A DNA stretch of 64,000 nt from a virus (lineage: Duplodnaviria > Caudoviricetes), in the IMG/VR virus record IMGVR_UViG_3300025735_000007, positions 32,001 through 96,000 of that record. One strand, 5' to 3'. The number at the start of each line of letters is the position of its first letter. Within the stretch, counting starts at the first letter, position 1. Made by a program: the position numbers and the translations under genes. The notes beneath the pieces are model-generated. The model searched no databases. It saw nothing but the letters and a program-made list of their open reading frames with translations, and was not told the origin of the DNA. Positions 1 through 64,000 of this stretch are shown one piece after another.

Positions 1-632
1 AGGCAACGAACGATGAGCTGGCGCAAGCGAAAGCGCGACTCGCCGAGTTCGATGGCCTCGACGCTGCCGAGCTTCGCAAGCTGCTTCAGGAAAAGAAGGA
101 TGCCGAAACCGCGCAACTGGAGGCCAAGGGCCAGTGGGATGCCCTTAAAGGCCAGATGGTCGAGCAGCATACCGCCGCGCTGAAAGAGCGCGACGAGAAG
201 CTGTCGGCTGCCGATCAGCGCGCGCTGGATCTGCTGAACCAGATCGCTGAGCTGACCGTGGGCAATGCGTTCGGCACCTCGAAGTTCATCGCTGACGAAA
301 TGACCCTTTCGGTTGCAAAGGCGCGTCGCGTCTATGGCGGCCACTTCGAGTTCAAGGACGGCGCAGTCGTGGCGTTCGACAAGCCGGCGGGCTCGAAAGA
401 CCGCAGTGTGCTGGTCGATGCCAAGGGCGAGCCGCTGGGCTTCGATGCGGCACTCGCCAAGCTCGTCGACGCGGACCCGGACAAGGACACGCTGATCAAG
501 TCCAAGCTGAAGATTGGCGCGGGCTCGAGCACGAATCCGGCATCGACGCCGAACGCGAAGCCGAACGCGAACACGGTCGGCACCGGCCGCTCGAAGATCG
601 CAGCAGGATTGGCGAAGTCCGGCCTGAAGTAA
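1..632 (+). CDS. Capsid scaffolding protein (5' partial)
   Basis: Frame open from the window start, coiled-coil N-part, directly upstream of the capsid gene. Confidence 0.7.
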   Translation, partial: ATNDELAQAKARLAEFDGLDAAELRKLLQEKKDAETAQLEAKGQWDALKGQMVEQHTAALKERDEKLSAADQRALDLLNQIAELTVGNAFGTSKFIADEMTLSVAKARRVYGGHFEFKDGAVVAFDKPAGSKDRSVLVDAKGEPLGFDAALAKLVDADPDKDTLIKSKLKIGAGSSTNPASTPNAKPNANTVGTGRSKIAAGLAKSGLK

Positions 633-675
633 GGCGGGAACACTCGCTTGTAAACCCGTGGCTTTCCTGGTAAAG

Positions 676-693
676 TAAGTCACGGGTTACTCA
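676..693. promoter_or_regulatory. 18-bp palindromic operator upstream of capsid
   Basis: TAAGTCA CGGG TTACTCA. Confidence 0.7.
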
Positions 694-721
694 CCCTATT
701 TCTTTTCGAAAGGAAACAGAC

Positions 722-1630
722 ATGCCATTGCTGCAAGCAGAAGCCGACAAGCTGAGTAACAACCAGCTTGTCGCAGGCGTTATCGAAGAAATCATCGAAA
801 AGGATGAGCTCTTCGCGTTGCTGCCGTTCGTCGGCATCAACGGCAAAGCCTACGTGTATGACCGCGAAAACACGCTGCCGGACGCCGAGTTCCTCTCGCC
901 GAACGACGAAGTGGAAGAAAGCGCGGGCACCTTCACGGAAGTCGTGTCCAAGCTGCGCATCCTCGCGGGCGACGTGGACGTCGACAAGTTCCTGCAGGAA
1001 ACCGAGTCCGACACGAACGACCAGCGCGCGACGCAGATCGGTCTGAAGGCCAAGGCTGTGGGCCGCAAGTTCAAGAAGACCATCGCGCAGGGCAATGCCG
1101 CCGTGAACGCGAAGGAATTCGACGGCCTGCCGCAGCTGGTGTCGGCCGCGCAGACGATCGACGCGGGCGGCGCAGCGAACGGCACGGCGCTCACGCTGAA
1201 CATGCTCGACGAGCTGGCCGACGCTGTGATCAACGGCGCCGACGCATTCGTCATGCGTGCGGGCACGATCCGCGCCTACCGCGCGCTGCTGTATGCAACC
1301 GGCGGCATCCAGCCGGCGATGGTCGAGATTCCGAATTTCGGCCAACCGGTGCTGGGCCACAACGGCATTCCGATTCTGCGTAACGACTGGCTCGGCGCGG
1401 ACGAGGACATGGGCACGAACAGCAACACCTGTTCGGTCTATGCCGTTCGCCTGAACGAGCTTGACGGTTTCCACGGCCTGTGGGGCGGCAAGGAAGCGGG
1501 CATTCGCGTGGAAGACATCGGCACGGTCCAGAACAAGGACGCCGACCGTATCCGCGTGAAGTGGTATTGCGGCTCGGCGCTGAAGTCCACGCGCTCGCTG
1601 GCACGTCTGCGCGGTATCACGAACGTCTAA
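722..1630 (+). CDS. Major capsid protein
   Basis: 302 aa, RBS, position after scaffold, EFDGL motif, strong terminator downstream. Confidence 0.85.
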   Translation: MPLLQAEADKLSNNQLVAGVIEEIIEKDELFALLPFVGINGKAYVYDRENTLPDAEFLSPNDEVEESAGTFTEVVSKLRILAGDVDVDKFLQETESDTNDQRATQIGLKAKAVGRKFKKTIAQGNAAVNAKEFDGLPQLVSAAQTIDAGGAANGTALTLNMLDELADAVINGADAFVMRAGTIRAYRALLYATGGIQPAMVEIPNFGQPVLGHNGIPILRNDWLGADEDMGTNSNTCSVYAVRLNELDGFHGLWGGKEAGIRVEDIGTVQNKDADRIRVKWYCGSALKSTRSLARLRGITNV

Positions 1631-1645
1631 GTTCGCGGCGATAGA

Positions 1646-1663
1646 TAAGTCACAAGTGACCTA
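1646..1663. promoter_or_regulatory. 18-bp palindromic operator
   Basis: TAAGTCA CAAG TGACCTA. Confidence 0.7.
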
Positions 1664-1676
1664 CGTCGCGTAAAAT

Positions 1677-1712
1677 AAAGGGCATGAGCTTCACGGCTCA
1701 TGCCCTTTTCTC
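1677..1712 (+). terminator. Intrinsic terminator after capsid gene
   Basis: AAAGGGCATGAGC-ttcacg-GCTCATGCCCTTT followed by T-rich tract. Confidence 0.8.
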
Positions 1713-1728
1713 TTGAGGAAGACAGCAC

Positions 1729-2172
1729 ATGAAGATTCGATTGTTGCAGCCCGGCTGGGAGACCTACACGGGCAATTTCGGCGGTGTCGAGTTCGTCGAC
1801 GGCCTTTCGGTTGCCGACGCCCACACCCGCGAAGCCGCGCGCCTGGCAAACGTCGTGCGCTGCGAGCTGGAAGACGGCACCAACCCAAGCGCGTCACAGG
1901 CGGCACTCGACAGCCAGGGCACCGTGATGCAGGTCGGCAGTGACCGCGCGCCAGCGCCAGCGCCCGTCAAATACAGCCGCGAAGCGCTCGAAGAGATCGC
2001 GGGCGCGAAGGGCATCAAGGGGCTGCGTGAAATCGGCGACCCGCTCAGCGTGAAGGCGAGCGGCATCGCTGACCTGATCGACCTGATCCTGAAGGCACAG
2101 CAGCCCGCGACGGCAGAAACCCCGGCTACCGAGCCGGCCGCTGCTGAGGTCGTTGCGCCGGCTGCGGAGTAA
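1729..2172 (+). CDS. Head-associated hypothetical protein
   Basis: GAGGA RBS, typical codon usage, position between capsid and connector. Confidence 0.6.
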   Translation: MKIRLLQPGWETYTGNFGGVEFVDGLSVADAHTREAARLANVVRCELEDGTNPSASQAALDSQGTVMQVGSDRAPAPAPVKYSREALEEIAGAKGIKGLREIGDPLSVKASGIADLIDLILKAQQPATAETPATEPAAAEVVAPAAE

Positions 2173-2175
2173 AGC

Positions 2176-2964
2176 ATGGAAAAGTATCTCGCCGGGGCAG
2201 ACGTCACCGTGACGATTCCCCTCGTGGACAGTGCGGGCAACGCGATCAAGCCGGCCTCGGCGAGTTACCGCGTGCTCGATGAGAACGGCACCGTGCTGAT
2301 CGACACGACTCCCGTGCCGTATCTGAGCCCCAATGGTGACCCGCTCGGGATTCTGGTCGGCGCGGGCGAGAACGGCCTGCCTGCCGGCGCAGTGCGCGCG
2401 TTACGCACGGTCGAAGTGCTGGCTGTGACCGACGCGGGCACGCGCCTGTTGACCGCGAACTATGTGATCGAGGCAACCGAGCCGCTCGTGCCCGGCACCA
2501 ACTCGTTCCAGACGATCAACAAGGCCGAACTCGTCGCGCTCGACATCCCGAACCTGAACGGCTGGAACAACGCCACGCGTGACGAGCGCGTCGCGGCGAT
2601 GATCCAGGCGCGCCTGAACATCGGCCAGATGAGCTACCGCTACCGGTGGTCCGAGAACTGGCAGAACTTCATCTACCCCGAGTTCGGCATCTACTCGATC
2701 ATCCAGTTCACGCAGGGGCAATACCTGTCGCTGCCGATTGATTTCCGGCAGACGTGCGAGCGCGCCCAGATCATCGAGGCGGACGACCTGCTCGGCGCTG
2801 ACCCGGTGCTCGCCAAGCGCGCGCAGGGCATCGTGTCCGAGACGGTCGGCGACTCGACCACGATGTTCAGCCCTGTGCGCCCGGCGCGGCAGCTGCTCTG
2901 CGCGCGCGCGATGCACGAACTCGCGCGCTACATCGTCAAACGCATCCGGTTGAGCCGCTCATGA
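2176..2964 (+). CDS. Head-tail connector/adaptor
   Basis: Synteny; C-terminal GIVSETVGDS typical of adaptors. Confidence 0.55.
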   Translation: MEKYLAGADVTVTIPLVDSAGNAIKPASASYRVLDENGTVLIDTTPVPYLSPNGDPLGILVGAGENGLPAGAVRALRTVEVLAVTDAGTRLLTANYVIEATEPLVPGTNSFQTINKAELVALDIPNLNGWNNATRDERVAAMIQARLNIGQMSYRYRWSENWQNFIYPEFGIYSIIQFTQGQYLSLPIDFRQTCERAQIIEADDLLGADPVLAKRAQGIVSETVGDSTTMFSPVRPARQLLCARAMHELARYIVKRIRLSRS

Positions 2965-3698
2965 AAAACGTCATCATCGATACGCTCGGCGACTTTGCCG
3001 CAGGTCAGATCACGGGCTACCAGACGGCGCTCGCGGGCCTCGTCTCCGACGCCATGAACCCGAGCGCGCCGACGCGCCGGGAGCTCATGGCGAGCCTGCA
3101 GCGCCTCCAGGTCTCATGCCTGACAGCGCTCGCGCAGGCGTTCGACGTGGCGGTCGCCGACGTCTCGCACAACGGCGCGCTGAACGCAAACGCCGATGCA
3201 GACCTGTCCGTGCGCACGCAGATCGCCACCGACGCGCAGATCGCTCGCAACGCCGCGCTGGCGACGGTTGCGCAGGCGCTCGCACGCGACGCAGAAGCCG
3301 CCCATGCGCGCGTGCGTGACTTCGGCCTGAAGGTGCAGCTCATGCTCGGTGCCGGCGGGCGCAGCTACAGCTCCGCGGTGATCGCCGCAAGCATCCCCGA
3401 GCGCGCGCGCGGCATTACCTTTGGGCAAACCGACGCCGCGGGCCGCCGCTGGAAGACAGGCACCTTTGTCGCCGCGACGCTCAAGGGCGCCTTGCAGGGC
3501 ATCTACGCCGACGCGTTCGTGCGCGCTGCCGCGGCAGACGGGGCAACCGGTGTCGTCTTGCAATACGCGGACCCTGAGCACGAGGGCCACGGGCGCGTGA
3601 TCCCGTTTGTCGATACCGACGAAACCCCGGGTTACCTGACCGTGCGTAACGACATGTTCCACCCGAACTCGCGCGCGACGCTCGCGCGTCAGGAGTAA
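2961..3698 (+). CDS. Minor capsid/head morphogenesis-like protein
   Basis: DAAGRRW and FHPNSR motifs resemble minor capsid proteins (HPNCR-type); ATGA overlap. Confidence 0.5.
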   Translation: MKNVIIDTLGDFAAGQITGYQTALAGLVSDAMNPSAPTRRELMASLQRLQVSCLTALAQAFDVAVADVSHNGALNANADADLSVRTQIATDAQIARNAALATVAQALARDAEAAHARVRDFGLKVQLMLGAGGRSYSSAVIAASIPERARGITFGQTDAAGRRWKTGTFVAATLKGALQGIYADAFVRAAAADGATGVVLQYADPEHEGHGRVIPFVDTDETPGYLTVRNDMFHPNSRATLARQE

Positions 3699-3702
3699 CG
3701 CG

Positions 3703-4044
3703 ATGTTCACACCGAACCAGTGGTGCACCATCACGCCGCCGGCCGCGCGCAACATCTACGGTGAGGACATTGACGGCGTGCCCGTGCGCGAGCGCTGCGC
3801 GGTCGTGCAGCTGCTCTCCAAGGCGCAGGCCACGAACTCGCGCGCGCAGCTCGCTGGCTCGCAGACGCATGCCGAGGATCTCGTGATCACCGGCAAGCTG
3901 CTGCTCCCGCCGAAGACCATCGCGAAGCTGGGTGACAAGCTGACCGTCGCAGGCATCGAGCTGCGCATTGTCTCGAGCACGCCGAAATTCAACACCTTTG
4001 GCGTGCTCGATCACTACGACGTGGAGGGCACACCGTGGGTCTAG
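3703..4044 (+). CDS. Head closure protein
   Basis: 113 aa, N-terminal NIYGE, synteny. Confidence 0.55.
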   Translation: MFTPNQWCTITPPAARNIYGEDIDGVPVRERCAVVQLLSKAQATNSRAQLAGSQTHAEDLVITGKLLLPPKTIAKLGDKLTVAGIELRIVSSTPKFNTFGVLDHYDVEGTPWV

Positions 4045-4493
4045 TCAAAAGCAACTTCAACCCGGAGCTGCTCGCTATCAAGATGAACCGGCTCGGCGAC
4101 ACCGCGGCGCGCCGCATTCTGGGCGTAATGCGCGAAGAGGGCGACACGATCGCGGAGCTCGCGCGCGAGAACGCGCCGGTGGACGACGGCGAGCTCGAGG
4201 ACGCAATCCAGGTCGTCGAAGACCGCGGCGGCGTCAATAACCGCGTGCAGGTCACCGTGCAGGTGGACCCGGGCGCCATCGACAGCAAGGGCGTCCCCGT
4301 GATGAGCTACGCACGCGTCATGCACGAGGCACTCGCGCCATACGGCACCGGCGCCTTTCACCTCGGGCCGGAGTCGCAAGCCAAGGACGGGGGCTCGGGC
4401 AAGGTGGGCGGCAAGTTCATGGAGCGCTCGATGCGTTCGCGGATCGGCGAAATGGGCAAGCGTGTGAAACAGATCGTGAAGGAGTCGACGTAA
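4035..4493 (+). CDS. HK97 gp10-like neck/tail completion protein
   Basis: APVDDGELEDAI, YARVMHE and GKFMER motifs. Confidence 0.7.
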   Translation: MGLVKSNFNPELLAIKMNRLGDTAARRILGVMREEGDTIAELARENAPVDDGELEDAIQVVEDRGGVNNRVQVTVQVDPGAIDSKGVPVMSYARVMHEALAPYGTGAFHLGPESQAKDGGSGKVGGKFMERSMRSRIGEMGKRVKQIVKEST

Positions 4494-4876
4494 TGCACCT
4501 GGAACCGATTGCCGCACTGCTCGAGGCAAACAACTGCGGCGTGCGCGGCGAGAGCATTTTCATTAACGAAATGCGGGTAGAGGACTCCGGTCTGCTGCTC
4601 AAGGCAAGCTACAAGGGCACGCCGATCGACCCGGAGCTGCCCGACTACTACAAGGGCACGTTTGCGCTCATCGCGCGCGGCAAAGGCTACGCCAATACAA
4701 AGGCAGTGATCGAGGCGGCCATGACCGTGCTGAAGATCGAGCAGGAGACGCAGGTTGGCGAGCTCTTCGTGAAGTATCTGCGCGCGAAGACGCTGCCGAT
4801 CAGCTATCCGATCCCGTCGAGCGGCATGATCGAGTTCGTGACCAACATTGACTGCGCCTACGTCCTTACCGTATAG
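4493..4876 (+). CDS. Tail terminator protein
   Basis: Size and position before tail tube. Confidence 0.55.
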   Translation: MHLEPIAALLEANNCGVRGESIFINEMRVEDSGLLLKASYKGTPIDPELPDYYKGTFALIARGKGYANTKAVIEAAMTVLKIEQETQVGELFVKYLRAKTLPISYPIPSSGMIEFVTNIDCAYVLTV

Positions 4877-4881
4877 TTGCA

Positions 4882-4899
4882 TAAGTAACGAGTGACTGA
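4882..4899. promoter_or_regulatory. 18-bp palindromic operator upstream of tail tube
   Basis: TAAGTAA CGAG TGACTGA. Confidence 0.7.
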
Positions 4900-4937
4900 C
4901 TGTCACCGTTCAAACCTCTTTGCAAAGGAGTTTTCGA

Positions 4938-5459
4938 GTGGCAAGCGATACAAAGAACGTAAAGATGGGCGTTTGCCTGGTCTACTACAAGGGCATCGAT
5001 CTGGGCTACACCCAGGGCGGCGTCCAGGTGACGGTGACCACGCAGACCCATAAGACCAACGTCGACCAGTTCGGCAAGACGACCGTCAACGAACAGATCA
5101 TGTCGCGTGACGTGTCGGTCAAGGTGCCGCTGGCAGAAACGACGCTGGACAACCTGGTTGCAACGATGCCGGGCGCGTCGATCGTCGGCACGGGCACCGA
5201 CAAGAAGGCGATCGTGACCTCCGGCGTGGGCGTGTCCCTGCTGGACCTCGCGGGCGAGCTGCGCCTCCACCCGAAGGGCCGCGCGGCCGACGACTACAGC
5301 GAAGACTTCGTGATTCCGCTGGCAGCGACCTCGGGCGGTCTGTCGTTCGCTTACGAAGTCGAAAAGGAACGCATTTTCGACACGACCTTCACTGGCTACC
5401 CGGACCCGGTTACCGAAGAGCTGTTCGCGATCGGTGGCGCGCCCGTCGTCGCGCCGTAA
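4938..5459 (+). CDS. Major tail tube protein
   Basis: GTG start after AAGGAG; DLGYTQGGV motif; synteny. Confidence 0.75.
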   Translation: MASDTKNVKMGVCLVYYKGIDLGYTQGGVQVTVTTQTHKTNVDQFGKTTVNEQIMSRDVSVKVPLAETTLDNLVATMPGASIVGTGTDKKAIVTSGVGVSLLDLAGELRLHPKGRAADDYSEDFVIPLAATSGGLSFAYEVEKERIFDTTFTGYPDPVTEELFAIGGAPVVAP

Positions 5460-5470
5460 CAGGCAAGAAA

Positions 5471-5488
5471 TAAGTAACAAGTGACTGA
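5471..5488. promoter_or_regulatory. 18-bp palindromic operator
   Basis: TAAGTAA CAAG TGACTGA. Confidence 0.7.
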
Positions 5489-5533
5489 ACAAGGCCGGCT
5501 GATGCCGGCCTGCCCACATCGGAGTAAAGGCAC

Positions 5534-5902
5534 ATGAGCAAGAACGCCGGAAATATCAAGATTCTGAACCTCGACACGCTGCCGACGAAGGCACCGCAAC
5601 GCCAGATCACGCTGGGCGGCGTCTCGTATGACGTGCGCGAAATGAACGTCGAGGACTTCATCGAAACGAACCTCGCGGCCGAGCGCCTCGAAGGGGTGAC
5701 CGATCCGAAGATCCAGCTCGCCGAAATGATCGCGTCGATCCGCCGCGCGGTGCCGGACGTGCCGGAAGACGTGCTGAACAAGCTGCCGCTCGAAAAGCTC
5801 GGCGTGCTGAGCGCGTTCATTCGCGGCATGTTCGACCCGGATGCGACTGACGTCGAAGGCGCCGCGCCTGCCGGCGAAGCTGAAGGCGACGCAAAAAAGT
5901 AA
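5534..5902 (+). CDS. Tail assembly chaperone (lambda G-like)
   Basis: Between tube and tape measure; ends in slippery GCA AAA AAG TAA. Confidence 0.8.
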   Translation: MSKNAGNIKILNLDTLPTKAPQRQITLGGVSYDVREMNVEDFIETNLAAERLEGVTDPKIQLAEMIASIRRAVPDVPEDVLNKLPLEKLGVLSAFIRGMFDPDATDVEGAAPAGEAEGDAKK

Positions 5903-6237
5903 GCGCAGCTGGGGAAGGCAAGCCCGATGAACTCGACTTCGGGCTCGTCTTCACCCGGGTCCAGCTGCACTACGGCCTGACCTATTGGGAAGTGATGGAG
6001 CTTCCCATTCGCGCTTTCTGGACCCTGAACCGCAACATCAACCGGCTGCTCGCGGAGACCGATCTCCGTGCCCTGATGTTGCACGTATCCCGCCAGAGCA
6101 GTGAAGGCTGCGCGGCATACGAAGCCAAGCTCCGAGCCGAGGTGTATGCGGCGAAAGAAACCGATCCGCTGAACGCGGAGCGGGACGAAGCGGGCTTCGC
6201 GGAGCTGAAGGCGATGGTGGCCCGTCCAGCACAGTAA
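5893..6237 (+). CDS. Frameshift extension of tail chaperone (lambda T-like), reached by -1 shift
   Basis: -1 frame open from A AAA AAG (5893-5899) to 6237. Confidence 0.75.
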   Translation, partial: KKVSAAGEGKPDELDFGLVFTRVQLHYGLTYWEVMELPIRAFWTLNRNINRLLAETDLRALMLHVSRQSSEGCAAYEAKLRAEVYAAKETDPLNAERDEAGFAELKAMVARPAQ

Positions 6238-6247
6238 CAGGACGACG

Positions 6248-9200
6248 ATGAACAACCTCGAGAACATTGGCTACAACCTGATTCTGGATGACTCGGGTTT
6301 CCGGGTCACCGCGCAGGCCACCAACGCACAGCTAAAGGCACTCGAAGCGCAGTTTGCCTCCACCGGGCAGGGTGTGAAGGCGATCGAGGACAAGATCAAC
6401 TCCGCGGGTGTGACCTTCCACCAATGGGTCACCACCATCGGCGCGCTCAAGTTCGCGCTGATGGACCTCGATAGCGTCTTTCTGTCGCTGCCCAAATCCA
6501 TCCTCGAAACCGCCGGCGAGATCGAAAAACTCCAGGTCGTCCTGAAGGGTCTCTCCACGGCCGCTGACGACGCCGGCCGCGCGGCCGACGCGACGATCGG
6601 CAAGAACTTCATCCTGAACCTCGAGCAGAACGTCCCGTTCAAGCTCCAGGCGCTCACCGACACATTCGTCAAGCTGAAGACGGTCGGCATCGACCCGATG
6701 AACGGCTCGATGGAGACGCTGCTTAACGAGGTCGCCAAATACGGCGGTAGTTCCGAACAGCTCAAGAGTGCCTCGCTCGCTATTCAGCAGATGGCCGGCA
6801 AGGGCGTCGTCTCGCTGCAGGAGTTGCGCATGCAGCTCTCGCAGGCGATCCCGGGCGCCGCGCAGCTGATGGCTGATGCGATGGGTATGTCGATGGGCGA
6901 CCTGACCAAGGCGATCAGCAAGGGCACGGTCGCCTCCGAGGGCGCCATCAAGAAGATGCTGGCCGCCTTCTCGCTCGACTCGATGGGCGCCGGCCGCGCG
7001 CAGATGGAAACCTGGGTGGGCACGCTGGAGAAGCTGAACACCAAGTGGGATCTGTTCAAGGTGGACGTGGCCGATGCCGGGCTCTTCGCCGCGGCCAAGG
7101 CCGAGCTGAACGACATGATGTCGCTCTTCGGCACGTCGCAGGCGAAGGAGTGGGCGCACAGCCTGTCGAGCGAGTTTGTCTCGATGATCAACCTCTTTCA
7201 CGATGGTCGCGTCGCTCTACAGGAATACCTGCCGCAGCTCATCGAGCTCGGCAAGGTCGTCCTCACGGTGGTCTCGGTAACGGTCGTCGCGAGCTGGCTC
7301 GGCGGGATGCGCAACGCGCTGACGGGCATCGTCACGGCCTACCAGGAATACGCGGCCAATGCGATCGCCGCGGAGGGCGTGGTCGCTGCCAAGAAGCTGT
7401 CGGTGACCGAGCAGATCCTTGCGGCCGACGCCAAGCGCCGCGAGTCGATCGCGATGGAAAGCGAACTGCGGCAGGAAGCGCTCGCGCGCGAGATCGCGAA
7501 TAACCAGCGCATGATCGTCGAGAACGACAAGCGCGTCGCGGCGATCGACGCCGCGCGCCAGGCAGAGCGCGCCGCGGAAATCGAGAACAACGCGCAGATC
7601 CTCGCCTCGAAGATCGCACTCTACGAAGAACTCACGGCCCGCGAAGTCGAGGCAACGGCCTTCGTGCAGGCCGAGCAATACAAGCGCGCCCAGATGGGGC
7701 TCGCGAGCAACGCGGCGACCGCGGCCGAATACGCCGCGCAGGCAAAGTTCACAGCAGAGGTGGAAGGTCGTCTCGCGTCGATGCGCGCCGAGATCGGGCT
7801 GCTGGAGGCCGAAGCCATTGCACTGCGCGAGCGCAACGCGCTGCTGATGGCAGCCACTGCTGCTGAAATCGAGAATGCCGGCGCCATGTCGAGCTCGAAC
7901 GCCGCGCTTGTCGAAAAGAACGCCGCGCTTGCGACGGCCATCGGCGCCGAGCGCGTCGCGATCGCCAACATGGCCGAAATGACCTTCGGCACCGCGGCGC
8001 TCAAGACGGGCCTGATGGGCTTGCAGTTCGCGTTCAACGCGGTCGGCGGCTGGCTCACGGTGCTCGCGGGCATCATCATCGGCGGCATCGCGCTGTGGGA
8101 CCGCTACGCAGAAGCGTCCAAGCGTGCGGCCAACGCAGCGCTCGACGCGGCCAATCTGAAGCGTTCCATCGCGCAGGGCGACGTCAGCAAGGAGCAGCTC
8201 GATAAGTCTGACGCTCACATCGGCGACCAGAAAAGCAAGATCGCCGGGCTCGAAAACCAGCTGTGGGAGGCGGAGAACGCCCACTCGGGCACGAACGGCG
8301 AATATGTGCCGGCCGACCCGACACGCGCCAACCAGCTGCGCGCCCAGCTCGCGGCGGAAAAGTCGGCGTTGGCTGATCTCGTTGCCCAGCGCGCGGAAGC
8401 GAAGAAGACTCTCGACGAGAGCGACGCGAAGCTCCAGGCATCCAAATACGCCACGAGGTATCAGGGCGACACCGACGCGCAGATCGAGCAAATCGCGAAG
8501 TCCGGCCAGAACCAAGTCTCGGCGATCAAGAAGCGCTACGACGACCTGATGCAGACCATGGACAGCCAGTCGCCGGCCTACAAGGCGGCGGCCGACAAGC
8601 GCGCGAAGGAGGTCCAGGCTGCCATCCAGAAGGGCACCGCGGACATCGCGGCGGCATACGACGCGCGCGACAGGGAACTGCGCACGAAGATCGACAACGT
8701 GTCAGGCCCGGACGCGTCGTTGCAGAAGGCTGCGCTCGAGAAGGAGCTCGCGCGCGTGCGGCAGGAGGCGCAGAACGCCCAGAGCACGATGAATAACGCG
8801 CTCGCGCCGAACCAGTTCCTTGCGCCGAAGAATACCGGCGGCCACGTCGCGGCGCCGACCGACTTTCTGGAAAAGGCGCTGGACCATGTGAAGGTCCAGC
8901 TCGCGGGCGCGACCGAGCAGCTGCGCCAGATCCAGACCGGCGCGACCGAATACGACAAGCTGCGCAAGGGCGTCGAAATCCAGGTCAAGGAAATGGTCGA
9001 CGCCGGCCAGCTCGATTACGTCACGCACGGCAAAAACGGCAAGCGCACCACGCCGAGCATGGATGACGCTGACGTCCAGCAGCTCATCGACGACAAGACG
9101 GCGCTCGCGATCGTCAACAACGCCAAGCAGCAGCTCGCGCAGATCAAGCAGAAGCTCGCGCCGGCCGAGGAAGAGCTCAAGCGCTCGCTCGCGCTGTTGC

Positions 9201-10705
9201 AGTCGGGCGACTACACGACCAAGCCCGGCGCTGCTAACGAGCGTGTGCTGAACTTCCTCGACAAGATCAATGTGAAGGGCTTCGAAGCGTCGAGGGCAGT
9301 CGCGAGCATCACCGAGGAAGAGAAAAAGCTGTTGCTCGTCGCGCCGACGAAGGATCTGGTCGACTACACGCGCAACCTGATGTCCGGGTATGAGGCACAG
9401 AAGGCGCAACTCATCCAGAACAAGAAGGATCAGCTCGACGAAGAGTATCGGATCGCCAAACAGGCGTGGGAGCGCGAAGACGCGGCGAAGCTGAACGCGG
9501 TCAAGAAACTCGGCGGCGACGTGGCACTCGAGGAAGCGGCCATTGCTCAGAAGCGCGCGATCGATGAGGAAGCGTGGGCGAAGAAGCTGGAAACGCCGAT
9601 GGAGTCGCTCGCGAAGAAGTGGGGCGACACGACGGCCGAAATGCAGAACGCGTCGACCAGCTGGGCCAGCAGCACCATCGACGTGTTCGTGAACGCGGTC
9701 AAGACTGGCAAGGTGCAGTTCGGCTCACTGCTGGAGACCATCGCGACCGACATGCTGAAGATCTCGCTCCAGAAGTCGATGGGCACCGGGCTTCAGCAGA
9801 TGTTCGACGGACTGACCAAGGGCTTCGTTGGTGTCGCGGGCGGCAACGGCAAGGGTGAGACGGGGCTCGCAGGCAGCGCGATGAATGCGGGCGACCATGC
9901 CGCGGCGAGCGCACTGCCGGCCATCCTTAAAGCGCCGATGGAAGCCGTCGGCAGCATGTTCATCAAGCTCTTCGGGACGGGCCAGCAATACAGCACGACC
10001 CTCGAAGACAACGTGAAGAACCTGATCGTCGGCGAGACCGCGCAGCAGACCACGCAAACCTCGCTGGTGACACTCGCCCAGGCTGCGCAATACGCCGCAG
10101 CCGCACTCGCCTCGATTCAGGGTGGCGCCTCCGGCGGAAGTGGCATCGGCGGGGCGCTCATGTCGATCGCCGGTTCGATGGCGGCGGCCTATTTCGGCGG
10201 CTCGTCGAGCGCCACTGCCGGAATGCTCTCGCAGACCTCTTCGATGGGCTCCAGCAGCACGCTGATGGGCGTGCAGGGCGGCACCAACACGCTTGGCAAC
10301 TGGAACTACACCGGCGGCCAGATGAGCAATCAGTATGCGTTCGCCGATGGCGGTGTGATGACGCAATTCGGTCCGCTCGCGCTGCGCAAGTATGCCAACG
10401 GCGGTGTCGCCGACAGCCCGCAGGTCGCGGTCTACGGCGAAGGCTCGATGACAGAAGCCTACGTGCCGCTGCCGGACGGTCGCTCGATTCCGGTGACGAT
10501 CACCGGCGGCAACAGCGGGCAGCCGGCTTCGGGCACGCAGTCGAACATCGTTGTCAACGTGATCAATCAGTCGGGCCAGCAGGTCGAGGGCAAGCAGGCG
10601 GGCTCGCCGCGCTTCGACGGCAAGCAGATGGTCCTCGACATTGTGCTGACTGCGGCGACGCAGCCGGGCAGCTTCCGTGATGGATTGAAAGGCGCACTGA
10701 AATGA
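6248..10705 (+). CDS. Tail tape measure protein
   Basis: 1485 aa Ala-rich helical protein; QMAGKGVVSLQELR and C-terminal FADGG/YANGG/GEG motifs. Confidence 0.92.
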   Translation: MNNLENIGYNLILDDSGFRVTAQATNAQLKALEAQFASTGQGVKAIEDKINSAGVTFHQWVTTIGALKFALMDLDSVFLSLPKSILETAGEIEKLQVVLKGLSTAADDAGRAADATIGKNFILNLEQNVPFKLQALTDTFVKLKTVGIDPMNGSMETLLNEVAKYGGSSEQLKSASLAIQQMAGKGVVSLQELRMQLSQAIPGAAQLMADAMGMSMGDLTKAISKGTVASEGAIKKMLAAFSLDSMGAGRAQMETWVGTLEKLNTKWDLFKVDVADAGLFAAAKAELNDMMSLFGTSQAKEWAHSLSSEFVSMINLFHDGRVALQEYLPQLIELGKVVLTVVSVTVVASWLGGMRNALTGIVTAYQEYAANAIAAEGVVAAKKLSVTEQILAADAKRRESIAMESELRQEALAREIANNQRMIVENDKRVAAIDAARQAERAAEIENNAQILASKIALYEELTAREVEATAFVQAEQYKRAQMGLASNAATAAEYAAQAKFTAEVEGRLASMRAEIGLLEAEAIALRERNALLMAATAAEIENAGAMSSSNAALVEKNAALATAIGAERVAIANMAEMTFGTAALKTGLMGLQFAFNAVGGWLTVLAGIIIGGIALWDRYAEASKRAANAALDAANLKRSIAQGDVSKEQLDKSDAHIGDQKSKIAGLENQLWEAENAHSGTNGEYVPADPTRANQLRAQLAAEKSALADLVAQRAEAKKTLDESDAKLQASKYATRYQGDTDAQIEQIAKSGQNQVSAIKKRYDDLMQTMDSQSPAYKAAADKRAKEVQAAIQKGTADIAAAYDARDRELRTKIDNVSGPDASLQKAALEKELARVRQEAQNAQSTMNNALAPNQFLAPKNTGGHVAAPTDFLEKALDHVKVQLAGATEQLRQIQTGATEYDKLRKGVEIQVKEMVDAGQLDYVTHGKNGKRTTPSMDDADVQQLIDDKTALAIVNNAKQQLAQIKQKLAPAEEELKRSLALLQSGDYTTKPGAANERVLNFLDKINVKGFEASRAVASITEEEKKLLLVAPTKDLVDYTRNLMSGYEAQKAQLIQNKKDQLDEEYRIAKQAWEREDAAKLNAVKKLGGDVALEEAAIAQKRAIDEEAWAKKLETPMESLAKKWGDTTAEMQNASTSWASSTIDVFVNAVKTGKVQFGSLLETIATDMLKISLQKSMGTGLQQMFDGLTKGFVGVAGGNGKGETGLAGSAMNAGDHAAASALPAILKAPMEAVGSMFIKLFGTGQQYSTTLEDNVKNLIVGETAQQTTQTSLVTLAQAAQYAAAALASIQGGASGGSGIGGALMSIAGSMAAAYFGGSSSATAGMLSQTSSMGSSSTLMGVQGGTNTLGNWNYTGGQMSNQYAFADGGVMTQFGPLALRKYANGGVADSPQVAVYGEGSMTEAYVPLPDGRSIPVTITGGNSGQPASGTQSNIVVNVINQSGQQVEGKQAGSPRFDGKQMVLDIVLTAATQPGSFRDGLKGALK

Positions 10706-11067
10706 CCTACACGACCATGCCGTTTTGCGACCTGCTGGACAGCTCCAAGTTCCAGCCGGAGAAAGAGAACCCCGCGCTTGCCTCGAAGATGGACGGCGGC
10801 TATGTAGTCACGCGGCCGCGGCACACGCGTCGCCCGCGTCGCACCTTCACGCTGGGCTTTACCGACTTCTCGGACGCCCAGCGCGCCGCCGTGGACCAGC
10901 ACTTCGACGACATGCACGGCGGGTCTTCGATCTTTTACTTCGTTCACCCCGTGAGCAAGGAAACGATCCTGGCCCGCTACACCACCGACACCACGCTTCA
11001 GTGGACTTACAGCGGCTCCGGGCATACGCCATTGTGGAGCGTCACTTTCAAGGTTCAGGAGGCATGA
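10702..11067 (+). CDS. Distal tail protein (lambda M-like)
   Basis: Synteny after tape measure; DGGY..R and F.F..P motifs. Confidence 0.65.
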   Translation: MTYTTMPFCDLLDSSKFQPEKENPALASKMDGGYVVTRPRHTRRPRRTFTLGFTDFSDAQRAAVDQHFDDMHGGSSIFYFVHPVSKETILARYTTDTTLQWTYSGSGHTPLWSVTFKVQEA

Positions 11068-11068
11068 C

Positions 11069-11704
11069 ATGCCAAACCCGCTTTCCGTAGCAAGCATCAT
11101 CGAAAAGAACAAGCTCGGCAGTGACGTGCCGTATCTCGCGTTCCTCGATGTGGGTGTGATCGACCCGACGACGGGGACCGTCACGGAGACCCTGCACTTC
11201 GTCAACAACACCGAGGACATTGTGCGCGCGGGCGTGACATACACCGCAATGCAGTTTTCGCTGGAGCTCAAGTCGAAGGCGGGCGCAGCGCCGCAGATCG
11301 ACCTGTCGATTCTCGACTACACGCGGATGGTCATTCAGAAGATGAATGACTATGGTGGCGGGGCGGGGTTTCCGGTAACGGTCATTGTCTGCGAGACGGA
11401 TGCGCTCAACGAGCAGCCGGACATCCAGGAGTATTTCGAGATCGTCACTGCCACGGCAGACAACTACGTCACGACCTGGACGCTGGGCGCTGAGAATGCG
11501 CTCACAAAGCAGTTCCCCCGACGCATGCAGCGCCGCGACTTCTGCCAGTGGCAATACCGCGACGGGCGCACCTGCCGCTATAACGGCGCACTGCCAGCGT
11601 GTGACCACACCTTCAGCGGTCCGCTCGGTTGCAAGATGCACGACAACGTGATCAATTTTGGCGGCCAACCGAATCTGGTGTCCAGCAACATCTTTGTGGC
11701 GTAA
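11069..11704 (+). CDS. Minor tail protein (lambda L-like)
   Basis: C-terminal CQWQYR..C.Y...CD....GC...N..NFGG cysteine cluster. Confidence 0.8.
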   Translation: MPNPLSVASIIEKNKLGSDVPYLAFLDVGVIDPTTGTVTETLHFVNNTEDIVRAGVTYTAMQFSLELKSKAGAAPQIDLSILDYTRMVIQKMNDYGGGAGFPVTVIVCETDALNEQPDIQEYFEIVTATADNYVTTWTLGAENALTKQFPRRMQRRDFCQWQYRDGRTCRYNGALPACDHTFSGPLGCKMHDNVINFGGQPNLVSSNIFVA

Positions 11705-11705
11705 A

Positions 11706-12101
11706 ATGAATAAGTCACACATGACTTACACAGACTTGCTCGGCCGACCGTTTTCGATGGGCGGCCGCGGACCCGACGAATTCGATTGCTATGGGCTCGT
11801 CAAGTTTCTGATCGAACGCGACACGGGGCACTCAGTGCCGGATTACGTCACCCCGGCGGCAATGGGCGCGGTGCACGCGCTGATGATTGTCTCGCGCGAG
11901 TTCTGGACTCGGCTGCCGGGGCCGAAGGTGGGCTCGATGGTGTTCTTCAGGCTCGGGCGCCAAGTCTGCCACGTTGGCTATGTGATAAGTCACACGTTAT
12001 TTATTCATGCGTGGGAAAAATCAGGCGGCGTGACGATCGAACGGCTCGCCGCCTGGGAAAAACGGATTGATGGATTCTATGAATACACCGAAAAAGCGTA
12101 A
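11706..12101 (+). CDS. NlpC/P60 tail protein (lambda K-like)
   Basis: FDCYGLV, HVG and FIHA catalytic motifs; start may be 11721. Confidence 0.8.
   Translation: MNKSHMTYTDLLGRPFSMGGRGPDEFDCYGLVKFLIERDTGHSVPDYVTPAAMGAVHALMIVSREFWTRLPGPKVGSMVFFRLGRQVCHVGYVISHTLFIHAWEKSGGVTIERLAAWEKRIDGFYEYTEKA
11711..11728. promoter_or_regulatory. 18-bp palindromic operator (perfect arms)
   Basis: TAAGTCA CACA TGACTTA. Confidence 0.75.
11986..12003. promoter_or_regulatory. Intragenic 18-bp operator upstream of the J-like gene
   Basis: TAAGTCA CACG TTATTTA. Confidence 0.6.
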
Positions 12102-15100
12102 GGCAGCACCGCAGTTTGTCAGGGTCCGCCGCATCACCAATCCGTTCGAGCCGATGCGCGATCTGCGCGACGAGCAGTGGAAGTGGCGCAAGACCTACAC
12201 GCTCGCTGACTATCTGCCGCTCGGTGAGACGGCCGACGTAGTGCTTTCCGTGAACGGACAGGTGGTCGAGCGCGAGCACTTTGCAAAGACGAAACTCCAG
12301 CCGACCGACTTCGTGGTGATCTGCCCGGTGCCACGCGGCGGTGACGGCGGCAAGGGCATTTTGCGCATTATCGGCATGATCGTAATCGCGGTGGCTTCCG
12401 TCTACACGGGCGGCGCAGCATCGGCCGCGTATGGCCCGATGGCAGGTGCCGCCGCGGCAGCCGCCGTTACGGTCGCGGGCACATTGCTGCTGAACGCGAT
12501 CCTGCCGCCTGCGGCAGCGACCAACAGCATGAATGGCGGGCTGGCGAGCAGCTCTAGCTACGGCGTCGACGGCGCAAAGAACACCAGTTCCGAAATGATC
12601 CCGGTGCCTGTCCCATACGGCACTTTCCGCACCGCGGGCAACGTGATCGGCGTGCACACCGAGGCAAATGGCAACGACCAGATCCTCTATATGCTGATCA
12701 ACGCCGGCGAGGGGCCGATTGCGTCTATCACCGACATCGAGATCAATGGCCGCAAGATCAATGAGTTCGCAGAAGTGTCCGTGCAGACGCGGCTCGGCGA
12801 CCCTTTGCAAACGCCAATCGACTGGTTTTCGTCGGTCATCACGCCCTACCAGAAGAACCAGGAGATTCCGAAAGATGGCAGCTACCTGACGTTCGCGACC
12901 GAGGGTGACGTTGAGGCAGTTCGCCTCGACATCAATTTTCCTTCGGGCCTGTATGCGGTCGATATGAAGTCCGGCTCGGTCGTCGAGAACAAGATTGCTC
13001 TCGAGGCCGACTACCGTATCGCTGGCAGCAACGGCAGCTGGACACCCTTCAGCTCGCAGCCTGCCACTTACGAGATGGTGCAGGTCCAGCCGGTCACCAG
13101 CGTCGGCATTGGCAACCTCCCGGATCAGCGTCTCGCGTATGTCGATGGTGATTCGGGTATCCCGTGGGATGGGACACAAGTCATCACGGACCTGCACATC
13201 ACTACACCGGTCGGCACTGTCCTCGACACCACGCGCGATGCCATTTTTGCGAAGTTCGGCAGCTATATCGGGCAGAACATTGGAAGCTGGCCTGTCGGCT
13301 CTGGCGGCATAGTGGCGACTTCGGTGGCGATTCCGCCACAACCGGGCGCGCTCGTGATCAAAGAAAAGCTGCGCAGCGTTGTGCGCCGCAGCTACACGTC
13401 CCCGCAGTTGCCGATGGGCAAGTATGAGGTTCGGTTGCGCCGCGACGCGAACTACATCGACTATGGCGCGAACAAGGCGGGGGTTGGGCTGACGAACACC
13501 GAAGCAACGTCGTCATCCGACTGCTACGTGTCCGATCTCAATGAAATTGTTTACGCCGGGGTCGGCCATAACCACACGGCACTGCTTGCGCTGCGCGTGA
13601 AGCTCGATGAGCAGCTTTCCGGTATTCCAACCGTCACGTTCGTGAACGGCGGCCGGATCATTACGACGTTCCAGCGCGCGAACGGCGTCATCACGACGAA
13701 GGAAGCGGCAACCAACAACGCGGCATGGGTGCAGTGGGACGCGCTCACGCACTGGCGCTATGGCGCGGGCATCGACGGGGGCCGCCTGGATCTCTCGGCG
13801 TGGATCGACTGGGCCGAGTATTGCGGGGCGAATGGCCTCACGTTTGACGGTGTGTTCGACACGACCATGAACGCGTGGGACGCCTCGAACTACATCGCGC
13901 GCGCGGGCCACGCGCAGCTGGTCCCGGTCGGCACACGCTATTCGATCATTATCGAGCGCCCTTCCGAGCCTGTGATGCTCTTCGGCATGGGCAACATCGT
14001 CGAGGGCACGTTCAAGCAGAGCTGGATGTCGCGCACTGACCGTGCGACCGAAGTGGACGTCACGTTTTTCGACAAGACGGACAGCTACAAGCAGAAGACG
14101 GTGAAGGTGACCGATTCCGCCGCAGCGCTCGAGGGGCGTCCGCAGAACCCGTCGGCGATCACGGCCTATGGCGTAGTGGACATCAAGCGTGCCTATCTCG
14201 AAGGCGCGCTGCAGATGAACATCAACCGCTACCTGACTCAGACGTGCGAGTGGGATTCGCCGATCGAGGCGCTCGCGTGCACGCACGGCGACGTCGTGCT
14301 TGTGCAGCACGACCAGCCGGCGTGGGGCTTCTCAGGACGAACGGAGAGCGGCAGCACCGCGAGCGTGGTGAAGCTCGACAAGCTCGTCACGATGGAGGCG
14401 GGCAAGACCTACAAGCTCCTGCTCCTCGGTAGCACCGCGGTGCGTAACACGGGCACCATTGGCAGTGTGTCGGGCACCTTCATCGCCGTGCCAACGCCGC
14501 CCAATGTGCGCATTCGCCGCATTCGCAATGCCGCAGGAGTGGAGACGGCAGTTAAAACAGTCGTGAGCGATGGCGTCTATGCTGAATCGACGACCGGGTT
14601 TGCTCCGGGGCAGCGCGTCACGTTCTATGACACGGACGTCATCGAGGAACACGACGTCGTGGTGCAGCCCGGCGAAACGGATGCCGTCACGGTGACCGCA
14701 CCCCTGTCGTTCGTGCCCGATGTGTTCACGAATTACCTGTTTGGCGAGACGACGAAGGTCAAGAAGCCTTTCCGCATCACCTCGATCACGCTGGGCTCGA
14801 CCGACATGCAGCGGCATCTCTCGGCGCTTGAATACCGCGCGGAGGTGTATGACCTGTCGAGCTATGCCGATGTTGCGAACACGCTCACGCCGCCGTTGCT
14901 CGATCCGCGGCAGGCAGCGATCGGCGTCGTGCAGAACCTCTCCGTGTATGAGGAGACCTACGTCGCTGGCGCGCTGATCCTGACGGACGTGCGGGCATCG
15001 TGGGTGCAGCCGTTGATCGGTAACTATGCCGGCGCCGACGTCTTCCTCCAGATCAACGGGGGTGACTTCAACAAGGTCGGCACCGTCAAGGTCGGCACGA

Positions 15101-17652
15101 GCTATGTGCTGCCGGGCGTGAAGAAGGGCGACAACCTCGCGGTGCGCGTCCAGTCGTTTGACATCTGGGGCAAATACTCCGCCTATGACCAGGCGCCTAC
15201 GGTCAACTACAAGGTCGTGGGCAACGTGACGAACCTGTCGTCGGCCGCCGTGTCGGGTGCGGATTTCTACTGGTCCGGGCGTGATTGCAAGCTCTTCTGG
15301 AACTACAACTCGACGACCGCATCCTTTGAATTCGGTTCCGAGCCAGAAGGCGCGCCGGGCACGCGCGACCCGCACTTCCAGGACTACGAGATCCGCATCT
15401 ACGACCTGCAGCACAAGCTGTTGCGCACCGAACATACGACGGACAACAGCTACGTCTACACGTATGAGAAGAACTTCTCGGACGGACTGCACCGGCACGT
15501 CACCTTCGAAATTGCTGTGCGTGATATTTTCGGCAATATCGGCAAGCCGGCGGTGCTCGATGCCTATAACCCGCCGCCGACCGTGGTAACTGCGGCGACC
15601 AACGCGGCCTTCGATCGTATCCAGATCAACTTCACGCACAGCGACGACCCGGACTACGCCGGGGCGCGAGTTTTCCTGCGCTGGTCGGGCGACGTAGGGA
15701 CGACGCCGACACTCGCCTACGACGGCCCGGACACAGCCGTGCTGATGTCGAATCTGATGTTCAATACGGACTATTACATCACGATCGTCCCGTATGACGC
15801 GTTCGGGTTGGACGAGACTATCCCGAGCAACGAGATCCACGTCCACACGCCGTTTCTCGATGTGGAGGCCATCGCGGAGGGCGTGCTCAAGGACTCACAG
15901 CTGATTCCGGCGCTGCAAACCCGCATCGACCTCGTGGATGCGCCTGAGTCGATCATCGGCTCGGTGAATCAGCGCCTGGCTGACGCGAAGGCCAAGCTCT
16001 CGGGCGATCTGACAGCCGCAATCACACAAGAACAGCAGCTCCGGCAAGGCGCGGACAATAGCCTCGCCTCTCAGGTGACGACGCTCGTGTCGGCGAGCAA
16101 CGCGAATACTGCGGCAATCACCTCCGAACAGACAGCACGCACGACCGCCGATCTGGCACTTGGCACACGCATCGACACAGTTGCGGCAAGCACGGGCAAC
16201 AACACCGCGGCGATTCAGACGGAGATCACCGCACGCACGTCAGCCGACGCAGCGCTTGGCACCCGCATCGACACGGTGGCGGCTGCATACGGGATGGACG
16301 CCACGAACCTGTGCGCGAATCCGGTGGCGGCCGGCGGGCTCACGACTGGATGGGACACACCGACGGCAGTCTTGGGCACTGCGCTTGACGTGCCTGCCGC
16401 GGCACCAGCGGCGTATGTGTTCCGCCAGAACATCCGCGATGCGCGCTATACGACGCGCGTCGTGTCTGTTACTGGCGGCCAGCAGCATTACCTCGAAATG
16501 CGCGCGGCCACGCCGGTCGCCGCGGTTCCGATCAGCATCGGCATGCGCTTCACGGCGCCCGGCAAGACGGACGTCTATGCCTGGGCGGCGACGCTTAACT
16601 CGACGTCGGTGTGGACGCGTCTCGCAGGCATGGTTACGGTCCCGGATGGCTACACGAGCGCCGAGCTGAGGGTGATGATCGACTTCGGCGCAGGCGTCAC
16701 CAACGACAAGAACCGCTGGTATTACACGGACGTCGAGTGGCGCCCGGCAAGCCTGACGCAGCCGGCGATGGCCGCGATCAGCGTCGAGCAGACGGCGCGC
16801 GCGAGCGCGGACGGTGCGCTTTCAACCCGCATCGACAGCGTGAATGCGTCGCTCGGCACGACCAACGCAAACGTGCAGACCGAGATCAACGCGCGCGCGG
16901 CGGGTGACTCCGCAAACGCCAGTGCGATCTCGCAGCTGACCACCACGGTCAACGGCCACACGACCTCGATCCAGACCGCGCAAAGCTCGCTCAATGGCCT
17001 GAGCGCGCAATACACGATCAAGATCGACAACAACGGCCATGTGTCGGGCTTTGGCCTCGCGTCGTATCCGGTCAACGGCGGCATCGTTAGCGAGTTCGCG
17101 GTGCGCGCCGATACGTTCTCGATCCAGTTGCCCGGCTATCCCGGTGTGCACCCGTTCACGGTGGGCGGCGTCGATGGTCAGGCGCGCGTGATCATCAGCA
17201 GCGCGCTGATCGGCGACGCCGCCATCAGCACGGCCAAGATCGGCGACGCACAGGTCAACTCCGCAAAGATCGCCTACGCGGCGATCAACACCGCGCACAT
17301 CGGCACCGCGCAGATCGACACACTGCGCATCGGCGCGAACGCCGTGTCGACGCTCGCCATCTGGGGTCTAGGCTCGGGCGGCACGGTCCAGTATCAGGCG
17401 GGCGGCGGCACGCTGATGGTGTTTGTCAGCGCGTTCATCGGTAGCCATTCCGGTTCTGACGGCGGCCAGGACTTCGCTGGCTCTGTCGTCGTCCAGATCA
17501 ACGGACAGACCATCGTGACCATTTCGAATGGGTCACCCGCCTTCCAGACGAACTTCGGCATGACTGGGTTGGCTCCCGGGGTTTACAACGTGACCGCGAG
17601 CGGTAGCAACGCGCGAGGCATCACGGTCGCGGTTTTTGAATCGAAGCGATAA
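12079..17652 (+). CDS. Central tail tip/host specificity protein (lambda J-like) with fused I-like N-terminus
   Basis: PVPVPYG, GEGPI, FN3-like region, TARxxAD repeats, YTIKID..G.VSGFGL, FAVRAD and xAKI repeats. Confidence 0.88.
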   Translation: MNTPKKRKAAPQFVRVRRITNPFEPMRDLRDEQWKWRKTYTLADYLPLGETADVVLSVNGQVVEREHFAKTKLQPTDFVVICPVPRGGDGGKGILRIIGMIVIAVASVYTGGAASAAYGPMAGAAAAAAVTVAGTLLLNAILPPAAATNSMNGGLASSSSYGVDGAKNTSSEMIPVPVPYGTFRTAGNVIGVHTEANGNDQILYMLINAGEGPIASITDIEINGRKINEFAEVSVQTRLGDPLQTPIDWFSSVITPYQKNQEIPKDGSYLTFATEGDVEAVRLDINFPSGLYAVDMKSGSVVENKIALEADYRIAGSNGSWTPFSSQPATYEMVQVQPVTSVGIGNLPDQRLAYVDGDSGIPWDGTQVITDLHITTPVGTVLDTTRDAIFAKFGSYIGQNIGSWPVGSGGIVATSVAIPPQPGALVIKEKLRSVVRRSYTSPQLPMGKYEVRLRRDANYIDYGANKAGVGLTNTEATSSSDCYVSDLNEIVYAGVGHNHTALLALRVKLDEQLSGIPTVTFVNGGRIITTFQRANGVITTKEAATNNAAWVQWDALTHWRYGAGIDGGRLDLSAWIDWAEYCGANGLTFDGVFDTTMNAWDASNYIARAGHAQLVPVGTRYSIIIERPSEPVMLFGMGNIVEGTFKQSWMSRTDRATEVDVTFFDKTDSYKQKTVKVTDSAAALEGRPQNPSAITAYGVVDIKRAYLEGALQMNINRYLTQTCEWDSPIEALACTHGDVVLVQHDQPAWGFSGRTESGSTASVVKLDKLVTMEAGKTYKLLLLGSTAVRNTGTIGSVSGTFIAVPTPPNVRIRRIRNAAGVETAVKTVVSDGVYAESTTGFAPGQRVTFYDTDVIEEHDVVVQPGETDAVTVTAPLSFVPDVFTNYLFGETTKVKKPFRITSITLGSTDMQRHLSALEYRAEVYDLSSYADVANTLTPPLLDPRQAAIGVVQNLSVYEETYVAGALILTDVRASWVQPLIGNYAGADVFLQINGGDFNKVGTVKVGTSYVLPGVKKGDNLAVRVQSFDIWGKYSAYDQAPTVNYKVVGNVTNLSSAAVSGADFYWSGRDCKLFWNYNSTTASFEFGSEPEGAPGTRDPHFQDYEIRIYDLQHKLLRTEHTTDNSYVYTYEKNFSDGLHRHVTFEIAVRDIFGNIGKPAVLDAYNPPPTVVTAATNAAFDRIQINFTHSDDPDYAGARVFLRWSGDVGTTPTLAYDGPDTAVLMSNLMFNTDYYITIVPYDAFGLDETIPSNEIHVHTPFLDVEAIAEGVLKDSQLIPALQTRIDLVDAPESIIGSVNQRLADAKAKLSGDLTAAITQEQQLRQGADNSLASQVTTLVSASNANTAAITSEQTARTTADLALGTRIDTVAASTGNNTAAIQTEITARTSADAALGTRIDTVAAAYGMDATNLCANPVAAGGLTTGWDTPTAVLGTALDVPAAAPAAYVFRQNIRDARYTTRVVSVTGGQQHYLEMRAATPVAAVPISIGMRFTAPGKTDVYAWAATLNSTSVWTRLAGMVTVPDGYTSAELRVMIDFGAGVTNDKNRWYYTDVEWRPASLTQPAMAAISVEQTARASADGALSTRIDSVNASLGTTNANVQTEINARAAGDSANASAISQLTTTVNGHTTSIQTAQSSLNGLSAQYTIKIDNNGHVSGFGLASYPVNGGIVSEFAVRADTFSIQLPGYPGVHPFTVGGVDGQARVIISSALIGDAAISTAKIGDAQVNSAKIAYAAINTAHIGTAQIDTLRIGANAVSTLAIWGLGSGGTVQYQAGGGTLMVFVSAFIGSHSGSDGGQDFAGSVVVQINGQTIVTISNGSPAFQTNFGMTGLAPGVYNVTASGSNARGITVAVFESKR

Positions 17653-17663
17653 GCGAGAGAACG

Positions 17664-18083
17664 ATGAACGAACAGACGACTGAAGATCAAACGCAGGAGG
17701 TGCCGGACCGGAGCTGGGTTCGCACCGACTACGTGGTGGCCGAGAATGCGACGGGCCGCATCCTCTACACCGGCACCGTGCCGCGCAAGATGATCGACAT
17801 CCAGATCCCGCCCGAAGGCGCGTCGGTCGTGATCGGCATGGGTGCGCCCGAGACGCACTATGTCGTGAACGGCGCAGTTGTGCCTCGCCCGGTGAATACG
17901 GCCACGCCAACGGGCAACACGCTCACGAACCTGCCCGTGCCGTGCACGATCAGCATCGACGGGACGGCGCACGACTGCGCGGACGACCATTGCGAGCTGT
18001 CGTTCTCGCATCCGGGCACCTACAACGTCACGGTGTCGGCGTGGCCGATGCTCGACGTAGCCTTCGAGGTCACACAGCCATGA
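17664..18083 (+). CDS. Tail-associated hypothetical protein
   Basis: Position after J, coding bias. Confidence 0.55.
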   Translation: MNEQTTEDQTQEVPDRSWVRTDYVVAENATGRILYTGTVPRKMIDIQIPPEGASVVIGMGAPETHYVVNGAVVPRPVNTATPTGNTLTNLPVPCTISIDGTAHDCADDHCELSFSHPGTYNVTVSAWPMLDVAFEVTQP

Positions 18084-18268
18084 AGATTCACACGCAGATC
18101 GACGTGCGCCCGCGACGCGCGGCCGACTACATGGACATCGGCGCGCAGCTCGACGCGCTGATGAAGGGCTTTGCCGCGCTGGCCGAGCAGGGCGTTCAGC
18201 TGCCGCCGGAGACCGTGGCATGGATCGAGCACTGCCAGGCGGTGAAGGCGCGCCACCCCAAGCGTTGA
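18080..18268 (+). CDS. Small tail-associated protein
   Basis: ATGA overlap; RRAADY.....QLDAL...VKARHPK pattern common in tail-region proteins. Confidence 0.55.
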   Translation: MKIHTQIDVRPRRAADYMDIGAQLDALMKGFAALAEQGVQLPPETVAWIEHCQAVKARHPKR

Positions 18269-18277
18269 CGCTTTCGA

Positions 18278-18306
18278 TTGCAGATAAGTCACGCGTTACT
18301 TATAAT
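18278..18306 (+). promoter_or_regulatory. Sigma70-like promoter for the tail fibre with operator in the spacer
   Basis: TTGCAG-17 bp-TATAAT; TAAGTCA CGCG TTACTTA at 18285-18302. Confidence 0.7.
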
Positions 18307-18342
18307 CGGCGAGGATAACGTCTCTCCGACAAGGGTTTCTGC

Positions 18343-21300
18343 ATGGCTCAGCTCAAACAGGTTTGCACCGTCACCAACGGCTCGCAAACCGTAGCGGTGA
18401 TCGGCGTAAATGTGGCTTACCGCATTCTCGCCAACAGCATCTTCATGACGTCGCCCGACTTTGTGCCCTACACGGTTGCGAGGGATGCGCAATTCGACGG
18501 CACGAACACGGTGGTCACGCTCGCGGCTGAGTATCAGGGCGACAGCGGCGCAATGGCGCAGGGCGTGTTCGTTACCGACTTCACCTACCCGGACAATATC
18601 CCGCTCATCAGCCAGGGCGACGTCGGCACTGCCGCGATCTGGACGAAGGCGATGTATACGCTGCAGGCCATGATCGGCTCGGTAACGCCCGCCGGCCTGA
18701 ACGCGTTCATCGCGCAGATCAACCAGACGCAGGCTGCCGCTGATGCTGACGCTGCCGCGGCGCTGGCCTCGCAGAACGCGGCCAAGACGTCGGAAACGAA
18801 CGCGAAGACATCGGAGACCAGTGCCGCCGCAAGCCAGTCGGCGGCGGCCACCAGTGCGACCAACGCAAAAACGTCCGAGACAAACGCGAAGACCAGTGAG
18901 ACGAACTCGGCTGCGTCGGCCAGTGCGTCTGCGGGCTCCGCGACGGCATCGTCGAACTCGGCGACGGCTGCCGCCGGCTCCGCGAGTGCGGCATCGACGA
19001 GCGCAAGTAATGCGAGCGGCTCGGCGTCGGCCGCTGCCGCGTCGAAGACGGCAGCCGGCACGAGTGAAGCCAACGCGAAGACGTCGGAAACGAACGCTGC
19101 GGGCTCTGCAGCAGCGGCGCTTGCTTCGCAGGACGCGGCGAAGACCAGCGAAACGAACTCGAAAACCTCCGAGACCAACGCAAAGACTTCGGAAACCAAC
19201 GCCAAGACGAGCGAAACGAACGCGAAAACGTCAGAGACCAATGCGGCCGCATCTGCAACTAACGCCGCGGTTGACCGCGCGACGGTGCAGGGCATTCTGA
19301 CGACGATGAATGCGCTGTATCTCGGCAATAAGGCGAGCGACCCTACTGTCGACAACAGCGGCAATGCGCTCAAGCAGGGCGCCGAATATTTCAACACGAC
19401 CACGCAACTGCTGCGCGTCTACACGAGCACGGGCTGGCAGAACTACGACAAGGACGCGCAGACGCAGGCAACCAACGCGACCGCGAGTGCTGCGGCCGCG
19501 GCAGGTTCGGCGTCGGGCGCTGCCACGTCGGCGACGAACGCACACACCAGTGAGACTAATGCAGCAGCATCGGCGGCGGCCGCGCTCGCGTCGCAGAATG
19601 CCGCCAAGACCAGCGAGACGAACGCCAAGACGTCTGAGACGAACGCGAAAAGCTCTGAGACGAACGCGCAGACTAGCGAATCGAACGCCAAGACGAGCGA
19701 GACGAACGCCGCGGCGAGCGCTGCCCATGCCGATCAGGTCGCCCAGACCATCGGCAACCCAGTGTCCAAGAATGGCGACACGATGACGGGCCAGCTCGGG
19801 ATCGCGTATGCGGGCGCGACGGAGATCCTGAACGACACCTCCGGCTCGACCCAGTTCGGCTATGGTTACCAGTCGGGCGGCACGCCGCTCTGGGCGATGT
19901 GGGTTGCCACGTCGAAGAACTGGCTGCTGCAGCGCTACGCGAATGGCGTGGCCGTCGATAACCCGATCTCGGTATCTGGCTCGACCGGTGTCGTCAGCAT
20001 GCCGAGCCGCGTGCTAGTCGGCGCAGGGGCAGACGACGGCTCAAATTCGCTGCAGGTTGGCGGCAGCATGCGCGCCGACAACTACTACATGCTGGCTCAG
20101 GGCACCGGCGACGCAGGCACGATTGGGTGGGGCAACAGCAACGGCCCGGCAATCGGCATGTATGGGAGCGCAACGGGGTCTGCAGGCGCGTTTGTGCTCA
20201 AGACTGCCGGTGTGGAGCGAGTGCGTCTGAATGGGGCAGGCCGTTTGCTCGTTGGCACTGCCACCGATGACGGCGCGAACCTGATGCAGGTGAACGGCAA
20301 CGTCTCGCTCGTCGGCGCCGGCCCGAAGATCACGTTCAACGCAGCTGGCCCATTTGTCAACTCGCCGTCCGCGAACGTGCTGGCGCTCTCGAATGGCTCG
20401 GCCGAAGTCTTCCGTCTGAGCGCGGGCGGCCGCCTGCTGGTTGGAACGACGACTGACGACGGCGCGAACGTGTTGCAGGTAGCCGGCGCCGCAAAGGTCA
20501 GCGGAGTGCTGACGGCAACTGCCGGTGGCACTTTCTCCGCGGCCGCCTTCGTTGACATGGTGTCCACCGCTACGACCGCACAGCTCAGCTTGAAAGGATC
20601 GAGCGGTGCGCTCAGCACCGAAAGCAAACTGCGCTTCTATGGCACCTTCGGCACCGGTTCGGATCTGGGCACGCGTCTGGTCGCGTCCATGCGCGCCGGC
20701 TTCAATGCGGGGACGTGGGGTAAGGAATACCTCGACTTTTACCTGAACAGCGCGAGCAACGACGCGCAGAGCGACGCCAACCAGTCGCGCGTGCTGCGAC
20801 TGGCATATGGCGGTCGCGTGATCGTCGGCACCAATGCGGTCGACGACGGAGTCAACCGTCTCCAGGTCAGCGGTAACGTGGCGCTCTCTGGCGCCATGAA
20901 GGTCGGCACCTACACGCAGCAGGTCGAGATCAACGGCGACTCTTACACGGCCGTCAACGCCTATTACGACGGCACGAACTGGCAGCGCATCGACACAACC
21001 AAGCCAGCGTGGCTGTTCCAGAGCAACGTCACGAACGACATGACGTTCGAAGGCTACAAGGGGCTGTCGTGGTGGGTGTGCCAGCCGGGCACGAACCCGA
21101 TTGGTAACTGGGGCGCGGCTAACGGCTGGACGCTGATTCAAAGCTATTCGCAATACCACGACGTCACGCTCGGCGGGAACGGTTTTGAAATCGACGGTAA
21201 CGGCACGCTGCCGTATGGTCGTTTCCAGCACGCGACCGTCGGAGGCCAGAAGCGAACCGGCGTGATGACCAACGCCTACATCGATGAGTCCGGGCGCGAC

Positions 21301-22641
21301 GACACGACCAAGAACTCCTGGTGGTTTGGCGTGAGCGATGACGGCACTGCGTCGGGTGACAAGTGGAAGATCCAGCGCGCGGCGAGTGGCACTACGTTTG
21401 CGTGGTCCGATCTGATCACAGTAACCGGCGCCGGCCGTGTGCTTGTTGGCACGTCGACGGACGACGGGTCGAACGTGCTGCAAGTGAATGGCCCGACGAA
21501 AATCACTGGAGCGCTTTCAGTTACAGGGACATCGGCGCTCGGCACCGTGAACATGAGCGGCACCCTGAATATGACAGGCGGAGCAGTCGAGTTTGGCTCG
21601 ACTACTGCCGTCATGACGCCGTTTATTGACTTCCACAGCTCTGGCACGGGTAACGACTACGACGCACGCATCATCGCAAGCGGCGGCAGTGCAACAGTGG
21701 GCGCCGGGGCGCTCACCTATGTCGGCTCGAGCGGGCACTATTTTACGGGCAACGTTACGATCCAGCCCCCTTCCTCGTTTGCCATTATCACGCTCAAGAC
21801 AGGGACGTATCAGCCGGTCATTCGTTCGAACGCTGCAACGGCATCGATTGAATTCGTCAACAGTGCCAACAGCGCAGTCAACCTGACGGTCTACGACTCG
21901 GGCACCGTCGCCGCACGTGGGCAGCTCGTCGCGCCTACCGTGTCCGCGACTGGTGGGACTTCACAGTTTGCCGGGGCCGCGGTCAACGGCACCCTCTGGA
22001 TTCAGAACCAAAACCAGATCGCACTGCAAGGAACAACCTACACAGCTTATTTGCGTGGCGACAACCAAGGCCTGTGCGGCTTCATCAATCAGGCTGGGAG
22101 CAACTGGAACTTCCAGATTTGGGATGATGGTCGCACGGTCCACCGTGGGTTGGCGACCTTCAACGGGAATGTCGCGCAGAGCTACCAGAACTTTGGCTAC
22201 CTGAACTTCAGCGGCTCGGCTGTGAACAACGCGGCGGGATCGTGGGCCGTAGGCGTCAACGTAGACCAAGCGGTCACGGCCAACCAGTTCTTCGCACTAT
22301 CCGACAGACGCCTGAAAACAGAGATCAAGGCACTGGATGAGGCTGAAGCGATCCGGTTTGTGGAACAGGTCGAACCCAAGACCTATCTGAAGGAAGGCGT
22401 GCGGGAGCGCGGCTATCTCGCGCAAGACGTGGGCAAGGCGCTCGACGGCAGCGGCTGCGAGCTCCTGACCGTGAGCGAGCGCAAGGGCCTTGCCGAGGAG
22501 ATCGATGAGGACGGCTTTGTGTCACCCGAGGATCACGTTCTGAACGTGGCACACAACCAGATCATCCCAATCCACTCCGCCGTGCTTCGCAATCTGTTGC
22601 GTCGTGTAGCGGAACTTGAAGCATTCAGGCAGGCGAAATGA
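18343..22641 (+). CDS. Long side tail fibre with C-terminal intramolecular chaperone (peptidase S74-like)
   Basis: AKTSETN repeats (lambda Stf-like), repeated GRxLVG..DDG.N.LQV units, SDRRLKTEI motif, coiled-coil end. Confidence 0.85.
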   Translation: MAQLKQVCTVTNGSQTVAVIGVNVAYRILANSIFMTSPDFVPYTVARDAQFDGTNTVVTLAAEYQGDSGAMAQGVFVTDFTYPDNIPLISQGDVGTAAIWTKAMYTLQAMIGSVTPAGLNAFIAQINQTQAAADADAAAALASQNAAKTSETNAKTSETSAAASQSAAATSATNAKTSETNAKTSETNSAASASASAGSATASSNSATAAAGSASAASTSASNASGSASAAAASKTAAGTSEANAKTSETNAAGSAAAALASQDAAKTSETNSKTSETNAKTSETNAKTSETNAKTSETNAAASATNAAVDRATVQGILTTMNALYLGNKASDPTVDNSGNALKQGAEYFNTTTQLLRVYTSTGWQNYDKDAQTQATNATASAAAAAGSASGAATSATNAHTSETNAAASAAAALASQNAAKTSETNAKTSETNAKSSETNAQTSESNAKTSETNAAASAAHADQVAQTIGNPVSKNGDTMTGQLGIAYAGATEILNDTSGSTQFGYGYQSGGTPLWAMWVATSKNWLLQRYANGVAVDNPISVSGSTGVVSMPSRVLVGAGADDGSNSLQVGGSMRADNYYMLAQGTGDAGTIGWGNSNGPAIGMYGSATGSAGAFVLKTAGVERVRLNGAGRLLVGTATDDGANLMQVNGNVSLVGAGPKITFNAAGPFVNSPSANVLALSNGSAEVFRLSAGGRLLVGTTTDDGANVLQVAGAAKVSGVLTATAGGTFSAAAFVDMVSTATTAQLSLKGSSGALSTESKLRFYGTFGTGSDLGTRLVASMRAGFNAGTWGKEYLDFYLNSASNDAQSDANQSRVLRLAYGGRVIVGTNAVDDGVNRLQVSGNVALSGAMKVGTYTQQVEINGDSYTAVNAYYDGTNWQRIDTTKPAWLFQSNVTNDMTFEGYKGLSWWVCQPGTNPIGNWGAANGWTLIQSYSQYHDVTLGGNGFEIDGNGTLPYGRFQHATVGGQKRTGVMTNAYIDESGRDDTTKNSWWFGVSDDGTASGDKWKIQRAASGTTFAWSDLITVTGAGRVLVGTSTDDGSNVLQVNGPTKITGALSVTGTSALGTVNMSGTLNMTGGAVEFGSTTAVMTPFIDFHSSGTGNDYDARIIASGGSATVGAGALTYVGSSGHYFTGNVTIQPPSSFAIITLKTGTYQPVIRSNAATASIEFVNSANSAVNLTVYDSGTVAARGQLVAPTVSATGGTSQFAGAAVNGTLWIQNQNQIALQGTTYTAYLRGDNQGLCGFINQAGSNWNFQIWDDGRTVHRGLATFNGNVAQSYQNFGYLNFSGSAVNNAAGSWAVGVNVDQAVTANQFFALSDRRLKTEIKALDEAEAIRFVEQVEPKTYLKEGVRERGYLAQDVGKALDGSGCELLTVSERKGLAEEIDEDGFVSPEDHVLNVAHNQIIPIHSAVLRNLLRRVAELEAFRQAK
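18781..19710 (+). repeat. Coding tandem repeats (AKTSETN)n and Ala/Ser runs
   Basis: Many degenerate 21-bp units encoding AKTSETN. Confidence 0.85.
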
Positions 22642-23198
22642 CCATGTATTTCTTCCTTTATGACGACGCTGGCACGGTGCGCGGCTCAATGGACTTTCCT
22701 GACGGGACAGCCGCGCCTATGTCGAAAATGGTCGCCTGCACCGCAGAGCAGGCCGCGGCGATGTATCGCTACCGGGTGGACCTGACAGACACGCCCGCCG
22801 TCGTTGAGATTGATCCGGTCACCCTGCTCAAATCGCTCACGACCGATCTTGCTGCGTCGATCGACGCGAAGGTGGCGACAGTCTATGCGAACTGGACGCG
22901 CTTCCAGCAGGAGTATCTACAGCGTGAAGCGGCCGCGCGCGCATACAAGGCGGCCGGCTACACCGGAGACGTCTCGATCTGGATCTCAGGATTTGCCAAC
23001 GCCGCCGGCAAGACATCGCAGGAAGCTGCGGATCTCATCGTTGCGCAGGCAGATGGACTCTACGCAGCACTGTCGTCGCTCGGCGCGCTGCGTATGCGCA
23101 AATACGAAGTCTTCACCGCGTCGGATTGCGACGCTGCATTCGCCGCACACGATGCGATTTCTGCCGAAATCGACACAGTTGCAGCAACCATCCAGTAA
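22638..23198 (+). CDS. Tail fibre assembly-like protein
   Basis: Follows the fibre; EY..RE.AA.AY motif. Confidence 0.55.
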   Translation: MTMYFFLYDDAGTVRGSMDFPDGTAAPMSKMVACTAEQAAAMYRYRVDLTDTPAVVEIDPVTLLKSLTTDLAASIDAKVATVYANWTRFQQEYLQREAAARAYKAAGYTGDVSIWISGFANAAGKTSQEAADLIVAQADGLYAALSSLGALRMRKYEVFTASDCDAAFAAHDAISAEIDTVAATIQ

Positions 23199-23207
23199 AG
23201 GAGTCAC

Positions 23208-23672
23208 ATGAAGGTCGCATTTTTCAAAGGGCGCCATCCGGGTATCAAGGGCTGGCTGGGCGTCTTGACGAAGTGGTGGACACGCGGACCGTATAGCCAC
23301 GCCGAGCTCGTCATGGCCTATGAGAGCGGCATGGCGGTCTGCTGGTCGTCTGCGTATCTCGACAAGGGCGTGCGCCGCACGGTGATCAAGCTCGACCCCG
23401 CCGACTGGGACATCGTGGAGATCCCAACCACGTCCGAGCAGGAAGCCACAGCAATTGCGTGGTTTGAGGCGCATGTCGGGCAGCCGTATGACATCGCGGG
23501 CCTCTTCGGGTTTGTGTTCCGGCACCTCGAGGGCGAGAAGGGCAAGTGGTTCTGCTCGGAAGCGCTCGCCGAGGCGTTGGGCTACGCGGAGTCCTGGCGC
23601 TATGACCCGAACACGTTCGCGGCAGTGCTCGGCCACTGGGAGCGCCAGAGCGAGCTTCAATCACTGGCATAG
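23208..23672 (+). CDS. Permuted papain-like (YiiX-type) hydrolase
   Basis: YSHAEL ... GQPYD ... WFCSE: His before Cys. Confidence 0.7.
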   Translation: MKVAFFKGRHPGIKGWLGVLTKWWTRGPYSHAELVMAYESGMAVCWSSAYLDKGVRRTVIKLDPADWDIVEIPTTSEQEATAIAWFEAHVGQPYDIAGLFGFVFRHLEGEKGKWFCSEALAEALGYAESWRYDPNTFAAVLGHWERQSELQSLA

Positions 23673-23673
23673 A

Positions 23674-23691
23674 TAAGTCACACCAGACTTA
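23674..23691. promoter_or_regulatory. 18-bp palindromic operator
   Basis: TAAGTCA CACC AGACTTA. Confidence 0.7.
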
Positions 23692-23760
23692 CTGTAATCT
23701 ACGGAAGAGCGGTCATCCCGGCCGCCTCCCACTTCTTCGTTTCACCTTCAGGAGTTTCAC

Positions 23761-24108
23761 ATGGCAATCAGCAAGCAGATCACCCAGGATGCGACCGGCG
23801 TCGTCGTCGGCTACCACGTTGTGCTGAGCGTAACGCTCGACAAGGCGAGCAAGATGACGACCGGCGCGGTGTCGAGCTTTGTCTCGGCCGATGCCAAGTC
23901 CGCTGGCAAGCAACCGGTCGGCTATCCGGTGCACATCACGGTGCCCGGTCTACCCGGCGCGAAGGAAGAGGCGTTCAACTTCTTCGAGAAGCAGGTGACG
24001 GCAGCGCAACCTACCGACGGCGACGGCGGCGGCAATCCGATGGCGGTCAATTCCTTCGGCGACGTGCGTTACATGTTCGCCGACGGCACGGTCGTCGCGG
24101 ACGTTTGA
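23761..24108 (+). CDS. Hypothetical protein
   Basis: AGGAG RBS, coding bias. Confidence 0.6.
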   Translation: MAISKQITQDATGVVVGYHVVLSVTLDKASKMTTGAVSSFVSADAKSAGKQPVGYPVHITVPGLPGAKEEAFNFFEKQVTAAQPTDGDGGGNPMAVNSFGDVRYMFADGTVVADV

Positions 24109-24110
24109 AA

Positions 24111-24128
24111 TAAGTAAGCGGTGACTGG
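24111..24128. promoter_or_regulatory. 18-bp operator upstream of lysis cassette
   Basis: TAAGTAA GCGG TGACTGG. Confidence 0.65.
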
Positions 24129-24191
24129 ACATAGGCGATGGTGTCTTGTTAACATCGCCTCTTACACACCATTCTGCGAGAGAGCGACGGC

Positions 24192-24524
24192 ATGGGCTTC
24201 ACTGACCCGAAAGACCAGGAGAACCTGATGACCATCGCGAAGGAAGTAGCGAAGGCCACCGTCGAAGAGATGGGGCTAAAGCTGCGCGAGCGGGATGAGG
24301 AGCTCCGGGAAAGCATCGTCGAAGACGTGCGCAAAGAGCTCAAGTCGTATTTTGGCGACCAGTCACCTTCAGACCACCTCATCCAGCACAACCGCATCGA
24401 CAAGCTGCTCAACTGGATCGACAACCTCGGGAAAAACTTCTGGGGCGGACTCATCGCCGGCACCGTTAAGTTCCTTGTGGTCGCGATCATTGGCGCGGCC
24501 GTCTTCTCGAAATACAAAGGCTGA
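24192..24524 (+). CDS. Putative holin/antiholin (single C-terminal TM)
   Basis: One hydrophobic C-terminal segment; first gene of the lysis cassette. Confidence 0.5.
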   Translation: MGFTDPKDQENLMTIAKEVAKATVEEMGLKLRERDEELRESIVEDVRKELKSYFGDQSPSDHLIQHNRIDKLLNWIDNLGKNFWGGLIAGTVKFLVVAIIGAAVFSKYKG

Positions 24525-24527
24525 CAC

Positions 24528-24851
24528 ATGCGCTTCATCCAAACCCTCAAGACCCTCGTCGACGATCGCCTGCTGATCATGCTGATCCCGGCGCTCGTTG
24601 TGCTCACGTTTGATACGGCGGTGCTCTTCAGCCTCGCCTACGCGATCGCCATTGTGGTTGCTATCGTCGCGGTCGCCCACTCGTTGCGCCTGCTCCTGCT
24701 GCCCTATGTGAGCATGCGCCAGCTGGTTGACATGGCGTCGCAGTCGCCCGGCTCCTCTGCCTGCGTGTTCGTCGCCGTTCTCTGCTTCATGGGCCTCGTC
24801 GTGCATTCGATGGTCGCCTGGATTCAGGCTGCTGCCGGTCATGTTGCCTAA
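24528..24851 (+). CDS. Putative holin (about 3 TM)
   Basis: 107 aa, three hydrophobic segments, upstream of endolysin. Confidence 0.65.
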   Translation: MRFIQTLKTLVDDRLLIMLIPALVVLTFDTAVLFSLAYAIAIVVAIVAVAHSLRLLLLPYVSMRQLVDMASQSPGSSACVFVAVLCFMGLVVHSMVAWIQAAAGHVA

Positions 24852-25455
24852 ACTCGCGGCCCTTTACGCGCCGGTGCTCGCAGCGCAGATCGTCGCGCTG
24901 TGGCCGGCTATGCCCACCCCCTCCACGCTCGCCGCGCAGGTGGAGCAGGAGACGTGCGTGTCGCTGACGTCGAAGGGCTGCTGGAACCCGAAGACCGAAC
25001 TGAAGACGAGCCGCGAATATGGTTTCGGCCTCGGGCAGTTGACGGTCACGCCGAAGTTCAACAACTTCGAGGCAGCAAAGGGTTGGGACAAGTCGCTCAG
25101 GGGCTGGAAGTGGGAAGACCGGTTCGACCCGAAGATGCAGCTCGCCGCGCTTGTCGCCTACGACCGCAATCTCTTCCGGTCGATCAGCTTTGCCGCGACG
25201 CCGGAAGACCGGCTTCAGTTCACCTTCAGTGCCTACAACGGCGGTTTGGGCGGCGTCATCAACGACCGGCACGTCTGCATGGCGACCAAGGGCTGTGACC
25301 CGGGCAAGTGGTTCGGCAACGTCGAGCTCACGAGCCTGAAAGCGCGCACTGCCGTCAAGGGCTACGGCCAGTCGTTCTATCAAATCAACCGCGGCTATGT
25401 GCGATCGATCTGGTTCGATCGGCGCCAGCGCTACCTGTTCATGGATACGAAATGA
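24841..25455 (+). CDS. Endolysin, lytic transglycosylase-like
   Basis: AQVEQET catalytic Glu, GLGQ and AYNGG motifs. Confidence 0.8.
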   Translation: MLPKLAALYAPVLAAQIVALWPAMPTPSTLAAQVEQETCVSLTSKGCWNPKTELKTSREYGFGLGQLTVTPKFNNFEAAKGWDKSLRGWKWEDRFDPKMQLAALVAYDRNLFRSISFAATPEDRLQFTFSAYNGGLGGVINDRHVCMATKGCDPGKWFGNVELTSLKARTAVKGYGQSFYQINRGYVRSIWFDRRQRYLFMDTK

Positions 25456-26042
25456 GAACTCTGGCTCTGCAGATCCTTCTCGCCATCGCCGTCTTCGCCG
25501 GCGGCTACGCGTGCGGTCACCACGGCGCACAGGTCGCACAGCTCAAGGCGGAAGTGAAAGCCGATCACGTCGTCGCACAGGAGAACGCCGGAGGCGTGCA
25601 GAAAGCGCAGACGCAGAGCGTGAAAACCGAGACGAAGGTGGCCGCCATCGCCACCAACGTTGACACCAACAAGGCAGCCATCGCCAGGCGCGTCGCGGCC
25701 TCGATCAAGCGCCAGGCGCCTGCCGTCACCACGGAGAAACACGATGAAACGACACCTGCTGAGTCTGGTTGTGGCTTTTATCTCGACACTGGCACTGTGC
25801 GCATGCTCAACGCCAGTCGTCAGGGAGCCGCTTTTCATTCCGCCGGCGGCGGGGATGAAGCGCTCGACGCCGCTCCAGCCCTTTGCTTTACCGACTTCAT
25901 CGACGCAGACCAAGACCTGACGAAGCTCTACCTCGACCTCGCCGCACGCCACGACGCGCTGGTCGAGTCGGTGGAGGAGTTCCAGGCAGGGCAGCGCAAA
26001 CGGCTCGGGATCAAGGAGTCCGCTGACGCGTCGCGCGAGTAA
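25452..26042 (+). CDS. Inner-membrane spanin (Rz-like)
   Basis: N-terminal TM then coiled coil, after endolysin. Confidence 0.7.
   Translation: MRTLALQILLAIAVFAGGYACGHHGAQVAQLKAEVKADHVVAQENAGGVQKAQTQSVKTETKVAAIATNVDTNKAAIARRVAASIKRQAPAVTTEKHDETTPAESGCGFYLDTGTVRMLNASRQGAAFHSAGGGDEALDAAPALCFTDFIDADQDLTKLYLDLAARHDALVESVEEFQAGQRKRLGIKESADASRE
25744..25920 (+). CDS. Outer-membrane lipoprotein spanin (Rz1-like), nested in Rz
   Basis: MKRHLLSLVVAFISTLALCAC signal peptide/lipobox, Pro-rich mature part, GGAG RBS. Confidence 0.7.
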   Translation: MKRHLLSLVVAFISTLALCACSTPVVREPLFIPPAAGMKRSTPLQPFALPTSSTQTKT

Positions 26043-26046
26043 CGAC

Positions 26047-26070
26047 ACGGCCCCACGCGGGCCGTTTTTC
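26047..26070 (+). terminator. Intrinsic terminator after lysis cassette
   Basis: ACGGCCC-cacgc-GGGCCGT-TTTT. Confidence 0.7.
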
Positions 26071-26096
26071 ATTTCCCCACGGCAGGAGTAACACAG

Positions 26097-26858
26097 ATGG
26101 CAAAGCAGCAGAGCAAGCGCTTCGAGGCGCGCGAGACGAGGCGGCGTGGTGACGTCCAGGCCCAGCCCACCGACTATGAGGCACGGGGTAAAGTCGTCAA
26201 ACCCTGCAATGAGCCGATCCGGGCACGCACCGACGCGCAGGCCCGCTACATCGCGTCCATCAAGAGCAAGACCATCACCTTCGCAACGGGACCAGCAGGC
26301 ACGGGCAAGACTTGGTTGTGCGCGTCGCTGGCCGCAGATGCGCTGCGCGACAAGCAGATCGAAAAGATCATCGTCACGCGGCCGGCGGTCGAAGCGGGCG
26401 AGAGTCTCGGCTTCTTGCCGGGCGAAATGGAAGACAAATTCGGCCACTACCTGATCCCGTTCGAGGAAGCGCTGATCGAGCGGCTCGGCACGGGTGCCTA
26501 CGAGTATCACAAGCGCATGGGCAATATCGAGGGCGCGCCGCTCGCCTACATGCGCGGTCGCACGTTCAAGAACGCATTGGTCATCCTCGACGAGGCACAG
26601 AACACGACGCCCGAGCAGATGAAGATGTTCCTCACGCGCATCGGCGAGGGCTCCCGGATGGTGGTCAACGGCGACACCGGTCAGGTCGACATTCGCGGCA
26701 AATCGGGCCTGCAGGATGCGGTCGAGCGCGTGACGTGGATTCCGACGATCGGACATGTCCGCTTTGAGCGGAAGGATGTGGTTCGCCACGGCGTGATTCA
26801 GGAGATTCTCGAGAGCTATGCCAAGCCGGTAGAGATGGAGCTTCCCCGAGCCGCGTGA
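26097..26858 (+). CDS. phoH: PhoH-like ATPase
   Basis: GPAGTGKT, LGFLPG, YMRGRTF, ILDEAQN, GD..Q.D and VVRH motifs. Confidence 0.92.
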   Translation: MAKQQSKRFEARETRRRGDVQAQPTDYEARGKVVKPCNEPIRARTDAQARYIASIKSKTITFATGPAGTGKTWLCASLAADALRDKQIEKIIVTRPAVEAGESLGFLPGEMEDKFGHYLIPFEEALIERLGTGAYEYHKRMGNIEGAPLAYMRGRTFKNALVILDEAQNTTPEQMKMFLTRIGEGSRMVVNGDTGQVDIRGKSGLQDAVERVTWIPTIGHVRFERKDVVRHGVIQEILESYAKPVEMELPRAA

Positions 26859-26991
26859 TCTTCAGGAAGGAGGGGAGTGGAGCACTTGGGGCTCGGCAGC
26901 ACTTCCCTCTATATCTAACCCTTCTTTGAATCTTTCTATACTGATAAGCATTGACTTATCTTAATTTTAGGGAACCGCGAGGAAGCCCGAA

Positions 26992-27678
26992 GTGATCCAA
27001 CCCACGTTTTACGGCAGCGCGCTCACCGTAGCGGACTGCGAAATGCTTGCGCTGACCCGCGTCGATCCCTCGCTGCGGGTGGCAGAAGCGTTGCTCTATA
27101 CCCGCAAGTGGTTCGATGTGCGCCACCTGCACCCGGTGCAGGCCACCTATCTGTTTGCCCACGAATACGCCGAAGCGGTGCGCCGTGCGTATGCCCGGCA
27201 GAAAGACATTCGCACGCTCGAGAAGGTCCGGGGTTTTGACGTGGAGAGTCTGTTTGCCTCACGCGAGCTGACGGCGATGTGGCGAGCCCGCCAAGCCTTT
27301 GACGCGATCGGCTGCCGCTATGAGTTCGCGCTCGAATTCATCATGAAGCGATTCTGTGACCGCGGCTGGCGAGTCTTCCCGCGGCCCAACCAACTCTACG
27401 CCGAAGAGATCGTCCTCGACGTGCGCGACGCGTGGCACCGGGAGTGCAAGGCGGTCACGCAGCTGGCAAAGCATGAGCGCTTTGACACGCGCAATTTCAC
27501 TGGCCACCCCGACCAGCTGGCCTACCAGGCATGGCAGATCGAGCAGGTCGGGACTCGTGGCGGCAACCGGGCGATGCTGCTTGGCCGGCTGCTGCAGGAG
27601 CGCGCGCTGTCCGAGCAGACCGTCACCGAGGCGTTCGGTGCGTCCGTGCTCGCCCAATCCAAGCGCTTCATCGTTTGA
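26992..27678 (+). CDS. Hypothetical protein at the start of the replication module
   Basis: GAGGA RBS with GTG start, 228 aa. Confidence 0.6.
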   Translation: MIQPTFYGSALTVADCEMLALTRVDPSLRVAEALLYTRKWFDVRHLHPVQATYLFAHEYAEAVRRAYARQKDIRTLEKVRGFDVESLFASRELTAMWRARQAFDAIGCRYEFALEFIMKRFCDRGWRVFPRPNQLYAEEIVLDVRDAWHRECKAVTQLAKHERFDTRNFTGHPDQLAYQAWQIEQVGTRGGNRAMLLGRLLQERALSEQTVTEAFGASVLAQSKRFIV

Positions 27679-27684
27679 TGCCAA

Positions 27685-27705
27685 TAAGTAACAAATTACT
27701 ATACT
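27685..27705 (+). promoter_or_regulatory. Operator overlapping -10 (TATACT) upstream of Hfq-like/dnaB
   Basis: TAAGTAA CAAA TTACTAT-ACT. Confidence 0.7.
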
Positions 27706-27754
27706 TTAGTGCAGACGGGTTAACCGTCCCATTTAATTCATCCCGGAGATTCAC

Positions 27755-28213
27755 ATGAGCACCCCCGAACAAGCCCGCGCCGAACAACTCGCTTATGGCC
27801 GCAGCACGCTGCGCACGTCCAGCGAATACCGCGGCCGCGCCGATACCGCCACGCGCCCCTATGAACGCTCGTCCGGCACGCAGCGCGCGCCGCTGCGCGT
27901 CGTCGGCTCGAAGGGCCACGACGTCATTCTGAAGGCCATGCAGGAGAACGGCCAGCATGCGACGATCATCACCCTGGACGGCGAGAAGTTCGAAGGCGTG
28001 GTCACGGGCCGCGACAAGTTCACGATCACGCTGAAGACCAAGCATCCGGACGTTCTTCGCGCAGGGCGCGGCGAGACGATTCGCCGCGTGTTCTACAAGA
28101 GCGCCATCGAGCAGTTCTGGGGCGAGGAAGCGCGTCGCGACATTCACGACACGACCCGCGACGAAGAAGGCATCGCTGATCTGAAGGCGCTCTCGAAAGC
28201 GGTGGTGAACTGA
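27755..28213 (+). CDS. Hfq/Sm-like RNA-binding protein
   Basis: HDVILKAM...ITLDGEKFEGVVTGRDKFTITL...FYKSAI aligns by eye with Hfq QDPFLNAL...[22 protein letters not shown]...VYKHAI. Confidence 0.65.
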   Translation: MSTPEQARAEQLAYGRSTLRTSSEYRGRADTATRPYERSSGTQRAPLRVVGSKGHDVILKAMQENGQHATIITLDGEKFEGVVTGRDKFTITLKTKHPDVLRAGRGETIRRVFYKSAIEQFWGEEARRDIHDTTRDEEGIADLKALSKAVVN

Positions 28214-29607
28214 TGTCGGCCGCCGCACCTGCACTGAGCGTAGTGCCGGCGGCGAGCGCGGCGGAAGAACCCGCAGTTGAGAAATTTAATTTCGACGGCG
28301 AGTTCCAGGCACGCATCGCCGCACTGACCTTGCGCGACACGACGTTCAACCAGCTCGTCGACGGATTGCTCAAGCCTGAATACTTCGAGTCCGAGATCGA
28401 GGCGTATCTCGTGGGCGTCGTGCTGCGCTACTACGGGAAATACAAGAAGGCGCCCGCCGGGCTTCCCATCTACGCGATGCTGATCCGTGAAGACCTCGAG
28501 GCGAAGGTGCTGCCCAAAGCGCTCGCCACCGCGGCTGTGGGGCGGCTCAAGGAGCTCTTCTCGGTCGATATTTCGGATCGCGACTACGTGGTCGATCAGG
28601 TCGCCACGTTCGCCCGCCATCAGGCGGTGCAGGACGCGATGTATAAGGCGATTCACAAGCTCGACAAGAAAGACTTTGACGGCATCGCGTCGGTCATGCG
28701 CACGGCGCTCGACGTGGGTGCCAACCAGGACGGCGACTGCTACGACTTCGCCGAAATGGTCGATCACCGCACGGGCATCCGGCTCGAGCGCGCGGCGGGC
28801 AAGCTGCCGCCGATGGGCATCACAACGGGCTACAGGCCGATCGACGAGCTCCTGTATCACAAGGGCTGGGGAAAGAAGGAGCTCTCCGTCATTCTCGGAG
28901 GCGCAAAGGCCGGCAAGACGACCGCGCTGATCGACTTCGGCATCAACGCGTGGGCAGACGGCAAGAACGTGCTGTATGCGTCGCTTGAAGTCGGCCGCGA
29001 TGTGATCGCCGACCGGATGGACTCGAACATCAGCGCGCAGGCGATGATGGAAATGCACCACCACACGCACGAGGTCCGCGCGAAGGTGGCCGAGTTCGCG
29101 CAGAAGGCGTTGCGCGCCGACGGCTCTAAGGCGAAGTTCATTGTCCACGAGTTCCCGACCGGCTCGCTGAAGGTATCGGACCTGCGTCGCTTGATCGAGC
29201 GCTACCGCTCGCAAGGCATCCTGTTCGATCTGGTCGTGGTCGACTACGCGGACCTGATGTGCCCGGAGCGTCACACCGACAGCGCGGTCGAGAACTCCAA
29301 GTCGATCTACGTGGATCTGCGCGGTCTCGCGATTCGCGAAGAACTCGCCGTGCTTACTGCGACACAATCGAACCGCAACGGGATCAACGCGAACATCATC
29401 AAGGCCGAGCACGTCGCAGACGACTTCAACAAGATTCGTATCGCCGACATCGTGATCTCGATCAACCGCACGGATGAAGAACGCGCGGCCGGCAAGGCGC
29501 GACTCTACTTCGCCGCGTCGCGTAATCAGGGCGGGGAGTTTACGATTGAGATCGAGCAGGCGTTGGACCGGATGAAGTTCATTACCCGCGTGCTCGGATT
29601 CGTTTAA
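28213..29607 (+). CDS. dnaB: Replicative DNA helicase (DnaB/SF4)
   Basis: GITTGY, GGAKAGKT, SLE, VVVDYADL, TATQSNR motifs. Confidence 0.88.
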   Translation: MSAAAPALSVVPAASAAEEPAVEKFNFDGEFQARIAALTLRDTTFNQLVDGLLKPEYFESEIEAYLVGVVLRYYGKYKKAPAGLPIYAMLIREDLEAKVLPKALATAAVGRLKELFSVDISDRDYVVDQVATFARHQAVQDAMYKAIHKLDKKDFDGIASVMRTALDVGANQDGDCYDFAEMVDHRTGIRLERAAGKLPPMGITTGYRPIDELLYHKGWGKKELSVILGGAKAGKTTALIDFGINAWADGKNVLYASLEVGRDVIADRMDSNISAQAMMEMHHHTHEVRAKVAEFAQKALRADGSKAKFIVHEFPTGSLKVSDLRRLIERYRSQGILFDLVVVDYADLMCPERHTDSAVENSKSIYVDLRGLAIREELAVLTATQSNRNGINANIIKAEHVADDFNKIRIADIVISINRTDEERAAGKARLYFAASRNQGGEFTIEIEQALDRMKFITRVLGFV

Positions 29608-29617
29608 GGAGGGATCA

Positions 29618-29824
29618 ATGGCTGCATTGACAGGGCGGGCGCTTTTTCTCGAAAAGTCAGCGCTTCACGATTTGCTCGACGAGCTGGAAGAGGCCGACTA
29701 CAAAACGTCGACCGTGGAGGAGTTCAGTTCGCTGGGTGAGGCGATGATTGCCGCCGGCATGACCGGCATCGCCGAGAAGCTGCGCAGTCTCAAGGCAGCA
29801 GTGGCAGGCGAGTATGGCGACTGA
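29618..29824 (+). CDS. Small hypothetical protein
   Basis: Strong AAGGAGG RBS. Confidence 0.55.
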   Translation: MAALTGRALFLEKSALHDLLDELEEADYKTSTVEEFSSLGEAMIAAGMTGIAEKLRSLKAAVAGEYGD

Positions 29825-30914
29825 CGATCTCAACGAGCTCCTCGAGCGCGTGGACATGGCTGCGTGGCTCGATCGCGAGGGTATCTCCTATCGGGAGACG
29901 CACGGGCGGTCGGGCCAGCAGCTTAACGTGCGCGAGTGCCCGACCTGCGGCAACCACGACTGGAAGGTGTATCTGAATGCCGAAACAGGCGTGGGCAACT
30001 GCTTCGGCGGCTCGCACCCGCACGAGGAGCGCATCTTCACGAAGTATCGGTTCATCCGTGCCCATCTCGGCTGCCCGCCGGGTGGCGCGGTGGTCGAACA
30101 CATTCGACTGTTCGCGCATGAAATGGGCTGGCGGCCCGCACGACGAGTATCGGCCAAGGTCGAGAACGCGCCCGCTGCATGGTCGCTCCCGCAGCACGTC
30201 ACGCTGCCGCACAACGGACGGAACATTCCGTATCTGGAGAACCGCGGGATCACCGCGGAGCTCGCGCAGTATTTCCATCTGGGCTACTGCCCGAAGGGCT
30301 CCAGCTTTCGCTACCTGACCGAACAGGGCTATGCCTTTCAGGACTACAGCCGGCGCATCCTGATCCCGGTGTATGACCTCGACGGCAAGATCGCGACGTT
30401 CCAGGGTCGCGATGTGGTGGGCACTACCGAGAAGAAATACCTGTTCCCGCCGGGCATCGACGGATCGGGCGTGCACCTCTTTAACGGGCTGAACGTCCGT
30501 GACACGAAGCGCATCATCGTCGGTGAGGGCGCTTTTGACGTTGCGGCCACGAAGATCGCGATCGACGCCGATCAGGACTTGCGCGACGTGGTGCCGGTAG
30601 GCACGTTCGGCAAGCACCTGAGCTCCGGCAGCGAGAACAGCCAGTTCGCTAAGTTCATGGCCCTCAAGGCGCGCGGCGTCGAGGAGATCACGATCATGTG
30701 GGACGGCGAGATTCAGGCGACCGACGACGCGGTAGAGGCGGGCCTCATGCTGGCATCGAATGGCTTTCGCATGCGCATCGCGATGCTGCCGAAAGAGAAA
30801 GACCCGAACGAAGTGCCGGCCGAAGTCGTGCGCGCGTCGTTCTACCAGGCGACCGCGCTTAGCAAGCGCACGGCTGCCGAGATAAGGCTGAAACGTCGCA
30901 AAATGAACACATAA
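29814..30914 (+). CDS. DNA primase (Zn finger + TOPRIM)
   Basis: CPTC...C, YLENRGI, GEGAFD, WDGE, KDPNE. Confidence 0.88.
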   Translation: MATDDLNELLERVDMAAWLDREGISYRETHGRSGQQLNVRECPTCGNHDWKVYLNAETGVGNCFGGSHPHEERIFTKYRFIRAHLGCPPGGAVVEHIRLFAHEMGWRPARRVSAKVENAPAAWSLPQHVTLPHNGRNIPYLENRGITAELAQYFHLGYCPKGSSFRYLTEQGYAFQDYSRRILIPVYDLDGKIATFQGRDVVGTTEKKYLFPPGIDGSGVHLFNGLNVRDTKRIIVGEGAFDVAATKIAIDADQDLRDVVPVGTFGKHLSSGSENSQFAKFMALKARGVEEITIMWDGEIQATDDAVEAGLMLASNGFRMRIAMLPKEKDPNEVPAEVVRASFYQATALSKRTAAEIRLKRRKMNT

Positions 30915-30932
30915 GTAACGGGTTACTATACT
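30912..30932 (+). promoter_or_regulatory. Operator overlapping -10
   Basis: TAAGTAA CGGG TTACTAT-ACT. Confidence 0.7.
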
Positions 30933-30963
30933 GTGAGGTAATAGCGAATTCAGGGAGGGCGAA

Positions 30964-31440
30964 ATGTCCGGGTTCAAGATCAAGCGCCGATTCGCCCATC
31001 ACGAAGGCGGCGCGAAGGCTTATCAGATCCACGAGATCACCAATGGTGCGACAAGCGTCGTTGTTTTCCAGTTCGGCAAGTTCAGAACGGGCGATGACCC
31101 GGTGAGCATGGGCGGCACGATCGACATTCACGGCGCCTTCGGGGTGGCGGGCGCGATGCGCGAAGCCGACAACAAGGAAAGCGTAAAGACGCGCAGGGGC
31201 TACAAGGAATGGGAAGTCGATACGGCCGTTTTCGCGACCAAAGCAGAGCTCCGAGAAGTGCTGGTGAAGATGTTTGGCGCGCACAAAGCGGACACGATCC
31301 TTCAGTCCCTTGAAGCCGGGGCGGTGCCCGCTGTATCCGAAGAACCGCCAACACCCGGTGTCGAAAATAGCGTCAAGGGCAAAGAGAAAGCGCCCGCACC
31401 CAAAACTGAAGAATCCTTGCCCGAATGGGGCACCTGGTAG
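30964..31440 (+). CDS. WGR-like domain protein
   Basis: GGAKAYQI...VFQFGK...A...K...KTRRGY matches the WGR pattern, with FGK for WGR. Confidence 0.5.
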   Translation: MSGFKIKRRFAHHEGGAKAYQIHEITNGATSVVVFQFGKFRTGDDPVSMGGTIDIHGAFGVAGAMREADNKESVKTRRGYKEWEVDTAVFATKAELREVLVKMFGAHKADTILQSLEAGAVPAVSEEPPTPGVENSVKGKEKAPAPKTEESLPEWGTW

Positions 31441-31446
31441 GAGAGA

Positions 31447-32121
31447 GTGATGACCACCGAAGCCACGAAACCGATCCTGCCGCCGAGCGCCTCCGCCGAC
31501 GGCAAGCGCAACGCGTATTACACGCAGTGCAAGGCGATCGAGTCGACCAAGCCGTATGCGATGTGCCAATACATCATCGACCACCAGAACGACGGCTCGA
31601 TGGCGACCATCTATAGCGACTGCCTCAACGCGATCCGCCGGGGCAACTGCGCCGCGGTCGGCATGCGCGAGGAAGAGCTGCTCAAGGGCCAGGCGATCTA
31701 CTTCGTCGAGCGCGTGAAGGGTGCCGCGGTCGTCGCGCAGCAGGACGCGTGGGTGCCGCCAGTTCGCAAGGCGTCGCGCTCGGGCTACGTGCGTGACAAG
31801 TATGCCGCCGGCCGGCCGATCGAAGACGCGCCGCGTATCGCGATCCCCCGCCCAGCAGCGCCCGCACCGGCGAAGCCCGCCTACGAGTTCGACGGGAACA
31901 TCTACGCGGCGGCACTGAACGTCGCCATGAAGAAAGACGCTAGCGCAACTAACCGCCAGCCCGATCCGAGCCCGGCCGCTGCTGTCGCAGCGCCGACACC
32001 AACCCCAGTCAGCAAGCCGGTGGCCGCTTCCGCACCGGCTCCGACAGTCACGATCCGCGCAGGGGAGTCGCCGCTCGAGCTGGCACGCCGCCTTCGCGCC
32101 CAGCAGAACCAACTTTCGTAA
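31447..32121 (+). CDS. Hypothetical protein (Cys-containing N-domain, Pro/Ala tail)
   Basis: RBS and coding bias. Confidence 0.6.
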   Translation: MMTTEATKPILPPSASADGKRNAYYTQCKAIESTKPYAMCQYIIDHQNDGSMATIYSDCLNAIRRGNCAAVGMREEELLKGQAIYFVERVKGAAVVAQQDAWVPPVRKASRSGYVRDKYAAGRPIEDAPRIAIPRPAAPAPAKPAYEFDGNIYAAALNVAMKKDASATNRQPDPSPAAAVAAPTPTPVSKPVAASAPAPTVTIRAGESPLELARRLRAQQNQLS

Positions 32122-32129
32122 AACGAGGA

Positions 32130-32147
32130 TAAGTAAGCTATGACTCA
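32130..32147. promoter_or_regulatory. Operator over ligase start
   Basis: TAAGTAA GCTA TGACTCA. Confidence 0.7.
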
Positions 32148-33531
32148 CATGACATCCTGTCAGGCGCTCAACGCGATCGAGCGTATCGCGGCGACGTCGA
32201 GCAAGAACGACAAGCAGGCGATGGTGAAGCAGTTTCTCGCCTTCGGCACCTTCAAGCGCGTGCTGGTCGCGGCGCTCGATCCGCTCGTCACCTACGGCAT
32301 GCAGAAGGTGCCGGATCGCATCGAAGGCGCGGCGCCCGGCGCCAATACGTTCGAGAACGCGCCGATCTGGGAGACGCTCGACAAGCTCGCGAAGCGCCAG
32401 CTCACCGGCAACGAGGCATTGAGCGAAGTCCAGCGCCTCATGACCTTCCTCACGCCGCAGTCGGCCGAGCTCTTCAAGCGGATCATCCGCAAGGATCTGC
32501 GCGCGGGCTTCTCAGAGTCGACCGTCAACAAGGCGTGGAAGGGGCTGATCCGCGAGTTCCCGTATATGCGCTGCGCGCTGCTGAAGGACGCGAAGCTCGA
32601 TACGTGGACGTGGGCCGAAGGCGTGATCTCGCAGGAAAAGGCCGACGGCATGTTCATGAACCTCGACACCGAAGCGGGCGGCATCGTGCGCCTGACAAGT
32701 CGCGCTGGCTCGCCGTTCCCCATCGAAGCGTTCGAGGAGGTCGCGAAAGACGCGCGCAACACGTATGCGCCGGACACGCAGACGCATGGCGAAATGGTCG
32801 TATTCGTTGACGGCCAGATCGCCGCGCGCGAGATCGGTAACGGCATTCTGAATCGCGTTGCCGCGGGCGGCGCATTCGAGGCCAATGAGCGCCCTGTGTT
32901 CTATGCATGGGACCAGATCCCGCTAGAGGCAGTCGTGCCGAAGGGTAAATACGAGGTTGGTTATCGGGATCGTCTCAAGGCGCTGCTCACGCAGCAGGTC
33001 AAGAACGCGGGCGTCGATACGGCCATTCGCGTTATCCCGACGCGCATCGTGAAGTCATTTGAAGAGGCGATGGCGCACTACCGCGAGTTGCTCGCGAAGG
33101 GCAAGGAAGGCACGATCATCAAAAACGGCAACGCGATCTGGAAGGATGGCACGAGCAAGGAACAGATCAAGCTGAAGCTCGAAGTGGACGTCGATCTGAA
33201 GATCACAGGCATCGCACCGGGGCGCGCGGGCACCAAGAACGAGGGCCGCGCCGGCGCCTTCAACTGCTTGAGCGCCTGCGGCAAGCTGCGTGTCGATGTG
33301 ACGGTCAAGAACGAGGATTTGCGCGACGCAGTTGACGCGAACGGCGATGACTTCATCGGTCGCATCATCGCGGTGCGGGCGAACAGCGTCATGAAGCCGA
33401 GCGAGAGCAGCGAGTTCTATTCGCTGTTCCTGCCGCGCATGGTCGAGGCGAGCTATCGCGCCGACAAGACCGAAGCCGACAGCCTCGAATCGATCATCGC
33501 GCAGTTCGACGCGGCAGTGAAGGGGGCGTAA
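32140..33531 (+). CDS. ATP-dependent DNA ligase
   Basis: EKADG adenylation motif, HGEM, EGTIIK, KLK, LFLPR. Confidence 0.9.
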   Translation: MTHMTSCQALNAIERIAATSSKNDKQAMVKQFLAFGTFKRVLVAALDPLVTYGMQKVPDRIEGAAPGANTFENAPIWETLDKLAKRQLTGNEALSEVQRLMTFLTPQSAELFKRIIRKDLRAGFSESTVNKAWKGLIREFPYMRCALLKDAKLDTWTWAEGVISQEKADGMFMNLDTEAGGIVRLTSRAGSPFPIEAFEEVAKDARNTYAPDTQTHGEMVVFVDGQIAAREIGNGILNRVAAGGAFEANERPVFYAWDQIPLEAVVPKGKYEVGYRDRLKALLTQQVKNAGVDTAIRVIPTRIVKSFEEAMAHYRELLAKGKEGTIIKNGNAIWKDGTSKEQIKLKLEVDVDLKITGIAPGRAGTKNEGRAGAFNCLSACGKLRVDVTVKNEDLRDAVDANGDDFIGRIIAVRANSVMKPSESSEFYSLFLPRMVEASYRADKTEADSLESIIAQFDAAVKGA

Positions 33532-33782
33532 TGGAACAACTGACACTCCCCGCAATTCTCGCGGCATCGCCAGCGCCCTGGCGCTCGCAGGTGAACTTCG
33601 ATGGCATCGGCGGCTGCCGCATGCTCGACGCGAACGGCATCGAGGTGCCGCTCCTGTCGATGATCGCCTTCAGCGGCATCATGTCCGCGACGATCGCCGT
33701 GAAACAGGCAGAGGCCGCACAGGCAGCGCAAACGGCCAAAGCCGCGCAATATGCGAAGCAGCAGGAGGCGACCACATCATGA
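33531..33782 (+). CDS. Hypothetical protein
   Basis: Translationally coupled to ligase. Confidence 0.55.
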   Translation: MEQLTLPAILAASPAPWRSQVNFDGIGGCRMLDANGIEVPLLSMIAFSGIMSATIAVKQAEAAQAAQTAKAAQYAKQQEATTS

Positions 33783-34123
33783 AGCTCCGACTGTTCGAGC
33801 GCGCGCTCGTCGCGCTCGGCCTGGTGCAGCCGGTCGTCAAGGGCATCGCGGACGCGATCCGCGATAACCCCGAGACGTTCCGCATGCACAGCGGCAGCCG
33901 CACCTTCTCGTTCGTTGCACACCGCAGCCGCGTCTTTTCGGTGCTGCGCTTTGACAACGACGACAAGGCCGTGCCGGTGTTTCGCGTCATCAACAAGCTC
34001 GGCAACGAGATCATCACGCTGACGTGGTGGGATCGACTGGTGCTTGCGCTTGCGTGGCCCGATCACCTCCTGCCCGAGTATTACTTCAACCCGGGCATGC
34101 TCGCGTATTACGCGCACGACTGA
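33779..34123 (+). CDS. Hypothetical protein
   Basis: ATGA overlap, GGAGG RBS. Confidence 0.55.
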   Translation: MKLRLFERALVALGLVQPVVKGIADAIRDNPETFRMHSGSRTFSFVAHRSRVFSVLRFDNDDKAVPVFRVINKLGNEIITLTWWDRLVLALAWPDHLLPEYYFNPGMLAYYAHD

Positions 34124-34144
34124 CACAGCAGCGCCTCATCCACG

Positions 34145-34169
34145 AACCCGGCCAAGGGCCGGGTTTTTG
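34145..34169 (+). terminator. Intrinsic terminator
   Basis: AACCCGGCC-aag-GGCCGGGTT-TTT. Confidence 0.75.
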
Positions 34170-34237
34170 CATTGAGGAACGACTCGACACGGGGTAAACA
34201 GGGCCAGTATCATGTGCGGAATATTGGAGAAGGGCAC

Positions 34238-34639
34238 ATGGCCTATAAGACATTCACGCTCGGGGACTTGCGCGCGCTGCTCGCGCCGCTCCCAAATACC
34301 CGCAAGCAAGCGGTGCTCTACACTCTCGACACGCACGGCACGCTCGACCACACGATGATCCTCGGGTGGAAAGAAGCGCTGCGCATGCCCGCGAGCGACT
34401 TCGCCAAGGACATCATCCGGGCACAGCCGCGGCACCTGCGGCTCGATTACGTGTTCTGGGAGTATCACGAAAATGGGCAAGCAGCTCCGTTGTTCGGGCT
34501 CGAAGATAGCGTTAGCGAGGTTACTTTGGGTCGCAGCTTCGCTGACTTGCAGGCGCTCTACGATCGCATGATCTGGATCGACACGCAGGTCGAAGCGCTG
34601 AACTTCGTGCGCGACCTGAACATGGTGCTGGAGAGCTGA
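34238..34639 (+). CDS. Hypothetical protein
   Basis: GGAG RBS before ATG 34238; coding bias. Confidence 0.55.
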   Translation: MAYKTFTLGDLRALLAPLPNTRKQAVLYTLDTHGTLDHTMILGWKEALRMPASDFAKDIIRAQPRHLRLDYVFWEYHENGQAAPLFGLEDSVSEVTLGRSFADLQALYDRMIWIDTQVEALNFVRDLNMVLES

Positions 34640-35121
34640 TGGATTGGTCCATTGAAGGATGGTGGGTCTTGGTCAATGTGGTGGTAGCCGCATTGGGGCC
34701 GTGGATCGCCAACATCGTGCTCTGGGGATTGGAGCTCATCGGCGACCCAACAGCGGAGTGGCGGCAGGGGGACGCTTATAGGGATGGACAGATGGGTTTC
34801 GTGGCGGTTGGATGGAGTGCAGCCGCGCTTTATGATATTGCGACGCACCCAAAGCTCTGGCCGAATCCAAACCCGGGTTTGACACAGATGGGCCTGATCA
34901 TTGCGATTGTCGGCGGGGCGCTCTTTGCCGCTGCCGGCGCCCGCAAGCCTGTGGTAGGGCGATTGCCAGCCGCTATTGCCGGGCAGTCTCTATGGGCAAG
35001 AGTAAAGCGGCGGTTTTTCTTCTATCAGGCGTTCTCACTGACCCTTTTCTTTAGTCTGCTATCATTGTTCCTGATGCTCGCCGTGCATTTCAACGTCGCA
35101 CTGAGCGAAGCAAAACCGTGA
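34639..35121 (+). CDS. Accessory multi-pass membrane protein
   Basis: About four hydrophobic segments; atypical codon usage. Confidence 0.55.
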   Translation: MDWSIEGWWVLVNVVVAALGPWIANIVLWGLELIGDPTAEWRQGDAYRDGQMGFVAVGWSAAALYDIATHPKLWPNPNPGLTQMGLIIAIVGGALFAAAGARKPVVGRLPAAIAGQSLWARVKRRFFFYQAFSLTLFFSLLSLFLMLAVHFNVALSEAKP

Positions 35122-35122
35122 G

Positions 35123-35308
35123 GTGAATATGGATCATCAAGGCCAGCATTATCAGCATCAGGTCGAATTCTGGGTGTTCCTATTCGGCTGGGTGCTCGCG
35201 GGCGTCGGCTTCATTGCGATGGCGTTTAGCCTTGCGCCGCAGATCGGGCCTCTGGTCAGAGCGGTGGCAACCGCCGTTGCTCGATACTGGTCGAGCGTCA
35301 TATCGTGA
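35123..35308 (+). CDS. Small membrane protein
   Basis: One hydrophobic segment; start may be ATG 35129 after GAGGTG. Confidence 0.45.
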   Translation: MNMDHQGQHYQHQVEFWVFLFGWVLAGVGFIAMAFSLAPQIGPLVRAVATAVARYWSSVIS

Positions 35309-35330
35309 GTCCGGTCAGCTAGTAACTGAC

Positions 35331-35564
35331 TTATCCGTTCCCGTAGTTTTCATCGATCCAGCGCTTCACCGAAGCCGTCGACCGAGTCTCCGCCTGTTCG
35401 CGTGTCTCGAAGTCGCCGAGGTTACTGAATACGAAGTGCTTCCCGAGGTAGTCTTCCTCGGTCGCATGGCACTCGATGACCGCGCAAGCACGATACAGTT
35501 TGCCGAACATTATCGGTGCGGCGTCAATCGACCACTCGCAATACTCGCTGTTCCGGCTCATCAC
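35331..35564 (-). CDS. Small hypothetical protein
   Basis: GAGG RBS; last gene of a minus-strand three-gene unit. Confidence 0.5.
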   Translation of the reverse strand: MMSRNSEYCEWSIDAAPIMFGKLYRACAVIECHATEEDYLGKHFVFSNLGDFETREQAETRSTASVKRWIDENYGNG

Positions 35565-35570
35565 GGCGCC

Positions 35571-35777
35571 TCACTTCGATTTTGCTGCCTGCGGATCGAT
35601 GCCATGCGCTCGCAGAGTCGCACGAAGTTTCCGGTTGTCGACGTAAAGGCAAACCACCGCCACGATCGTGACAACAGGGAAAAACCACTGCCCCGAAAAA
35701 TGCAGGATCACCCAGGCTCCAGCCGCGCATGCGGCGGCGGCCAGTAGCAGTGCAACTTTGTCCATGGTCGGGCTCAT
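35571..35777 (-). CDS. Small two-TM membrane protein (immunity-like)
   Basis: ATG overlaps the upstream stop; two hydrophobic helices and a basic tail. Confidence 0.55.
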   Translation of the reverse strand: MSPTMDKVALLLAAAACAAGAWVILHFSGQWFFPVVTIVAVVCLYVDNRKLRATLRAHGIDPQAAKSK

Positions 35778-36226
35778 GAGAAACGACGCCCCGCAACGAA
35801 TGCATAGTTCGAACGGGAGGCCGTGTTCATCATGACCTCCGGATGGCGACTCAGGTAAGCATACATCGCAGCCGGGATGACAACACCGGTGCGTGATGCC
35901 CACTGGCGAACTGATGAAGTGGCCGCGACCTTGTTTGTGCACACCATCGCCACGTCTGCCGCAACGATCAGGCTACCGATAACGGCACCGATATACGCAG
36001 AGGCGCTCAGCGCGCCCACAATACCCAGCAATTCCAGGCCGGTCGTGGCGCCAATCATTTCAGCCACAGTAGCCGCCGGGCCAACGGCCTTAAAAGCATT
36101 GAGCATCGCGGCAAGGTTAGCCGTGGCGGTCTGCAAAGTCGAGAACAGGCTGTTCGGCGCCGGCAAACCGAGCGCTGCCATATTTTGCTGAAACGCTCTC
36201 GCGAAATCACCACAAACCACGGCCAT
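35774..36226 (-). CDS. Gly/Ala-rich hydrophobic protein (bacteriocin/pore-former-like)
   Basis: GAGG RBS; long GxxxG/AxxxG-rich hydrophobic core. Confidence 0.55.
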   Translation of the reverse strand: MAVVCGDFARAFQQNMAALGLPAPNSLFSTLQTATANLAAMLNAFKAVGPAATVAEMIGATTGLELLGIVGALSASAYIGAVIGSLIVAADVAMVCTNKVAATSSVRQWASRTGVVIPAAMYAYLSRHPEVMMNTASRSNYAFVAGRRFS

Positions 36227-36311
36227 AGTAAGCCTCACTAGAATCGAATTGTCTAATGATAGCAAAGGACAAACGAAGCCAAGGCATATCATGAAGAGAG
36301 GCTATGATGCT

Positions 36312-36346
36312 TTCTCCACAAGCTTATGCACAGAAATTGTGGATAA
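36312..36346. promoter_or_regulatory. Cluster of three DnaA-box-like 9-mers
   Basis: TTCTCCACA 36312-20, TTATGCACA 36324-32, TGTGGATAA 36338-46 (perfect box on the minus strand). Confidence 0.55.
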
Positions 36347-36377
36347 CGTCCTCGACGCGGGGCGCGCACGGGTGCGG

Positions 36378-37085
36378 TCAATTGAATGGGCCAGCGCCGC
36401 CAAAATCCAAACCGTCTAGCGGGTCGATTAGGTGTGCGCCGTCAGTGTCGGAGCGATTGACCATTTGAGATACCGGGAACCATTCAAACGCGTCCGGCGG
36501 CACGCATGCGTTAAGTGCGAGCATGCGCGCCATCTCTGGTGTCGACTGAGCATCGAGCCATGTGCGCGCATCAGCCGCCGTGAAGACAACTGGCCGACGA
36601 TCGTGGATCACCGCCAGCTCGCCTTCAGCTGCGGTCGTCACGACCACAAAGCCGTCACCGTCGCGCGGCTCGGCACCGGGCTTGGTGCTGCACAAGCCCG
36701 CCATGTAGATCGGCTCACGGCTTTTCAGGCGAATGAAATACGGATGCTTCTTTCGGTCCTTCCCGACGATCCACTCGAACCAGCCATCGGCGGGGACGAC
36801 GACACGACCACTCTTCCATAGCCACTTCCAGGCCGATCCATCTGCCTTTTCGACGGTGGCATTGATCATCGGCTTCAGACCCTTGTCGGCGGCCCACTTC
36901 GGGCGGTATCCCCAATGCGCGCGGGCCGTAGTTCCGTTAGGGAAGATGATCAGTTGCCCTTTGCCCGGCGCTACGTTCCAGCTCGGGTGATGCGACGGAG
37001 GTTCGGGTTCCGCTCTACCGGTATCGGTCATCAGCGGAACGACGTAATCGAGTCCTGCACGAGCCAGAACGTATCGTCCGCACAT
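36378..37085 (-). CDS. SOS response-associated peptidase (SRAP/YedK/HMCES family), abasic-site protector
   Basis: N-terminal MCGRY, NVAP, WG..P.W, PADGWFEW, IHDRRPV. Confidence 0.92.
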   Translation of the reverse strand: MCGRYVLARAGLDYVVPLMTDTGRAEPEPPSHHPSWNVAPGKGQLIIFPNGTTARAHWGYRPKWAADKGLKPMINATVEKADGSAWKWLWKSGRVVVPADGWFEWIVGKDRKKHPYFIRLKSREPIYMAGLCSTKPGAEPRDGDGFVVVTTAAEGELAVIHDRRPVVFTAADARTWLDAQSTPEMARMLALNACVPPDAFEWFPVSQMVNRSDTDGAHLIDPLDGLDFGGAGPFN

Positions 37086-37159
37086 GCGCTTCTCCTGACG
37101 TGCTGAAACAGGCGTGGCTAGGGTGTTATTTCTGGCACGCCTGCCTGCGTCAGATCCAT

Positions 37160-37525
37160 GCCTGGTAACACCAAACCGCGGCTTCGGGTAACAAAATTGG
37201 TGACAGCCGAGAAATGCTAGGGGGCTGGCCGCGCTTGTCGGGCACTTGCGCCGTCACGGAATAGGAATGATAGACTGCTTCGACAAGAGGTCCGAGAGGA
37301 CCTCCTTGTCGAAACGCCATGGAATCGGCGGTGCCTCGACAGCCGCGCGAACATGCGCGATGAACGCCTTGCGCGCTATCTCGCGACCGCCGAGCGACGC
37401 CAGATGCGACGTGTTCTGCTGGCAGTCTATCAACGCTAGCGTAAAAAAATCCTTATAAATCAATCGCTTGGTTTGACTGTTTTGGCAAAAAAGTCGCCCA
37501 AGCGGTAACAAAAACGGTAACACGA
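37160..37525. other. Putative attP: arm-type repeats, IHF site and host-gene fragment
   Basis: GGTAACA at 37164, 37187, 37504, 37516 and GGTGACA at 37199; IHF consensus AATCAATCGCTTG 37458-70; directly upstream of the integrase. Confidence 0.7.
37254..37433 (-). pseudogene. aat: 3' fragment of leucyl/phenylalanyl-tRNA-protein transferase gene carried in attP
   Basis: [28 protein letters not shown]...PPIPWRFDK matches the Aat C-terminal motif IDCQ....H.ASLG..EI.R; the 5' part is absent. Confidence 0.75.
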
Positions 37526-37545
37526 AAATCAGCACGGGATCAATT

Positions 37546-38811
37546 GTGTCAAAGCTCAACAACCGCATCATCGAACGAGCCAAACCAAGCCCACGTGACA
37601 AGTATATTGCGGACGGCGATGGTTTGTTTCTTCGCATAACGCCGAACGGAACAAAAACTTTCTGCTTTCGCTACACATGGGGCAAGAAGCGGCGGCTTCT
37701 GTCGCTCGGGCCATTTCCGATTCTTTCGATTGCAGAAGCACGGGAGAGGGCGAACGAAGCTCGGCGGCAAATTTTCCTCGGGGTTGACCCTATCGAGCAC
37801 GCTCAGGCCAAACCGGCCCAGCCGGACTGCCCGACTGTCAGAACTCTGATCGCTAACTGGGCCGATCGGTATGCCAAGACCAACTACAAGCGTCTCGACA
37901 CGCAACTCCGGATGATTGAGAAAGACATCCTGCCAGTTATCGGCTCGGTGCCGGTCAAGGACATTACAAAAAAGCATGTCTCCCAAGTCATCAACAGGGT
38001 GGTGGACCGCGGCGCGAAGGTGAAAGCGAACAGAGTGCTTTCTCTCATGAAGACAATCTTCGGTTATGCGGTCGAGCACGGAGAGATCGACGAATCGCCC
38101 GTCACGATGACGAGGAAAGGGGCGGGTGGGAGGGAAAGGCCGAAGAACCGCGTGCTCGGCGCAGATGAGATCAAGGTCTTCTGGACGGCGATCGAGACCC
38201 ATTCAGGGTTTATGAGCTGGCGCACAAAACGCATCCTGCACCTAATCCTCTTAACCGCTCAGCGTCCGGGTGAGGTTGCAGGAATGATGTGGGACCATGT
38301 GGACCTCAAAAAAGGGATCTGGCAGCTACCGGCAGAACTGGTCAAATCCGAGCGTAACCATGTCGTTCATTTGTCAGAGCAAGCTGTCAAGATTCTTGAG
38401 TTCGCGCGAGGGCGATCGGCCGGGGGCCGTTATGTTTTTCCTAGCGCAAGGGAGAAGGGGAAACCAACAGGGACGCAGACGCTGTCCTTGGCGCTGCTCC
38501 GGATGTTTAAAAATGGGGAGTTCAATGCCATGAAGCCCTTCACACCTCACGACCTGCGACGGACGGCGGCTACGCGAATGGCTGACATATCGGTGCACGC
38601 CCACATTGTGGAGAAAATCCTGAATCACAAAATGAAAGGCGTTATGGCCGTCTACAACTATGCGGAGTATCTGGACGAGCGCCAGCAGGCCCTTATCGCC
38701 TGGGGTAACTGCGTTGCTCGCTACGCTGATGTCTGGTCGACGGAGGCCGCAAACGGCAACGGCCCATGTGTTCCTGAAGATGTGTCGGCCGAGTCAAGCG
38801 GTGGACGGTAG
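37546..38811 (+). CDS. int: Tyrosine integrase with N-terminal arm-binding domain (P4-like)
   Basis: [20 protein letters not shown] arm domain; TAQRPGE, K, HDLRRT, LNH, VYN catalytic set. Confidence 0.93.
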
Positions 38812-38818
38812 ACAAAGA

Positions 38819-38845
38819 AAAGCCCTGTTCAGCGACAGGGCTTTA
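38819..38845. terminator. Likely bidirectional terminator between convergent int and repressor
   Basis: AAAGCCCTGT-loop-ACAGGGCTTT. Confidence 0.65.
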
Positions 38846-38869
38846 AAGGGGAGGTGCTTTTCTGCAACA

Positions 38870-39325
38870 TCACTCCGCAGTCTTGGAGCGATTCAGCTTT
38901 GTCGGATGCTTGTGATGTTCCTTCAAAGCGGCGCGGATGGCTGCGTTCAACTTCGGGTCGCTAAAGTCAATGCCGGCCCCGTCGGTTTCTTCATCGACGA
39001 TTTTCTGGAATGCCTGCTGTGTCGGGGTGATATACCGGTCGCCGACTACCTTCTCAATGACCTCCCATGCTTCAGGCATGTATTCGGTCATCACGATGCG
39101 CAGTAGGTTAGCTGGGTCGAGGCCAAGAGACAGCGCCATCGCATTAACCTTGTTGATAGGCAGCTTCGACTTGCCCTGCTTGAACATCGTAATGATGTTC
39201 GGGTTCTCATAACCTAGTTCCTGCGTGATCTGGCGCTGAGTCTTCCCGCTCATGTCGATCGCGCGCTCTAAATACTCGGCGACCGTCAACTTCGTTGCTC
39301 GTGGCTTTGCCTGTTTCGCGGCCAT
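38870..39325 (-). CDS. XRE-family HTH regulator, candidate master repressor
   Basis: KTQRQITQELGYENPNIITMFKQGKSKLP HTH; divergent from the early operon; palindromes in its upstream region. Confidence 0.8.
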   Translation of the reverse strand: MAAKQAKPRATKLTVAEYLERAIDMSGKTQRQITQELGYENPNIITMFKQGKSKLPINKVNAMALSLGLDPANLLRIVMTEYMPEAWEVIEKVVGDRYITPTQQAFQKIVDEETDGAGIDFSDPKLNAAIRAALKEHHKHPTKLNRSKTAE

Positions 39326-39355
39326 GTGGACCTCCCTCTCGTTATTTGGATACGT

Positions 39356-39557
39356 TCAGTAACGCATGACTTTCCGACTGACGGGGAACATCAATAAGCA
39401 ATGACTGATGCTACCCTGATGCGAGCAATTATAGACAACAATTCTGCGTGCCAAGCAGATTAGCCCGGCATTTGTTCAGGAATTGAAAACAGAGAGCGTC
39501 GTTCTGGTTTCGATGGAACCTTATGTGCGCTCTATAATATAAGTCATCGGTTACATA
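39356..39557. promoter_or_regulatory. Divergent control region with three operators
   Basis: TCAGTAA CGCA TGACTTT 39356-73; TCAATAA GCAA TGACTGA 39391-408; TAAGTCA TCGG TTACATA 39540-57 next to TATAAT 39533-38. Confidence 0.65.
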
Positions 39558-39598
39558 TCTGACAAACCGAAAATCAACCACAGAGGAATAGACCAGCC

Positions 39599-39838
39599 AT
39601 GCTGCAGAACTTCACCATCGTCCCCCTGAGCAACGAGCAGGCAATCGTTCTGCGTGCTGAGACGATTGACGTCGGAAGCACACTGGACGGGGGTTCGATG
39701 CAATCGACCATCTGCCGGCATCCCGAATTCGGCAATCTGATCGTCATTGAGAACACCTGTGGTTCCTCCGCCGTAGCGCTCGATAAATCGCACATTGAGA
39801 AGTTGAGCAACCGGTTATCTCCGCGCCCGACGAACTGA
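39599..39838 (+). CDS. Small hypothetical protein
   Basis: GAGGA RBS; TATAAT at 39533-38 upstream. Confidence 0.5.
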   Translation: MLQNFTIVPLSNEQAIVLRAETIDVGSTLDGGSMQSTICRHPEFGNLIVIENTCGSSAVALDKSHIEKLSNRLSPRPTN

Positions 39839-39911
39839 CCGCCGAGAGTCGGTCGATAGACTCTTAATTGTCAATTTACAAAGCGTTGTTAATTCATCAA
39901 AGGGGCGACGA

Positions 39912-42155
39912 ATGCAAGTCAACAGCCGGGTTCTGATCATGCGCGAGGCGATCACCAAGATCGTTCCGATGTTAACTCAGCGATCAGTTAAGGTAACGCA
40001 GCAGGGCACGCAAGCGTTCGTCTCCTACAACCGCAAGACGTTGGCAATCGAGCGGGTGAATCTGCCCTATATCCCTGAAGACGCGAGTAACGAACTTCTC
40101 GACGCCACGCAGGGCTTCCTGGACCACGAAGTAGGGCACATCCTGTTCACCGAGCAGAGCATCGTCCTGAAGGCCGAGAAGCTCAAGGTCCACACGCTGC
40201 ACAACATGATCGAGGACACGTTCGTCGAGCGGCGCATGGGCGAGCAGTTCCCCGGTTGCGGCGCAAACCTCACCCGCATGCACGGCTTCTTCCTGGCCGA
40301 ATACATCGACACCCAACTGAAGGAAAAGCCGGAGCACTCGGCCGCGATCCTGATGGTCGTCGCGATCCGCGCATGGGCGGGCCAGCCGGCGTTCATCGAC
40401 TACATGGCAGACAAGTGGGGGCTGATGAAGGAGGTCGTCGACCGTCTCGGCAAGGACTTCCCGAAGATGCTGCGCAATGTGCAGAGCTCGGCAGATGGTC
40501 TGAAGGTGGCGCTCGAAGCGAAGAAGCGCCTCGAGCCGAAGCCGGTTCCGAAAGCGCCGCCGCCACCGCCCGCACCCCCGCCGCCGGCACCGCCGAGTCC
40601 GCCGGAAGAGCCGAGCGAAGAGCCGCAGCCCGGAGCGGGCAGCCCCGGTGAGCCGGGCGACGAAGAAGACCCGGGCCAGCCTGGCGACATGCCGCCGCTG
40701 CCGGGCGATGAGCCACCCGAAGGTGAGGAAATACAGGAGCCCGTGCTGCCGCCCGAAGACGCTACCGCTGAAGAGCCGGCGCAAGAGCCTGCTGAAGAAC
40801 CTGGCGCGGAACCCGCGCAGTCTGAAGAGCCCACAGCCGAAGCACCGGCGGGCGAGCCGGCCGACGAGGGAGATGAAGACGAGGGTGACTCGGACCCGGG
40901 CGCAATGTCGGGCGCAGCCGGTGGGGAGTCGACCGAGGACGATGAAGAAGAGCAAGGCGATGGAGCGGGCGACGGTATGGCGGGCGGCGACGCGTCGGGT
41001 GACACCAGCGAATCGGACGACGGCGATGCCGGGGGCGAAGACGAGAATGGGTCGCGCAGCGCGCCGACTTCGGGCGCTGAAAAGAGCGTCCCGGGCGGCA
41101 CGCCGGAAGAGGGCGCCAGTGACTCGAGCGGCACGATCGGCGAGTCGGACCCCGAGCGTGACCTGTTCAAGGAAATCGCCGAAGCCCCGATCAAGGACTT
41201 CGACGAGGCCGCGAGCGACGCGCTCTCGAAAGAGGCCCGGGAAGCCACCCGCAACGCTGCTTATTCGGTTTTCACGCGCGACGAGGACAACCTCGAGGTG
41301 CTGGAAGTGCCAGCCGAGTTCGATCAGGCGACGGTCGTGGAAATGCAGAAGCAGGTCGACCACATGATCGGCCCGCTTCAGAAAGACCTGCAGCGCGCTA
41401 TCGCTGCGCGCTCGGCGTCAATCTGGACCGGTGGGCACCGGCGCGGCCAGTTGCACGGCGCGTCGCTCGCCCGGGTGCTGACCGGCCGCGACGACGTGTT
41501 TCGCCAGAAGCAGGTGAGCCGCACGAAGGACGTGGCGGTAGAACTGGTGGTCGATGCGTCGGGCTCGATGTGGCGCAGGGGCAAGATAGTCGTCGCCGCC
41601 TACGCCGCTTATGCGCTGTCGGCCGTGCTCGACAACATCGGCATCGCGAACGAGGTGGTCGCCTTCAGCACGAAGGACTTCAGCAGCAAGACGGCGCGGG
41701 CCATGCGGGAGGAGGCGGTGGAGCATGGTCTGAACTACTCGCGCACCGCCGCGCTGGACATTCGCATTCTAAAGGCGTTCAACGAGCGGATGACGCCCGC
41801 GACGCGCCGGCGCTTCGCGATGCTTTCGACCGGCGGCGAAATGATGGAAGAGAACGTCGACGGCGAGTCCGTGCAACTGGCGAACCACCGTCTCCAGCAG
41901 CAGCGCTCTGCCCGCAAGGTCATGATGGTGCTCTCGGATGGGATGCCAGCATGCGGCGGGGGCTTGTCCCCGATCCTCAACGAGCATCTGAAGTCAGTGG
42001 TCAAGCAGATCGAGGCTCGCGGCACCGATGTCGTAGCGCTCGGCATTCTCGACGAATCGGTGAAGAAGTTTTACAGGCGCGCGATCGTCCTGAACTCGGT
42101 CGAGGATCTGCCGCGCGTCGTGATGCATGAATTGCACAAACTCCTCGTGCATTAA
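39912..42155 (+). CDS. CobT-like protein: HEXXH N-domain, acidic/Pro-rich linker, C-terminal VWA
   Basis: DHEVGH..N.IED; DASGSM MIDAS and LSDG. Confidence 0.85.
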   Translation: MQVNSRVLIMREAITKIVPMLTQRSVKVTQQGTQAFVSYNRKTLAIERVNLPYIPEDASNELLDATQGFLDHEVGHILFTEQSIVLKAEKLKVHTLHNMIEDTFVERRMGEQFPGCGANLTRMHGFFLAEYIDTQLKEKPEHSAAILMVVAIRAWAGQPAFIDYMADKWGLMKEVVDRLGKDFPKMLRNVQSSADGLKVALEAKKRLEPKPVPKAPPPPPAPPPPAPPSPPEEPSEEPQPGAGSPGEPGDEEDPGQPGDMPPLPGDEPPEGEEIQEPVLPPEDATAEEPAQEPAEEPGAEPAQSEEPTAEAPAGEPADEGDEDEGDSDPGAMSGAAGGESTEDDEEEQGDGAGDGMAGGDASGDTSESDDGDAGGEDENGSRSAPTSGAEKSVPGGTPEEGASDSSGTIGESDPERDLFKEIAEAPIKDFDEAASDALSKEAREATRNAAYSVFTRDEDNLEVLEVPAEFDQATVVEMQKQVDHMIGPLQKDLQRAIAARSASIWTGGHRRGQLHGASLARVLTGRDDVFRQKQVSRTKDVAVELVVDASGSMWRRGKIVVAAYAAYALSAVLDNIGIANEVVAFSTKDFSSKTARAMREEAVEHGLNYSRTAALDIRILKAFNERMTPATRRRFAMLSTGGEMMEENVDGESVQLANHRLQQQRSARKVMMVLSDGMPACGGGLSPILNEHLKSVVKQIEARGTDVVALGILDESVKKFYRRAIVLNSVEDLPRVVMHELHKLLVH

Positions 42156-42169
42156 ACAGCCTGCTCGGA

Positions 42170-42219
42170 TAAGTAAGCGTTGACTTGACGATGCCATAAG
42201 TCACCGCTTACTATATAGT
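42170..42219 (+). promoter_or_regulatory. Tandem operators upstream of the AAA+/sigma/dnaE operon
   Basis: TAAGTAA GCGT TGACTTG 42170-87; TAAGTCA CCGC TTACTAT 42197-214. Confidence 0.7.
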
Positions 42220-42271
42220 CTGTAACGAATGCAGCGAATTTCAAATTTACGTGATCATCACGGAGGATTTC

Positions 42272-43483
42272 ATGAGTGAATTGGGCGACAAGATCAAGTG
42301 CGCGGAATGCGGCGCACTGACCCACGCAATCCAGCTGCACCTGCCCGAAGCCCATCCGGGCATGACCGTCGCGGACTACCGCGCGAAATACCCGAACGAA
42401 TCGATCCTCTCGGCGCGCGCTGAGGCTGAACTCGCCCGCCGCGAAGCCGCAAAGGCTGCGCCGGCCGTTGCCGTCACCGAAGGCATGGCAGGTAGCGCGC
42501 TGCCCGCTAACGTGGTCGCGCTGAACCCCGAAGGCAAGACCACGGGCACGCTGCACGCCACGTTCGGGCTTCTCGACGGAGCCGGTAACGCGGTGGCGGC
42601 AGCGCTGAACGGTCGCAAAGAGCCGATCCCGGTCACGATCTTCGCGTCGCCGGCCTACGCCGAGCTCGTGCCGGATGTCGACCCCGGCTTCATTTTCGAC
42701 ATCGACAACCTGAAGAACGCCCTGATGGCGATTGAGCTCCGCAAGAACCTCTACGTGTGGGGTCACGCCGGGACGGGTAAGACGACCCTGATTGAACAGA
42801 TTTGCGCGCGCACTGGCCGCCCGGTTATGCGCGTGCAGCACTCGATCGGCACCGAAGAATCGCACGTCCTCGGTCAGTGGGTGGTGCGCGGCGGGCAGAC
42901 GGAATTCCAGCCGGGCCTGCTCCCGCTTGCAATGCGCAACGGGTGGACCTACCTCGCCGACGAATACGACTTCGGTAACCCGGCCGTGCTAGCGGTGTAT
43001 CAGCCGATTCTGGAGCCGGGTAAGTCACTGGTTATTAAAGACGCGCCGGACGAATGGCGCGTGGTCAAGCCGCACGAGAACTTCCGCTTCGTGGCGACGG
43101 GCAACACGAACGGCTCGGGCGACGACACAGGCCTGTATCAGGGCACCCAGATCCAGAACGCCGCGAACTACGACCGTTTCGGCATGGTGCTCGAGGCGAC
43201 CTACATGAAGGCCGAGCTCGAGTCGGCGATTCTCGTCAACCGCGCGAAGGTGAAGAAGGAACACGCCGACAAGCTGGTCGACTTCGCCAACCGTGTGCGC
43301 GAGTCCTACAAGAACAAGGAAGTCTCGAACACGATCAGCCCGCGATGCCTGATCGACGCGGCCGACATCGGTCTGCGCAAGGGCAGCTGGCGAGCCGGCC
43401 TGACCCTCTCCTTCATCAACAAGCTCTCCGCGGTGGACCGCGCTGTCATTGACGGCGTTGCATCGCGCGTTTTCGACAAGTAA
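42272..43483 (+). CDS. CobS/MoxR-like AAA+ ATPase with N-terminal zinc finger
   Basis: CAEC..H...H then GMTVADYR; GHAGTGKT, LADEYD, FRFVATGN, DRF. Confidence 0.88.
   Translation: MSELGDKIKCAECGALTHAIQLHLPEAHPGMTVADYRAKYPNESILSARAEAELARREAAKAAPAVAVTEGMAGSALPANVVALNPEGKTTGTLHATFGLLDGAGNAVAAALNGRKEPIPVTIFASPAYAELVPDVDPGFIFDIDNLKNALMAIELRKNLYVWGHAGTGKTTLIEQICARTGRPVMRVQHSIGTEESHVLGQWVVRGGQTEFQPGLLPLAMRNGWTYLADEYDFGNPAVLAVYQPILEPGKSLVIKDAPDEWRVVKPHENFRFVATGNTNGSGDDTGLYQGTQIQNAANYDRFGMVLEATYMKAELESAILVNRAKVKKEHADKLVDFANRVRESYKNKEVSNTISPRCLIDAADIGLRKGSWRAGLTLSFINKLSAVDRAVIDGVASRVFDK
43021..43038. promoter_or_regulatory. Intragenic operator in the AAA+ gene
   Basis: TAAGTCA CTGG TTATTAA, using AT-ending codons that are rare elsewhere. 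Confidence 0.5.
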
Positions 43484-43490
43484 TTCAGGA

Positions 43491-44144
43491 ATGACCATGC
43501 TGCAATCGGCCCAATCGACCAATGCCAACAAACGCACCTCGACACGCTACGAGGATCACACGGGGATGCTGCACACACTCGCCAGGCGTGGCTGGGGCCG
43601 GTTACTGGAGAACGGGCTCGACACGCCCTATGAGGATGTGTTCCAGCAGATGTGCGAGTCGTTCGTGAAGTGCCAGGCGACCTACGACGCGTCGAAGGGC
43701 TTCAGTTTCTCCGCGTATTACGGGCGCTCGGTCTGGAACAACTTCAACAAGTGGGCCGAGCGCATCATCGAGGAGAAGCACACGCTCGGTATGGTCAGTG
43801 TCGAATCGCTTTGCGGCAGTGACGAAGATGGCGAGCGCGACGTCTACGAGTTCATCGAGCAGAACGAGGACGACGCCGACGATTCGCCCGAAGAGCGCCT
43901 CGCCGCGCGTCAGGAGAGCCACCGGCTCGCCCGCATGCTCTCGGACGACGCCAAGCGTATCGTCGCGCTGCTCGTCAACCCGACCGCGGACCTGAACGCA
44001 TGGATGGACGCGCGCAACGCCCGCATGCTGAAGAAGTTCCAGCACATCAATATTTGGATGCTCGGCGAGTATCTGGGCTTGAAGCGCGACAAGACGGCGC
44101 GCCTGCGCCTGGAACTCGAACGCGTCTACGGGGTGACGCTGTAA
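43491..44144 (+). CDS. Sigma-factor-like protein
   Basis: EDVFQQMCESFVKCQATYDASKGFSFSAY resembles sigma70 region 2; possible C-terminal HTH. Confidence 0.55.
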   Translation: MTMLQSAQSTNANKRTSTRYEDHTGMLHTLARRGWGRLLENGLDTPYEDVFQQMCESFVKCQATYDASKGFSFSAYYGRSVWNNFNKWAERIIEEKHTLGMVSVESLCGSDEDGERDVYEFIEQNEDDADDSPEERLAARQESHRLARMLSDDAKRIVALLVNPTADLNAWMDARNARMLKKFQHINIWMLGEYLGLKRDKTARLRLELERVYGVTL

Positions 44145-44758
44145 TGGTCCACCCGAGCTGCTTCGGCCTGCCGTCCGTCTTCGTGGCGACGCTGCCGGCG
44201 TGCGTCGCGTGCGCCTCGCGCGTGCGCTGCATCCCGACCTGCCACGCGATGCTCGTCTCGCTGTCCGACAAGATCGACGTGACGGCACCGCTCGCGCAGC
44301 TTGAACGCACTGCCAAGGTCGTGACTGCGCAGTCGATCCCTGCAACCGACGTTGAAACGACGATCGCGGCACCGATGCCCGCCGCGGTGCGGGTGAATTT
44401 GGCTATCGGTGCACCCGAACAGACCGCGCTCGCAGCGCTGCCGGTGCGCGCGGCCAAGGTGCTCAAGCCCTTACTCGCCCGTGGTGGAGACGTCAGGGCG
44501 AGGCTCGCGCTCGCGAAAGGGCAGAACCCCTTTGACGCCGATGCGCCGCGCTGGCTGCAATTCGCGGGCGAGCGCCTGATTGCCGGCCGGTTCACGAAAG
44601 CCGGGCTGCGCGAAGCATTCGTGAAGGAATACGGCTGGTCAGAGGCGACCGCCTTCTCACGCGTGTCCCTTGTCGTCGCGCTGATCCCGACGCTGCGGCT
44701 CGGGCACGTCGTGGGCGATACCGTGCTGTGTGCGCCGACGCCCGCCCGCGATCATTAA
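44144..44758 (+). CDS. Hypothetical protein with N-terminal Cys cluster
   Basis: PSCFG...CVAC...C...C; coupled start. Confidence 0.55.
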   Translation: MVHPSCFGLPSVFVATLPACVACASRVRCIPTCHAMLVSLSDKIDVTAPLAQLERTAKVVTAQSIPATDVETTIAAPMPAAVRVNLAIGAPEQTALAALPVRAAKVLKPLLARGGDVRARLALAKGQNPFDADAPRWLQFAGERLIAGRFTKAGLREAFVKEYGWSEATAFSRVSLVVALIPTLRLGHVVGDTVLCAPTPARDH

Positions 44759-44786
44759 TTTCTAGTCACACGAACAGGGGAACGAG

Positions 44787-47700
44787 TTGAACATCAAGCA
44801 CCTCCTGTCCGCGCGCAGCGATTTCTCGCTCGGCGAGTCCACCTTGCAGGTGGGCAAGCTGATCGAGCGCGCGAAGGAACAGGGTTATGAAACCGTCGCA
44901 CTCGTGGACAACATGACCATTTCGAACATGGTCGCGTTCACCGACAAGGCGAAGAAAGCGGGCATCAAGCCGATCGTCGGTTGCACGATCCGGGTTGTCG
45001 ATGATCCGACATATCGCAAGCCGGCGAAGACGTCGGGCGAGGCCGAGAAACCGAATCCGCTGATCAACCTGAAGGTCTACGCGCAGACGGACAAGGGCAT
45101 CCGTTCGCTGATGAAGCTGCTCTCCAAGGGCAACTCGCCGGAATATTTCTACTATCACTCCCGTGTCGGCATCGAGGATGTCCTCGCGCTGGAGGACTGC
45201 GCGATCTCGACCGGCGACTTCTACGGCCTGTTCCACCACAAGCGCTACGACGAAATCTTCTGGCGCCTCGTTCAGGTGCACGGCACGCGGCTGTGGGTCG
45301 AGTTCGTGCCGGGCAACACGCCGCTGCACAAGACGCTGAACGCTCGCGCGCTGGAGGTCATGCACAAGTATGAAATGCCCCCGATCGGCACCTGGCCCGC
45401 GCTCTACGCGACCGAGGATCAGGCCGACTCGCTGGACGTGCTGCGCGCGATCCTGAACAACAACAAGATGACCGACCGCTGGCTGAACAAGCCCTACGTG
45501 CGCGACTTCTGCATCAAGGCGCCCGGCGACGTGGTGCGCGCGCTGGTCGGTCAGAGCCTGCCCGCGAAAGAGATCATTGCTGGAAATCAGGCGCTCGTTG
45601 ACTCCTGCACCTACGAGTTCAAGAAGCTCGAGCCGTGCCTGCCGAAGATGGCACCGGACGAATTCAAGGCGCTGTGCGCCGAGGTTGCCAAGGGCTGGCA
45701 GCTGCGCTTTTCGGCGCCGGTGCTCGGTCATCAACCGTTGCCCGAAGACCTGCCGCAATACAAGCAGCGTCTCGCCTACGAGCTCGAAACGCTGCGCAAC
45801 ATGGGCTTTTCTGGTTACTTCCTGCTGGTGCAGCACATCGTCCAGTGGTCGAAGAGCAACGGCATTATCGTCGGCCCGGGCCGCGGTTCGGTGGGCGGCT
45901 CGCTGGTCGCTTACCTGATGGGCATCACGGACGTCGACCCGATCCGCTTCAATCTGTTGTTCGAACGTTTCATCAACCCGGAGCGTCTGGACTTGCCCGA
46001 CGCCGACCTCGACTTCATGTCGAAGCGCCGCGCCGAGGTGATCGAATACATCGCCGAGAAGTTCGGGCGCGAGAACGTCGCCGGGGTGTCGAACTACAAC
46101 ACAATGGGCGCCGCGGGCGTCATGCGTGATACGAGTCGCGTCCACGAGCTCAACCCGTTCGATTATGCCTGCTCGAAGCAGATGGAAAAACAGCACGGGG
46201 TGTCGCTGTCGCTCGAGGAATCCGCCGCGATCGTGCCGGAGATCGACAAGTTCAAGGGCGCCTACCCGGAAATCTGGAAGCACATGATCAACCTCGAAGG
46301 CGCGACGCGCGGGCTCGGGCAGCACGCCGCGGGCGTGATCGTCGCCGGCGAGCCGATCGTCAACCGCGCGGTGGTCGAAACCCGCACCGGCGGCCCGGTA
46401 TGCAACTGGGACAAGCGCGTGGTCGAGGACTGGGGGCTGATCAAGATGGACATCTTGGGCCTGACGAACCTCGACGTGATGAAGCTCGCCTCAGACTACA
46501 TCGAGGAGCGGCACGGCAAGAAGATCGACTTCCTGCGGCTGCCACTTGACGATAAAAGGGTCATGGAGGCATTTGGGCGCGGGGACACAACGGGCGTGTT
46601 CCAGTTCGAGTCGCCTGGCATGCGGCGTCTGTTGCGTGAAATGGCGCTCGCGGGCTCGGTGACATTCGATGATCTGGTCGCCGTCGTTGCACTGTATCGC
46701 CCGGGTCCGCTGGATGCCGGTCTGTGCGACGACTACGTGGCGATCAAGCAGGGTGCGAAGATGGCCTACTACGAGCACCCGAACATGGCCCCGGCGCTGC
46801 GCGACACCTACGGCGTGATCGTGTATCAGGAGCAGGTCATGCAGATCGCGCGTGACCTTGCGGGCTTCACGTTTGCGGGCGCCGACCATCTGCGTAAAGC
46901 GATGGGTAAGAAGGACAAGGAGAAGATGGCCGAAATGCGCCAGAAGTGGGTCGACGGCTGCATGTCGCACTCTGGCATGACCGAAGGCTCTGCCAATGCG
47001 CTGTTCGACAAGATCGAGGTGTTCGCAGGCTATGCCTTCAACAAGTCGCACTCGGTCGAATACGCGGTGATTTCCTTCTGGACGATGTGGCTGAAGGTCA
47101 ACTATCCGGCCGAGTTCTTCGCGGCGTCGCTGACCGAGATCGACAAGGAAGAAAAGCGCGAGCCTCTCGTCATGGACGCGCGGCGCATGAACATGCAGGT
47201 GTTGCCACCTGACGTGAACCGCTCAAGCGCGCGGGTCGAGATCGTGGGCGAGGACAAGCTCTATGCCCCGTTCCAGGCGCTCAAGGGGCTCTCCACCAAC
47301 GCGGCAGGCTATATCGTCGATGCCCGCACGAAGTGGGGCAAGCCATTCGAGAACCGCACCGACCTGGATGCGGCGCTGAAGGCTGCCGGCTACACCGGCC
47401 GGCACATCAACCAGGCGGTCAAGGACAAGCTGGTGCTCATCGGCGCATTCGCCGAGTGCGAGGGCGACAAGTTCCCCGCCATGCACCCCGATCGGCTGAA
47501 GAATCGCATCGAGCTACTGCCAGGGTTCACGGTCGATACTGTGAAAGCAGACAGAACGCTAAACGCTGAAAGGCTTGCACTGCTTGAACTGGTGCGCATC
47601 GCAGAGGAAACGCGGGCGTGCGAGAAGTGCTCGCTGAAGGGCGGGTGTCATCCGATGCCGCGCATCGGCAAGACGCCGAAGTTCATGGTGGTGTCCGACA

Positions 47701-48131
47701 ACCCGAACTGGCAGGAGGAGAAGGCGGGCAAGCTGCTCGAAGGCGACAACGCGAAGCTCGTGATCAACGCGCTGAAGGAAGCAGGGCTCTCGGCTCACGA
47801 CGGCTATTTCACCACGCTGGTGAAGTCCGGGAAGCCGAAGGACCAGAAGACGCTCACCAACGAACAGATCAACGGATGCTCGGAGTTTCTCAAGCGCGAG
47901 CTGGAGATCCTCAAGCCGCCGGTCATCGTCACGCTGGGCAGCAACGCGGCGCGCTTCTTTGCGCCGGGAGTGAAGGGCGGCTCGATGGAGCTTGCGGGCA
48001 AGGTGATCTTCGATCCGAAGCTCGACGCCTCGATTGTCTTTGGCATCAACCCGGGACAGATTTTCCATGACCCGGGCAAGTATTCGATTTTGCAAACCGT
48101 GGCTACGAAAGTGGCCGACCTGATCACTTAA
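44787..48131 (+). CDS. dnaE: Family C DNA polymerase (DnaE) with C-terminal UDG-family-4-like domain
   Basis: GPGRGSVGGSL, LLFERF.NPER, PDADLDF, GVFQFES, YAFNKSH; C-terminal CEKC...LKPPVIVTLGSNA. Confidence 0.9.
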   Translation: MNIKHLLSARSDFSLGESTLQVGKLIERAKEQGYETVALVDNMTISNMVAFTDKAKKAGIKPIVGCTIRVVDDPTYRKPAKTSGEAEKPNPLINLKVYAQTDKGIRSLMKLLSKGNSPEYFYYHSRVGIEDVLALEDCAISTGDFYGLFHHKRYDEIFWRLVQVHGTRLWVEFVPGNTPLHKTLNARALEVMHKYEMPPIGTWPALYATEDQADSLDVLRAILNNNKMTDRWLNKPYVRDFCIKAPGDVVRALVGQSLPAKEIIAGNQALVDSCTYEFKKLEPCLPKMAPDEFKALCAEVAKGWQLRFSAPVLGHQPLPEDLPQYKQRLAYELETLRNMGFSGYFLLVQHIVQWSKSNGIIVGPGRGSVGGSLVAYLMGITDVDPIRFNLLFERFINPERLDLPDADLDFMSKRRAEVIEYIAEKFGRENVAGVSNYNTMGAAGVMRDTSRVHELNPFDYACSKQMEKQHGVSLSLEESAAIVPEIDKFKGAYPEIWKHMINLEGATRGLGQHAAGVIVAGEPIVNRAVVETRTGGPVCNWDKRVVEDWGLIKMDILGLTNLDVMKLASDYIEERHGKKIDFLRLPLDDKRVMEAFGRGDTTGVFQFESPGMRRLLREMALAGSVTFDDLVAVVALYRPGPLDAGLCDDYVAIKQGAKMAYYEHPNMAPALRDTYGVIVYQEQVMQIARDLAGFTFAGADHLRKAMGKKDKEKMAEMRQKWVDGCMSHSGMTEGSANALFDKIEVFAGYAFNKSHSVEYAVISFWTMWLKVNYPAEFFAASLTEIDKEEKREPLVMDARRMNMQVLPPDVNRSSARVEIVGEDKLYAPFQALKGLSTNAAGYIVDARTKWGKPFENRTDLDAALKAAGYTGRHINQAVKDKLVLIGAFAECEGDKFPAMHPDRLKNRIELLPGFTVDTVKADRTLNAERLALLELVRIAEETRACEKCSLKGGCHPMPRIGKTPKFMVVSDNPNWQEEKAGKLLEGDNAKLVINALKEAGLSAHDGYFTTLVKSGKPKDQKTLTNEQINGCSEFLKRELEILKPPVIVTLGSNAARFFAPGVKGGSMELAGKVIFDPKLDASIVFGINPGQIFHDPGKYSILQTVATKVADLIT

Positions 48132-48143
48132 AAAGGAACACTC

Positions 48144-48803
48144 ATGACCAACGAAGCACTGTCCGTAGCAGAAATGGCCGCACTGGTTGGCGACCTCGAA
48201 ACCCCGCCGACTGCCCCGATCGTCAATGCGACGATCGCCAGTGCACCGGCAGCCGCCGCGCCCGCACCGACGCCCAAGACCGCCGAGCCGACCGCATCGG
48301 GCCTGAAGGTCTTCGTGGACGTCGACCAGCTGAAGAAGGATCTGCAGGTGAATCCGAACGATCTGGACGACGCGGTGATCAGCCAGGCGCCGATGTTCGT
48401 GCACTACGCGCAGCAGGCCGCGCAGGCTCGCCGCCAGTGGGAAAAGAGCAAGCTCGCCGCCGAGGTCACGGAATCCCAACTCGACGCAGCATGGCGCAAG
48501 AAATTCCTCGAAGACGGCACCAAGGTGACCGAGAAGGTGGTGGAGAACGCCGTGAAGGCCGACCCGCGCTACATCAAGGCTCACACGCAGGTGATCGAGG
48601 CGCGCGCGCTGTATGACATCGCGAACGACGCGCGCGAAGCCTACATGCAGCGCAAGGACATGATCGTGCAGGTCTCAGTCGATCGCCGCCGCGAGCGTGA
48701 GGGCCAGCTACGCATCCAGGCTGCGCGCGAGGGCGAGATTGCCGCGCAGTCGGGTCGCGACGCGGCGCTCGCCGCTGAAGCTGCGCGTCGCCAAGCAGCC
48801 TGA
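48144..48803 (+). CDS. UvsY-like recombination mediator
   Basis: QLKKDL, VKADPRY and AYMQR pattern resembles T4 UvsY; next to a gp32-like gene. Confidence 0.5.
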   Translation: MTNEALSVAEMAALVGDLETPPTAPIVNATIASAPAAAAPAPTPKTAEPTASGLKVFVDVDQLKKDLQVNPNDLDDAVISQAPMFVHYAQQAAQARRQWEKSKLAAEVTESQLDAAWRKKFLEDGTKVTEKVVENAVKADPRYIKAHTQVIEARALYDIANDAREAYMQRKDMIVQVSVDRRREREGQLRIQAAREGEIAAQSGRDAALAAEAARRQAA

Positions 48804-48831
48804 CAGGATCTTTTCGATTCGGTCGGTTGAA

Positions 48832-48852
48832 TAAGTCACCGCTTACTATACT
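48832..48852 (+). promoter_or_regulatory. Operator overlapping -10 upstream of the gp32-like gene
   Basis: TAAGTCA CCGC TTACTAT-ACT. Confidence 0.7.
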
Positions 48853-48948
48853 TAAATATGACGTGAGAGACGGTAAGCATTATTGAACTGCCTCTCGCTC
48901 AAAACCTTTGACTTATCTCCAGAAAACTCTGAACAAGGAACTACAAAC

Positions 48949-49986
48949 ATGTCGACTCAATCGCTGATGGAACTGCTGCAAAAGCGCAAGGCTGCAACGG
49001 GTGGTCAGAAGACCATCAAGCCGAAGGCCGGTCGCAACCGCTACCGCATTCTGCCGGGCTGGCGCACCAACGGTGATCCGACGTTCTTCCACGACTTCGG
49101 TCAGCACTTCATCAAGGACGCAGCTGGTCAGGTGAAGGCGGTCTACATTTGCGCGGACAAGACGTTCGGTCGTCCGTGCGAGGTGTGCGATGCGGTGGCG
49201 CAGGGTATCCAGATGTCCACCGACGACACGATGAAAAAGCGCATCGAGGACGCGAAGTCGAGCGGCCGTGTGTTGCTCAACGTGCTCGAGCTCGACGGCC
49301 CGCAGCCGACGGTGCCGCAGATTCTCGAAGTCGCGCCGACCGTGTTCAACGGCAAGAAGGGTGTGGGCGGGATCATCAGCCTGTTCGATGAATGGCCGAA
49401 CATGCTCGATCCGAACACGGGTAACGACATCATCGTCGAAAAGTCGGGCACGGGCCTCGACACCGCCTACAGCGTGCAGATCGCAGGTGCCTCGAAGCCG
49501 GTTCCGCCCGAAGCGCTCGCAAAGCTGTGCGACCTCGACGCGTATGTAATGCAGGAAAACGAGCAGGCGCAGCAACGCGCGCTGGCATCGGTTCGCTCGG
49601 TCGCGGGTCTGCCCAACCCGACAACGACGCCCGCGCTTGGCTACGCACCGGCTGGCACCGTCGCGCCGAGCGTCTACACCGCGCAGCCCGCGCCGCAACC
49701 GTGGGAGGTGGATGAGACGCTCGACATCGGCACGCTGGCTAACCCGGCCGCAGCCGCTGCGGTGGCCGTGACGGCGGCTGTCCCGGCAGTGGCAGTTGCA
49801 GTCGCCCAGCCGGCCGTCGCGGTAGCGCCCGCAGCGCCCGCAGCACCGGCGGTGGCCGCGGTAGCGCCCGCCGTTGCAGCAGCCCCGGCTGCCGCAGTGG
49901 CCCAGCCGGCAGTAGCGGTTGCGCCGGCAGCCGCCGCAGCTGGCACGGGTGACCCGGAGCTCGACGCTCTGCTCGCCGGCCTGTAA
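48949..49986 (+). CDS. T4 gp32-like ssDNA-binding protein
   Basis: RYRILP, H...C..TFGRPCEVC, GND; Ala-rich linker and acidic DPELDALLAGL tail. Confidence 0.7.
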   Translation: MSTQSLMELLQKRKAATGGQKTIKPKAGRNRYRILPGWRTNGDPTFFHDFGQHFIKDAAGQVKAVYICADKTFGRPCEVCDAVAQGIQMSTDDTMKKRIEDAKSSGRVLLNVLELDGPQPTVPQILEVAPTVFNGKKGVGGIISLFDEWPNMLDPNTGNDIIVEKSGTGLDTAYSVQIAGASKPVPPEALAKLCDLDAYVMQENEQAQQRALASVRSVAGLPNPTTTPALGYAPAGTVAPSVYTAQPAPQPWEVDETLDIGTLANPAAAAAVAVTAAVPAVAVAVAQPAVAVAPAAPAAPAVAAVAPAVAAAPAAAVAQPAVAVAPAAAAAGTGDPELDALLAGL

Positions 49987-50057
49987 TCGAAGCCTGATGT
50001 AACGACAGAAGCGGCGGGGCTTACACCCTGCCGCTTCCTCATTCAAGGGGTTCGATA

Positions 50058-50993
50058 GTGGCAAAGACAATCCTCATCGACGCGAACTCAGTCGGGCGCG
50101 CGTCGCACGCGGCGACGAAGCTGACCGTGGGTGCATTCCAGACGCAAGCCATCTTCGGCTTTCTGCGCACGGTGGGCGCGCTCTGTCGCGATTACCCGGG
50201 CTGGCAATTGCTCGTCCTGTGGGACGGCCGCGCAGACCATCGCTACGCGATCTATCCGCAATACAAGGAAAAGCGCAAGTCGGCGCTGGTCGATCCGGTG
50301 AAAGCCGCTGACCGTGCCGCCTACGAGGCACAGGTGCCCTTCATCAAAAAGGCGCTCGACATGCTGGGCGTGCCGCAGATGACGAACGCTGCGCTCGAGG
50401 CTGACGACCTCGCGGGCTACTTCGTGCCGCGTCTGTCTGCGAAGGACGATATGCTCCTCGTGACGGGCGACTCTGACTGGTGGCAGCTTATCAACGAGCG
50501 CTGCCGCTGGTTTGATCCGCGCAAGGCGGGCCTGCACGTCTGCCTCGACGACTTCTTCCAGAAGACTGGCTACTTCAGCCCGCGCGAATACATCGAAGGT
50601 AAGGCGCTGATCGGTGACTCGACCGACGACATTCCGCCGGCGGGCGGCATCGGGCCGAAGGGGGCGCCAGAGTTCATGGCGCAGTTCCGCTCGATGGAGA
50701 AGTTCCGGGCGATGTGCGACTCGGACGAGTTTGTGCCGAAGCTGAAAAAGCACATCGAGCTGTGGAAGGGCGAGTCGCGCCGCAACTGGGAGCGGAACAT
50801 GAAGCTGATGAACCTGCTCGACCAGCCGCACCCGGACCCGTCCAAGACCGTCATCACACACGGCACTCTGAACGAGGACACCTTTCGCGCGCTGTGTGAG
50901 CGCCTCGCTTTTCGGTCGATGCTGCGCGAGTGGGATCACTTTCTGATCCCGTTTCGCCAGCGCTGGGAGGCGCGGCTGAAGAAGGCCGCTTAG
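50058..50993 (+). CDS. 5'-3' exonuclease / T4 RNase H-like flap nuclease
   Basis: LIDANS, WDG, YK, EADDL, TGDSD, GDSTDDIP, GIGPKGA. Confidence 0.9.
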   Translation: MAKTILIDANSVGRASHAATKLTVGAFQTQAIFGFLRTVGALCRDYPGWQLLVLWDGRADHRYAIYPQYKEKRKSALVDPVKAADRAAYEAQVPFIKKALDMLGVPQMTNAALEADDLAGYFVPRLSAKDDMLLVTGDSDWWQLINERCRWFDPRKAGLHVCLDDFFQKTGYFSPREYIEGKALIGDSTDDIPPAGGIGPKGAPEFMAQFRSMEKFRAMCDSDEFVPKLKKHIELWKGESRRNWERNMKLMNLLDQPHPDPSKTVITHGTLNEDTFRALCERLAFRSMLREWDHFLIPFRQRWEARLKKAA

Positions 50994-51003
50994 GGAGAAC
51001 CGC

Positions 51004-51264
51004 ATGGACATTGTGATTGAAAAGAACGTGCCGCCGCCTGTAACCGGGCACGGCACATGGGGCAGCGTGCTGTCCCGCATGGAGGTCGGTGACTCGTTCG
51101 TGACCGACGACACTCCCGCCGCACGCGGTGCACTGCGCACCGCGGCAACGCGCGTGAAGATCAGCCTGTCGATCCGCAAGGAGCTGGATCAGCAGGGCAA
51201 CCCCGTAGAAGGTCGTATGCGCGTATGGCGCGCGGCCGACAAACAGAAGGAGCAACAAGAATGA
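51004..51264 (+). CDS. Small phage hypothetical protein
   Basis: IEKNVPPP...MEVGDSF...RVWR pattern; GGAG RBS. Confidence 0.6.
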   Translation: MDIVIEKNVPPPVTGHGTWGSVLSRMEVGDSFVTDDTPAARGALRTAATRVKISLSIRKELDQQGNPVEGRMRVWRAADKQKEQQE

Positions 51265-52316
51265 GCGTAGCAGACGATCTGGCGAAAGCCATCATGGGTG
51301 CTGTGGGCGGCAGCGACGAGGAGCTCGAGGTTCCCGGATACATCGACACCGGCTACGAGCCGCTGAACGATATTCTGTCGGGCGATCCGAAGAACGGCGG
51401 CATCGCGATGGGGCGCATCTTCGAAATCTTCGGCCCGTCGAGCTCCGGTAAGACGTGGCTCGCCACGCAGATCATGAAGCAGGCGCAGGTAATGGGCGGC
51501 GTCTCGCTGTTCATGGACCACGAGCTGACCTTCCAGCAGCCGTTTGCCGAGCGCAGCGGGCTCAAGACGGAGTTCCCGTGGTTCATCTACAAGCGCCCCG
51601 ATACGTGGGAAGCCTCGAATACGATGGCCCTGCAGGCCGCTGACGCGATTCGCAAGAGCAAGAAGCTCGATCCACTCGCGCCGATCGTGGTCGTATTCGA
51701 TTCGGTCGCCGCGATGATTCCGCAGTCGGTGTTCGAAAAGGGCATCACGGACTACAACATGAACGACACGACCGCGCTCGCGCGTGTGTCCTCGACCACG
51801 TTGAAGTCAATCAATCAGCAGTCGGCGAAGATGAACGTGACGATCATCTACCTGAACCAGATCCGCACGAAGCCGGGTGTGGTCTACGGTGACCCGACAA
51901 CGACCCCGGGCGGCTCGGCGTTCGAGTTCTACGCCACCGCTCGTCTCGCGCTCGGCAAGAAGTTCATCAAGTCCAAGGTCAACGGCAAGGATGAAATCGT
52001 TGGGCAGTTGATGGGGATCGAGACGAAGAAGAACAAGCTGGCACGTCCGCGCCAGGAAGTTGATCTTCGGCTGCAATTCCTCGACGACGGCATGACGACC
52101 GTGAACCTCACGCTCTCGCTGCTCGACCACGCGGTCGCCGTCGGTAAGCTGAAGAAGCTCTCCACGGGCCGCATCGAGTGGGTCAACGGTTCCAGCTATC
52201 CGCCGGGGCAGCTCGCCGACATGATCGACAAGGGCGGCCTGAAGCCGGTGCTGCTCAACGTCATCTATCCGAATCACTACCCAGCCGTCGCGGCGCCCGC
52301 AGCCGCCGCAGCCTAA
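51261..52316 (+). CDS. recA: RecA/UvsX recombinase
   Basis: GRIFEIFGPSSSGKT, DSVAA, NQIR, TPGG.A.EFYA, KNK. Confidence 0.92.
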   Translation: MSVADDLAKAIMGAVGGSDEELEVPGYIDTGYEPLNDILSGDPKNGGIAMGRIFEIFGPSSSGKTWLATQIMKQAQVMGGVSLFMDHELTFQQPFAERSGLKTEFPWFIYKRPDTWEASNTMALQAADAIRKSKKLDPLAPIVVVFDSVAAMIPQSVFEKGITDYNMNDTTALARVSSTTLKSINQQSAKMNVTIIYLNQIRTKPGVVYGDPTTTPGGSAFEFYATARLALGKKFIKSKVNGKDEIVGQLMGIETKKNKLARPRQEVDLRLQFLDDGMTTVNLTLSLLDHAVAVGKLKKLSTGRIEWVNGSSYPPGQLADMIDKGGLKPVLLNVIYPNHYPAVAAPAAAAA

Positions 52317-52364
52317 GCATTGCGCCTCCCTATACTCGGTAGCAGATAACCGGTAAGGGGAGGG

Positions 52365-52727
52365 GTGATGGAACAACATGTGATCGAATTTGCGCCGCCG
52401 GCCGAAGGGCTCGACGGCGTTTCTGTTTTCAACACCTTCCGCCTCGGTCGCGTGTGGCACGACCGGCTCAAGACGGGCGACGAGGTGTTCCTCATGTGGT
52501 CGAAGAAGATGCATGTCTTCGGGCGCGCGGTGGTCGGCGACGTGCACAAGGGCAAGCTCAGGGAGCTCGCCGAAGCGCATGCGCAGTTCAACCATAACCA
52601 GCGCGCGAACGCAGACACGGCGGGCGCCGCCGAGCGTCTGATCGCGAACATGATGAAGCGCTATGGGCCGCACATCTGTCATGAAAATAAGCTCACGACC
52701 TGCATTTACCTGAAGAGGTTCGAATGA
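52365..52727 (+). CDS. ASCH/PUA-like hypothetical protein
   Basis: TFR....GDEV.L....FG.A.V..V pattern. Confidence 0.4.
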   Translation: MMEQHVIEFAPPAEGLDGVSVFNTFRLGRVWHDRLKTGDEVFLMWSKKMHVFGRAVVGDVHKGKLRELAEAHAQFNHNQRANADTAGAAERLIANMMKRYGPHICHENKLTTCIYLKRFE

Positions 52728-52909
52728 CAACGCCATTTTCCACGGTCGCTGCTGAGGCGCCCTATGCGCGCATCACGCGTCAGACCATTTTGGGCATCCT
52801 CGAAGAGGAGATCGGCAGCGACGTGCCGCTCAAAGTCAAAGCGAGCGCCGCGCGCGAGATCATGAAGGTGATCGAGGAGCGCTACGCGGAGAAACCGCGA
52901 AATGGCTGA
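52724..52909 (+). CDS. Small hypothetical protein
   Basis: Coupled overlaps on both sides. Confidence 0.5.
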   Translation: MTTPFSTVAAEAPYARITRQTILGILEEEIGSDVPLKVKASAAREIMKVIEERYAEKPRNG

Positions 52910-53345
52910 GCTCAAGGTCAAGGACTGGAAGCCCTCGCCCTGTGGCAAATACCAGGCCGCCAAGGTGAAGAAGGGCTACAACCTCTACGGCGAGATCCGC
53001 AAATACCCGAACGGCATGACGATCTACTGGGCGTTCAGGAAGCCCGACGAGGTGTTCGTGGAGCTCGACGCATGGGCCGTCGACACGGAGACGATCTCCG
53101 TCATGAAGAGCCGCCGCGTCACGCACATCGGCATCCTCGTGTCCAACGGCGACACCTACCTCACGCGCATCGAGACGATGACCGACAAAGACAAGGGCGC
53201 CGTCGTCCTGAACTACAGCGCGCATCGCGGCGCACGCGGCAAGCTCGGCGCGCGTCAATGGTATCTGCCGCGCTCGCAGTTCGTGCAGCAACTCGCCCCG
53301 CCGGAGACGACCATCGAGCTGATGAAGATCCGGGGACGAAGATAA
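52902..53345 (+). CDS. Hypothetical protein
   Basis: Strong coding bias, GGAG RBS. Confidence 0.6.
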   Translation: MAELKVKDWKPSPCGKYQAAKVKKGYNLYGEIRKYPNGMTIYWAFRKPDEVFVELDAWAVDTETISVMKSRRVTHIGILVSNGDTYLTRIETMTDKDKGAVVLNYSAHRGARGKLGARQWYLPRSQFVQQLAPPETTIELMKIRGRR

Positions 53346-53398
53346 GTAAGCCATAACGTATCAATCAAACTATGTCATTCTTAATCAGGGAACGACCA

Positions 53399-53806
53399 AT
53401 GATTCTAACCAGCGCACTTCTCTGCCTGACGTTGAACATCTACCACGAAGCCCGCAGCGAGCCGATCCTGGGCCAATACGCCGTCGCAGCGGTGACCATG
53501 AACCGTGCGGGCGACGACCCGAAAAAGGTCTGCGACGTGGTAATGCAACCACGCCAATTCAGCTGGACGACCACCAAGCTCTTGCGCGACCGCGCCGGGT
53601 GGCGTCTGAAAGCGGCCGGCGTGCCAAAAGACGACTTCGCCTGGATGATCGCGAGCAAGATCGCCGAGAACACCCTGTCAGGCCACAAGATCGACCTCAC
53701 GCACGGCGCGACCTACTACCACGCCACTTGCGTGCACCCCGGCTGGCGCGAGAAGTTCGTTCACGCGCTGACGATCGGTGATCACATTTTCTATCGCGTT
53801 ACATAA
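53399..53806 (+). CDS. Cell wall hydrolase (SleB/Hydrolase_2)
   Basis: CL.LNIYHEARSE....AVA.V.MNR, QFSW, GATYYH, IGDHIFY. Confidence 0.9.
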   Translation: MILTSALLCLTLNIYHEARSEPILGQYAVAAVTMNRAGDDPKKVCDVVMQPRQFSWTTTKLLRDRAGWRLKAAGVPKDDFAWMIASKIAENTLSGHKIDLTHGATYYHATCVHPGWREKFVHALTIGDHIFYRVT

Positions 53807-53824
53807 GTCACCGATTACTATAAT
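53804..53824 (+). promoter_or_regulatory. Operator overlapping -10
   Basis: TAAGTCA CCGA TTACTAT-AAT. Confidence 0.7.
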
Positions 53825-53874
53825 TTACTGTGTAACGCAGACGTTACCCTTTCAACCACTCAGGAGTCACCTGC

Positions 53875-54417
53875 ATGAAATTCTCGACGTTCCTCTCCAA
53901 AGCCCTGTTTCACGCATTCGTGTGGGCCGAACTGCTATACGGCCTGCTTGCGCCCGCGCAGGGCCACGAGAACCTGGCCGTCTTCATCATCGGCATGTTC
54001 TCGGCGATTGGCTTCGTCGGAATGCTGCTCGACGGCGGGCTGAAGTCGATCGATGTGCCGGGCTCGTTCATCGGCCGCGCTTTGTTCCAGCTGTTCCAGT
54101 TCTCAAGCATGCTGCTGATCATCCTGGTCGTCGAGCACGGACACTTCGCCGCCGCTACCGCGCTGACGCTCACGACATTCCTGAAGGCCACCGCGTATCG
54201 CACGGTGCGCAATGCCGAGCGCGACATCAAACGCATGCTGAAGGAATTCGCCAATGCAAAGGCGCAGCCGCAACCGGCAGCCGATGCCCCGTTCGAAGAC
54301 CCGGCGCTTCAGACGAAAAGCACCACGCTCGAATTGAAGGCCCGCCCGGCTGCCGTGCGTGACCCCGCCTTCGACCATCCCTTCAGCGCAAATACCGCTG
54401 CCGCGACAAGCGCATAA
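53875..54417 (+). CDS. Membrane protein
   Basis: AGGAG RBS; three to four hydrophobic segments. Confidence 0.6.
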   Translation: MKFSTFLSKALFHAFVWAELLYGLLAPAQGHENLAVFIIGMFSAIGFVGMLLDGGLKSIDVPGSFIGRALFQLFQFSSMLLIILVVEHGHFAAATALTLTTFLKATAYRTVRNAERDIKRMLKEFANAKAQPQPAADAPFEDPALQTKSTTLELKARPAAVRDPAFDHPFSANTAAATSA

Positions 54418-54513
54418 GTCTCATCAGTCGTAGAAACAGGGGCCGCGTGCCCCTGTTCGCTGTCCAGAACATTGTAGTGAGAATGCCCACATGGGCTATC
54501 AGACGGGGGAATC

Positions 54514-55587
54514 ATGACGCCATACGGGCTTCTATCAGACACGCATTGCCATAACTGGTCCGCCTTCGCGCAGACCGATGACGACCTCATCAACACACGC
54601 CTCGTGATGATCCTCGACGAGATCGAGCGCTGTGCCATCGAGACTAAGAAAGCGGGCGGTAATACGGTGTATCACGGGGGCGACCTGTTCCACGTTCGCG
54701 GCTCGATCGAACCGAGCGTGCTGAACCCGACACGCGCCCGCTTCGAACATATCTACCGGCAGCATGGCGTGAAATTCCGCCTGCTGCCGGGCAATCACGA
54801 CCTTGAGCACAAGCACAGCAACGCCGTCGGCAACTCGGTCGAGGCGATGCGCGGTGAGTGGGTCGAAGTCAATCACGGTCCGACGTTCTACCCGGAGCAC
54901 CCGGTGACGGCCACGCTTGAAGGCGTGCAGATGGTCCCGTGGGTCGAGCGCGTGCAGGACTTCAAGGACAACATCGAAACTTGGGGACTTGACCGCGCGT
55001 GCCGCGCGAAGCGCGACCTGATCATTCACGCGCCGATCGACGGCGTGATCGAGGGGCTGCCCGACCACGGACTCACCGGCGAATGGCTCGCGGAGCTCGG
55101 CTTCAAGCGCGTGTTCAGCGGCCACTACCACAACCACAAGGAAATCATCCCGGGCAAGGTCTGGTCGATCGGCGCGCTCACGCACCAGACGTGGGGCGAC
55201 GTCGGCAGCAAGGCCGGTTTCCTGATCGTAAGCGACGCGGGCGTCAAGTGGCACAGCACGCATGCACCGCAGTTCGTGGACATCGACGCGTCGATGGACC
55301 CGTCCGAAGTCTCGTTGCGCTGCGATGGAAACTACGTGCGGGTCAAGGTCCAGAACGCGAAGCCCTCCGAAGTGAGCGCGATTCGCGACGGCCTGATGAA
55401 GCACGGCGCGCTCGGCGTGAATGTGAACGTCGTCAAGGTGCCGGTGACCGGCCGGCCGACAGTGAGCACCGTCAAAGCGGGCGCCTCGGTTGAAGTGCAA
55501 GTGACCGACTACATCAAGAGCGCGGGCTTCGAACATGCGGAGCTCGTCGCACAAGCAGCAATCAACGTTCTCGCGGAGGCGGTGTAA
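54514..55587 (+). CDS. SbcD/Mre11/gp47-like nuclease
   Basis: SDTH, GDLFH, GNHD, GHYH. Confidence 0.88.
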   Translation: MTPYGLLSDTHCHNWSAFAQTDDDLINTRLVMILDEIERCAIETKKAGGNTVYHGGDLFHVRGSIEPSVLNPTRARFEHIYRQHGVKFRLLPGNHDLEHKHSNAVGNSVEAMRGEWVEVNHGPTFYPEHPVTATLEGVQMVPWVERVQDFKDNIETWGLDRACRAKRDLIIHAPIDGVIEGLPDHGLTGEWLAELGFKRVFSGHYHNHKEIIPGKVWSIGALTHQTWGDVGSKAGFLIVSDAGVKWHSTHAPQFVDIDASMDPSEVSLRCDGNYVRVKVQNAKPSEVSAIRDGLMKHGALGVNVNVVKVPVTGRPTVSTVKAGASVEVQVTDYIKSAGFEHAELVAQAAINVLAEAV

Positions 55588-57548
55588 TGGACTTTCTCAA
55601 ACTGCGGGCGGTCAACTTCCTGACGCTCGGTGACTCGGGCGACCTCTCGCTCAAGGATCGCGGGCTCGTCCTAATTCAGGGCGTGAACAAGGACGACACA
55701 TCGACCGAATCGAACGGCGCAGGCAAGTCGTCTATCGCCGACGCGCTGTGCTGGGCGCTGTTCGGCACGACCGCGCGCGGCGAGTCGGGTGATCAGATCA
55801 TCAACGAAAAGGCGAAGAAGGGCACGTATGTGAGCCTGTCCCTGCAGGACGGCGAGACGATCTACGAGATCCGCCGCCATCGCAAGGACAAGCAGTTCAA
55901 GAACGCGACAACGATCACGCGCTGGAATCCGGCCGAGAGCTTCTTCAATGGCGCGGTGGGCGAGCGCATCGAGAAGGGCACCGAGAAGGAAGTGCAGCCG
56001 CAGATCAACGAAATCATCGGCTGCAACTACGACGTGTTCAAGTCGGCGATCTACGCCGGACAGGAGGACATGCCCGACCTGCCGAAGATGACCGACAAGC
56101 CGCTGAAGATGCTGATCGAGAAGGCGGCCGGCATCGAGCGGCTGGAGTCGGCCTACACGATCGCAAACCGCAAGCGCGACGAAGCCGTCGCCGCGGTCGA
56201 GAGTGCCACCAAGCAGATCGGCTCGCACGAGGCGCACATTGTGAACTGGAAGGTCTCGCTCTCGCAGGCTGAGACCAGCCACGCCGCGTTCGAAGCTGAG
56301 CGCCCCAACGTGCAGGCGGGCTGGACGGGCCGGGCCACGACGATCGCCGATGCGCTGCGGCAGAACTTCGAGACCTACAAGGGGCTCGGGGAGGCCGCGC
56401 TTGTCGCCGAGCGTGACCAGCTGCAAGCGATCCTCGCAGATCACAACAAGTTCACGGTGCAGCGCAACGAGCTGATCAAGACAGAGAGCGCGGCGGCAAC
56501 CGCGCACCGCGTGCGGCTCGCCGACTTTGAGCGCGTGCGCTCACACGCCGTCGCCGCCAGCGAAGCGATCAAGAACGCGCCGGCGGCGATGGCGAAGCCC
56601 TGCACCGAATGCGGCAAGCCGCACACCGCCGAAGAGCTCGACGAGTTTGTCGCACATCAGCGCAAGCGCGCGATGGAACTCGCGGTCGAGGCGGGCCAGA
56701 TCCAGTCCGAAGTGACGGAGCTCCAGAATGCGGCCGCCGCCGCTGCGAAGGCAGTCGAAGACTTCACCGCGACCATCCCTGATGTGTCGGCGACCAGCGC
56801 GCGCCTCGCGCAGGTGAATCAAACACTTCAGACGTGCCACCAGCTGAAGAACATGATCCAGCAGCAGAAGGCTGAGCACGACCGCGCGAAAGCCGAAGCC
56901 GAGAAGGCGCTCACCGTGGTCAACCCGCACCAGTCGGCGATCGATATGGGCCGTCAGCAGATCGCCAAGATTGAGGCTGAGATCGAGTCGATCAAGGCGG
57001 GTGCCGTCGAGCTCATGGAGGCGGTCGAGATCGCCGAGAGCGTGGTGAAGGTCTTCAGCCCCGGTGGCGTGCGCGCGCAGATCCTCGACACGGTGACGCC
57101 GTTCCTGAACGACCGCACCTCCGATTACCTGTCGTCCCTGTCGGACGGCAATATCAGCGCCGTCTGGTCGACGCTTTCGACCACCGCGAAGGGCGAGCTC
57201 CGGGAGAAGTTCAACATCGACGTCGAGAACGCCACGGGCGCGAAGACGTTCGGGGGTCTGTCGGGCGGGGAAAAGCGCAAGGTGCGGCTCGCGACGATGC
57301 TCGCGCTGCAGGACTTGGTTGCCTCGCGCGCGACGAAGCCGCTGTCGCTGTGGGTTGGCGACGAGATTGACGACGCGCTTGACGCCGCGGGCCTCGAGCG
57401 CCTCATGACGGTGCTCGAGCACAAGGCGCGTGAGAAGGGCACGGTGCTGATCATCAGCCACGAGTCGCTCTCCGACTGGTGCGACCAGATCGCCACGGTC
57501 ACGAAGCAGGGTGGTCAGTCCACCGTATCGGGGGCGCTGAGCGTATGA
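55587..57548 (+). CDS. SbcC/Rad50/gp46-like ATPase
   Basis: NGAGKSS, coiled coils, CTEC zinc hook, LSGGE, DE, ISH. Confidence 0.9.
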   Translation: MDFLKLRAVNFLTLGDSGDLSLKDRGLVLIQGVNKDDTSTESNGAGKSSIADALCWALFGTTARGESGDQIINEKAKKGTYVSLSLQDGETIYEIRRHRKDKQFKNATTITRWNPAESFFNGAVGERIEKGTEKEVQPQINEIIGCNYDVFKSAIYAGQEDMPDLPKMTDKPLKMLIEKAAGIERLESAYTIANRKRDEAVAAVESATKQIGSHEAHIVNWKVSLSQAETSHAAFEAERPNVQAGWTGRATTIADALRQNFETYKGLGEAALVAERDQLQAILADHNKFTVQRNELIKTESAAATAHRVRLADFERVRSHAVAASEAIKNAPAAMAKPCTECGKPHTAEELDEFVAHQRKRAMELAVEAGQIQSEVTELQNAAAAAAKAVEDFTATIPDVSATSARLAQVNQTLQTCHQLKNMIQQQKAEHDRAKAEAEKALTVVNPHQSAIDMGRQQIAKIEAEIESIKAGAVELMEAVEIAESVVKVFSPGGVRAQILDTVTPFLNDRTSDYLSSLSDGNISAVWSTLSTTAKGELREKFNIDVENATGAKTFGGLSGGEKRKVRLATMLALQDLVASRATKPLSLWVGDEIDDALDAAGLERLMTVLEHKAREKGTVLIISHESLSDWCDQIATVTKQGGQSTVSGALSV

Positions 57549-58420
57549 ACGCCAAAATTGCGGCGGGCTTGAGGAAGAGGCAGTTCTCAAGCCCGTTCGA
57601 GGATCACTTCGAGACGCCAAAGAGCACGATCTCAATGAGCGGGCGCCAGATGGGTAAGTCAACTCTTATGCGCGAACTGGCCGAACAGCAGGAGAGCCTT
57701 GCGAGAGCCATCGTCCGGTCATCGCCATCGAGCATTGGTGCGGCGGCAACCACTGCGACCGCCGCGCCGCCTTGGGCGAGTAAGAGCGCGGAAGAGATCG
57801 TCGCCGATATGAAGCGCTTCGCGGAACAGCTTGAAAAGTCGGCACCCGTAACCAGCGGGGCGATGATCGGCGATGGTCTCATCACTGCCGCGAAGATTGC
57901 CTCGTCGCTGCCCTGGCCCGGCACCAAGCCGAACATGTTCGACGACATTGTGGCGTCGGCGTCCGGGATCGTAAACCTCACTGAGGAACAACCCATGAAC
58001 ACCTCGAAGGAAGAAGCCGCGAAGCAGCTTGCCGCGCAGATCAACCAGAAGATCACGACGACCATCAGGCCCGGGCCATTCAAGCTCGCCGGCCCGGCGC
58101 AACTGACGATCAAGACGCGCCAGTCGCAATACAAGAAAAAGGCGTTTCTCGGCGACGAGACGATGAGCCTGACGAGTGTCTATGGAGGCAAGCGGGAAGT
58201 GATCGCTGTGTTCAAGAACGCGCTGCCGGTCGACTACTCCTACATCGAGATTCCGCTGGCCGACGCCACGACGCAGCTCGCCGGGTTCAAGGAATATCTA
58301 GCGTCGCTGGGTGTGGCGGACATCGACACGATCGTCGCCGGCATCGAGCAGCAGAAGACACAGACCGCGGCCGCCGAGCGCGACGAATTGCTCGCTGACC
58401 CGGAATTCGCAAGCTGGTAA
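57545..58420 (+). CDS. Hypothetical protein with mosaic N-terminal half; internal start likely at 57995
   Basis: ATGA overlap with sbcC; in-frame ATG 57995 preceded by GAGGA. Confidence 0.55.
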   Translation: MNAKIAAGLRKRQFSSPFEDHFETPKSTISMSGRQMGKSTLMRELAEQQESLARAIVRSSPSSIGAAATTATAAPPWASKSAEEIVADMKRFAEQLEKSAPVTSGAMIGDGLITAAKIASSLPWPGTKPNMFDDIVASASGIVNLTEEQPMNTSKEEAAKQLAAQINQKITTTIRPGPFKLAGPAQLTIKTRQSQYKKKAFLGDETMSLTSVYGGKREVIAVFKNALPVDYSYIEIPLADATTQLAGFKEYLASLGVADIDTIVAGIEQQKTQTAAAERDELLADPEFASW

Positions 58421-58434
58421 CCGAGGACAGGAAG

Positions 58435-59013
58435 ATGAAACTGAAGATTGTTGGTCTGGACCCATCGCTCACCCACACGGGCATCGCGATCATGGAATAC
58501 GACGTTGCGGCGGCGGCACTCGACGTGTCGGAACTGCGGTTGATCGTCACCGAAAACCAGAAGGGTAAGCAGGTCCGTCAGAACTCGGACGACCTGCGTC
58601 GCGCCCGCGAGGTCGTTGCGGGCATACACAGCGCGTGTAATGGTGCGCTCTTTGCCGTGTCTGAAGTCCCGATGGGCGCACAGAGCGCGCGGGCAGCGCT
58701 CGCGTTTGGCATGGTCATTGGGATTCTTGCGAACCTGCCTGTGCCGTTGATTCAGGTGAGCCCGCTCGAAGTGAAGATGGCGGCGGTCGGGCACCGTCAG
58801 GCGGCGAAGGAAGAAATGATCGCCTGGGCAGTCGCAAAGCATCCGAATGCGGGCTGGCTTCTACAGGACAAGAATGGCGCGCGCCATAAAAAAGGCGACC
58901 TGAAAGCCGACAACGAGCACTTGGCCGATGCAGTCGCGGTCGGCGAGGCCGGGATTCTGACCGACCAGTTCAAGCAGGCAGTGGCGATGCTCAGCTTCGC
59001 GAAGGCAGCCTGA
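58435..59013 (+). CDS. RuvC-like Holliday junction resolvase
   Basis: VGLDPSLTHTG, SE, P.EVK..A.G...A.K, ADA. Confidence 0.85.
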   Translation: MKLKIVGLDPSLTHTGIAIMEYDVAAAALDVSELRLIVTENQKGKQVRQNSDDLRRAREVVAGIHSACNGALFAVSEVPMGAQSARAALAFGMVIGILANLPVPLIQVSPLEVKMAAVGHRQAAKEEMIAWAVAKHPNAGWLLQDKNGARHKKGDLKADNEHLADAVAVGEAGILTDQFKQAVAMLSFAKAA

Positions 59014-59022
59014 CATTCACGA

Positions 59023-60114
59023 CTATGGGTGGAAGTTGTCCGAGTCGTCAGTTGATAGGCCGAAAACTTCAGCTGCTGCATTCCAAAGACCGGCATCGAT
59101 GTCTAGGTGTTCCTCCAGCAACGCAGAGAAGAAAGCGTAGACGTCGTCGTCGGAGGCAATCAAAGCGATTTGACTGTTGTCGATTGCGGCCTCCAAAAGG
59201 CGTTCTGCTTCGGTTCTATTTATCGTCGGGCGCAACTGTTCGAGTTTTGCGATCGCCTCGTGGGTCGCTCGAAATGTGGGACTGGTCACTAAAGCCTCAA
59301 TTGCAGCTTCCTTCTCGGCGCTGGGCGCGGTAACTGGAGTGGCGGCAGCCGCGACTTCAAGCATCACACCGTGTGCCTGGACTGGCTCCGGCGGCGAAGC
59401 TGCGGGTTCTGCTGCCGGCTGGCCGCGTGCCTCTTCTGCATCCGCTAGGTATCGGTCTAAGAATGGCTTGACGCCTTTGTAGACGTGTAGCTTGCCATTT
59501 TTCGACTGCTTCCACTCAACTTCCAGCGACGGATGTGGTCGGCCCGTGTTAAGTGCCGAAACGTAGTCTCCATCGTTGCTGACGATATGGAGGTCGCCAT
59601 CCGGAACCCGGCTCAGCAGCACCTCCCAGTTATACTGATCTCCAACGCTGTCAGGTTTACCCGGCGGACTGCCTTTCTGCATCCGTTTCACGGCTCTAAC
59701 AAAAATCTGTTCATCGTCCAGATAGAGTTCAGCCTTATCGATGAGGTCTTGTAAAACAATGTCAGCGGGTAGAGCGTTATTGGAAGCGTCCGTCGCTGCC
59801 TGATTGATCATCGCGTTGCGTGCTCTCGTCGCGGCTTCGACCGCGGTTCTATACTCGCTGGCTTGAGGGTATTCCAGCATGTGCTGAGGAATCCCGCCGG
59901 GGTGACTTTCTTTTTTGAAATTGTCCGCTGCGGTCTTTAGCCTGGTTTCGCGATTCCGCCAGAGTTCGTCGAGAACCTGTTCAGGAAGATGAAGGCAAAT
60001 CCCATCTGCCGTGAGGTGCTCGCTGAGGTCCTTCAATTGACCTAGCGATTCCTTTGTTGAGGAATAAAATTCGAGGAAAACGTTGGTATCAACGAAGAGG
60101 TGTGTCTGCGCCAT
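59023..60114 (-). CDS. PIN-domain protein, antisense insertion
   Basis: LFVDTNVFL, QVLDE..RN, GDQYNW, SNDGDY; lower GC, opposite strand. Confidence 0.75.
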   Translation of the reverse strand: MAQTHLFVDTNVFLEFYSSTKESLGQLKDLSEHLTADGICLHLPEQVLDELWRNRETRLKTAADNFKKESHPGGIPQHMLEYPQASEYRTAVEAATRARNAMINQAATDASNNALPADIVLQDLIDKAELYLDDEQIFVRAVKRMQKGSPPGKPDSVGDQYNWEVLLSRVPDGDLHIVSNDGDYVSALNTGRPHPSLEVEWKQSKNGKLHVYKGVKPFLDRYLADAEEARGQPAAEPAASPPEPVQAHGVMLEVAAAATPVTAPSAEKEAAIEALVTSPTFRATHEAIAKLEQLRPTINRTEAERLLEAAIDNSQIALIASDDDVYAFFSALLEEHLDIDAGLWNAAAEVFGLSTDDSDNFHP

Positions 60115-60268
60115 GAGTGTTGTGCGTGCTAGTGACTATTTTCGTATATTGCCATGTTCCCACGGTCTTAACGCCTATTCGTGGCGGTAGGGATCGGACG
60201 CGTCGTCTCTGACTATACTGAACAGGGAAGGGGTCGCGAGTCGCGGCTTATTTTTTTGTCTGTGAAGA

Positions 60269-60290
60269 TAAGTAATGTGTGACTTATAAT
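60269..60290 (+). promoter_or_regulatory. Operator overlapping -10 upstream of nrdA
   Basis: TAAGTAA TGTG TGACTTA-TAAT. Confidence 0.72.
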
Positions 60291-60320
60291 CCCTTCCCCC
60301 TCGCCAACCTCGACTGAGAA

Positions 60321-62597
60321 ATGAAACACATGAACGTAGTAAAGCGCGATGGCTCGACCGAGCCGATGAACGTCCCCAAGATCCAGAAGTGCATCGAATG
60401 GGCCTGCAAGGGCCTGAACGTTTCCCAGTCCGAGCTCGAGACGAGTGTCGGCGATATGCTGTATGACGGCATGTCGACCAAAGATATTCACCGCGCGACG
60501 ATCCTCGCCGCGGGCGGTCTGATCAGCCTCGCTGCGCCCGACTACACCTACGTCGCCGCGCGCCTGCTCAAGCAGCAGATTTTCAAGGAGTCGGTCGGCT
60601 CGATCGACTACCCGCACCTGGCCGACTACGTGAACAACGCGGTCGCGCTGGAAAAGCTGACCCCGGAACTGGTCGACGGCCGCTTCGATCTTGACGCGCT
60701 GAACGCGGAGATCGTCGCCGATCGCGACTACCAGTTCGACTACCTAGGCCTGCAAACGCTCGCCGATCGCTATTTCATCCGTGAGACGCCGGACGGCCGC
60801 ATCATGGAAATGCCGCAGCACTTCTTCATGCGCGTCGCGATGGGCCTCGCATTGCGCGAAGACAATGCGACGGCGCGCGCCATCGAGTTCTATACGGTGC
60901 TGTCGAAGTTTGAATTCATCAATTCGACGCCGACGCTGTTCAACTCCGCGACGCTGCACCAGCAGATGTCGTCCTGCTACGGCAATCAGGTGGGCGACCA
61001 GATCGTTGCCGAGCCGGGCGATCACCCCTACGACTCCATCTACGGCGCGATCACCGAGTGCGCGTTGCTGTCGAAATACGCGGGCGGCATCGGCACCGAC
61101 TGGACGCCGGTGCGTGGCAAGAACTCGCATATCAAGGGCACCAACGGGAAGTCCTCGGGCGTCGTCCCTTACCTGAAGGTCTACAACGACACCGCGGTGG
61201 CGGTAAATCAGGGCGGCAAGCGCAAGGGTTCGTTCGCGCCGTATCTGGAAACGTGGCACCCGGATCTGCCGGCCTTCCTGCAGCTGCGCAAAAACACCGG
61301 CGACGACCACGAGCGCTGCCACGACATCTTCCCGGCGAACTGGATTCCCGACCTGTTCATGGAGCGGGTGAAGGCGAAGGGCAAGTGGCATTTCTTCGAT
61401 CCGCACAGCTACCCGGAGCTGCACGAGCTCTACGGCGACGCCTTCCGCGCGCGCTACGAGGAGCTCGAAGCGGCCGGCGCATGCGTGGGCGAGGTCGAGG
61501 CGCTGACGCTGTGGCGCGACATGCTGACGGCGCTGTTTGAGACGGGCAACCCGTGGATGACGTGGAAGGACGAAATGAATCGTCGTAACCCGCAAAGCCA
61601 CGTCGGTGTCATCCACAACTCGAACCTGTGCACCGAGATCGCGCTGAACAACTCGGAAGACGAGACGTTCGTGTGCAACCTCGGCAGCGTAAACGTCGCC
61701 AAGGTTGACCCGTTCGCCAATCCGAAGCGCTTCAGCCAGGTCGTGAAGACCGGCATGCGCATGCTGGACAACGTGATCGACATCAACTTCTATCCCAGCG
61801 ACCGCGCGAAGACCGCCAATATGCGGCACCGCCCGGTGGGTCTGGGCCTGATGGGGCTGACCGACCTGATGGCGAAACAGGGCGTGGACTGGGAATCGCA
61901 AGCGTGCCTCGTCCTGAACGACGAGCTGCTCGAGGCGCTCTCTTACGAGGCGATCAGCGCGTCGGTGGATCTCTCGGCCGAGCGCGGCGCCTACAGCACG
62001 TTCGCCGGCTCGAAGTGGTCGCAGGGCATCCTGCCGATCGATACGGCTCGCAACCAGGACGTATCGGGCAGGTATGACTGGGACGAGCTCCGTCACCGCG
62101 TCGTCACCTACGGCATGCGTAACAGCAACACGATGGCAATCGCGCCGACCGCAACGATCAGCAACATCATCGGCGTGTCGCCGTGCGTCGAGCCGAACTT
62201 CGAGCGCTTTCACTCGAAGAAGAACATGGGTGGCAAGTTCCTCGTGATCGCCCCGTCGCTGCGCTACACGGACTCGATCAAGACGTGCTTCGAGATCGAC
62301 CCGATCTGGATCGTCGAGGCTGCGGCCCGCCGCCAGAAGTGGATCGACCAGGCGCAGTCTACGAATATCTGGATCAAGGCGGGCACGAAGGGCAAGGTGC
62401 TCTCGGACCTCTACATGCTCGCATGGGAGCGCGGCCTGAAGACGACCTACTACCTGCGCACCGAATCGGCGAAGGCGCAGGAAGAGGGCGCGGCCGCCGC
62501 AGCCGCCCCTGCGGCACAGGCTGCCGACGTCATGGAGCAGGACGTCTCGGCGGGTCTGTGCTCGATCACCAACCCCGACTGCACCAGTTGCCAGTAA
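60321..62597 (+). CDS. nrdA: Ribonucleotide reductase class I alpha subunit with ATP cone
   Basis: VVKRDG, TPTLFN, SSC, NLCTEI, VCNL, APTA, KTTYY, C-terminal CxxC. Confidence 0.95.
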   Translation: MKHMNVVKRDGSTEPMNVPKIQKCIEWACKGLNVSQSELETSVGDMLYDGMSTKDIHRATILAAGGLISLAAPDYTYVAARLLKQQIFKESVGSIDYPHLADYVNNAVALEKLTPELVDGRFDLDALNAEIVADRDYQFDYLGLQTLADRYFIRETPDGRIMEMPQHFFMRVAMGLALREDNATARAIEFYTVLSKFEFINSTPTLFNSATLHQQMSSCYGNQVGDQIVAEPGDHPYDSIYGAITECALLSKYAGGIGTDWTPVRGKNSHIKGTNGKSSGVVPYLKVYNDTAVAVNQGGKRKGSFAPYLETWHPDLPAFLQLRKNTGDDHERCHDIFPANWIPDLFMERVKAKGKWHFFDPHSYPELHELYGDAFRARYEELEAAGACVGEVEALTLWRDMLTALFETGNPWMTWKDEMNRRNPQSHVGVIHNSNLCTEIALNNSEDETFVCNLGSVNVAKVDPFANPKRFSQVVKTGMRMLDNVIDINFYPSDRAKTANMRHRPVGLGLMGLTDLMAKQGVDWESQACLVLNDELLEALSYEAISASVDLSAERGAYSTFAGSKWSQGILPIDTARNQDVSGRYDWDELRHRVVTYGMRNSNTMAIAPTATISNIIGVSPCVEPNFERFHSKKNMGGKFLVIAPSLRYTDSIKTCFEIDPIWIVEAAARRQKWIDQAQSTNIWIKAGTKGKVLSDLYMLAWERGLKTTYYLRTESAKAQEEGAAAAAAPAAQAADVMEQDVSAGLCSITNPDCTSCQ

Positions 62598-62650
62598 CCA
62601 ACCAAGAAAGGGCCGGGCAACCGGCCCTCATACATTCCCGAGGCATAGCA

Positions 62651-63643
62651 ATGAGTAGCAACTACGCACAGATCATCAACGACCGCCGGCTCGCATTTGG
62701 CCCGCGCAGCGACCTGATGGCGATCTCGCCCGCCAAGCACAAGTGGGCGCGCGACATGTGGAAGCAGATGAAGGCGAACAACTGGGATCTCCACGAGACC
62801 GATCTGACCGAAGACGGCCCGTGCTACCGCAACCGGCTCACGGACGGCGAGCGCTTCGCGTATGACAGCGCGCTGTCGTTCGCCTCGAACCTCGACGGCA
62901 TCCAGTTGCACAGCCTGTCGAACGTCGAGGCGTGCATCACGTCCCCCGAGGTCGAAATGTGCATCAAGCGCCAGATGTATGAGGAAGCGCTTCACGTCGA
63001 CGCCTACAGCGAAATGGTCGAAACCGTTTCCGCGGACCCGATGGCCGTCTATATGCGCTTCGAGCGCGACGGCATGCTCGCGGCGAAGAACGAGCACATC
63101 CTCGCGCAGTCGCGCATTCTGAAGGGCGAGCAGACGCCCGCGCAGTTCGCCCGCTCACTGGTCGCCAATATCGCGCTTGAGGGCATCTACTTCTACAGCG
63201 CGTTCCTCGTCTTTTACGCGCTCGCGCGCAACGGGAAGATGACGGGCTCGGCCGACAGCGTGAAGCTCATCCACCGCGACGAGCGCACACACCTGAAGCT
63301 GTTCAAGCAGATGCACCAGACGATGCGCCAGGAGCGCCCGGAGCTATACGACGCGCAGTTCTGGCGCGACGCTGAATTCCTGATTCGCGATGCGGTGGAG
63401 CTGGAAGGGAAGTGGGGCGGCTACATCGTCAGCAAGGGCATGTTGGGGCTGACCGCGCCGATCGTCACGGGCTTCCTGCAATCGACAGCGAACGAGCACG
63501 CGGTGGACATCGGCCTGCCCGAGCTGTTCCCCGGCGTGAAGAACCCGGTGCCGTGGTTCAAGCCGTTCTCCGAAGGCGAAGAGGCGAACTTCTTCGAAGC
63601 GAAGGTGGGCGACTACGCCGTCGGCACGCTCGATTGGGAGTAA
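62651..63643 (+). CDS. nrdB: Ribonucleotide reductase class Ia beta subunit
   Basis: D ligand, EEALHVDAY (radical Tyr), EGIYFY, RDERTH, NFFE. Confidence 0.92.
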   Translation: MSSNYAQIINDRRLAFGPRSDLMAISPAKHKWARDMWKQMKANNWDLHETDLTEDGPCYRNRLTDGERFAYDSALSFASNLDGIQLHSLSNVEACITSPEVEMCIKRQMYEEALHVDAYSEMVETVSADPMAVYMRFERDGMLAAKNEHILAQSRILKGEQTPAQFARSLVANIALEGIYFYSAFLVFYALARNGKMTGSADSVKLIHRDERTHLKLFKQMHQTMRQERPELYDAQFWRDAEFLIRDAVELEGKWGGYIVSKGMLGLTAPIVTGFLQSTANEHAVDIGLPELFPGVKNPVPWFKPFSEGEEANFFEAKVGDYAVGTLDWE

Positions 63644-63651
63644 CGCGCGAA

Positions 63652-63672
63652 TAAGTCACGGGTTACTATACT
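63652..63672 (+). promoter_or_regulatory. Operator overlapping -10
   Basis: TAAGTCA CGGG TTACTAT-ACT. Confidence 0.7.
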
Positions 63673-63718
63673 GTTCACTAACCGCCCGGGCGACCGGGCA
63701 TTCACCGAAGGAAAGAGC

Positions 63719-64000
63719 ATGAAAAAGTTTTGGGCAATCGTCGCTATCGCCGCAGGTCTTTTCGGGGTTGGTCTGATCATCAACGGCTGCACGCATAACG
63801 ACTATGTGCAGCCGCCTATGGCCGCTCCTGTGCCTGCCGCGGTGGTTGCGCAAGCGCCGGGCGCCGCACCTGTTGTCGGATACGCGCCTCCGCCGGTCAT
63901 CGTGCAGGCCGCGCCGACGCATGACGGCTTTTTCACCGGCATGCTGATGGGACACCTCATGAGCGGCGGCGGCGGTTATCACGCACCTGTCCAGCACAAC
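63719..64000 (+). CDS. Putative lipoprotein (3' partial)
   Basis: MKKFW..hydrophobic..INGC lipobox-like; AAGGA RBS. Confidence 0.55.
   Translation, partial: MKKFWAIVAIAAGLFGVGLIINGCTHNDYVQPPMAAPVPAAVVAQAPGAAPVVGYAPPPVIVQAAPTHDGFFTGMLMGHLMSGGGGYHAPVQHN

Follow-up and report, generated by a model that had tools for sequence, protein, structure and literature searches.

Dispersed 18-bp near-palindromes at operon starts in a family of phages, putative operators of a conserved XRE-family protein

The window, a stretch of 64,000 nucleotides (bases 32001-96000 of a 106,295-bp IMG/VR virus record), belongs to a temperate phage of 106 kb with a Rhizobium-type host. A tyrosine integrase gene (37546..38811, plus strand; Pfam Phage_integrase, Arm-DNA-bind_3 and Phage_int_M) adjoins a minus-strand gene (38870..39325) for a 151-aa XRE-family helix-turn-helix (HTH) protein, here proposed as an operator-binding repressor. 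The early operon opens with a 79-aa ORF (39599..39838, plus strand), which generated no Pfam or PHROG match, has a homologue in genome G001 and has an HPE(F/H)GN stretch in common with RHEph10 gp042; a Cro- or Coi-like role for it is only a guess. A phage sigma-70-family factor (43497..44144, plus strand; Pfam Sigma70_r2, 23.2 bits; PHROG sigma factor) is encoded in synteny with annotated sigma genes of phages RHEph10 and B1VFA. Dispersed among these and the other modules are copies of an 18-bp near-palindrome, TAAGT(C/A)A-N4-T(G/T)ACTTA.

The preliminary description held that this motif recurs beyond chance, which was confirmed: its pattern generated 16 exact matches in the window against 0.00 expected from 100 dinucleotide shuffles, and, with up to two mismatches, 47 strand-matches at 24 distinct places against 1.06 expected. 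Accepted sites account for 23 of the 24 places; the 24th, at 43481, was dismissed as a chance match. All 22 main copies listed earlier and the weak copy at 53343 were recovered, while the copy proposed at 26941 proved to be a right half-site only. In the whole phage (106 kb), 36 sites with at most two mismatches to TAAGTNA-N4-TNACTTA were found, against 0.2 in dinucleotide shuffles. Host chromosomes had been set beforehand as a control, and 185,579 bacterial and archaeal genomes together gave no more than 38 loci with the perfect palindrome TAAGTCACNNGTGACTTA. Five complete genomes of Rhizobium, Paraburkholderia, Cupriavidus and Burkholderia (35 Mb), picked because each holds one perfect site, contain one or two sites each, compared with 20 + 7 strand matches in 0.1 Mb of phage; bacterial chromosomes have the motif about 1000 times less often than phage genomes.

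Intergenic DNA makes up 9.7% of the genome and contains 31 of the 36 sites (binomial p=1e-26). A site is found in about every second intergenic gap of 61-300 bp, against one of the 75 gaps no longer than 20 bp, which bears out the earlier claim that the motif marks operon starts, and the genes so preceded include those for capsid, tail, fibre, replication, CobS/sigma/PolIII, SSB, cell-wall hydrolase and RNR. With respect to -10 boxes, two fixed registers recur. In about one third of sites the right half overlaps the box (as TAAGTMAC-N3-TTACTATAYT, termed class II, or ...ACTTATAAT); roughly another third begin directly downstream of the box, and the remaining sites lie in very short intergenic gaps. 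Enrichment of TANNNT hexamers is confined to offsets +12, +15 and +16 in genomes G000, G001 and G005, and to -5 and +16 in B1VFA. Early promoters of B1VFA have the order GCRCTCC-N12-GCGCTATAA, palindrome, Shine-Dalgarno sequence and ATG, and its late promoters have the form TTGCAA-N17-TACAAT with the spacer filled by the palindrome; early, middle-type and late-type promoters alike carry the site. The three sigma-70-like sites predicted by a scan of 39000-58999 all overlap predicted operators, and a clear -35 box was absent at several class II sites in the register analysis.

Except where described as perfect palindromes or as lying in the XRE leader, which have no assigned orientation, the predicted operators in the window are on the plus strand. 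The first (676..693) lies 28 nt before a major-capsid-like gene (722-1630), and a site is kept upstream of its orthologue in G001, G003, G005 and B1VFA; the second (1646..1663) lies between head genes. The site at 4882..4899 is directly past a sigma-70-like promoter, TTGACT-N18-TATAGT, and before a tail gene (4938-5459), and 5471..5488 occupies a short intergenic gap with no -10 box nearby, making it a candidate roadblock site. Perfect palindromes are found at 11711..11728 (after TAAAAT, in the tail module), at 18285..18302 (whose last two bases start a TATAAT -10 box before a 1432-aa fibre gene) and at 60269..60286 (after a hairpin and T-run, with TATAAT formed at its end, ahead of the gene for the RNR large subunit). 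A further operator (11986..12003) follows GCTATGTGA, 75 nt before an 1857-aa fibre gene, and those at 23674..23691 and 24111..24128 start 1 and 2 nt, respectively, past the upstream stop codon. The half-site copy at 26941..26958 (CTGATAAGCATTGACTTA) is directly past the -10-like TCTATACT.

Class II sites are predicted at 27685..27702 (right half fused to the -10 box, before Hfq-like and DnaB genes), 30912..30929 (its TAA being the stop codon of a primase-like gene), 48832..48849 (before a gp32-like SSB gene), 53804..53821 (TATAAT overlapping the right half) and 63652..63669 (after the RNR small-subunit gene). Another, at 42197..42214, lies within a promoter-like TTGACG-N18-TACTAT before the CobS-sigma-PolIII operon, is kept in G003, G005, B1VFA, G004 and RHEph10, and forms a tandem pair with the operator at 42170..42187; 43021..43038, inside the CobS gene, is one of the few intragenic sites. 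A weak predicted operator at 53343..53360, whose TAA is the upstream stop codon, precedes the cell-wall hydrolase gene. The operator at 32130..32147 overlaps the start codon (32140) of a ligase-like gene and is followed by an accessory island (32148-39355, 7.2 kb) that contains the integrase gene and no operator. Beyond it, the XRE leader contains two weak predicted operators, one (39356..39373) 30 nt before the minus-strand start codon and the other (39391..39408) downstream of a minus-strand -10 box (39428-39433). The site at 39540..39557 is on the early rightward promoter TTCGAT-N18-TATAAT (39509-39538) and also within the spacer of a minus-strand promoter-like site.

The motif consists of two half-sites of 7 bp, spaced 11 bp from centre to centre, and variable central bases, including an AT-rich core in RHEph10. 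This geometry fits a dimeric HTH protein, the type of regulator proposed at the outset. The symmetry of the original palindrome does not hold in this phage: summed over the 36 sites, the upstream half-site (relative to transcription) has 7 mismatches and is nearly perfect, whereas the degenerate downstream half-site has 38. Overlap with -10 boxes explains this directional asymmetry only partly. No hairpin covariation between the halves was detected, complementarity at variable pairs (6/13 and 8/11) being no higher than expected for independent halves; observed versus expected values were 11 vs 16.5, 4 vs 10.9 and 11 vs 19.1.

The motif is present in every relative examined, at 33-43 copies per genome (G001, G003, G005, B1VFA and G004). 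Rhizobium phages B1VFA, V1VFA-S and RHph_X66 carry it, about 30 sites were counted in each of three cultured Rhizobium phages, and RHEph10 carries about 40 sites of a variant, TCAGTMAAT|ATTKAYTKA. Sites upstream of orthologous genes are kept in relatives at 23/29, 26/29, 11/16, 6/13 and 6/13 positions. In B1VFA, near-perfect palindromes make up 37 of the 39 sites.

As for the binder, the XRE protein generated hits on Pfam HTH_19 and HTH_37, both below the cut-off, a PHROG assignment as transcriptional regulator and a PDB profile match to the HTH of the pLS20 Rco repressor (E=3e-5). This plasmid repressor is its nearest sequence relative of solved structure (PMC9986798). In an AlphaFold2 model (pLDDT 88.7), the N-terminal domain matches 434 Cro/repressor and P22 c2, so that the modelled fold combines a 434/P22-type HTH domain with a helical domain at the C-terminus; no S24 peptidase domain was found in the protein. 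Full comparison of seven genomes showed it in each of them, and it is one of few regulators kept in every motif-bearing genome. Its recognition helix (consensus PNIITMFKQG) is nearly invariant, with more than 80% conservation among 83 homologues. All 20 IMG/VR contigs fetched via the XRE protein, spanning 41-64% GC, hold 3-13 sites within 10 kb on either side, and site density is about five-fold higher in the 700 bp upstream of the XRE gene than elsewhere (2.07 versus 0.38 per kb, p=9e-13).

Co-variation of motif and recognition helix, proposed earlier as a check, was observed in part in relatives. F-K/R-Q helices pair with C at half-site position 8 and I/L variants with G/T or A; RHEph10, with its variant operator, has the helix SNMVTMIKKG, and the distant G004 falls with G000 and not with the closer G005. 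These amount to about three helix classes, which are not phylogenetically independent. The claims on operon starts, dimer geometry and the XRE protein as best candidate binder are supported as far as sequence analysis reaches. All motif-bearing genomes form one phage family, however, and co-occurrence with XRE therefore also fits the sigma factor, two proteins with a ParB N-terminal domain (ParB_N) and conserved unannotated proteins.

The sites and binder could be as proposed and the protein nevertheless be a core lytic-cycle regulator that times or shuts off transcription in each infection, and not a repressor serving lysogeny or immunity. Immunity repressors normally diversify. Here, operator and helix are unusually well conserved among phages that infect alpha- and gammaproteobacteria, range over 41-64% GC and have only about 40% protein identity to one another, and this could point to such a role. 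B1VFA-clade phages have the XRE gene inside the early operon and in the direction of that operon, and the cultured relatives were obtained as plaque-forming phages with lysogeny only suggested (PMC12509600). We nevertheless regard this as improbable, given the integrase adjoining the XRE gene, the repC and parA genes carried by relatives (PMC12509600) and the family members contained in Vibrio, Photobacterium and Piscirickettsiaceae genome assemblies. In four of five lineages, moreover, the XRE gene is divergent from the early operon and has weak leader operators, as in classical switches, and the presence of sites on all three promoter types also argues against it.

Among alternatives to repression by XRE, recognition by the phage sigma factor ranks first: the motif, or the class II sites, would be a phage-specific promoter and a positive signal. 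The divergent sigma gene is kept by synteny across the family, motif orientation tracks gene direction (the sole flipped site faces a minus-strand gene), and eight class II copies have in common a 22-bp asymmetric consensus with a -10-like end and no consistent -35. Sigma promoters are not dyads, though, unlike the B1VFA sites, and the half-site centres are 11 bp apart versus about 23 bp for -35/-10 elements. At least two palindrome registers relative to -10 boxes, sites only 6-18 nt from a start codon (too close for a transcription start), the lack of conservation downstream of the palindrome and a copy before the sigma gene's own operon make this reading quite unlikely.

KorB, a ParB homologue, represses via 12 dispersed palindromes on RK2, and a KorB-like ParB_N protein or a conserved unannotated protein might bind the sites instead. 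Two ParB_N proteins and several unannotated ones occur in every motif-bearing genome, and all six relatives keep a site in the interval from a helicase-like gene to the first ParB-like gene. We give this little credence, since Pfam detects only ParB_N in both proteins and no ParB or KorB HTH, sites cluster at the XRE gene and not at the ParB genes, and operator variants track XRE helix variants. A nucleic-acid structure (RNA 5′ hairpin, processing site or DNA cruciform) or a target of a host protein or DNA modification is highly improbable, even though the palindrome would form the first 18 nt of mRNA in B1VFA early operons and a conserved module with ParB_N and an ABC ATPase (both Pfam-detected) might modify DNA, because half-to-half complementarity is below expectation, many copies lie upstream of the overlapped -10 box and would be untranscribed from it, a host factor would have to be common to Rhizobium-to-Vibrio hosts whose chromosomes almost lack the site, and a modification target need not be intergenic or in promoter register.

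We therefore consider it probable, judging from sequence, that the motif is the operator of one phage-encoded dimeric HTH regulator, most likely the XRE protein acting as a dispersed-operator global repressor. Two recognition helices would read the two TAAGT(C/A)A half-sites, the central bases probably being uncontacted, and occupancy of about 36 operators across 106 kb would block RNA polymerase at most operon starts. Sites directly past a -10 box would cover the transcription start, and at promoter-less sites the bound repressor may act as an elongation roadblock. The XRE gene would repress itself via the two weaker operators in its leader. The regulator would keep the entire lytic programme silent in the prophage, which in the present phage would be integrated, because an integrase is encoded; B1VFA-type relatives would persist as RepC/ParA plasmid prophages.

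The likeness to P1 C1 and the L5 stoperators drawn earlier, to which the phiC31 CIRs can be added, holds for the mode of action but not for family membership, since the present system falls within none of the three. No description of dispersed-operator control in this phage family was found; it is a known kind of regulation, here in another phage family. If the proposal is true, one conserved repressor can shut down nearly all of the genome simultaneously.

The record that contains the window is 106,295 bp long, with 61% GC and an estimated completeness of 96%; according to our own, crude gene calls, nearly all genes lie on the plus strand and about 90% of the genome is coding. Head, tail and fibre genes are followed in the window by genes for DnaB, primase and ligase, a lower-GC island with SRAP and tyrosine integrase genes, the gene for an XRE protein (38870-39325, minus strand), CobT/CobS genes, a sigma-70-family gene (43497-44144) and the gene for PolIII alpha, and then by genes for a gp32-like SSB, RecA, SbcCD-like nucleases, a RuvC-like protein, a PIN protein and RNR. 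Matches to deposited phages at the DNA level were limited to the PolIII-alpha gene of the Rhizobium phages B1VFA, V1VFA-S, RHph_X66 and RHEph10, which are siphophages of 115-122 kb termed phage-plasmid-like (PMC12509600). One IMG/VR relative, G004, has only 44% GC, yet has 40 proteins in common with the phage under study (G000). Two genes on the minus strand stand out: the SOS-response-associated peptidase (SRAP) gene at 36378-37085 in the lower-GC island adjoining the integrase gene, and a gene at 59023-60114 for a PIN_12-domain protein, which has a poor codon-usage score, no homologue in any relative and no operator of its own; it was probably gained recently, as an accessory or defence gene. 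The N-terminus of the CobS-like AAA protein (42272-42460) gave a weak Ros/MucR zinc-finger-like match (E = 3.5e-4) ahead of the AAA_5/CbbQ_C core; it would be unusual for a CobS-type ATPase to carry a DNA-binding module.

The 18-bp palindrome TAAGT(C/A)A-N4-T(G/T)ACTTA was counted against shuffled sequence. The more degenerate pattern of the preliminary description has 16 exact matches in the window and none in shuffles, and with up to two mismatches it occurs at 24 distinct places, against about one in shuffles; one of these matches, at 43481, looks like chance and was set aside. All copies listed in that description were recovered except the one at 26941, where the supposed weak copy is a right half-site only, located after a -10-like box. 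The genome as a whole has 36 sites and its dinucleotide shuffles 0.2, as expected from the claim that the repeat is far too frequent for chance. The sites are intergenic in 31 of 36 cases (p = 1e-26). Their proposed role as markers of operon starts is also borne out, as about half of the gaps of 61-300 bp hold a site and only one of the 75 gaps of 20 bp or less does. The TAA of six sites doubles as the stop codon of the upstream gene, and some other sites lie 1-16 nt 3′ of a stop codon. Gaps without sites include the entire integrase/SRAP island, which leaves 32148-39355 free of operators.

The motif is abundant in five IMG/VR relatives, and B1VFA, RHph_X66 and V1VFA-S carry about 30 sites each. 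At up to two mismatches, 33, 35, 40 and 43 sites were counted in the relatives G001, G003, G005 and G004, and 39 in B1VFA, while shuffles of these genomes gave 0.15-0.6 sites, or 7.8 in the case of AT-rich G004. Orthologues of site-bearing genes also have an upstream site in 23 of 29, 26 of 29, 11 of 16, 6 of 13 and 6 of 13 cases in five relatives. A variant, T(C/A)A(G/A)T(C/A)AAT|ATTKAYTKA, is present about 40 times in RHEph10. In the host-chromosome control put forward earlier, the motif proved rare in bacteria: the perfect palindrome was found at only 38 loci in 185,579 genomes, and five bacterial genomes of 4-9 Mb each contained one or two sites per genome. These scans reject a host-factor site or a common host motif. 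The few bacterial loci with several sites are elements of the same family in Vibrio, Photobacterium and a Piscirickettsiaceae MAG. Searches of the literature found no paper describing the 18-bp motif. An extended perfect palindrome, (G/A)ATAAGTCACNNGTGACTTAT(C/T), occurs as single copies in unrelated bacteria, and these copies may be operators of an unrelated host regulator; 16 of the 38 perfect-palindrome loci are in Burkholderiales, with neither phage homologues nor an XRE homologue nearby. A 165.8-kb viral contig, IMGVR_UViG_3300046168_000060, has ten exact matches to TAAGTMAC-N3-TTACTATAYT about 1233 bp apart, a long tandem repeat array in a contig that is apparently unrelated.

Each site consists of two TAAGTMA half-sites with centres 11 bp apart, and in B1VFA the dyad is nearly perfect, with no more than one mismatch in 37 of 39 sites. 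Read towards the downstream gene, the motif is nevertheless polar: its upstream half is near-invariant and its downstream half loose (summed mismatches, 7 versus 38), and the sign of this polarity agrees in G000, G001, G005 and B1VFA. The only flipped copy (genome position 23006) faces a minus-strand gene of 576 aa. A is favoured just 5′ of the site. The four central bases differ among sites; in most relatives their GC content is above that of the genome, and in RHEph10 they are AT-rich, with 11% GC. A hairpin in RNA or DNA was rejected because mirror variable positions do not covary and many copies lie upstream of the promoter that they overlap: at positions 6 and 13 (C/A and G/T), complementary pairs numbered 11, 14, 4 and 11 in four genomes against 16.5, 16.5, 10.9 and 19.1 expected, and at pairs 8/11 and 9/10 complementarity was as expected for independent halves. 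Sites thus favour one C-type and one A-type half at positions 6 and 13, with complementarity below chance in four genomes, and perfect self-complementarity seems to be avoided.

The motif lies beside or inside real-looking promoters, in two registers. Enrichment of TANNNT hexamers is confined to a few distances from the site start: +12, +15 and +16 in G000; -5 and +16 in B1VFA. In the first register, termed class II (TAAGTMAC-N3-TTACTATAYT, eight copies in the G000 genome), the right half runs into a -10 box, and two perfect palindromes of G000 end in ...ACTTATAAT. In the second, some 8-12 other copies begin 1-5 nt 3′ of a (G)CTATA(C/A)T-type box and would therefore cover the transcription start. 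The registers are clearer in B1VFA, where early-region operons are arranged as GCRCTCC-N12-GCGCTATAA followed by the palindrome, a Shine-Dalgarno sequence and ATG, and structural operons have TTGCAA-N17-TACAAT with the 17-bp spacer filled by the palindrome. A consensus scan of 39000-58999 yielded only three sigma-70-like sites, all three overlapping operators. The remaining third of the sites have no -10 box close by and lie 1-16 nt past a stop codon; from this position they may serve as roadblocks to elongation.

Further signals accompany the sites. The element GCRCTCC-N12-GCGCTATAA is a second repeated signal directly 5′ of the palindrome in about a dozen early-region operons of B1VFA (for example at 486, 4535, 13374, 20052, 104746, 114793 and 118932) and may be a promoter class read by the phage sigma factor. 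Many sites in G005 are preceded by an extra upstream element, TTT(G/T)CC-N4-5-AAARA (for example at 26364, 28887, 29594, 30376, 35926 and 38133), and a weaker T-rich then A-rich trend is seen upstream of the sites in G000. A class II operator at 27685 belongs to a gene (27755-28213) directly 5′ of the DnaB-like gene; its 152-aa product matched the Hfq (Sm) domain with 26.9 bits, just below the Pfam cut-off of 27.

That the palindrome is itself a sigma-70 promoter was rejected, since its halves do not match -10 or -35 boxes with a spacing that would work. Class II resembles the ...ACTATA of promoters for T7-like single-subunit polymerases; this reading was dropped because class II is only a subset of the dyad family and no such polymerase was found among the large ORFs checked against Pfam or the annotation of RHEph10 and B1VFA. 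The phage sigma factor, the main rival as reader of the motif, cannot account for a dyad with half-sites 11 bp apart. The sites also lack the asymmetric -35 and -10 elements about 16-18 bp apart and the fixed distance to the transcription start that mark alternative-sigma promoters; they form a dyad in variable registers to -10 boxes and start codons.

The XRE protein had been named the best candidate binder, and it kept that place as the sole protein of a classical operator-binding type among those conserved in all motif-bearing genomes. Binding by a ParB/KorB-type protein is weakened by the absence of a detectable HTH: the two ParB-like proteins matched only ParB_N in Pfam, and no HTH of the ParB/KorB type. 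The XRE protein has 151 aa and was modelled (pLDDT 88.7) as a single five-helix HTH domain followed by a helical C-terminal part. The HTH domain resembles 434 Cro and repressor, P22 c2, DdrO and Stl, and Foldseek matched it to 2cro, 2or1, 2r1j and 3jxb with an rmsd of 1.6-2.0 Å over about 62 residues; Pfam matches to HTH_19 and HTH_37 were below cut-off. The nearest solved sequence relative of the HTH in a PDB profile search was Rco of plasmid pLS20 (E = 3e-5); a LexA-type HTH was also returned, and no mycobacteriophage repressor was. Pfam gave no peptidase S24 match in the XRE protein, and no LexA-like cleavage domain was detected in the all-helical C-terminal part of the model. With one HTH the protein should bind as a dimer, and the operator geometry fits the 14-18-bp palindrome of the lambdoid, dimer-bound type.

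The location of the sites also points to this protein. All 20 viral contigs retrieved through the XRE protein, which belong to the same phage family, carry 3-13 sites within 10 kb on either side, and sites are 5.4 times as dense within 700 bp upstream of the XRE gene as elsewhere (p = 9e-13). In G000, three sites lie in the control region of the XRE gene and about 33 others are spread across the genome. The site at 39540 is on the early rightward promoter TTCGAT-N18-TATAAT, and two weaker sites lie in the leader of the XRE transcript, with a minus-strand -10 box at 39428-39433. The first gene after the early promoter (39599-39838) encodes 79 aa, matched no family and shares an HPE(F/H)GN(L/I) stretch with RHEph10 gp042; perhaps its product partners the repressor in the manner of Cro or Coi.

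The motif GY.kPNIITMFKQG.TK.P is retained at 80% or more in 83 XRE homologues. Variants of the recognition helix track variants of the operator: FKQ or FRQ goes with C at half-site position 8, MIKTG and MLKLG with G/T, and MIKKG, in RHEph10, with A together with changes at positions 2 and 4. By helix and operator, the distant G004 groups with G000 and not with the closer G005. The covariation is suggestive only, because all genomes compared are kin.

In protein fold and operator geometry, the system is closest to 434/P22-type repressors, with which the N-terminal domain of the XRE protein shares the five-helix HTH fold. In the P22 operator, which also has about 18 bp, the half-sites lie on the outside and the bases at the centre are not contacted. 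Those phages have two or three clustered operator regions, whereas about 36 dispersed sites are found here, and no S24 domain of RecA-stimulated self-cleavage was detected in the XRE protein, of which the C-terminal domain is all-helical. Dispersed palindromes are known from the phiC31 repressor, in which a palindromic operator of about 17 bp (CIR) at many genome loci near promoters is bound by the product of one repressor gene. The likeness lies in the palindromic sites at many loci near promoters; phiC31 differs in the phylum of its host, being a Streptomyces phage, and in its unrelated repressor with nested isoforms. KorB and KorA of RK2 likewise repress coordinately from short dispersed palindromes at or near many promoters of a mobile element, as the sites are placed here, and KorB, a ParB homologue, has an HTH of its own. 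No such HTH was detected in the ParB_N proteins of G000, which are not the favoured binder. Rco of the Bacillus plasmid pLS20 (PDB 8bny) resembles the XRE protein in HTH sequence; as master repressor it governs a mobile element, its divergent promoter pair is under its own control, and its oligomerising C-terminal domain loops DNA (PMC9986798). It binds direct-repeat clusters at a single locus, unlike the dispersed sites in G000; only residues 9-76 align, and the XRE model has no match to the tetramerisation domain.

The likeness to P1 C1 and to the L5 stoperators drawn in the preliminary description holds for the mode of working but fails for site symmetry and protein type, which are defining features of those systems. 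P1 C1 has 22 dispersed asymmetric 17-bp operators, ATTGCTCTAATAAATTT (PMC8546580). Shared with P1 would be a single repressor with about 20 or more operators scattered over a genome of roughly 100 kb, a possible plasmid-prophage life, probably also in the relatives of G000, and a small gene by the repressor promoter (coi in P1, with the 79-aa ORF as possible counterpart). The G000 site differs from the asymmetric 17-bp ATTGCTCTAATAAATTT in both sequence and symmetry, and C1 is not of the XRE type. In L5 and other Cluster A mycobacteriophages, gp71 acts through operators and stoperators and has two DNA-binding domains in a monomer (PMC9283540, PMC6550527); in L5, more than 20 asymmetric 13-bp sites are bound by the monomer in an orientation-dependent manner (PMC9283540). 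Both systems have dozens of copies of one short site genome-wide at promoters and in short intergenic gaps, with more than 20 dispersed copies in Cluster A and 36 sites, of which 31 are intergenic, in G000. Site polarity seems to track the direction of transcription here as in L5, a single repressor is the proposed silencer of both early and late genes, and related, shifted site variants run through a large phage group. In contrast to the asymmetric, monomer-bound L5 site of 13-14 bp, the site here is an 18-bp dyad with a one-HTH candidate; gp71 combines an HTH with a second, stoperator DNA-binding domain, and no sequence relation to the XRE protein was seen in the PDB profile search. The elongation block, demonstrated for L5, is a guess for G000.

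The integrase gene adjoins the XRE gene, relatives carry repC and parA, and the XRE gene is divergent from the early operon in four of five lineages. These features and the family elements resident in bacterial assemblies fit a master repressor of a prophage as the likely role. The XRE protein could instead be a core regulator of the lytic cycle, as distant phages differ unusually little in helix and operator and the XRE gene is co-directional with the early operon in the B1VFA clade.

A more far-reaching idea, which we consider improbable, is that the XRE protein and its operator are a deeply conserved core of the transcription plan and not a fast-evolving immunity system, one recognition helix gating almost every promoter in phages of hosts from Rhizobium to Vibrio. 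If so, distant members of the family would cross-silence each other. In gaps that lack a promoter, polar sites with one strong half would halt elongating polymerase depending on its direction, like L5 stoperators but by means of a dimeric HTH protein, and bridging of sites and folding of the genome might be further tasks of the helical C-terminal domain. The unusual conservation of the site in hosts of 41-64% GC prompts the questions of whether these phages are mutually immune and whether the XRE protein is more than an immunity repressor.

On the master-repressor reading, a large and hardly studied family of proteobacterial siphophages and phage-plasmids of 103-122 kb, including cultured Rhizobium phages, would join the few systems (P1, L5-type mycobacteriophages and phiC31) in which one repressor is well documented to control a whole phage genome from dozens of dispersed operators. 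The sites mark out probable promoters and operon starts throughout the family and provide a specific candidate protein-DNA pair, and the natural series of helix and operator variants is one in which the evolution of immunity specificity can be studied.

Follow-up and report, generated by a model that had tools for sequence, protein, structure and literature searches.

The window, by which we mean the whole 64,000-nucleotide stretch of viral DNA analysed here, carries tail, DnaB, primase and ligase genes on the left and CobT-like, MoxR-like, DnaE and SbcC genes on the right of a short cassette across which GC content falls to 0.50–0.58 (Table 1). The integrase encoded at the right end of this cassette had been described in a first-pass annotation as an arm-domain enzyme, and profile searches agree, with each of its three domains scoring above the cut-off (PF13356, E = 3.7e-23; PF22022, E = 9.2e-16; PF00589, E = 8.8e-25). 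The catalytic Arg, His-x-x-Arg, His/Trp and Tyr can all be read by eye from the translation, in the expected order, in the motifs TAQRPGE, HDLRRT, LNHK and VYNY. Among cultured phages its best matches are CP4-57 IntA-like proteins and Sf6 Int, and the closest integrases in a protein search of 50,697 deposited phage genomes are only ~31% identical. The small ORFs of the cassette have no family match except for a weak HlyU-like one (E = 0.009) for the 77-aa ORF, and no excisionase (Xis) candidate was found among the cassette ORFs, either by family searches or by comparison with int-bearing relatives. The 77-aa ORF, the 172-aa ORF and the SRAP gene do not co-occur with int in other int-bearing relatives; the SRAP gene, which is transcribed in the direction of the restored aat described below, is not beside att in the relatives examined.

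Table 1. Features of the putative attachment site and its surroundings (positions are those of the window; a prime marks a phage-borne copy of host sequence or the integrase-distal arm).
Feature	Position	Strand	Details
Integration cassette: 77-aa ORF, 172-aa ORF, SRAP gene, putative attP, int	35331..38850		Occupies the TrfA/ParA or RepA/ParA place of related phage-plasmids
SRAP (YedK-like) cargo gene	36378..37085	-	PF02586, E = 1.6e-45; first gene downstream of the P' arm
P' arm-type integrase sites (predicted)	37164..37205	+	GGTAACA at 37164 and 37187; GGTGACA at 37199; from a repeat scan
Fragment A' (inverted copy of host aat codons 176–195, just upstream of the crossover)	37221..37278	+	55/58 identical to host
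Palindromic hairpin between B' and A'	37279..37313		FDK codons TTCGACAAG, GGTCC, 4-nt loop, GGACC, CTTGTCGAA
Fragment B' (phage-borne aat codons 192–234, MIDCQQ...WRFDK)	37305..37432	-	127/128 identical to genome G562; would restore aat after integration
Interval with the predicted strand-exchange point	37338..37432	-	Core begins at TGATAGACTGCCAGCAG; bounded by the attR junction of L128 and its allele at 37338
IHF consensus (predicted site)	37458..37470	+	WATCAANNNNTTR, exact match, between the P arm sites and the core
P arm-type integrase sites (predicted)	37504..37522	+	GGTAACA at 37504 and 37516, 12-bp spacing; six att sites share -91 and -79
Heterobivalent tyrosine integrase, 421 aa	37546..38811	+	Arm-DNA-bind_3, Phage_int_M and Phage_integrase domains; phrog_1 integrase
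HTH regulator, right cassette border	38870..39325	-	Conserved in integrative and plasmid-type relatives

Between the SRAP and integrase genes, the minus strand reads from 37445 to 37254 as an open aat-like frame that ends in a stop codon. The fragment taken alone gives a sub-threshold match to the Pfam family Leu_Phe_trans (E = 0.0027, profile positions 150–170 of 171). Searched by tblastn, it falls on the C-termini of full-length Aat genes of 245–253 aa at 80/80 of the Burkholderiaceae loci among the matches listed, and one such full-length Aat was assigned to PF03588 (E = 1e-72). At the DNA level, the sequence from 37432 down to 37305 (fragment B') matches aat in 210/213 Paraburkholderia species genomes, G562 being the best match. 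In all 210 matching genomes the host homology begins at 37432 and never reaches the integrase-proximal arm, and the 34-nt block starting from this position is nearly invariant in seven att sites.

Both flanks of this block carry repeats. Exact GGTAACA occurs four times in the 64-kb window, always on the plus strand and always at this site, where ~2 copies would be expected window-wide. Two 12-bp-spaced pairs of the repeat had been listed earlier, at 37187/37199 and 37504/37516; three of these copies are exact, the one at 37199 is the variant GGTGACA, and the exact copy at 37164 had been missed. The 12-bp P' pair (TGTCACC-N5-TGTTACC on the aat-sense strand) is kept at +224 to +245 in the attL of L137 and the attP of L141, so that P' arms in this position are present in all three sequences covering the P' arm. 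The P' sites lie 217–268 bp from the crossover core, farther than those of lambda. The IHF consensus sits at -39 from the core in five of the six sequences with the shared arm layout (the window, L130, L141, L134 and L135), and the site of L047, whose integrase is ~60% identical, has neither arm motif nor IHF match. A scan of 36900–37700 found no promoter or terminator, and the hairpin within the site is not a canonical intrinsic terminator. A blastn search of deposited phages with the att-int region gave no match; the core pattern matched a single sequence in IMG/VR, a related contig already known, and the arm-plus-core pattern recovered from metagenomes L141, a known related contig and the unrelated L142.

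Integrated forms are present in other sequences. An ENA metagenome contig, L128, represents the attR of the same phage (integrase 98% and HTH regulator 99% identical, same CobT gene), and joins phage DNA at 37432/37433 to the native aat 3' end, the intergenic region and the start of bpt. Its phage sequence runs down to 37433, the one polymorphic position (37338) shows the allele of the host, and its host side is 99.7% identical to G562 over 300 nt. Relatives are integrated at the same point in the chromosome of Paraburkholderia sp. BL17N1 (integrase 88% identical) and in L130 (73%), L134 (72%), L135 (69%) and L047 (~60%), the last of these flanked by 411-bp direct repeats beginning at GATGATAGACTGC. 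Several Burkholderia genomes have decayed remnants in the interval from aat to bpt. For one relative (integrase 72%), attL and attR are found together on a single MAG contig, with an intact hybrid aat at attL, a 249-aa PF03588 gene, as in icd-type sites that restore their target gene. The attL was recovered only from the relative with the 72% integrase, and for the phage itself the junction recovered is attR. The sole integrated relative seen end to end is ~60 kb long and lacks tail genes, and may therefore be defective. Integrase homologues at 60–98% identity adjoin aat/bpt, and the aat specificity of the clade holds down to ~60% identity. A homologue at 54% instead adjoins a gene for a CDP-alcohol phosphatidyltransferase, in a neighbourhood where no tRNA gene was detected. 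An 88%-identical integrase with the same P arm serves a non-phage island.

The window itself had been taken for an excised or non-integrated form, and we agree: phage genes lie on both sides of the site, and the contig is therefore the attP form. This form was assembled again in L132, whose att region is identical to that of the window, and two Logan contigs stop at 37253 and 37403, where by calculation host-identical sequence would make a k=31 assembly graph branch. An integrase search of 399 Burkholderiaceae and 213 Paraburkholderia species-representative genomes gave one match, at 54%, and no lysogen, which is a weak negative since 4–8 candidates were scored per genome.

A shared core with a sharp end of homology, arm repeats on two sides, an IHF consensus and attL/attR junctions, as in lambda-type sites, are all present here, and it is highly probable that 37164–37522 is a functional attP of a temperate siphovirus of ~106 kb infecting Paraburkholderia. 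The first-pass annotation had proposed an intact attP with a replacement aat 3' end and an exact IHF consensus, with attB in aat near the IDCQ codons, and had suggested searching Burkholderiaceae genomes for aat 3' ends and prophages inserted in aat. All of this has held up: the consensus is exact, the fragment matches aat 3' ends, relatives are integrated in aat, and the site is backed by homology (including the boundary common to 210 genomes), by the attR of the same phage, and by the attL and attR of relatives, with junctions at the same nucleotide, which puts attB at the MIDC codons.

In the mechanism that we propose, a P4/CP4-57-type integrase would bind the GGTRACA repeats of both arms together with the core, and IHF would bend the P arm. 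Strand exchange would occur within the first 95 nt of the 128-nt host-identical block (core TGATAGACTGCCAGCAG, codons M192-I-D-C). Integration would split aat; phage codons 192–234 and a new 16-residue tail would rebuild an intact aat at attL, while the native aat 3' end would remain at attR, between int and bpt. In this scheme we infer the parts that the repeats and IHF play in binding, as well as the precise overlap region.

The consequences for the host enzyme would be small in terms of its sequence. A swap of about 60 C-terminal residues had been anticipated, and ~58 codons are indeed supplied by the phage, but only the last 11 residues of Aat change. The predicted hybrid of 250 aa is identical to native Aat through residue 234/245 in the best-matching host, and the 11 native residues are replaced by 16 that lie outside the Pfam domain (36–210). 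The bpt gene, a second member of the N-degron pathway, begins 114 nt downstream of aat in the same orientation, and a candidate polar effect on it is a more plausible route to a phenotype than the change of tail.

Comparison with plasmid-type relatives places the cassette at a defined locus. Its flanks are common to L138, with ligase (82%), p162 (91%) and p52 (81%) on the left and the HTH regulator (54%) and CobT (69–83%) on the right, and the interior is replaced. Within the phage lineage, the same slot holds TrfA/ParA, RepA/ParA with a toxin-antitoxin pair, nothing, or int-attP. As the int-attP cassette occupies the replication/partition slot of its relatives, the phage is an integrative derivative of a phage-plasmid lineage.

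Other accounts of this locus have to be weighed against the reading of it as an attP of an integrative phage. The aat piece could be a captured host fragment, i.e. a moron or recombination debris without a role in integration, with the integrase targeting another site. Phages do carry host gene fragments and this one falls below the Pfam threshold when taken alone, but the junctions between P arm and native aat in the phage and five relatives, together with the observed attL junction, make this exceedingly improbable. It had also been suggested that the element might have both plasmid and integrated states. That the nearest relatives occur as circular plasmids or as plasmid-type contigs (105–109 kb) would suit a plasmid state kept beside the integrated one; however, tblastn searches of the whole 106-kb record with TrfA, its small partner protein and ParA from the 82%-related L138 gave no match, the PF07042 profile had no match in the 106-kb genome, and the sole match of the PF01656 profile was sub-threshold, to the P-loop in an ABC-type ATPase. 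A pair of ParB_N-domain genes lies near the terminase in L137 and occurs in the plasmid-type relatives as well, and so is not the partition system of the latter. Since int-attP also sits exactly where relatives have their replication and partition genes, we regard a dual lifestyle as very unlikely and do not uphold that suggestion; the evidence points to replacement of the plasmid module by int-attP rather than to two coexisting lifestyles. An integration selected for altering Aat, and hence N-degron proteolysis, would be in line with the similar tail peptide seen in every lineage (x-V/A-L-x-D/G-L-L/V-S-K-S-I) and with the separation of bpt from the aat promoter by the prophage. The extent of the unchanged sequence in the hybrid, the position of the altered residues beyond the Pfam domain and the first seven tail residues, which mimic the native tail, argue that this is unlikely, and the design looks conservative, like that of other 3'-end-restoring attP sites.

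One part of the site goes beyond the restoration of aat. Next to B' lie a palindromic hairpin and fragment A', the latter absent from native aat loci. A' contains a second, inverted core (TGATAGACTGC, 37268–37278), and its reverse complement encodes the last residues of the replacement tail and the stop codon (37254–37256). The tail is thus not arbitrary, being encoded by the hairpin and then by the reverse complement of aat codons 176–195. Because A' is an inverted copy, integration creates a ~55-bp inverted repeat around the restored aat 3' end, and only after integration do host codons 176–195 and phage A' come to lie 143 nt apart. A folding energy of -164 kcal/mol (z = -9.7) is obtained for the natural attL transcript. 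The layout of hairpin and A' is conserved in three phage lineages, each matched to its own host, and L137 and L141 retain the hairpin, with a single change that is compensatory (GGTCC/GGACC vs GGCCC/GGGCC). The possibility that A' is an assembly artefact was rejected: a second 106-kb contig has it in identical form, an independent Logan contig includes part of it, and two other lineages show the same layout. A strict hairpin pattern had 0 matches in JGI metagenomes and 213 genomes, although it is too strict and would miss L141; in IMG/VR a relaxed pattern gave chance matches only, in an unrelated AT-rich phage.

Two explanations can be offered for the hairpin and A'. Tentatively, they may be a functional part of the att site that senses the integration state. 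The duplex of A and A', or the second, inverted core-type integrase site within it, could gate the expression of the restored aat and of prophage cargo genes downstream on the same strand, for example by RNase III cleavage or by stopping read-through; it could assist the integrase in spanning the distance from the P' arm to the crossover; or it could permit inversion of the 143-bp segment as an on/off switch for aat. There is about an even chance, however, that they are a neutral scar, formed by an ancestral fold-back or template-switch duplication at attL and a later 108-nt deletion. Excision would have taken the scar along with the phage, and gene conversion with the neighbouring host copy in lysogens would since have held it close to the host sequence. 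The structure is that of an attL copy (A, core and FDK codons) inverted about the hairpin loop and lacking codons 196–231, and the three lineages share one distal boundary of A', which points to a single origin. A' is also host-matched as conversion predicts, less so than B' (mismatches 7/112 vs 2/256, tallied from the alignments), and elements with a ~60% identical integrase integrate without A'. On the other hand, a scar of this kind would not readily account for the retention of A' without deletion across lineages with 72–73% integrase identity and hosts of different genera, nor for the compensatory change in the hairpin. The spacing between inverted core and P' arm (62 nt) moreover mirrors that between P arm and core (72 nt), and in every case the hybrid gene has its stop codon within A'.

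With the site read as an attP, aat, the gene for the L/F-transferase of the bacterial N-degron pathway, can be defined as the specific target of a P4-like integrase clade in Paraburkholderia, Caballeronia and Burkholderia, and the mapped core and site layout may be usable as an integration tool. The cassette indicates that a single swap can change plasmid vs integrated maintenance within one phage lineage, and that an integration module is shared between element types, in this case a phage and a non-phage island. If functional, the hairpin and A' would represent a novel means by which a prophage links RNA/DNA structure to its integration state.

Among known systems, the earlier label of SSU5-like applies approximately: the best DnaE matches are Cupriavidus and Acinetobacter plasmids of 107–115 kb and RHEph10-like phages, and the nearest described elements are the Acinetobacter "AB"/RHEph10-like phage-plasmids, not SSU5 proper. 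The "AB" group and the RHEph10-like phage-plasmids are distant relatives of the SSU5 supergroup (PMC7969092). These elements and the Cupriavidus metallidurans plasmid NZ_CP083720 resemble the phage in size (~106–115 kb) and in conserved gene order, sharing Hfq, DnaB, primase, ligase, CobT-like, MoxR-like, DnaE, RecA and SbcCD proteins, and the phage DnaE is 56% identical to that of Cupriavidus plasmids, 49–50% to that of Acinetobacter plasmids and 44–46% to that of Rhizobium phages. The core and replication gene set is thus present in order, whereas searches with the L138 proteins, PF07042 and PF01656 gave no replication initiator or partition ATPase; between the ligase cluster and HTH-CobT, AB/RHEph10-like elements carry TrfA or RepA with ParA/MipZ, and the phage carries SRAP, attP and int. 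The lineage of P1-like phage-plasmids likewise yields chromosomally integrated derivatives, via gene exchange or loss. There the integrated elements continue to carry genes for replication and partition, and the published account describes the cause of their integration as unclear; here, by contrast, the maintenance genes have been cleanly exchanged for a dedicated int-attP cassette at the same locus, with a defined target site.

In its attachment site the phage is closest in design to phage 21 and e14, whose tyrosine integrases cross over in the housekeeping ORF icd, the phage supplying a substitute 3' end. In both cases the gene is intact at attL and the displaced native fragment lies at attR, but the target here is aat, the copy is near-identical to the host over 128 nt instead of diverged, and there is an extra inverted copy. 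P4/CP4-57-type arm-binding integrases, which share the three-domain architecture of the phage enzyme, include gene-specific clades such as the dusA-associated one, in which target specificity is a property of the clade and the target gene is restored. No paper naming aat as an att site was found in the literature, although island catalogues (TIGER/Islander) may list it; a Treponema paper that surfaced in the aat/att search is unrelated. To our knowledge, no other attachment site carries an inverted copy of the sequence just before the crossover that tracks the host. For this part of the site the nearest parallel, by analogy only, is sib retroregulation in lambda, where an RNA hairpin is encoded beside attP and integration separates sib from int. 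In both systems a secondary structure of RNA or DNA beside att is tied to the integration state, but where integration parts sib from the lambda gene, here it would create a long duplex from host A and phage A'.

The first-pass annotation had read this region as an attachment site (attP) carrying a replacement 3' end for host aat, the L/F-transferase gene. This reading is confirmed, with small corrections, by the aat match, the domains of the adjoining tyrosine integrase (int), the GGTAACA copies and the exact IHF consensus (see table). The source is an IMG/VR virus record of 106,295 bp with a CheckV completeness of 96%, of which the window covers 32001-96000. Against the Pfam Leu_Phe_trans profile the fragment alone gave E 0.0027, covering only the last 21 profile positions. 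Decisive for its identity is a scan with the back-translated fragment, covering a single genome for each species, which matched it to the C-terminus of full-length ORFs (245-253 aa) at 80 Burkholderiaceae loci, one of these ORFs being PF03588 (E 1.3e-72, domain at residues 36-210). Of 213 genomes representing Paraburkholderia species, 210 have the 128-nt DNA match, which starts at 37432 in every case and never extends into the 113 nt before the integrase gene; the best genome (G562) is identical at 127 of the 128 positions. The core interpretation, an aat-restoring attP, is held with high confidence.

Features of the attachment region and of related loci (window positions unless a locus is named; signed positions are counted from GATAGACTGCC on the aat-sense strand, from alignments and a motif scan)
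Feature	Position	Strand	Description
Region with ligase-HTH/CobT slot	33531-39838		slot content: 77-aa ORF, 172-aa ORF, SRAP, attP, int
GGTAACA	37164, 37187, 37504, 37516	same strand	all exact copies in the 64-kb window (4)
GGTGACA variant	37199		after GGTAACA at 37187
Inverted aat copy (A')	37221-37278	+	55/58 identical to host codons 176-195, which lie immediately upstream of crossover
Antisense ORF	37246-37458	+	70 aa, TTG start; crosses A', hairpin and complement of aat copy
aat 3' reading frame	37445->37254	-	43 residues, then 16, then stop
10-mer GATAGACTGC	37269-37278; 37422-37431	+; -	exactly 2 in window; 0.06 expected by chance
Hairpin	37279-37313		between A' and aat copy; FDK codons and their complement
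Direct aat copy (B')	37432->37305	-	128 nt; aat codons 192-234
IHF consensus	37458-37470		exact match
Integrase	37546-38811		Arm-DNA-bind_3, Phage_int_M, Phage_integrase
DnaE-type polymerase	44787-48131		C-terminal UDG-like domain
Arm-type site TGTTACC	-91		kept in six att sites
Arm-type site TGTYACC	-79		kept in six att sites
IHF consensus	-39		kept in 5/6 of att sites having the -91/-79 arm-type sites
Core and aat copy	0 to +127		34-nt core nearly invariant in 7/7 aligned sites
P' arm pair TGTCACC-N5-TGTTACC	+224 to +245		in 3/3 sequences that reach the P' arm
aat-bpt remnants	L029, L035, L053 ~10200-11100; L055 10200-12400; G416 (L122/L125)

Judged from sequence, the site is a working attP, because attR and attL junctions (prophage-host boundaries) exist. 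L128, a metagenome contig from ENA, encodes an integrase with 98% identity to that of the window and after it HTH (99%), 79-aa and CobT-like genes as in the window. To the left of its P arm (P and P' being the two attP arms) lies native host DNA, namely the aat 3' end with its native tail, then a spacer of 114 nt and the beginning of bpt, the gene of the second N-degron transferase; over 300 nt, this host DNA shares 99.7% identity with G562. In a three-way comparison with attP and host, this attR is phage sequence down to 37433 and has the host base at 37338, the sole attP-host difference inside the 128-nt block; this places the crossover in the interval from 37432 to 37338. The same insertion nucleotide is found in the Paraburkholderia sp. 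BL17N1 chromosome (L127; integrase 88%, left flank of aat 3' fragment, bpt and pyrD) and in metagenome contigs with integrases of 73%, 72% and 69% identity, all with the bpt-pyrD flank and CobT-type phage genes. The genes to the right of the BL17N1 integrase (L127:10001-21230) form a non-phage island and include DUF4365, a serine recombinase, a pair of RepB/ParB genes, Abi_C and an ankyrin gene. As this 88% integrase carries the same P arm as the window beside a non-phage island, the int-attP module is common to the 106-kb phage and another element type.

Both attL (L137) and attR (L134) of the 72% relative lie on one MAG contig, JALYFC010000024.1. At its attL, the ligase region of the phage leads into the P' arm and then into an intact aat (249 aa, PF03588), with host NUDIX and moeA adjoining. 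This prophage spans only ~60 kb from attL to attR, its capsid gene leading directly to PhoH and DnaB without a tail module; decay of the prophage or a gap in the MAG assembly is the probable cause. In Burkholderia sp. IMCC1007, a 5.4-kb element (L047:10006-15860; integrase ~60%), again inserted at this nucleotide of aat, sits between 411-bp direct repeats starting at GATGATAGACTGC; the repeats are 99.3% identical and span the aat 3' end and the bpt start, a duplication much longer than in the phage. Several Burkholderia genomes hold remnants between aat and bpt, consisting of an integrase N-terminal pseudogene, a P arm and ~50 nt of aat, and these are old scars of aat-targeting elements. Such remnants measure 0.8-2.2 kb in several Burkholderia and Paraburkholderia species; besides the P arm they contain the pseudogene (MSRFNNRPIERARP...) and part of a second aat core. 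Specificity for aat seems to stop at greater divergence: a Cupriavidus integrase homologue (54%) adjoins a CDP-alcohol phosphatidyltransferase gene, not aat, and no tRNA gene was detected near it.

In the best-matching host, the predicted hybrid Aat has 250 aa and is the same as the native 245-aa protein through K234, after which native TALLDVLARAA gives way to a 16-residue tail outside the Pfam domain. The proposed swap of about 60 C-terminal residues thus holds for the source of the DNA but not for the protein, in which only TALLDVLARAA is replaced, and the suggested effect on host proteolysis is weakened. The bpt gene lies 114 nt downstream of aat in the same orientation; integration would put it ~106 kb from the aat promoter, and putative polarity on bpt is possible.

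The window DNA is the non-integrated form: the att site is flanked on the left by genes for tail proteins, DnaB, primase and ligase, and on the right by CobT-like, MoxR-like, DnaE and SbcC genes. A second JGI contig (L132; 106,278 bp), with 99.98% identity, carries an attP like that of the window. It maps to record positions 17-106294, so that the termini agree within 17 nt, and the coinciding ends of the two assemblies suggest that the ends are physically fixed or that a terminal repeat has collapsed, not random contig breaks. Of two Logan contigs, one stops at 37253 and the other at 37403; by calculation, host-identical sequence forces a k=31 assembly graph to branch at these points.

Beside the direct aat copy lies A', in the opposite orientation and sharing with it the 11-nt TGATAGACTGC, which contains the tabulated 10-mer. 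The layout of aat copy, hairpin, GTCTATCA, ~45 nt of inverted upstream aat and P' arm is also found in L141, the attP of a 73%-integrase-type phage, and in L137. The aat-derived pieces of each phage match that phage's own host: in the window A' is identical at 51/54 and B' at 126/127 positions (best host Paraburkholderia), in L141 at 49/54 and 124/127 (Caballeronia), and in L137 A' matches the host copy on the same contig at 49/54, B' there being not independent as it comes from the same attL. Against the other phage's host copy, A' reaches only 41/54. The inverted piece is absent from native aat loci, from the 5.4-kb element and from the remnants in Burkholderia. In lysogens, A' pairs with the host segment as a 54-58-bp inverted repeat enclosing a loop of 143 nt, and the folding energy of the natural attL transcript is -163.6 kcal/mol (z = -9.7). 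For the unintegrated phage, pairing is limited to the 11-bp core and the hairpin, at -105.9 kcal/mol (z = -3.6). Prediction of promoters and intrinsic terminators gave none in the att region. The antisense ORF shares its frame with the MIDC codons of A' and probably arises from the high GC content.

A' and the hairpin may be a long-lived scar, left by a fold-back duplication in an ancestral attL and a subsequent 108-nt deletion, and kept host-like through gene conversion in lysogens. They may instead be a functional element, for which their retention across lineages in different host genera argues, together with a mirrored spacing to the arm sites (72 vs 62 nt), a hybrid stop codon that always falls within the inverted piece, and covariation of the hairpin, which shows one compensatory change between these sites (GGTCC/GGACC vs GGCCC/GGGCC). 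However, the elements with a ~60% integrase integrate without an inverted piece, which speaks against such a function.

By DnaE, the closest relatives are circular 106-107-kb Cupriavidus plasmids (56%), followed by Acinetobacter 107-115-kb plasmids (49-50%) and RHEph10-like Rhizobium phages (44-46%). This set matches the AB/RHEph10 community, described as a distant relation of the SSU5 supergroup (PMC7969092). DnaE homologues in loci L130 and L139 carry Pfam PF03167 besides the Pol III alpha domains. Relatives differ in what occupies the slot flanked by the ligase cluster and HTH-CobT: TrfA and MipZ/ParA in a Cupriavidus plasmid (L126; DnaE 56%), TrfA and ParA in a 109-kb contig of Paraburkholderia sp. 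RCC_158 (L138; ligase 82%), H-NS, ParE/PaaA2, RepA_C and ParA in a JGI contig (L140; ligase 75%), and nothing in a B. vietnamiensis-type contig (L139; ligase 76%). Across these comparisons the gap is a hot spot where different maintenance cassettes take one another's place in the phage family, and in the window its GC is below that of the flanks. Because int-attP fills the maintenance slot, and the L138 maintenance proteins have no match anywhere in the 106-kb genome, with Pfam searches concurring, the window phage is an integrative derivative of a phage-plasmid lineage and not evidently dual-state. The earlier suggestion of both plasmid and integrated states is weakened.

An attP that restores a gene 3' end is an already known kind of element. 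What is new is aat as the integration target (no paper was found naming aat as an att site, and no integrase of a cultured phage was more than ~31% identical to that of the window), the exchange of plasmid maintenance for integration at the level of one cassette, the int-attP module common to a phage and a non-phage island, and the conserved, host-tracking inverted segment in attP. Conversions to an integrated form have been described for P1-like elements, where the cause of integration is called unclear (PMC10879196). Unlike the 106-kb genome, which has no matches to the L138 maintenance proteins, those elements retain their replication and partition genes when integrated (PMC10879196).

Follow-up and report, generated by a model that had tools for sequence, protein, structure and literature searches.

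Gene X of a temperate phage: a conserved SH3/Tudor-like core with a rapidly changing set of short peptide modules

The locus and the conserved core of X

The window, by which we mean the whole stretch of 64,000 nucleotides analysed here, comes from a temperate phage with a genome of about 106 kb. The gene of interest, referred to here as X, is located in the replication/recombination block, apart from the late genes. Its neighbours and parts are as follows:

54514-55587, plus strand: SbcD-like nuclease gene, upstream of X
55587-57548, plus strand: SbcC-like nuclease gene, upstream of X
57545-58420, plus strand: gene X, 291 aa, an N-terminal extension and a conserved core; its ATG overlaps the SbcC stop (ATGA)
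57545-57994, plus strand: N-terminal extension, residues 1-150, lineage-specific, inserted after about codon 4 of the short form
57983-57997, plus strand: GAGGA (57983-57987) and in-frame ATG (57995, Met151), a putative internal start for a core-only product
57995-58417, plus strand: conserved core, predicted as a six-stranded SH3/Tudor-like barrel with one helix before it and helices after it (AF2 pLDDT 91.9)
58397-58417, plus strand: aromatic tip DPEFASW, the C-terminal end of the core
58435-59013, plus strand: RuvC-like resolvase gene (PF02075, phrog_159), directly 3' of X

The open reading frame 57545-58420 is a real gene, coupled to SbcC and conserved in synteny. Both upstream nuclease genes have Pfam and PHROG matches. 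One search recovered ten homologues of X, and the family set comprises 117 representatives; X takes the same slot after SbcC in L001, L002, L004, L010 and L109, and the gene order typical of the family, SbcC followed by X and a RuvC-like gene, is also that of this phage. An earlier note on this DNA had drawn attention to the first 450 bases of the gene and had left room for their being untranslated. This segment is translated: every indel keeps the frame, the start coupled to SbcC has been conserved, GC3 is 0.74, and residues 1-150 are under purifying selection, with a dN/dS of 0.29-0.31 as against 0.11-0.17 in the core.

The core of X belongs to a widespread, unnamed SH3/Tudor-like family. 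It comprises about 140 aa (residues ~151-291) and contains the family block GP..LT.K..(Q)YKK..F.G.E...Y.GK (alignments A1-A3), as well as the aromatic C-terminus [FWY]-[GA]-x-[WF], present in X as PEFASW, in which W291 is invariant or nearly so. Proteins that occupy the same slot end in WATW (SSU5), FGGWA (phiK7B1) or FGRF (RHEph10). No Pfam or PHROG family covers the core; Foldseek against the PDB gave no match at E 0.001 or better, the BFVD fold search returned one uncharacterised phage protein, the matches from the VIA fold search were all weak ones to small barrels, with Z no higher than 5.8, and the ESM Atlas search with the core yielded nothing usable. The 'phages' sequence collection contained no match to X itself. 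The second in-frame start that the earlier note had placed at 57995, preceded by GAGGA, is there in the sequence, and a methionine with a purine-rich stretch is kept at this site in relatives, including the short forms; a core-only form beginning at Met151 may be made as well.

Modules of the N-terminal extension

Ala, Ser, Thr, Gly and Pro together make up 47% of the flagged segment. The AF2 model contains two confident helices in the extension, the remainder being of low confidence, with pLDDT below 50 at residues 1-35, 60-71, 103-129 and 139-149 of X, and the extension is accordingly predicted to be mostly disordered. Within it we distinguish three modules, listed here with the sequences they resemble:

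57641-57718, plus strand: module 1, GRQMGKST (57641-57664) followed by a predicted helix at residues 38-58 (pLDDT ~87)
57773-57841, plus strand: module 2, PPW-ASKSAEEIVADM..., with an amphipathic helix at residues 82-99 (pLDDT 84-89) after a Thr/Ala-rich linker
57773-57811, plus strand: KSAEEI motif peptide WASKSAEEIVADM, within module 2
57866-57901, plus strand: module 3, IGDGLITAAKIA, one peptide of the tail-fibre type, surrounded by disordered sequence
17209-17244, plus strand: J-protein repeat IGDAAISTAKIG, resembled by module 3, the similarity at the DNA level not going beyond chance
genome positions 28774-30060: the large terminase (TerL) of this phage (phrog_2)

GRQMGKST, the KSAEEI and ITAAKI peptides and the J repeat all lie where the earlier note had put them. 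The extension that carries them forms a cassette that changes rapidly and consists of short peptide modules; these are gained, lost, swapped and reordered among near-identical phages. Phages with 85-91% identical TerL have no extension (L094, L097), module 1 alone (L095), the helix module alone (L096) or combinations of these; two relatives with near-identical cores (L009 and L010, pS 0.035) have different extension fronts. Across the wider X family, [RK][RQHE]xGK[ST] occurs in 15 of 60 extensions and PG[YFA]-S/N/H-S/T in 23 of 60, and the order of the motifs varies from member to member. The exchange of motifs among homologues that the earlier note had envisaged is thus seen, in the form of modules swapped, lost and reordered among relatives. 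The extension is dispensable, because most family members, close relatives among them, have none. At the sensitivity used, it was not found in proteins outside the X family, and a search for longer members, which might have joined X to a whole terminase domain, gave only P0008, in which the N-terminus of SbcC is joined to X.

The idea that the motifs are better conserved than their linkers holds for two of the three. Mean pairwise identity is 0.77 for GRxxGK(S/T) and 0.51 for KSAEEI, both above the 0.21 of the linkers, but only 0.12 for ITAAKI. None of the seven long forms departs from the Walker-type residues, and the same motif is met again in distant members with extensions that otherwise cannot be aligned. 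The earlier note had cautioned that GKS overlaps a TAAGTCA operator half-site. The heptamer does lie at 57655 and is strongly over-represented in the window (18 copies against 1.6 expected), but in the module it is confined to the window's copy, being absent from L008, L009, L010 and L001; its position is not conserved in relatives, and it therefore does not explain the conservation of GKS.

The comparison of module 1 with large terminases had a different outcome for the window's copy and for its homologues. GRQMGKST forms residues 33-40 of X, the TerL of this phage has GRRWGKT, and no real ORF of the 106-kb genome other than X and TerL contains R[RQ]xGK[ST]. Yet when the window's peptides were scored without gaps (BLOSUM62, 1000 shuffles) against all 446 ORFs of the genome, the 19-mer of module 1 did not exceed chance (p 0.45), and its top match was not TerL. 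On the other hand, for the module 1 16-mers of five relatives (P0014, P0006, P0017, P0013 and P0007) nothing in the entire ORF set matched better than the TerL Walker A strand, with scores of 41-51 that none of 300 shuffles attained, and the same five modules beat all 295 shuffles against a TerL profile. In L095, 10 of 12 residues equal those of its own TerL (L015), 9 of the 10 identical residues being specified by different codons; the two differ at nearly all synonymous sites. In the window's phage, blastn-short with the 450 bases as query gave no match beyond chance anywhere in the genome. On these two results a recent intragenomic copy is rejected. It is well supported that a terminase-type Walker A look-alike is kept in relatives by protein-level selection, and the window's own module 1 is a drifted copy of this strand/Walker A/helix look-alike.

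The likeness to TerL consists of a hydrophobic strand, (A/S/G)-G-R-(R/Q)-x-G-K-(T/S) and an amphipathic helix, with up to 10 of 12 residues identical in relatives. Unlike TerL, X has only about 25 such residues, predicted to be disordered, and has neither Walker B, catalytic Glu and ATPase fold nor a nuclease domain. A complete TerL ATPase was considered for X and rejected, since the ~110 residues between the loop and the core are mostly of pLDDT below 50 apart from two helices. X itself has no terminase match in Pfam or PHROG, and the same scans of extension-bearing homologues gave no terminase match, only weak generic AAA matches.

The likeness of module 2 to capsid proteins, also put forward in the earlier note, is not supported. 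It comes down to one weak 59-residue match to phrog_1650 (E 0.004), a family foreign to this phage, whose own capsid belongs to phrog_212. The KSAEEI 16-mer found no capsid among the 446 ORFs (p 0.48), module profiles and ungapped scans found no capsid or scaffold match above chance, and X shows neither a profile covering the HK97 fold nor likeness to the phage's own capsid protein. The third comparison, of module 3 with J, survives in part: the top two matches of the ITAAKI 14-mer among the 446 ORFs are both in J (p 0.017), which suggests a marginal likeness, but the module is optional, being present in three of the seven long forms, and is less conserved than the linkers. Moreover, I-x-x-A-K-I stands as a single copy in X and in tandem copies in J, so that X has no tandem-repeat fibre. 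ATPase, capsid protein and fibre are all ruled out as identities of the extension.

Possible roles of the extension

The explanation that we favour, to which we would give an even chance, is that the extension is flexible and presents a set of tethered peptide ligands, some of them mimicking terminase, grafted on the X core. In this reading X is an SH3/Tudor-like barrel that ends in an aromatic docking tip, is translationally coupled to SbcCD and encoded just before the RuvC-like gene, and bears independent modules: the strand/P-loop/helix, the Thr/Ala-rich linker with its amphipathic helix, and the optional tail-fibre-type peptide. Selection on the peptide rather than on the DNA maintains them. 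We infer that each module may act as a tethered ligand, either a short linear motif or a helix that folds on binding, and that the P-loop module may compete for a surface that recognises the first strand and Walker A of TerL, copied in sister phages.

Such a ligand might be aimed at host immunity. The earlier note had suggested a decoy in which look-alike terminase and tail peptides, made early in infection, occupy or blunt Avs/STAND or other sensors of structural proteins; we regard this as unlikely. Protein-level selection keeps the TerL-like module, near-identical phages rapidly gain, lose and swap modules as an arms race predicts, and the X gene lies in the replication/recombination block, apart from the late genes. 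It is conceivable, if improbable, that swappable look-alikes of late proteins (clearly for the terminase P-loop strand, possibly for the tail-fibre peptide) on an early or middle recombination protein make X a pre-emptive sensor blocker. However, the published structures of Avs with terminase show sensors that grip folded domains, and a disordered peptide some 25 residues long would be no substitute for these. Capsid mimicry finds no support, and in the phage with P0093, where co-variation could be examined, the module fails to follow that phage's own TerL (PRRAGKS in X against GRRWGKT in TerL). STAND receptors have been reported to recognise core phage proteins (PMC13581612), in keeping with a decoy, but the anti-Avs proteins named in one study, the ORF55 ligase and ORF83, are enzymes or folded proteins rather than peptide mimics (10.1101/2025.06.06.658234).

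The extension might instead do little. It could stem from an in-frame insertion of long standing, which may at one time have belonged to a P-loop protein, and drift as a leader while the core, also produced from Met151, is the working product, the likenesses being generic P-loop or low-complexity effects. Most relatives do without the extension, the SD-like stretch and Met151 are conserved, the window's motifs, the J-like one excepted, are not above chance, and TerL leads the second match of the module 1 profile, also a P-loop protein, by no more than 3 bits. Nevertheless, dN/dS is near 0.3 rather than 1, the Walker-type residues are invariant in the long forms and recur in distant unalignable extensions, and the TerL match at 10 of 12 residues is reached through different codons; we think this account has a small chance of being right.

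Less probable still is a coupling to DNA packaging, in which the TerL-like element would act on the small terminase, the TerL ring or the portal, tethering SbcCD/RuvC to the motor or delaying packaging until branched DNA has been processed. The position of X between SbcC and the resolvase would suit such a role, as would the TerL strand/P-loop likeness and, in some members, a TerL hinge-type F..E(Y/F)...F motif, and there is a precedent in T4 endonuclease VII, which associates with the packaging machine. The top genome-wide match of P0101 is the TerL hinge (p 0.003), but this likeness is significant in that one distant member only, the window's copy lacks the hinge motif, and most relatives package without an extension. 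Finally, a minimal phosphate- or DNA-binding element, clustered if X oligomerises and aiding X at DNA ends, is very unlikely: the invariant GK(S/T) residues are the phosphate-binding ones of real P-loops, the operon processes DNA ends, and binding of nucleotides and of single-stranded DNA is known from designed beta-(P-loop)-alpha peptides, but AF2 predicts no fold for the surroundings of the loop (residues 18-35 stay below pLDDT 50), Walker B and the remaining domain are missing, and loop variants with Pro (PRRAGKS) occur.

Whatever the role of the peptides, the nameless X family occupies the SbcCD-resolvase block in many phages, SSU5-like elements among them, and its tail shows that selection can keep a terminase Walker A strand as a bare peptide outside the ATPase fold, traded between near-identical phages. 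Short-motif mimicry has been documented so far mainly in viruses of eukaryotes; should a host sensor or the packaging machine read the peptide, X would be a simple phage case of it. If the peptide is not read in this way, X would still count as a new accessory protein of phage SbcCD, conserved and sharing a predicted C-terminal docking tip.

Comparison with known systems

In Lactobacillus phage Bacchae the slot equivalent to X is annotated as 'anti-sigma factor', and Staphylococcus phage G1 ORF067 (gp67, PDB 4G6D), an anti-sigma factor, also directly follows an SbcC-like gene, which its start overlaps; the block as a whole, SbcD-SbcC-...-resolvase-RNR, is syntenic. However, hhalign against the single sequence gives a probability of 0.1%, and 4G6D is not among the fold matches of X, which are generic small barrels only, so that the parallel would be a positional analogy only. 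Phage proteins that act against defence by mimicry include Ocr, a DNA mimic, and DSAD1, directed against DSR2, while the T4 Gol peptide is a stretch of a structural protein that is read by the host through Lit. In these cases, as may hold for X, what a host system reads is a phage product that looks like a different molecule, or else a short segment of one of the structural proteins; yet they are folded proteins or natural capsid segments, whereas X has short look-alikes on the disordered tail of an unrelated protein. Parallels in design, which involve no homology and can only be said to work alike, may be Nbs1/Xrs2, the adaptors of Mre11-Rad50, and SSB: like the former, X combines a small folded module with a long motif-bearing disordered region and is encoded alongside an Mre11/Rad50-type nuclease, and like the C-terminal docking tips of the latter, it has a conserved aromatic extreme C-terminus.

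A translated, modular extension on an SbcC-coupled protein

X, the gene that follows the SbcC-like gene, encodes a conserved, SbcC-coupled protein with a translated, selected, disordered and modular tail.

57545-58420, +: X ORF (protein P0001, 291 aa), whose ATG overlaps the SbcC-like stop (ATGA)

The gene order is SbcD-like, SbcC-like, X, RuvC-like, with the RuvC-like start 14 bases past the X ORF. The virus record has 106,295 bp and 61% G+C, and its kin, judged by SbcC, are the RHEph10-, phiK7B1- and SSU5-type phages; X lay directly 3' of SbcC in all contigs examined. When two very large protein collections were searched, 10 close homologues and 117 representatives emerged, nearly all matched only at residues ~150-291. 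This core, which matched no Pfam or PHROG family, is predicted to fold into a small barrel of six strands, with a helix before it and C-terminal helices after it (pLDDT 91.9), and its fold resembles only generic SH3/Tudor/chromo-type barrels (Z ≤5.8). It is closed by a conserved aromatic tip, PEFASW in the window.

The extension (residues 1-150) is a translated insertion whose history differs from that of the core. Short forms start with MSAR.. and long forms with MNAK.., which places the insertion after about codon 4, with the coupled start retained. Translation of the segment, without which the reading of the earlier note would fall, is borne out by this start, by length differences between relatives that are all in frame, by a GC3 of 0.74 and by dN/dS values against the nearest relatives of 0.29-0.31 (core, 0.11-0.17). 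AlphaFold2, run on an alignment of 22 rows, gave pLDDT <50 for residues 1-35, 60-71, 103-129 and 139-149, and two confident helices at 38-58, directly past GKS, and 82-99 (AEEIVADMKRFAEQLEK). The three motifs, the repeat at 17209 in the tail-tip protein J, and the in-frame start codon at 57995 (ATG, preceded by GAGGA at 57983-57987) all lie exactly where the earlier note had placed them. This Met151 and its SD-like stretch are kept even among short forms, so that internal initiation is possible.

Among seven long forms, mean pairwise identity was 0.77 for GRQMGKST and 0.51 for WASKSAEEIVADM, but 0.12 for IGDGLITAAKIA, which occurs in three of them, against 0.21 for the remainder; the first two motifs are thus better conserved than their linkers and the third is not. 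Architecture varies even among complete or near-complete relatives whose large terminase (TerL) is 85-91% identical:

L094 and L097: no extension
L095: P-loop module only (MNRVVLAGRRFGKT...)
L096: Thr-rich linker and helix only

Metagenomic relatives carry various module combinations, with an extra F..EYL..F motif present in some and absent in others. The cores of loci L009 and L010 barely differ (pS 0.035), but their first ~70 extension codons are of two distinct types, which indicates a recombination junction within the gene. In the wider family, at least 25 residues precede the core in 60 of 124 members; 15 of these extensions contain [RK][RQHE]xGK[ST], 23 contain PG(Y/F/A)-S/N/H-S/T and a few have I..AKI-type or F..E(Y/F)...F peptides, in an order that is not constant between members.

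Likeness of the modules to terminase and structural proteins

The TerL of this phage (genome 28774-30060, phrog_2) contains RFRVVTAGRRWGKTQLAK, a segment conserved over 81 related TerLs. Judged by sequence, module 1 (the GRQMGKST unit) is, in relatives, a look-alike of this terminase P-loop and strand.

Best ungapped 16-mer match of module 1 among 446 ORFs, and TerL-profile score
P0014, P0006, P0017, P0013, P0007 (relatives): TerL segment, scores 41-51, 0/300 shuffles; 5.5-11.8 bits against a 295-shuffle maximum of 3.7
Window: not TerL, p 0.16 (19-mer, p 0.45); -1.7 bits

The proposed terminase resemblance is therefore significant in five relatives and not in the window's own copy, which alignment indicates to be homologous to theirs, yet drifted. 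In L095, 10 of 12 residues are the same as in its own TerL, with different codons at 9 of those 10; this rules out a recent TerL copy and implies protein-level selection or convergence. Nor does the module track TerL in the P0093 phage, where TerL has GRRWGKT and X has PRRAGKS, and scans of the extension tails against libraries matched no terminase family. Separately, TerL occurs twice, 106.6 kb apart, in IMGVR_UViG_3300046694_000296 (215,656 bp; L017/L019), which hence has the look of a concatemer in which a ~106-kb genome is present in two copies.

The capsid resemblance suggested for module 2 (WASKSAEEIVADM) is unsupported: there were single weak matches to phrog_1650 (E 0.004) and phrog_422 (E 0.09), and no likeness test run recovered the phage's own capsid protein (phrog_212). 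For module 3, optional and disordered, the two best matches of the window's 14-mer are in J (p 0.017), as are those of the P0078 peptide (p 0.007). Likeness to the TerL hinge was significant in P0101 only (p 0.003).

The overlap of GKS with TAAGTCA involves a real, over-represented element, with 18 sites in the window against 1.6 expected (for example 11711/11722, 18285, 42197, 48832, 53804 and 63652). The sites are mostly intergenic, as TAAGTCAC-N3-TTACTATA(A/C)T or as a palindrome with TGACTTA, and are likely an operator or promoter element; conservation of the copy within GKS was sought in relatives and not found.

Possible roles of the extension

The preferred reading is that the modules act as tethered peptide ligands and in part as mimics. 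Less probably, the extension may couple to packaging, be a drifting leader or provide a minimal phosphate-binding element. An immune decoy, whose mimics block host sensors, would fit the rapid module turnover and the location of X outside the late genes, but appears improbable, and there is one structural objection: in the published structures with terminase, Avs sensors hold folded domains, which a disordered peptide of about 25 residues would not mimic.

The aromatic tip and the slot after SbcC

Similar tips end two further frames:

30964-31440, +: 158-aa protein unrelated to X, between the primase and ligase genes; a Pro/Glu/Lys-rich linker, then LPEWGTW, the tip type of X (DPEFASW)
genome 19083-19586, -, outside the window: 167-aa open frame with C-terminal ARWGGW; possibly a third protein with such a tip, or else a spurious frame on the antisense strand

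Replication and recombination accessory proteins may share the tip as a docking tag.

In Pseudomonas phage phiK7B1 (L007, 4952-6501), two successive genes past SbcC, possibly paralogues that occupy the X slot in tandem, both have aromatic tips (FGGWA, IGGWS), and a homing endonuclease lies 3' of the pair. In P0008 (383 aa; 175-kb contig, Pseudomonadota MAG), an X homologue is fused in frame to the N-terminal ~190 residues of SbcC, reflecting either loss of most of SbcC by deletion or an assembly artefact. In Herelleviridae, the slot after SbcC holds G1 ORF067 (gp67), known as an anti-sigma factor; neither sequence comparison nor the fold searches linked it to X, and the likeness is one of position only. 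In SSU5, phiK7B1 and RHEph10, the same slot holds proteins with a tip resembling that of X.
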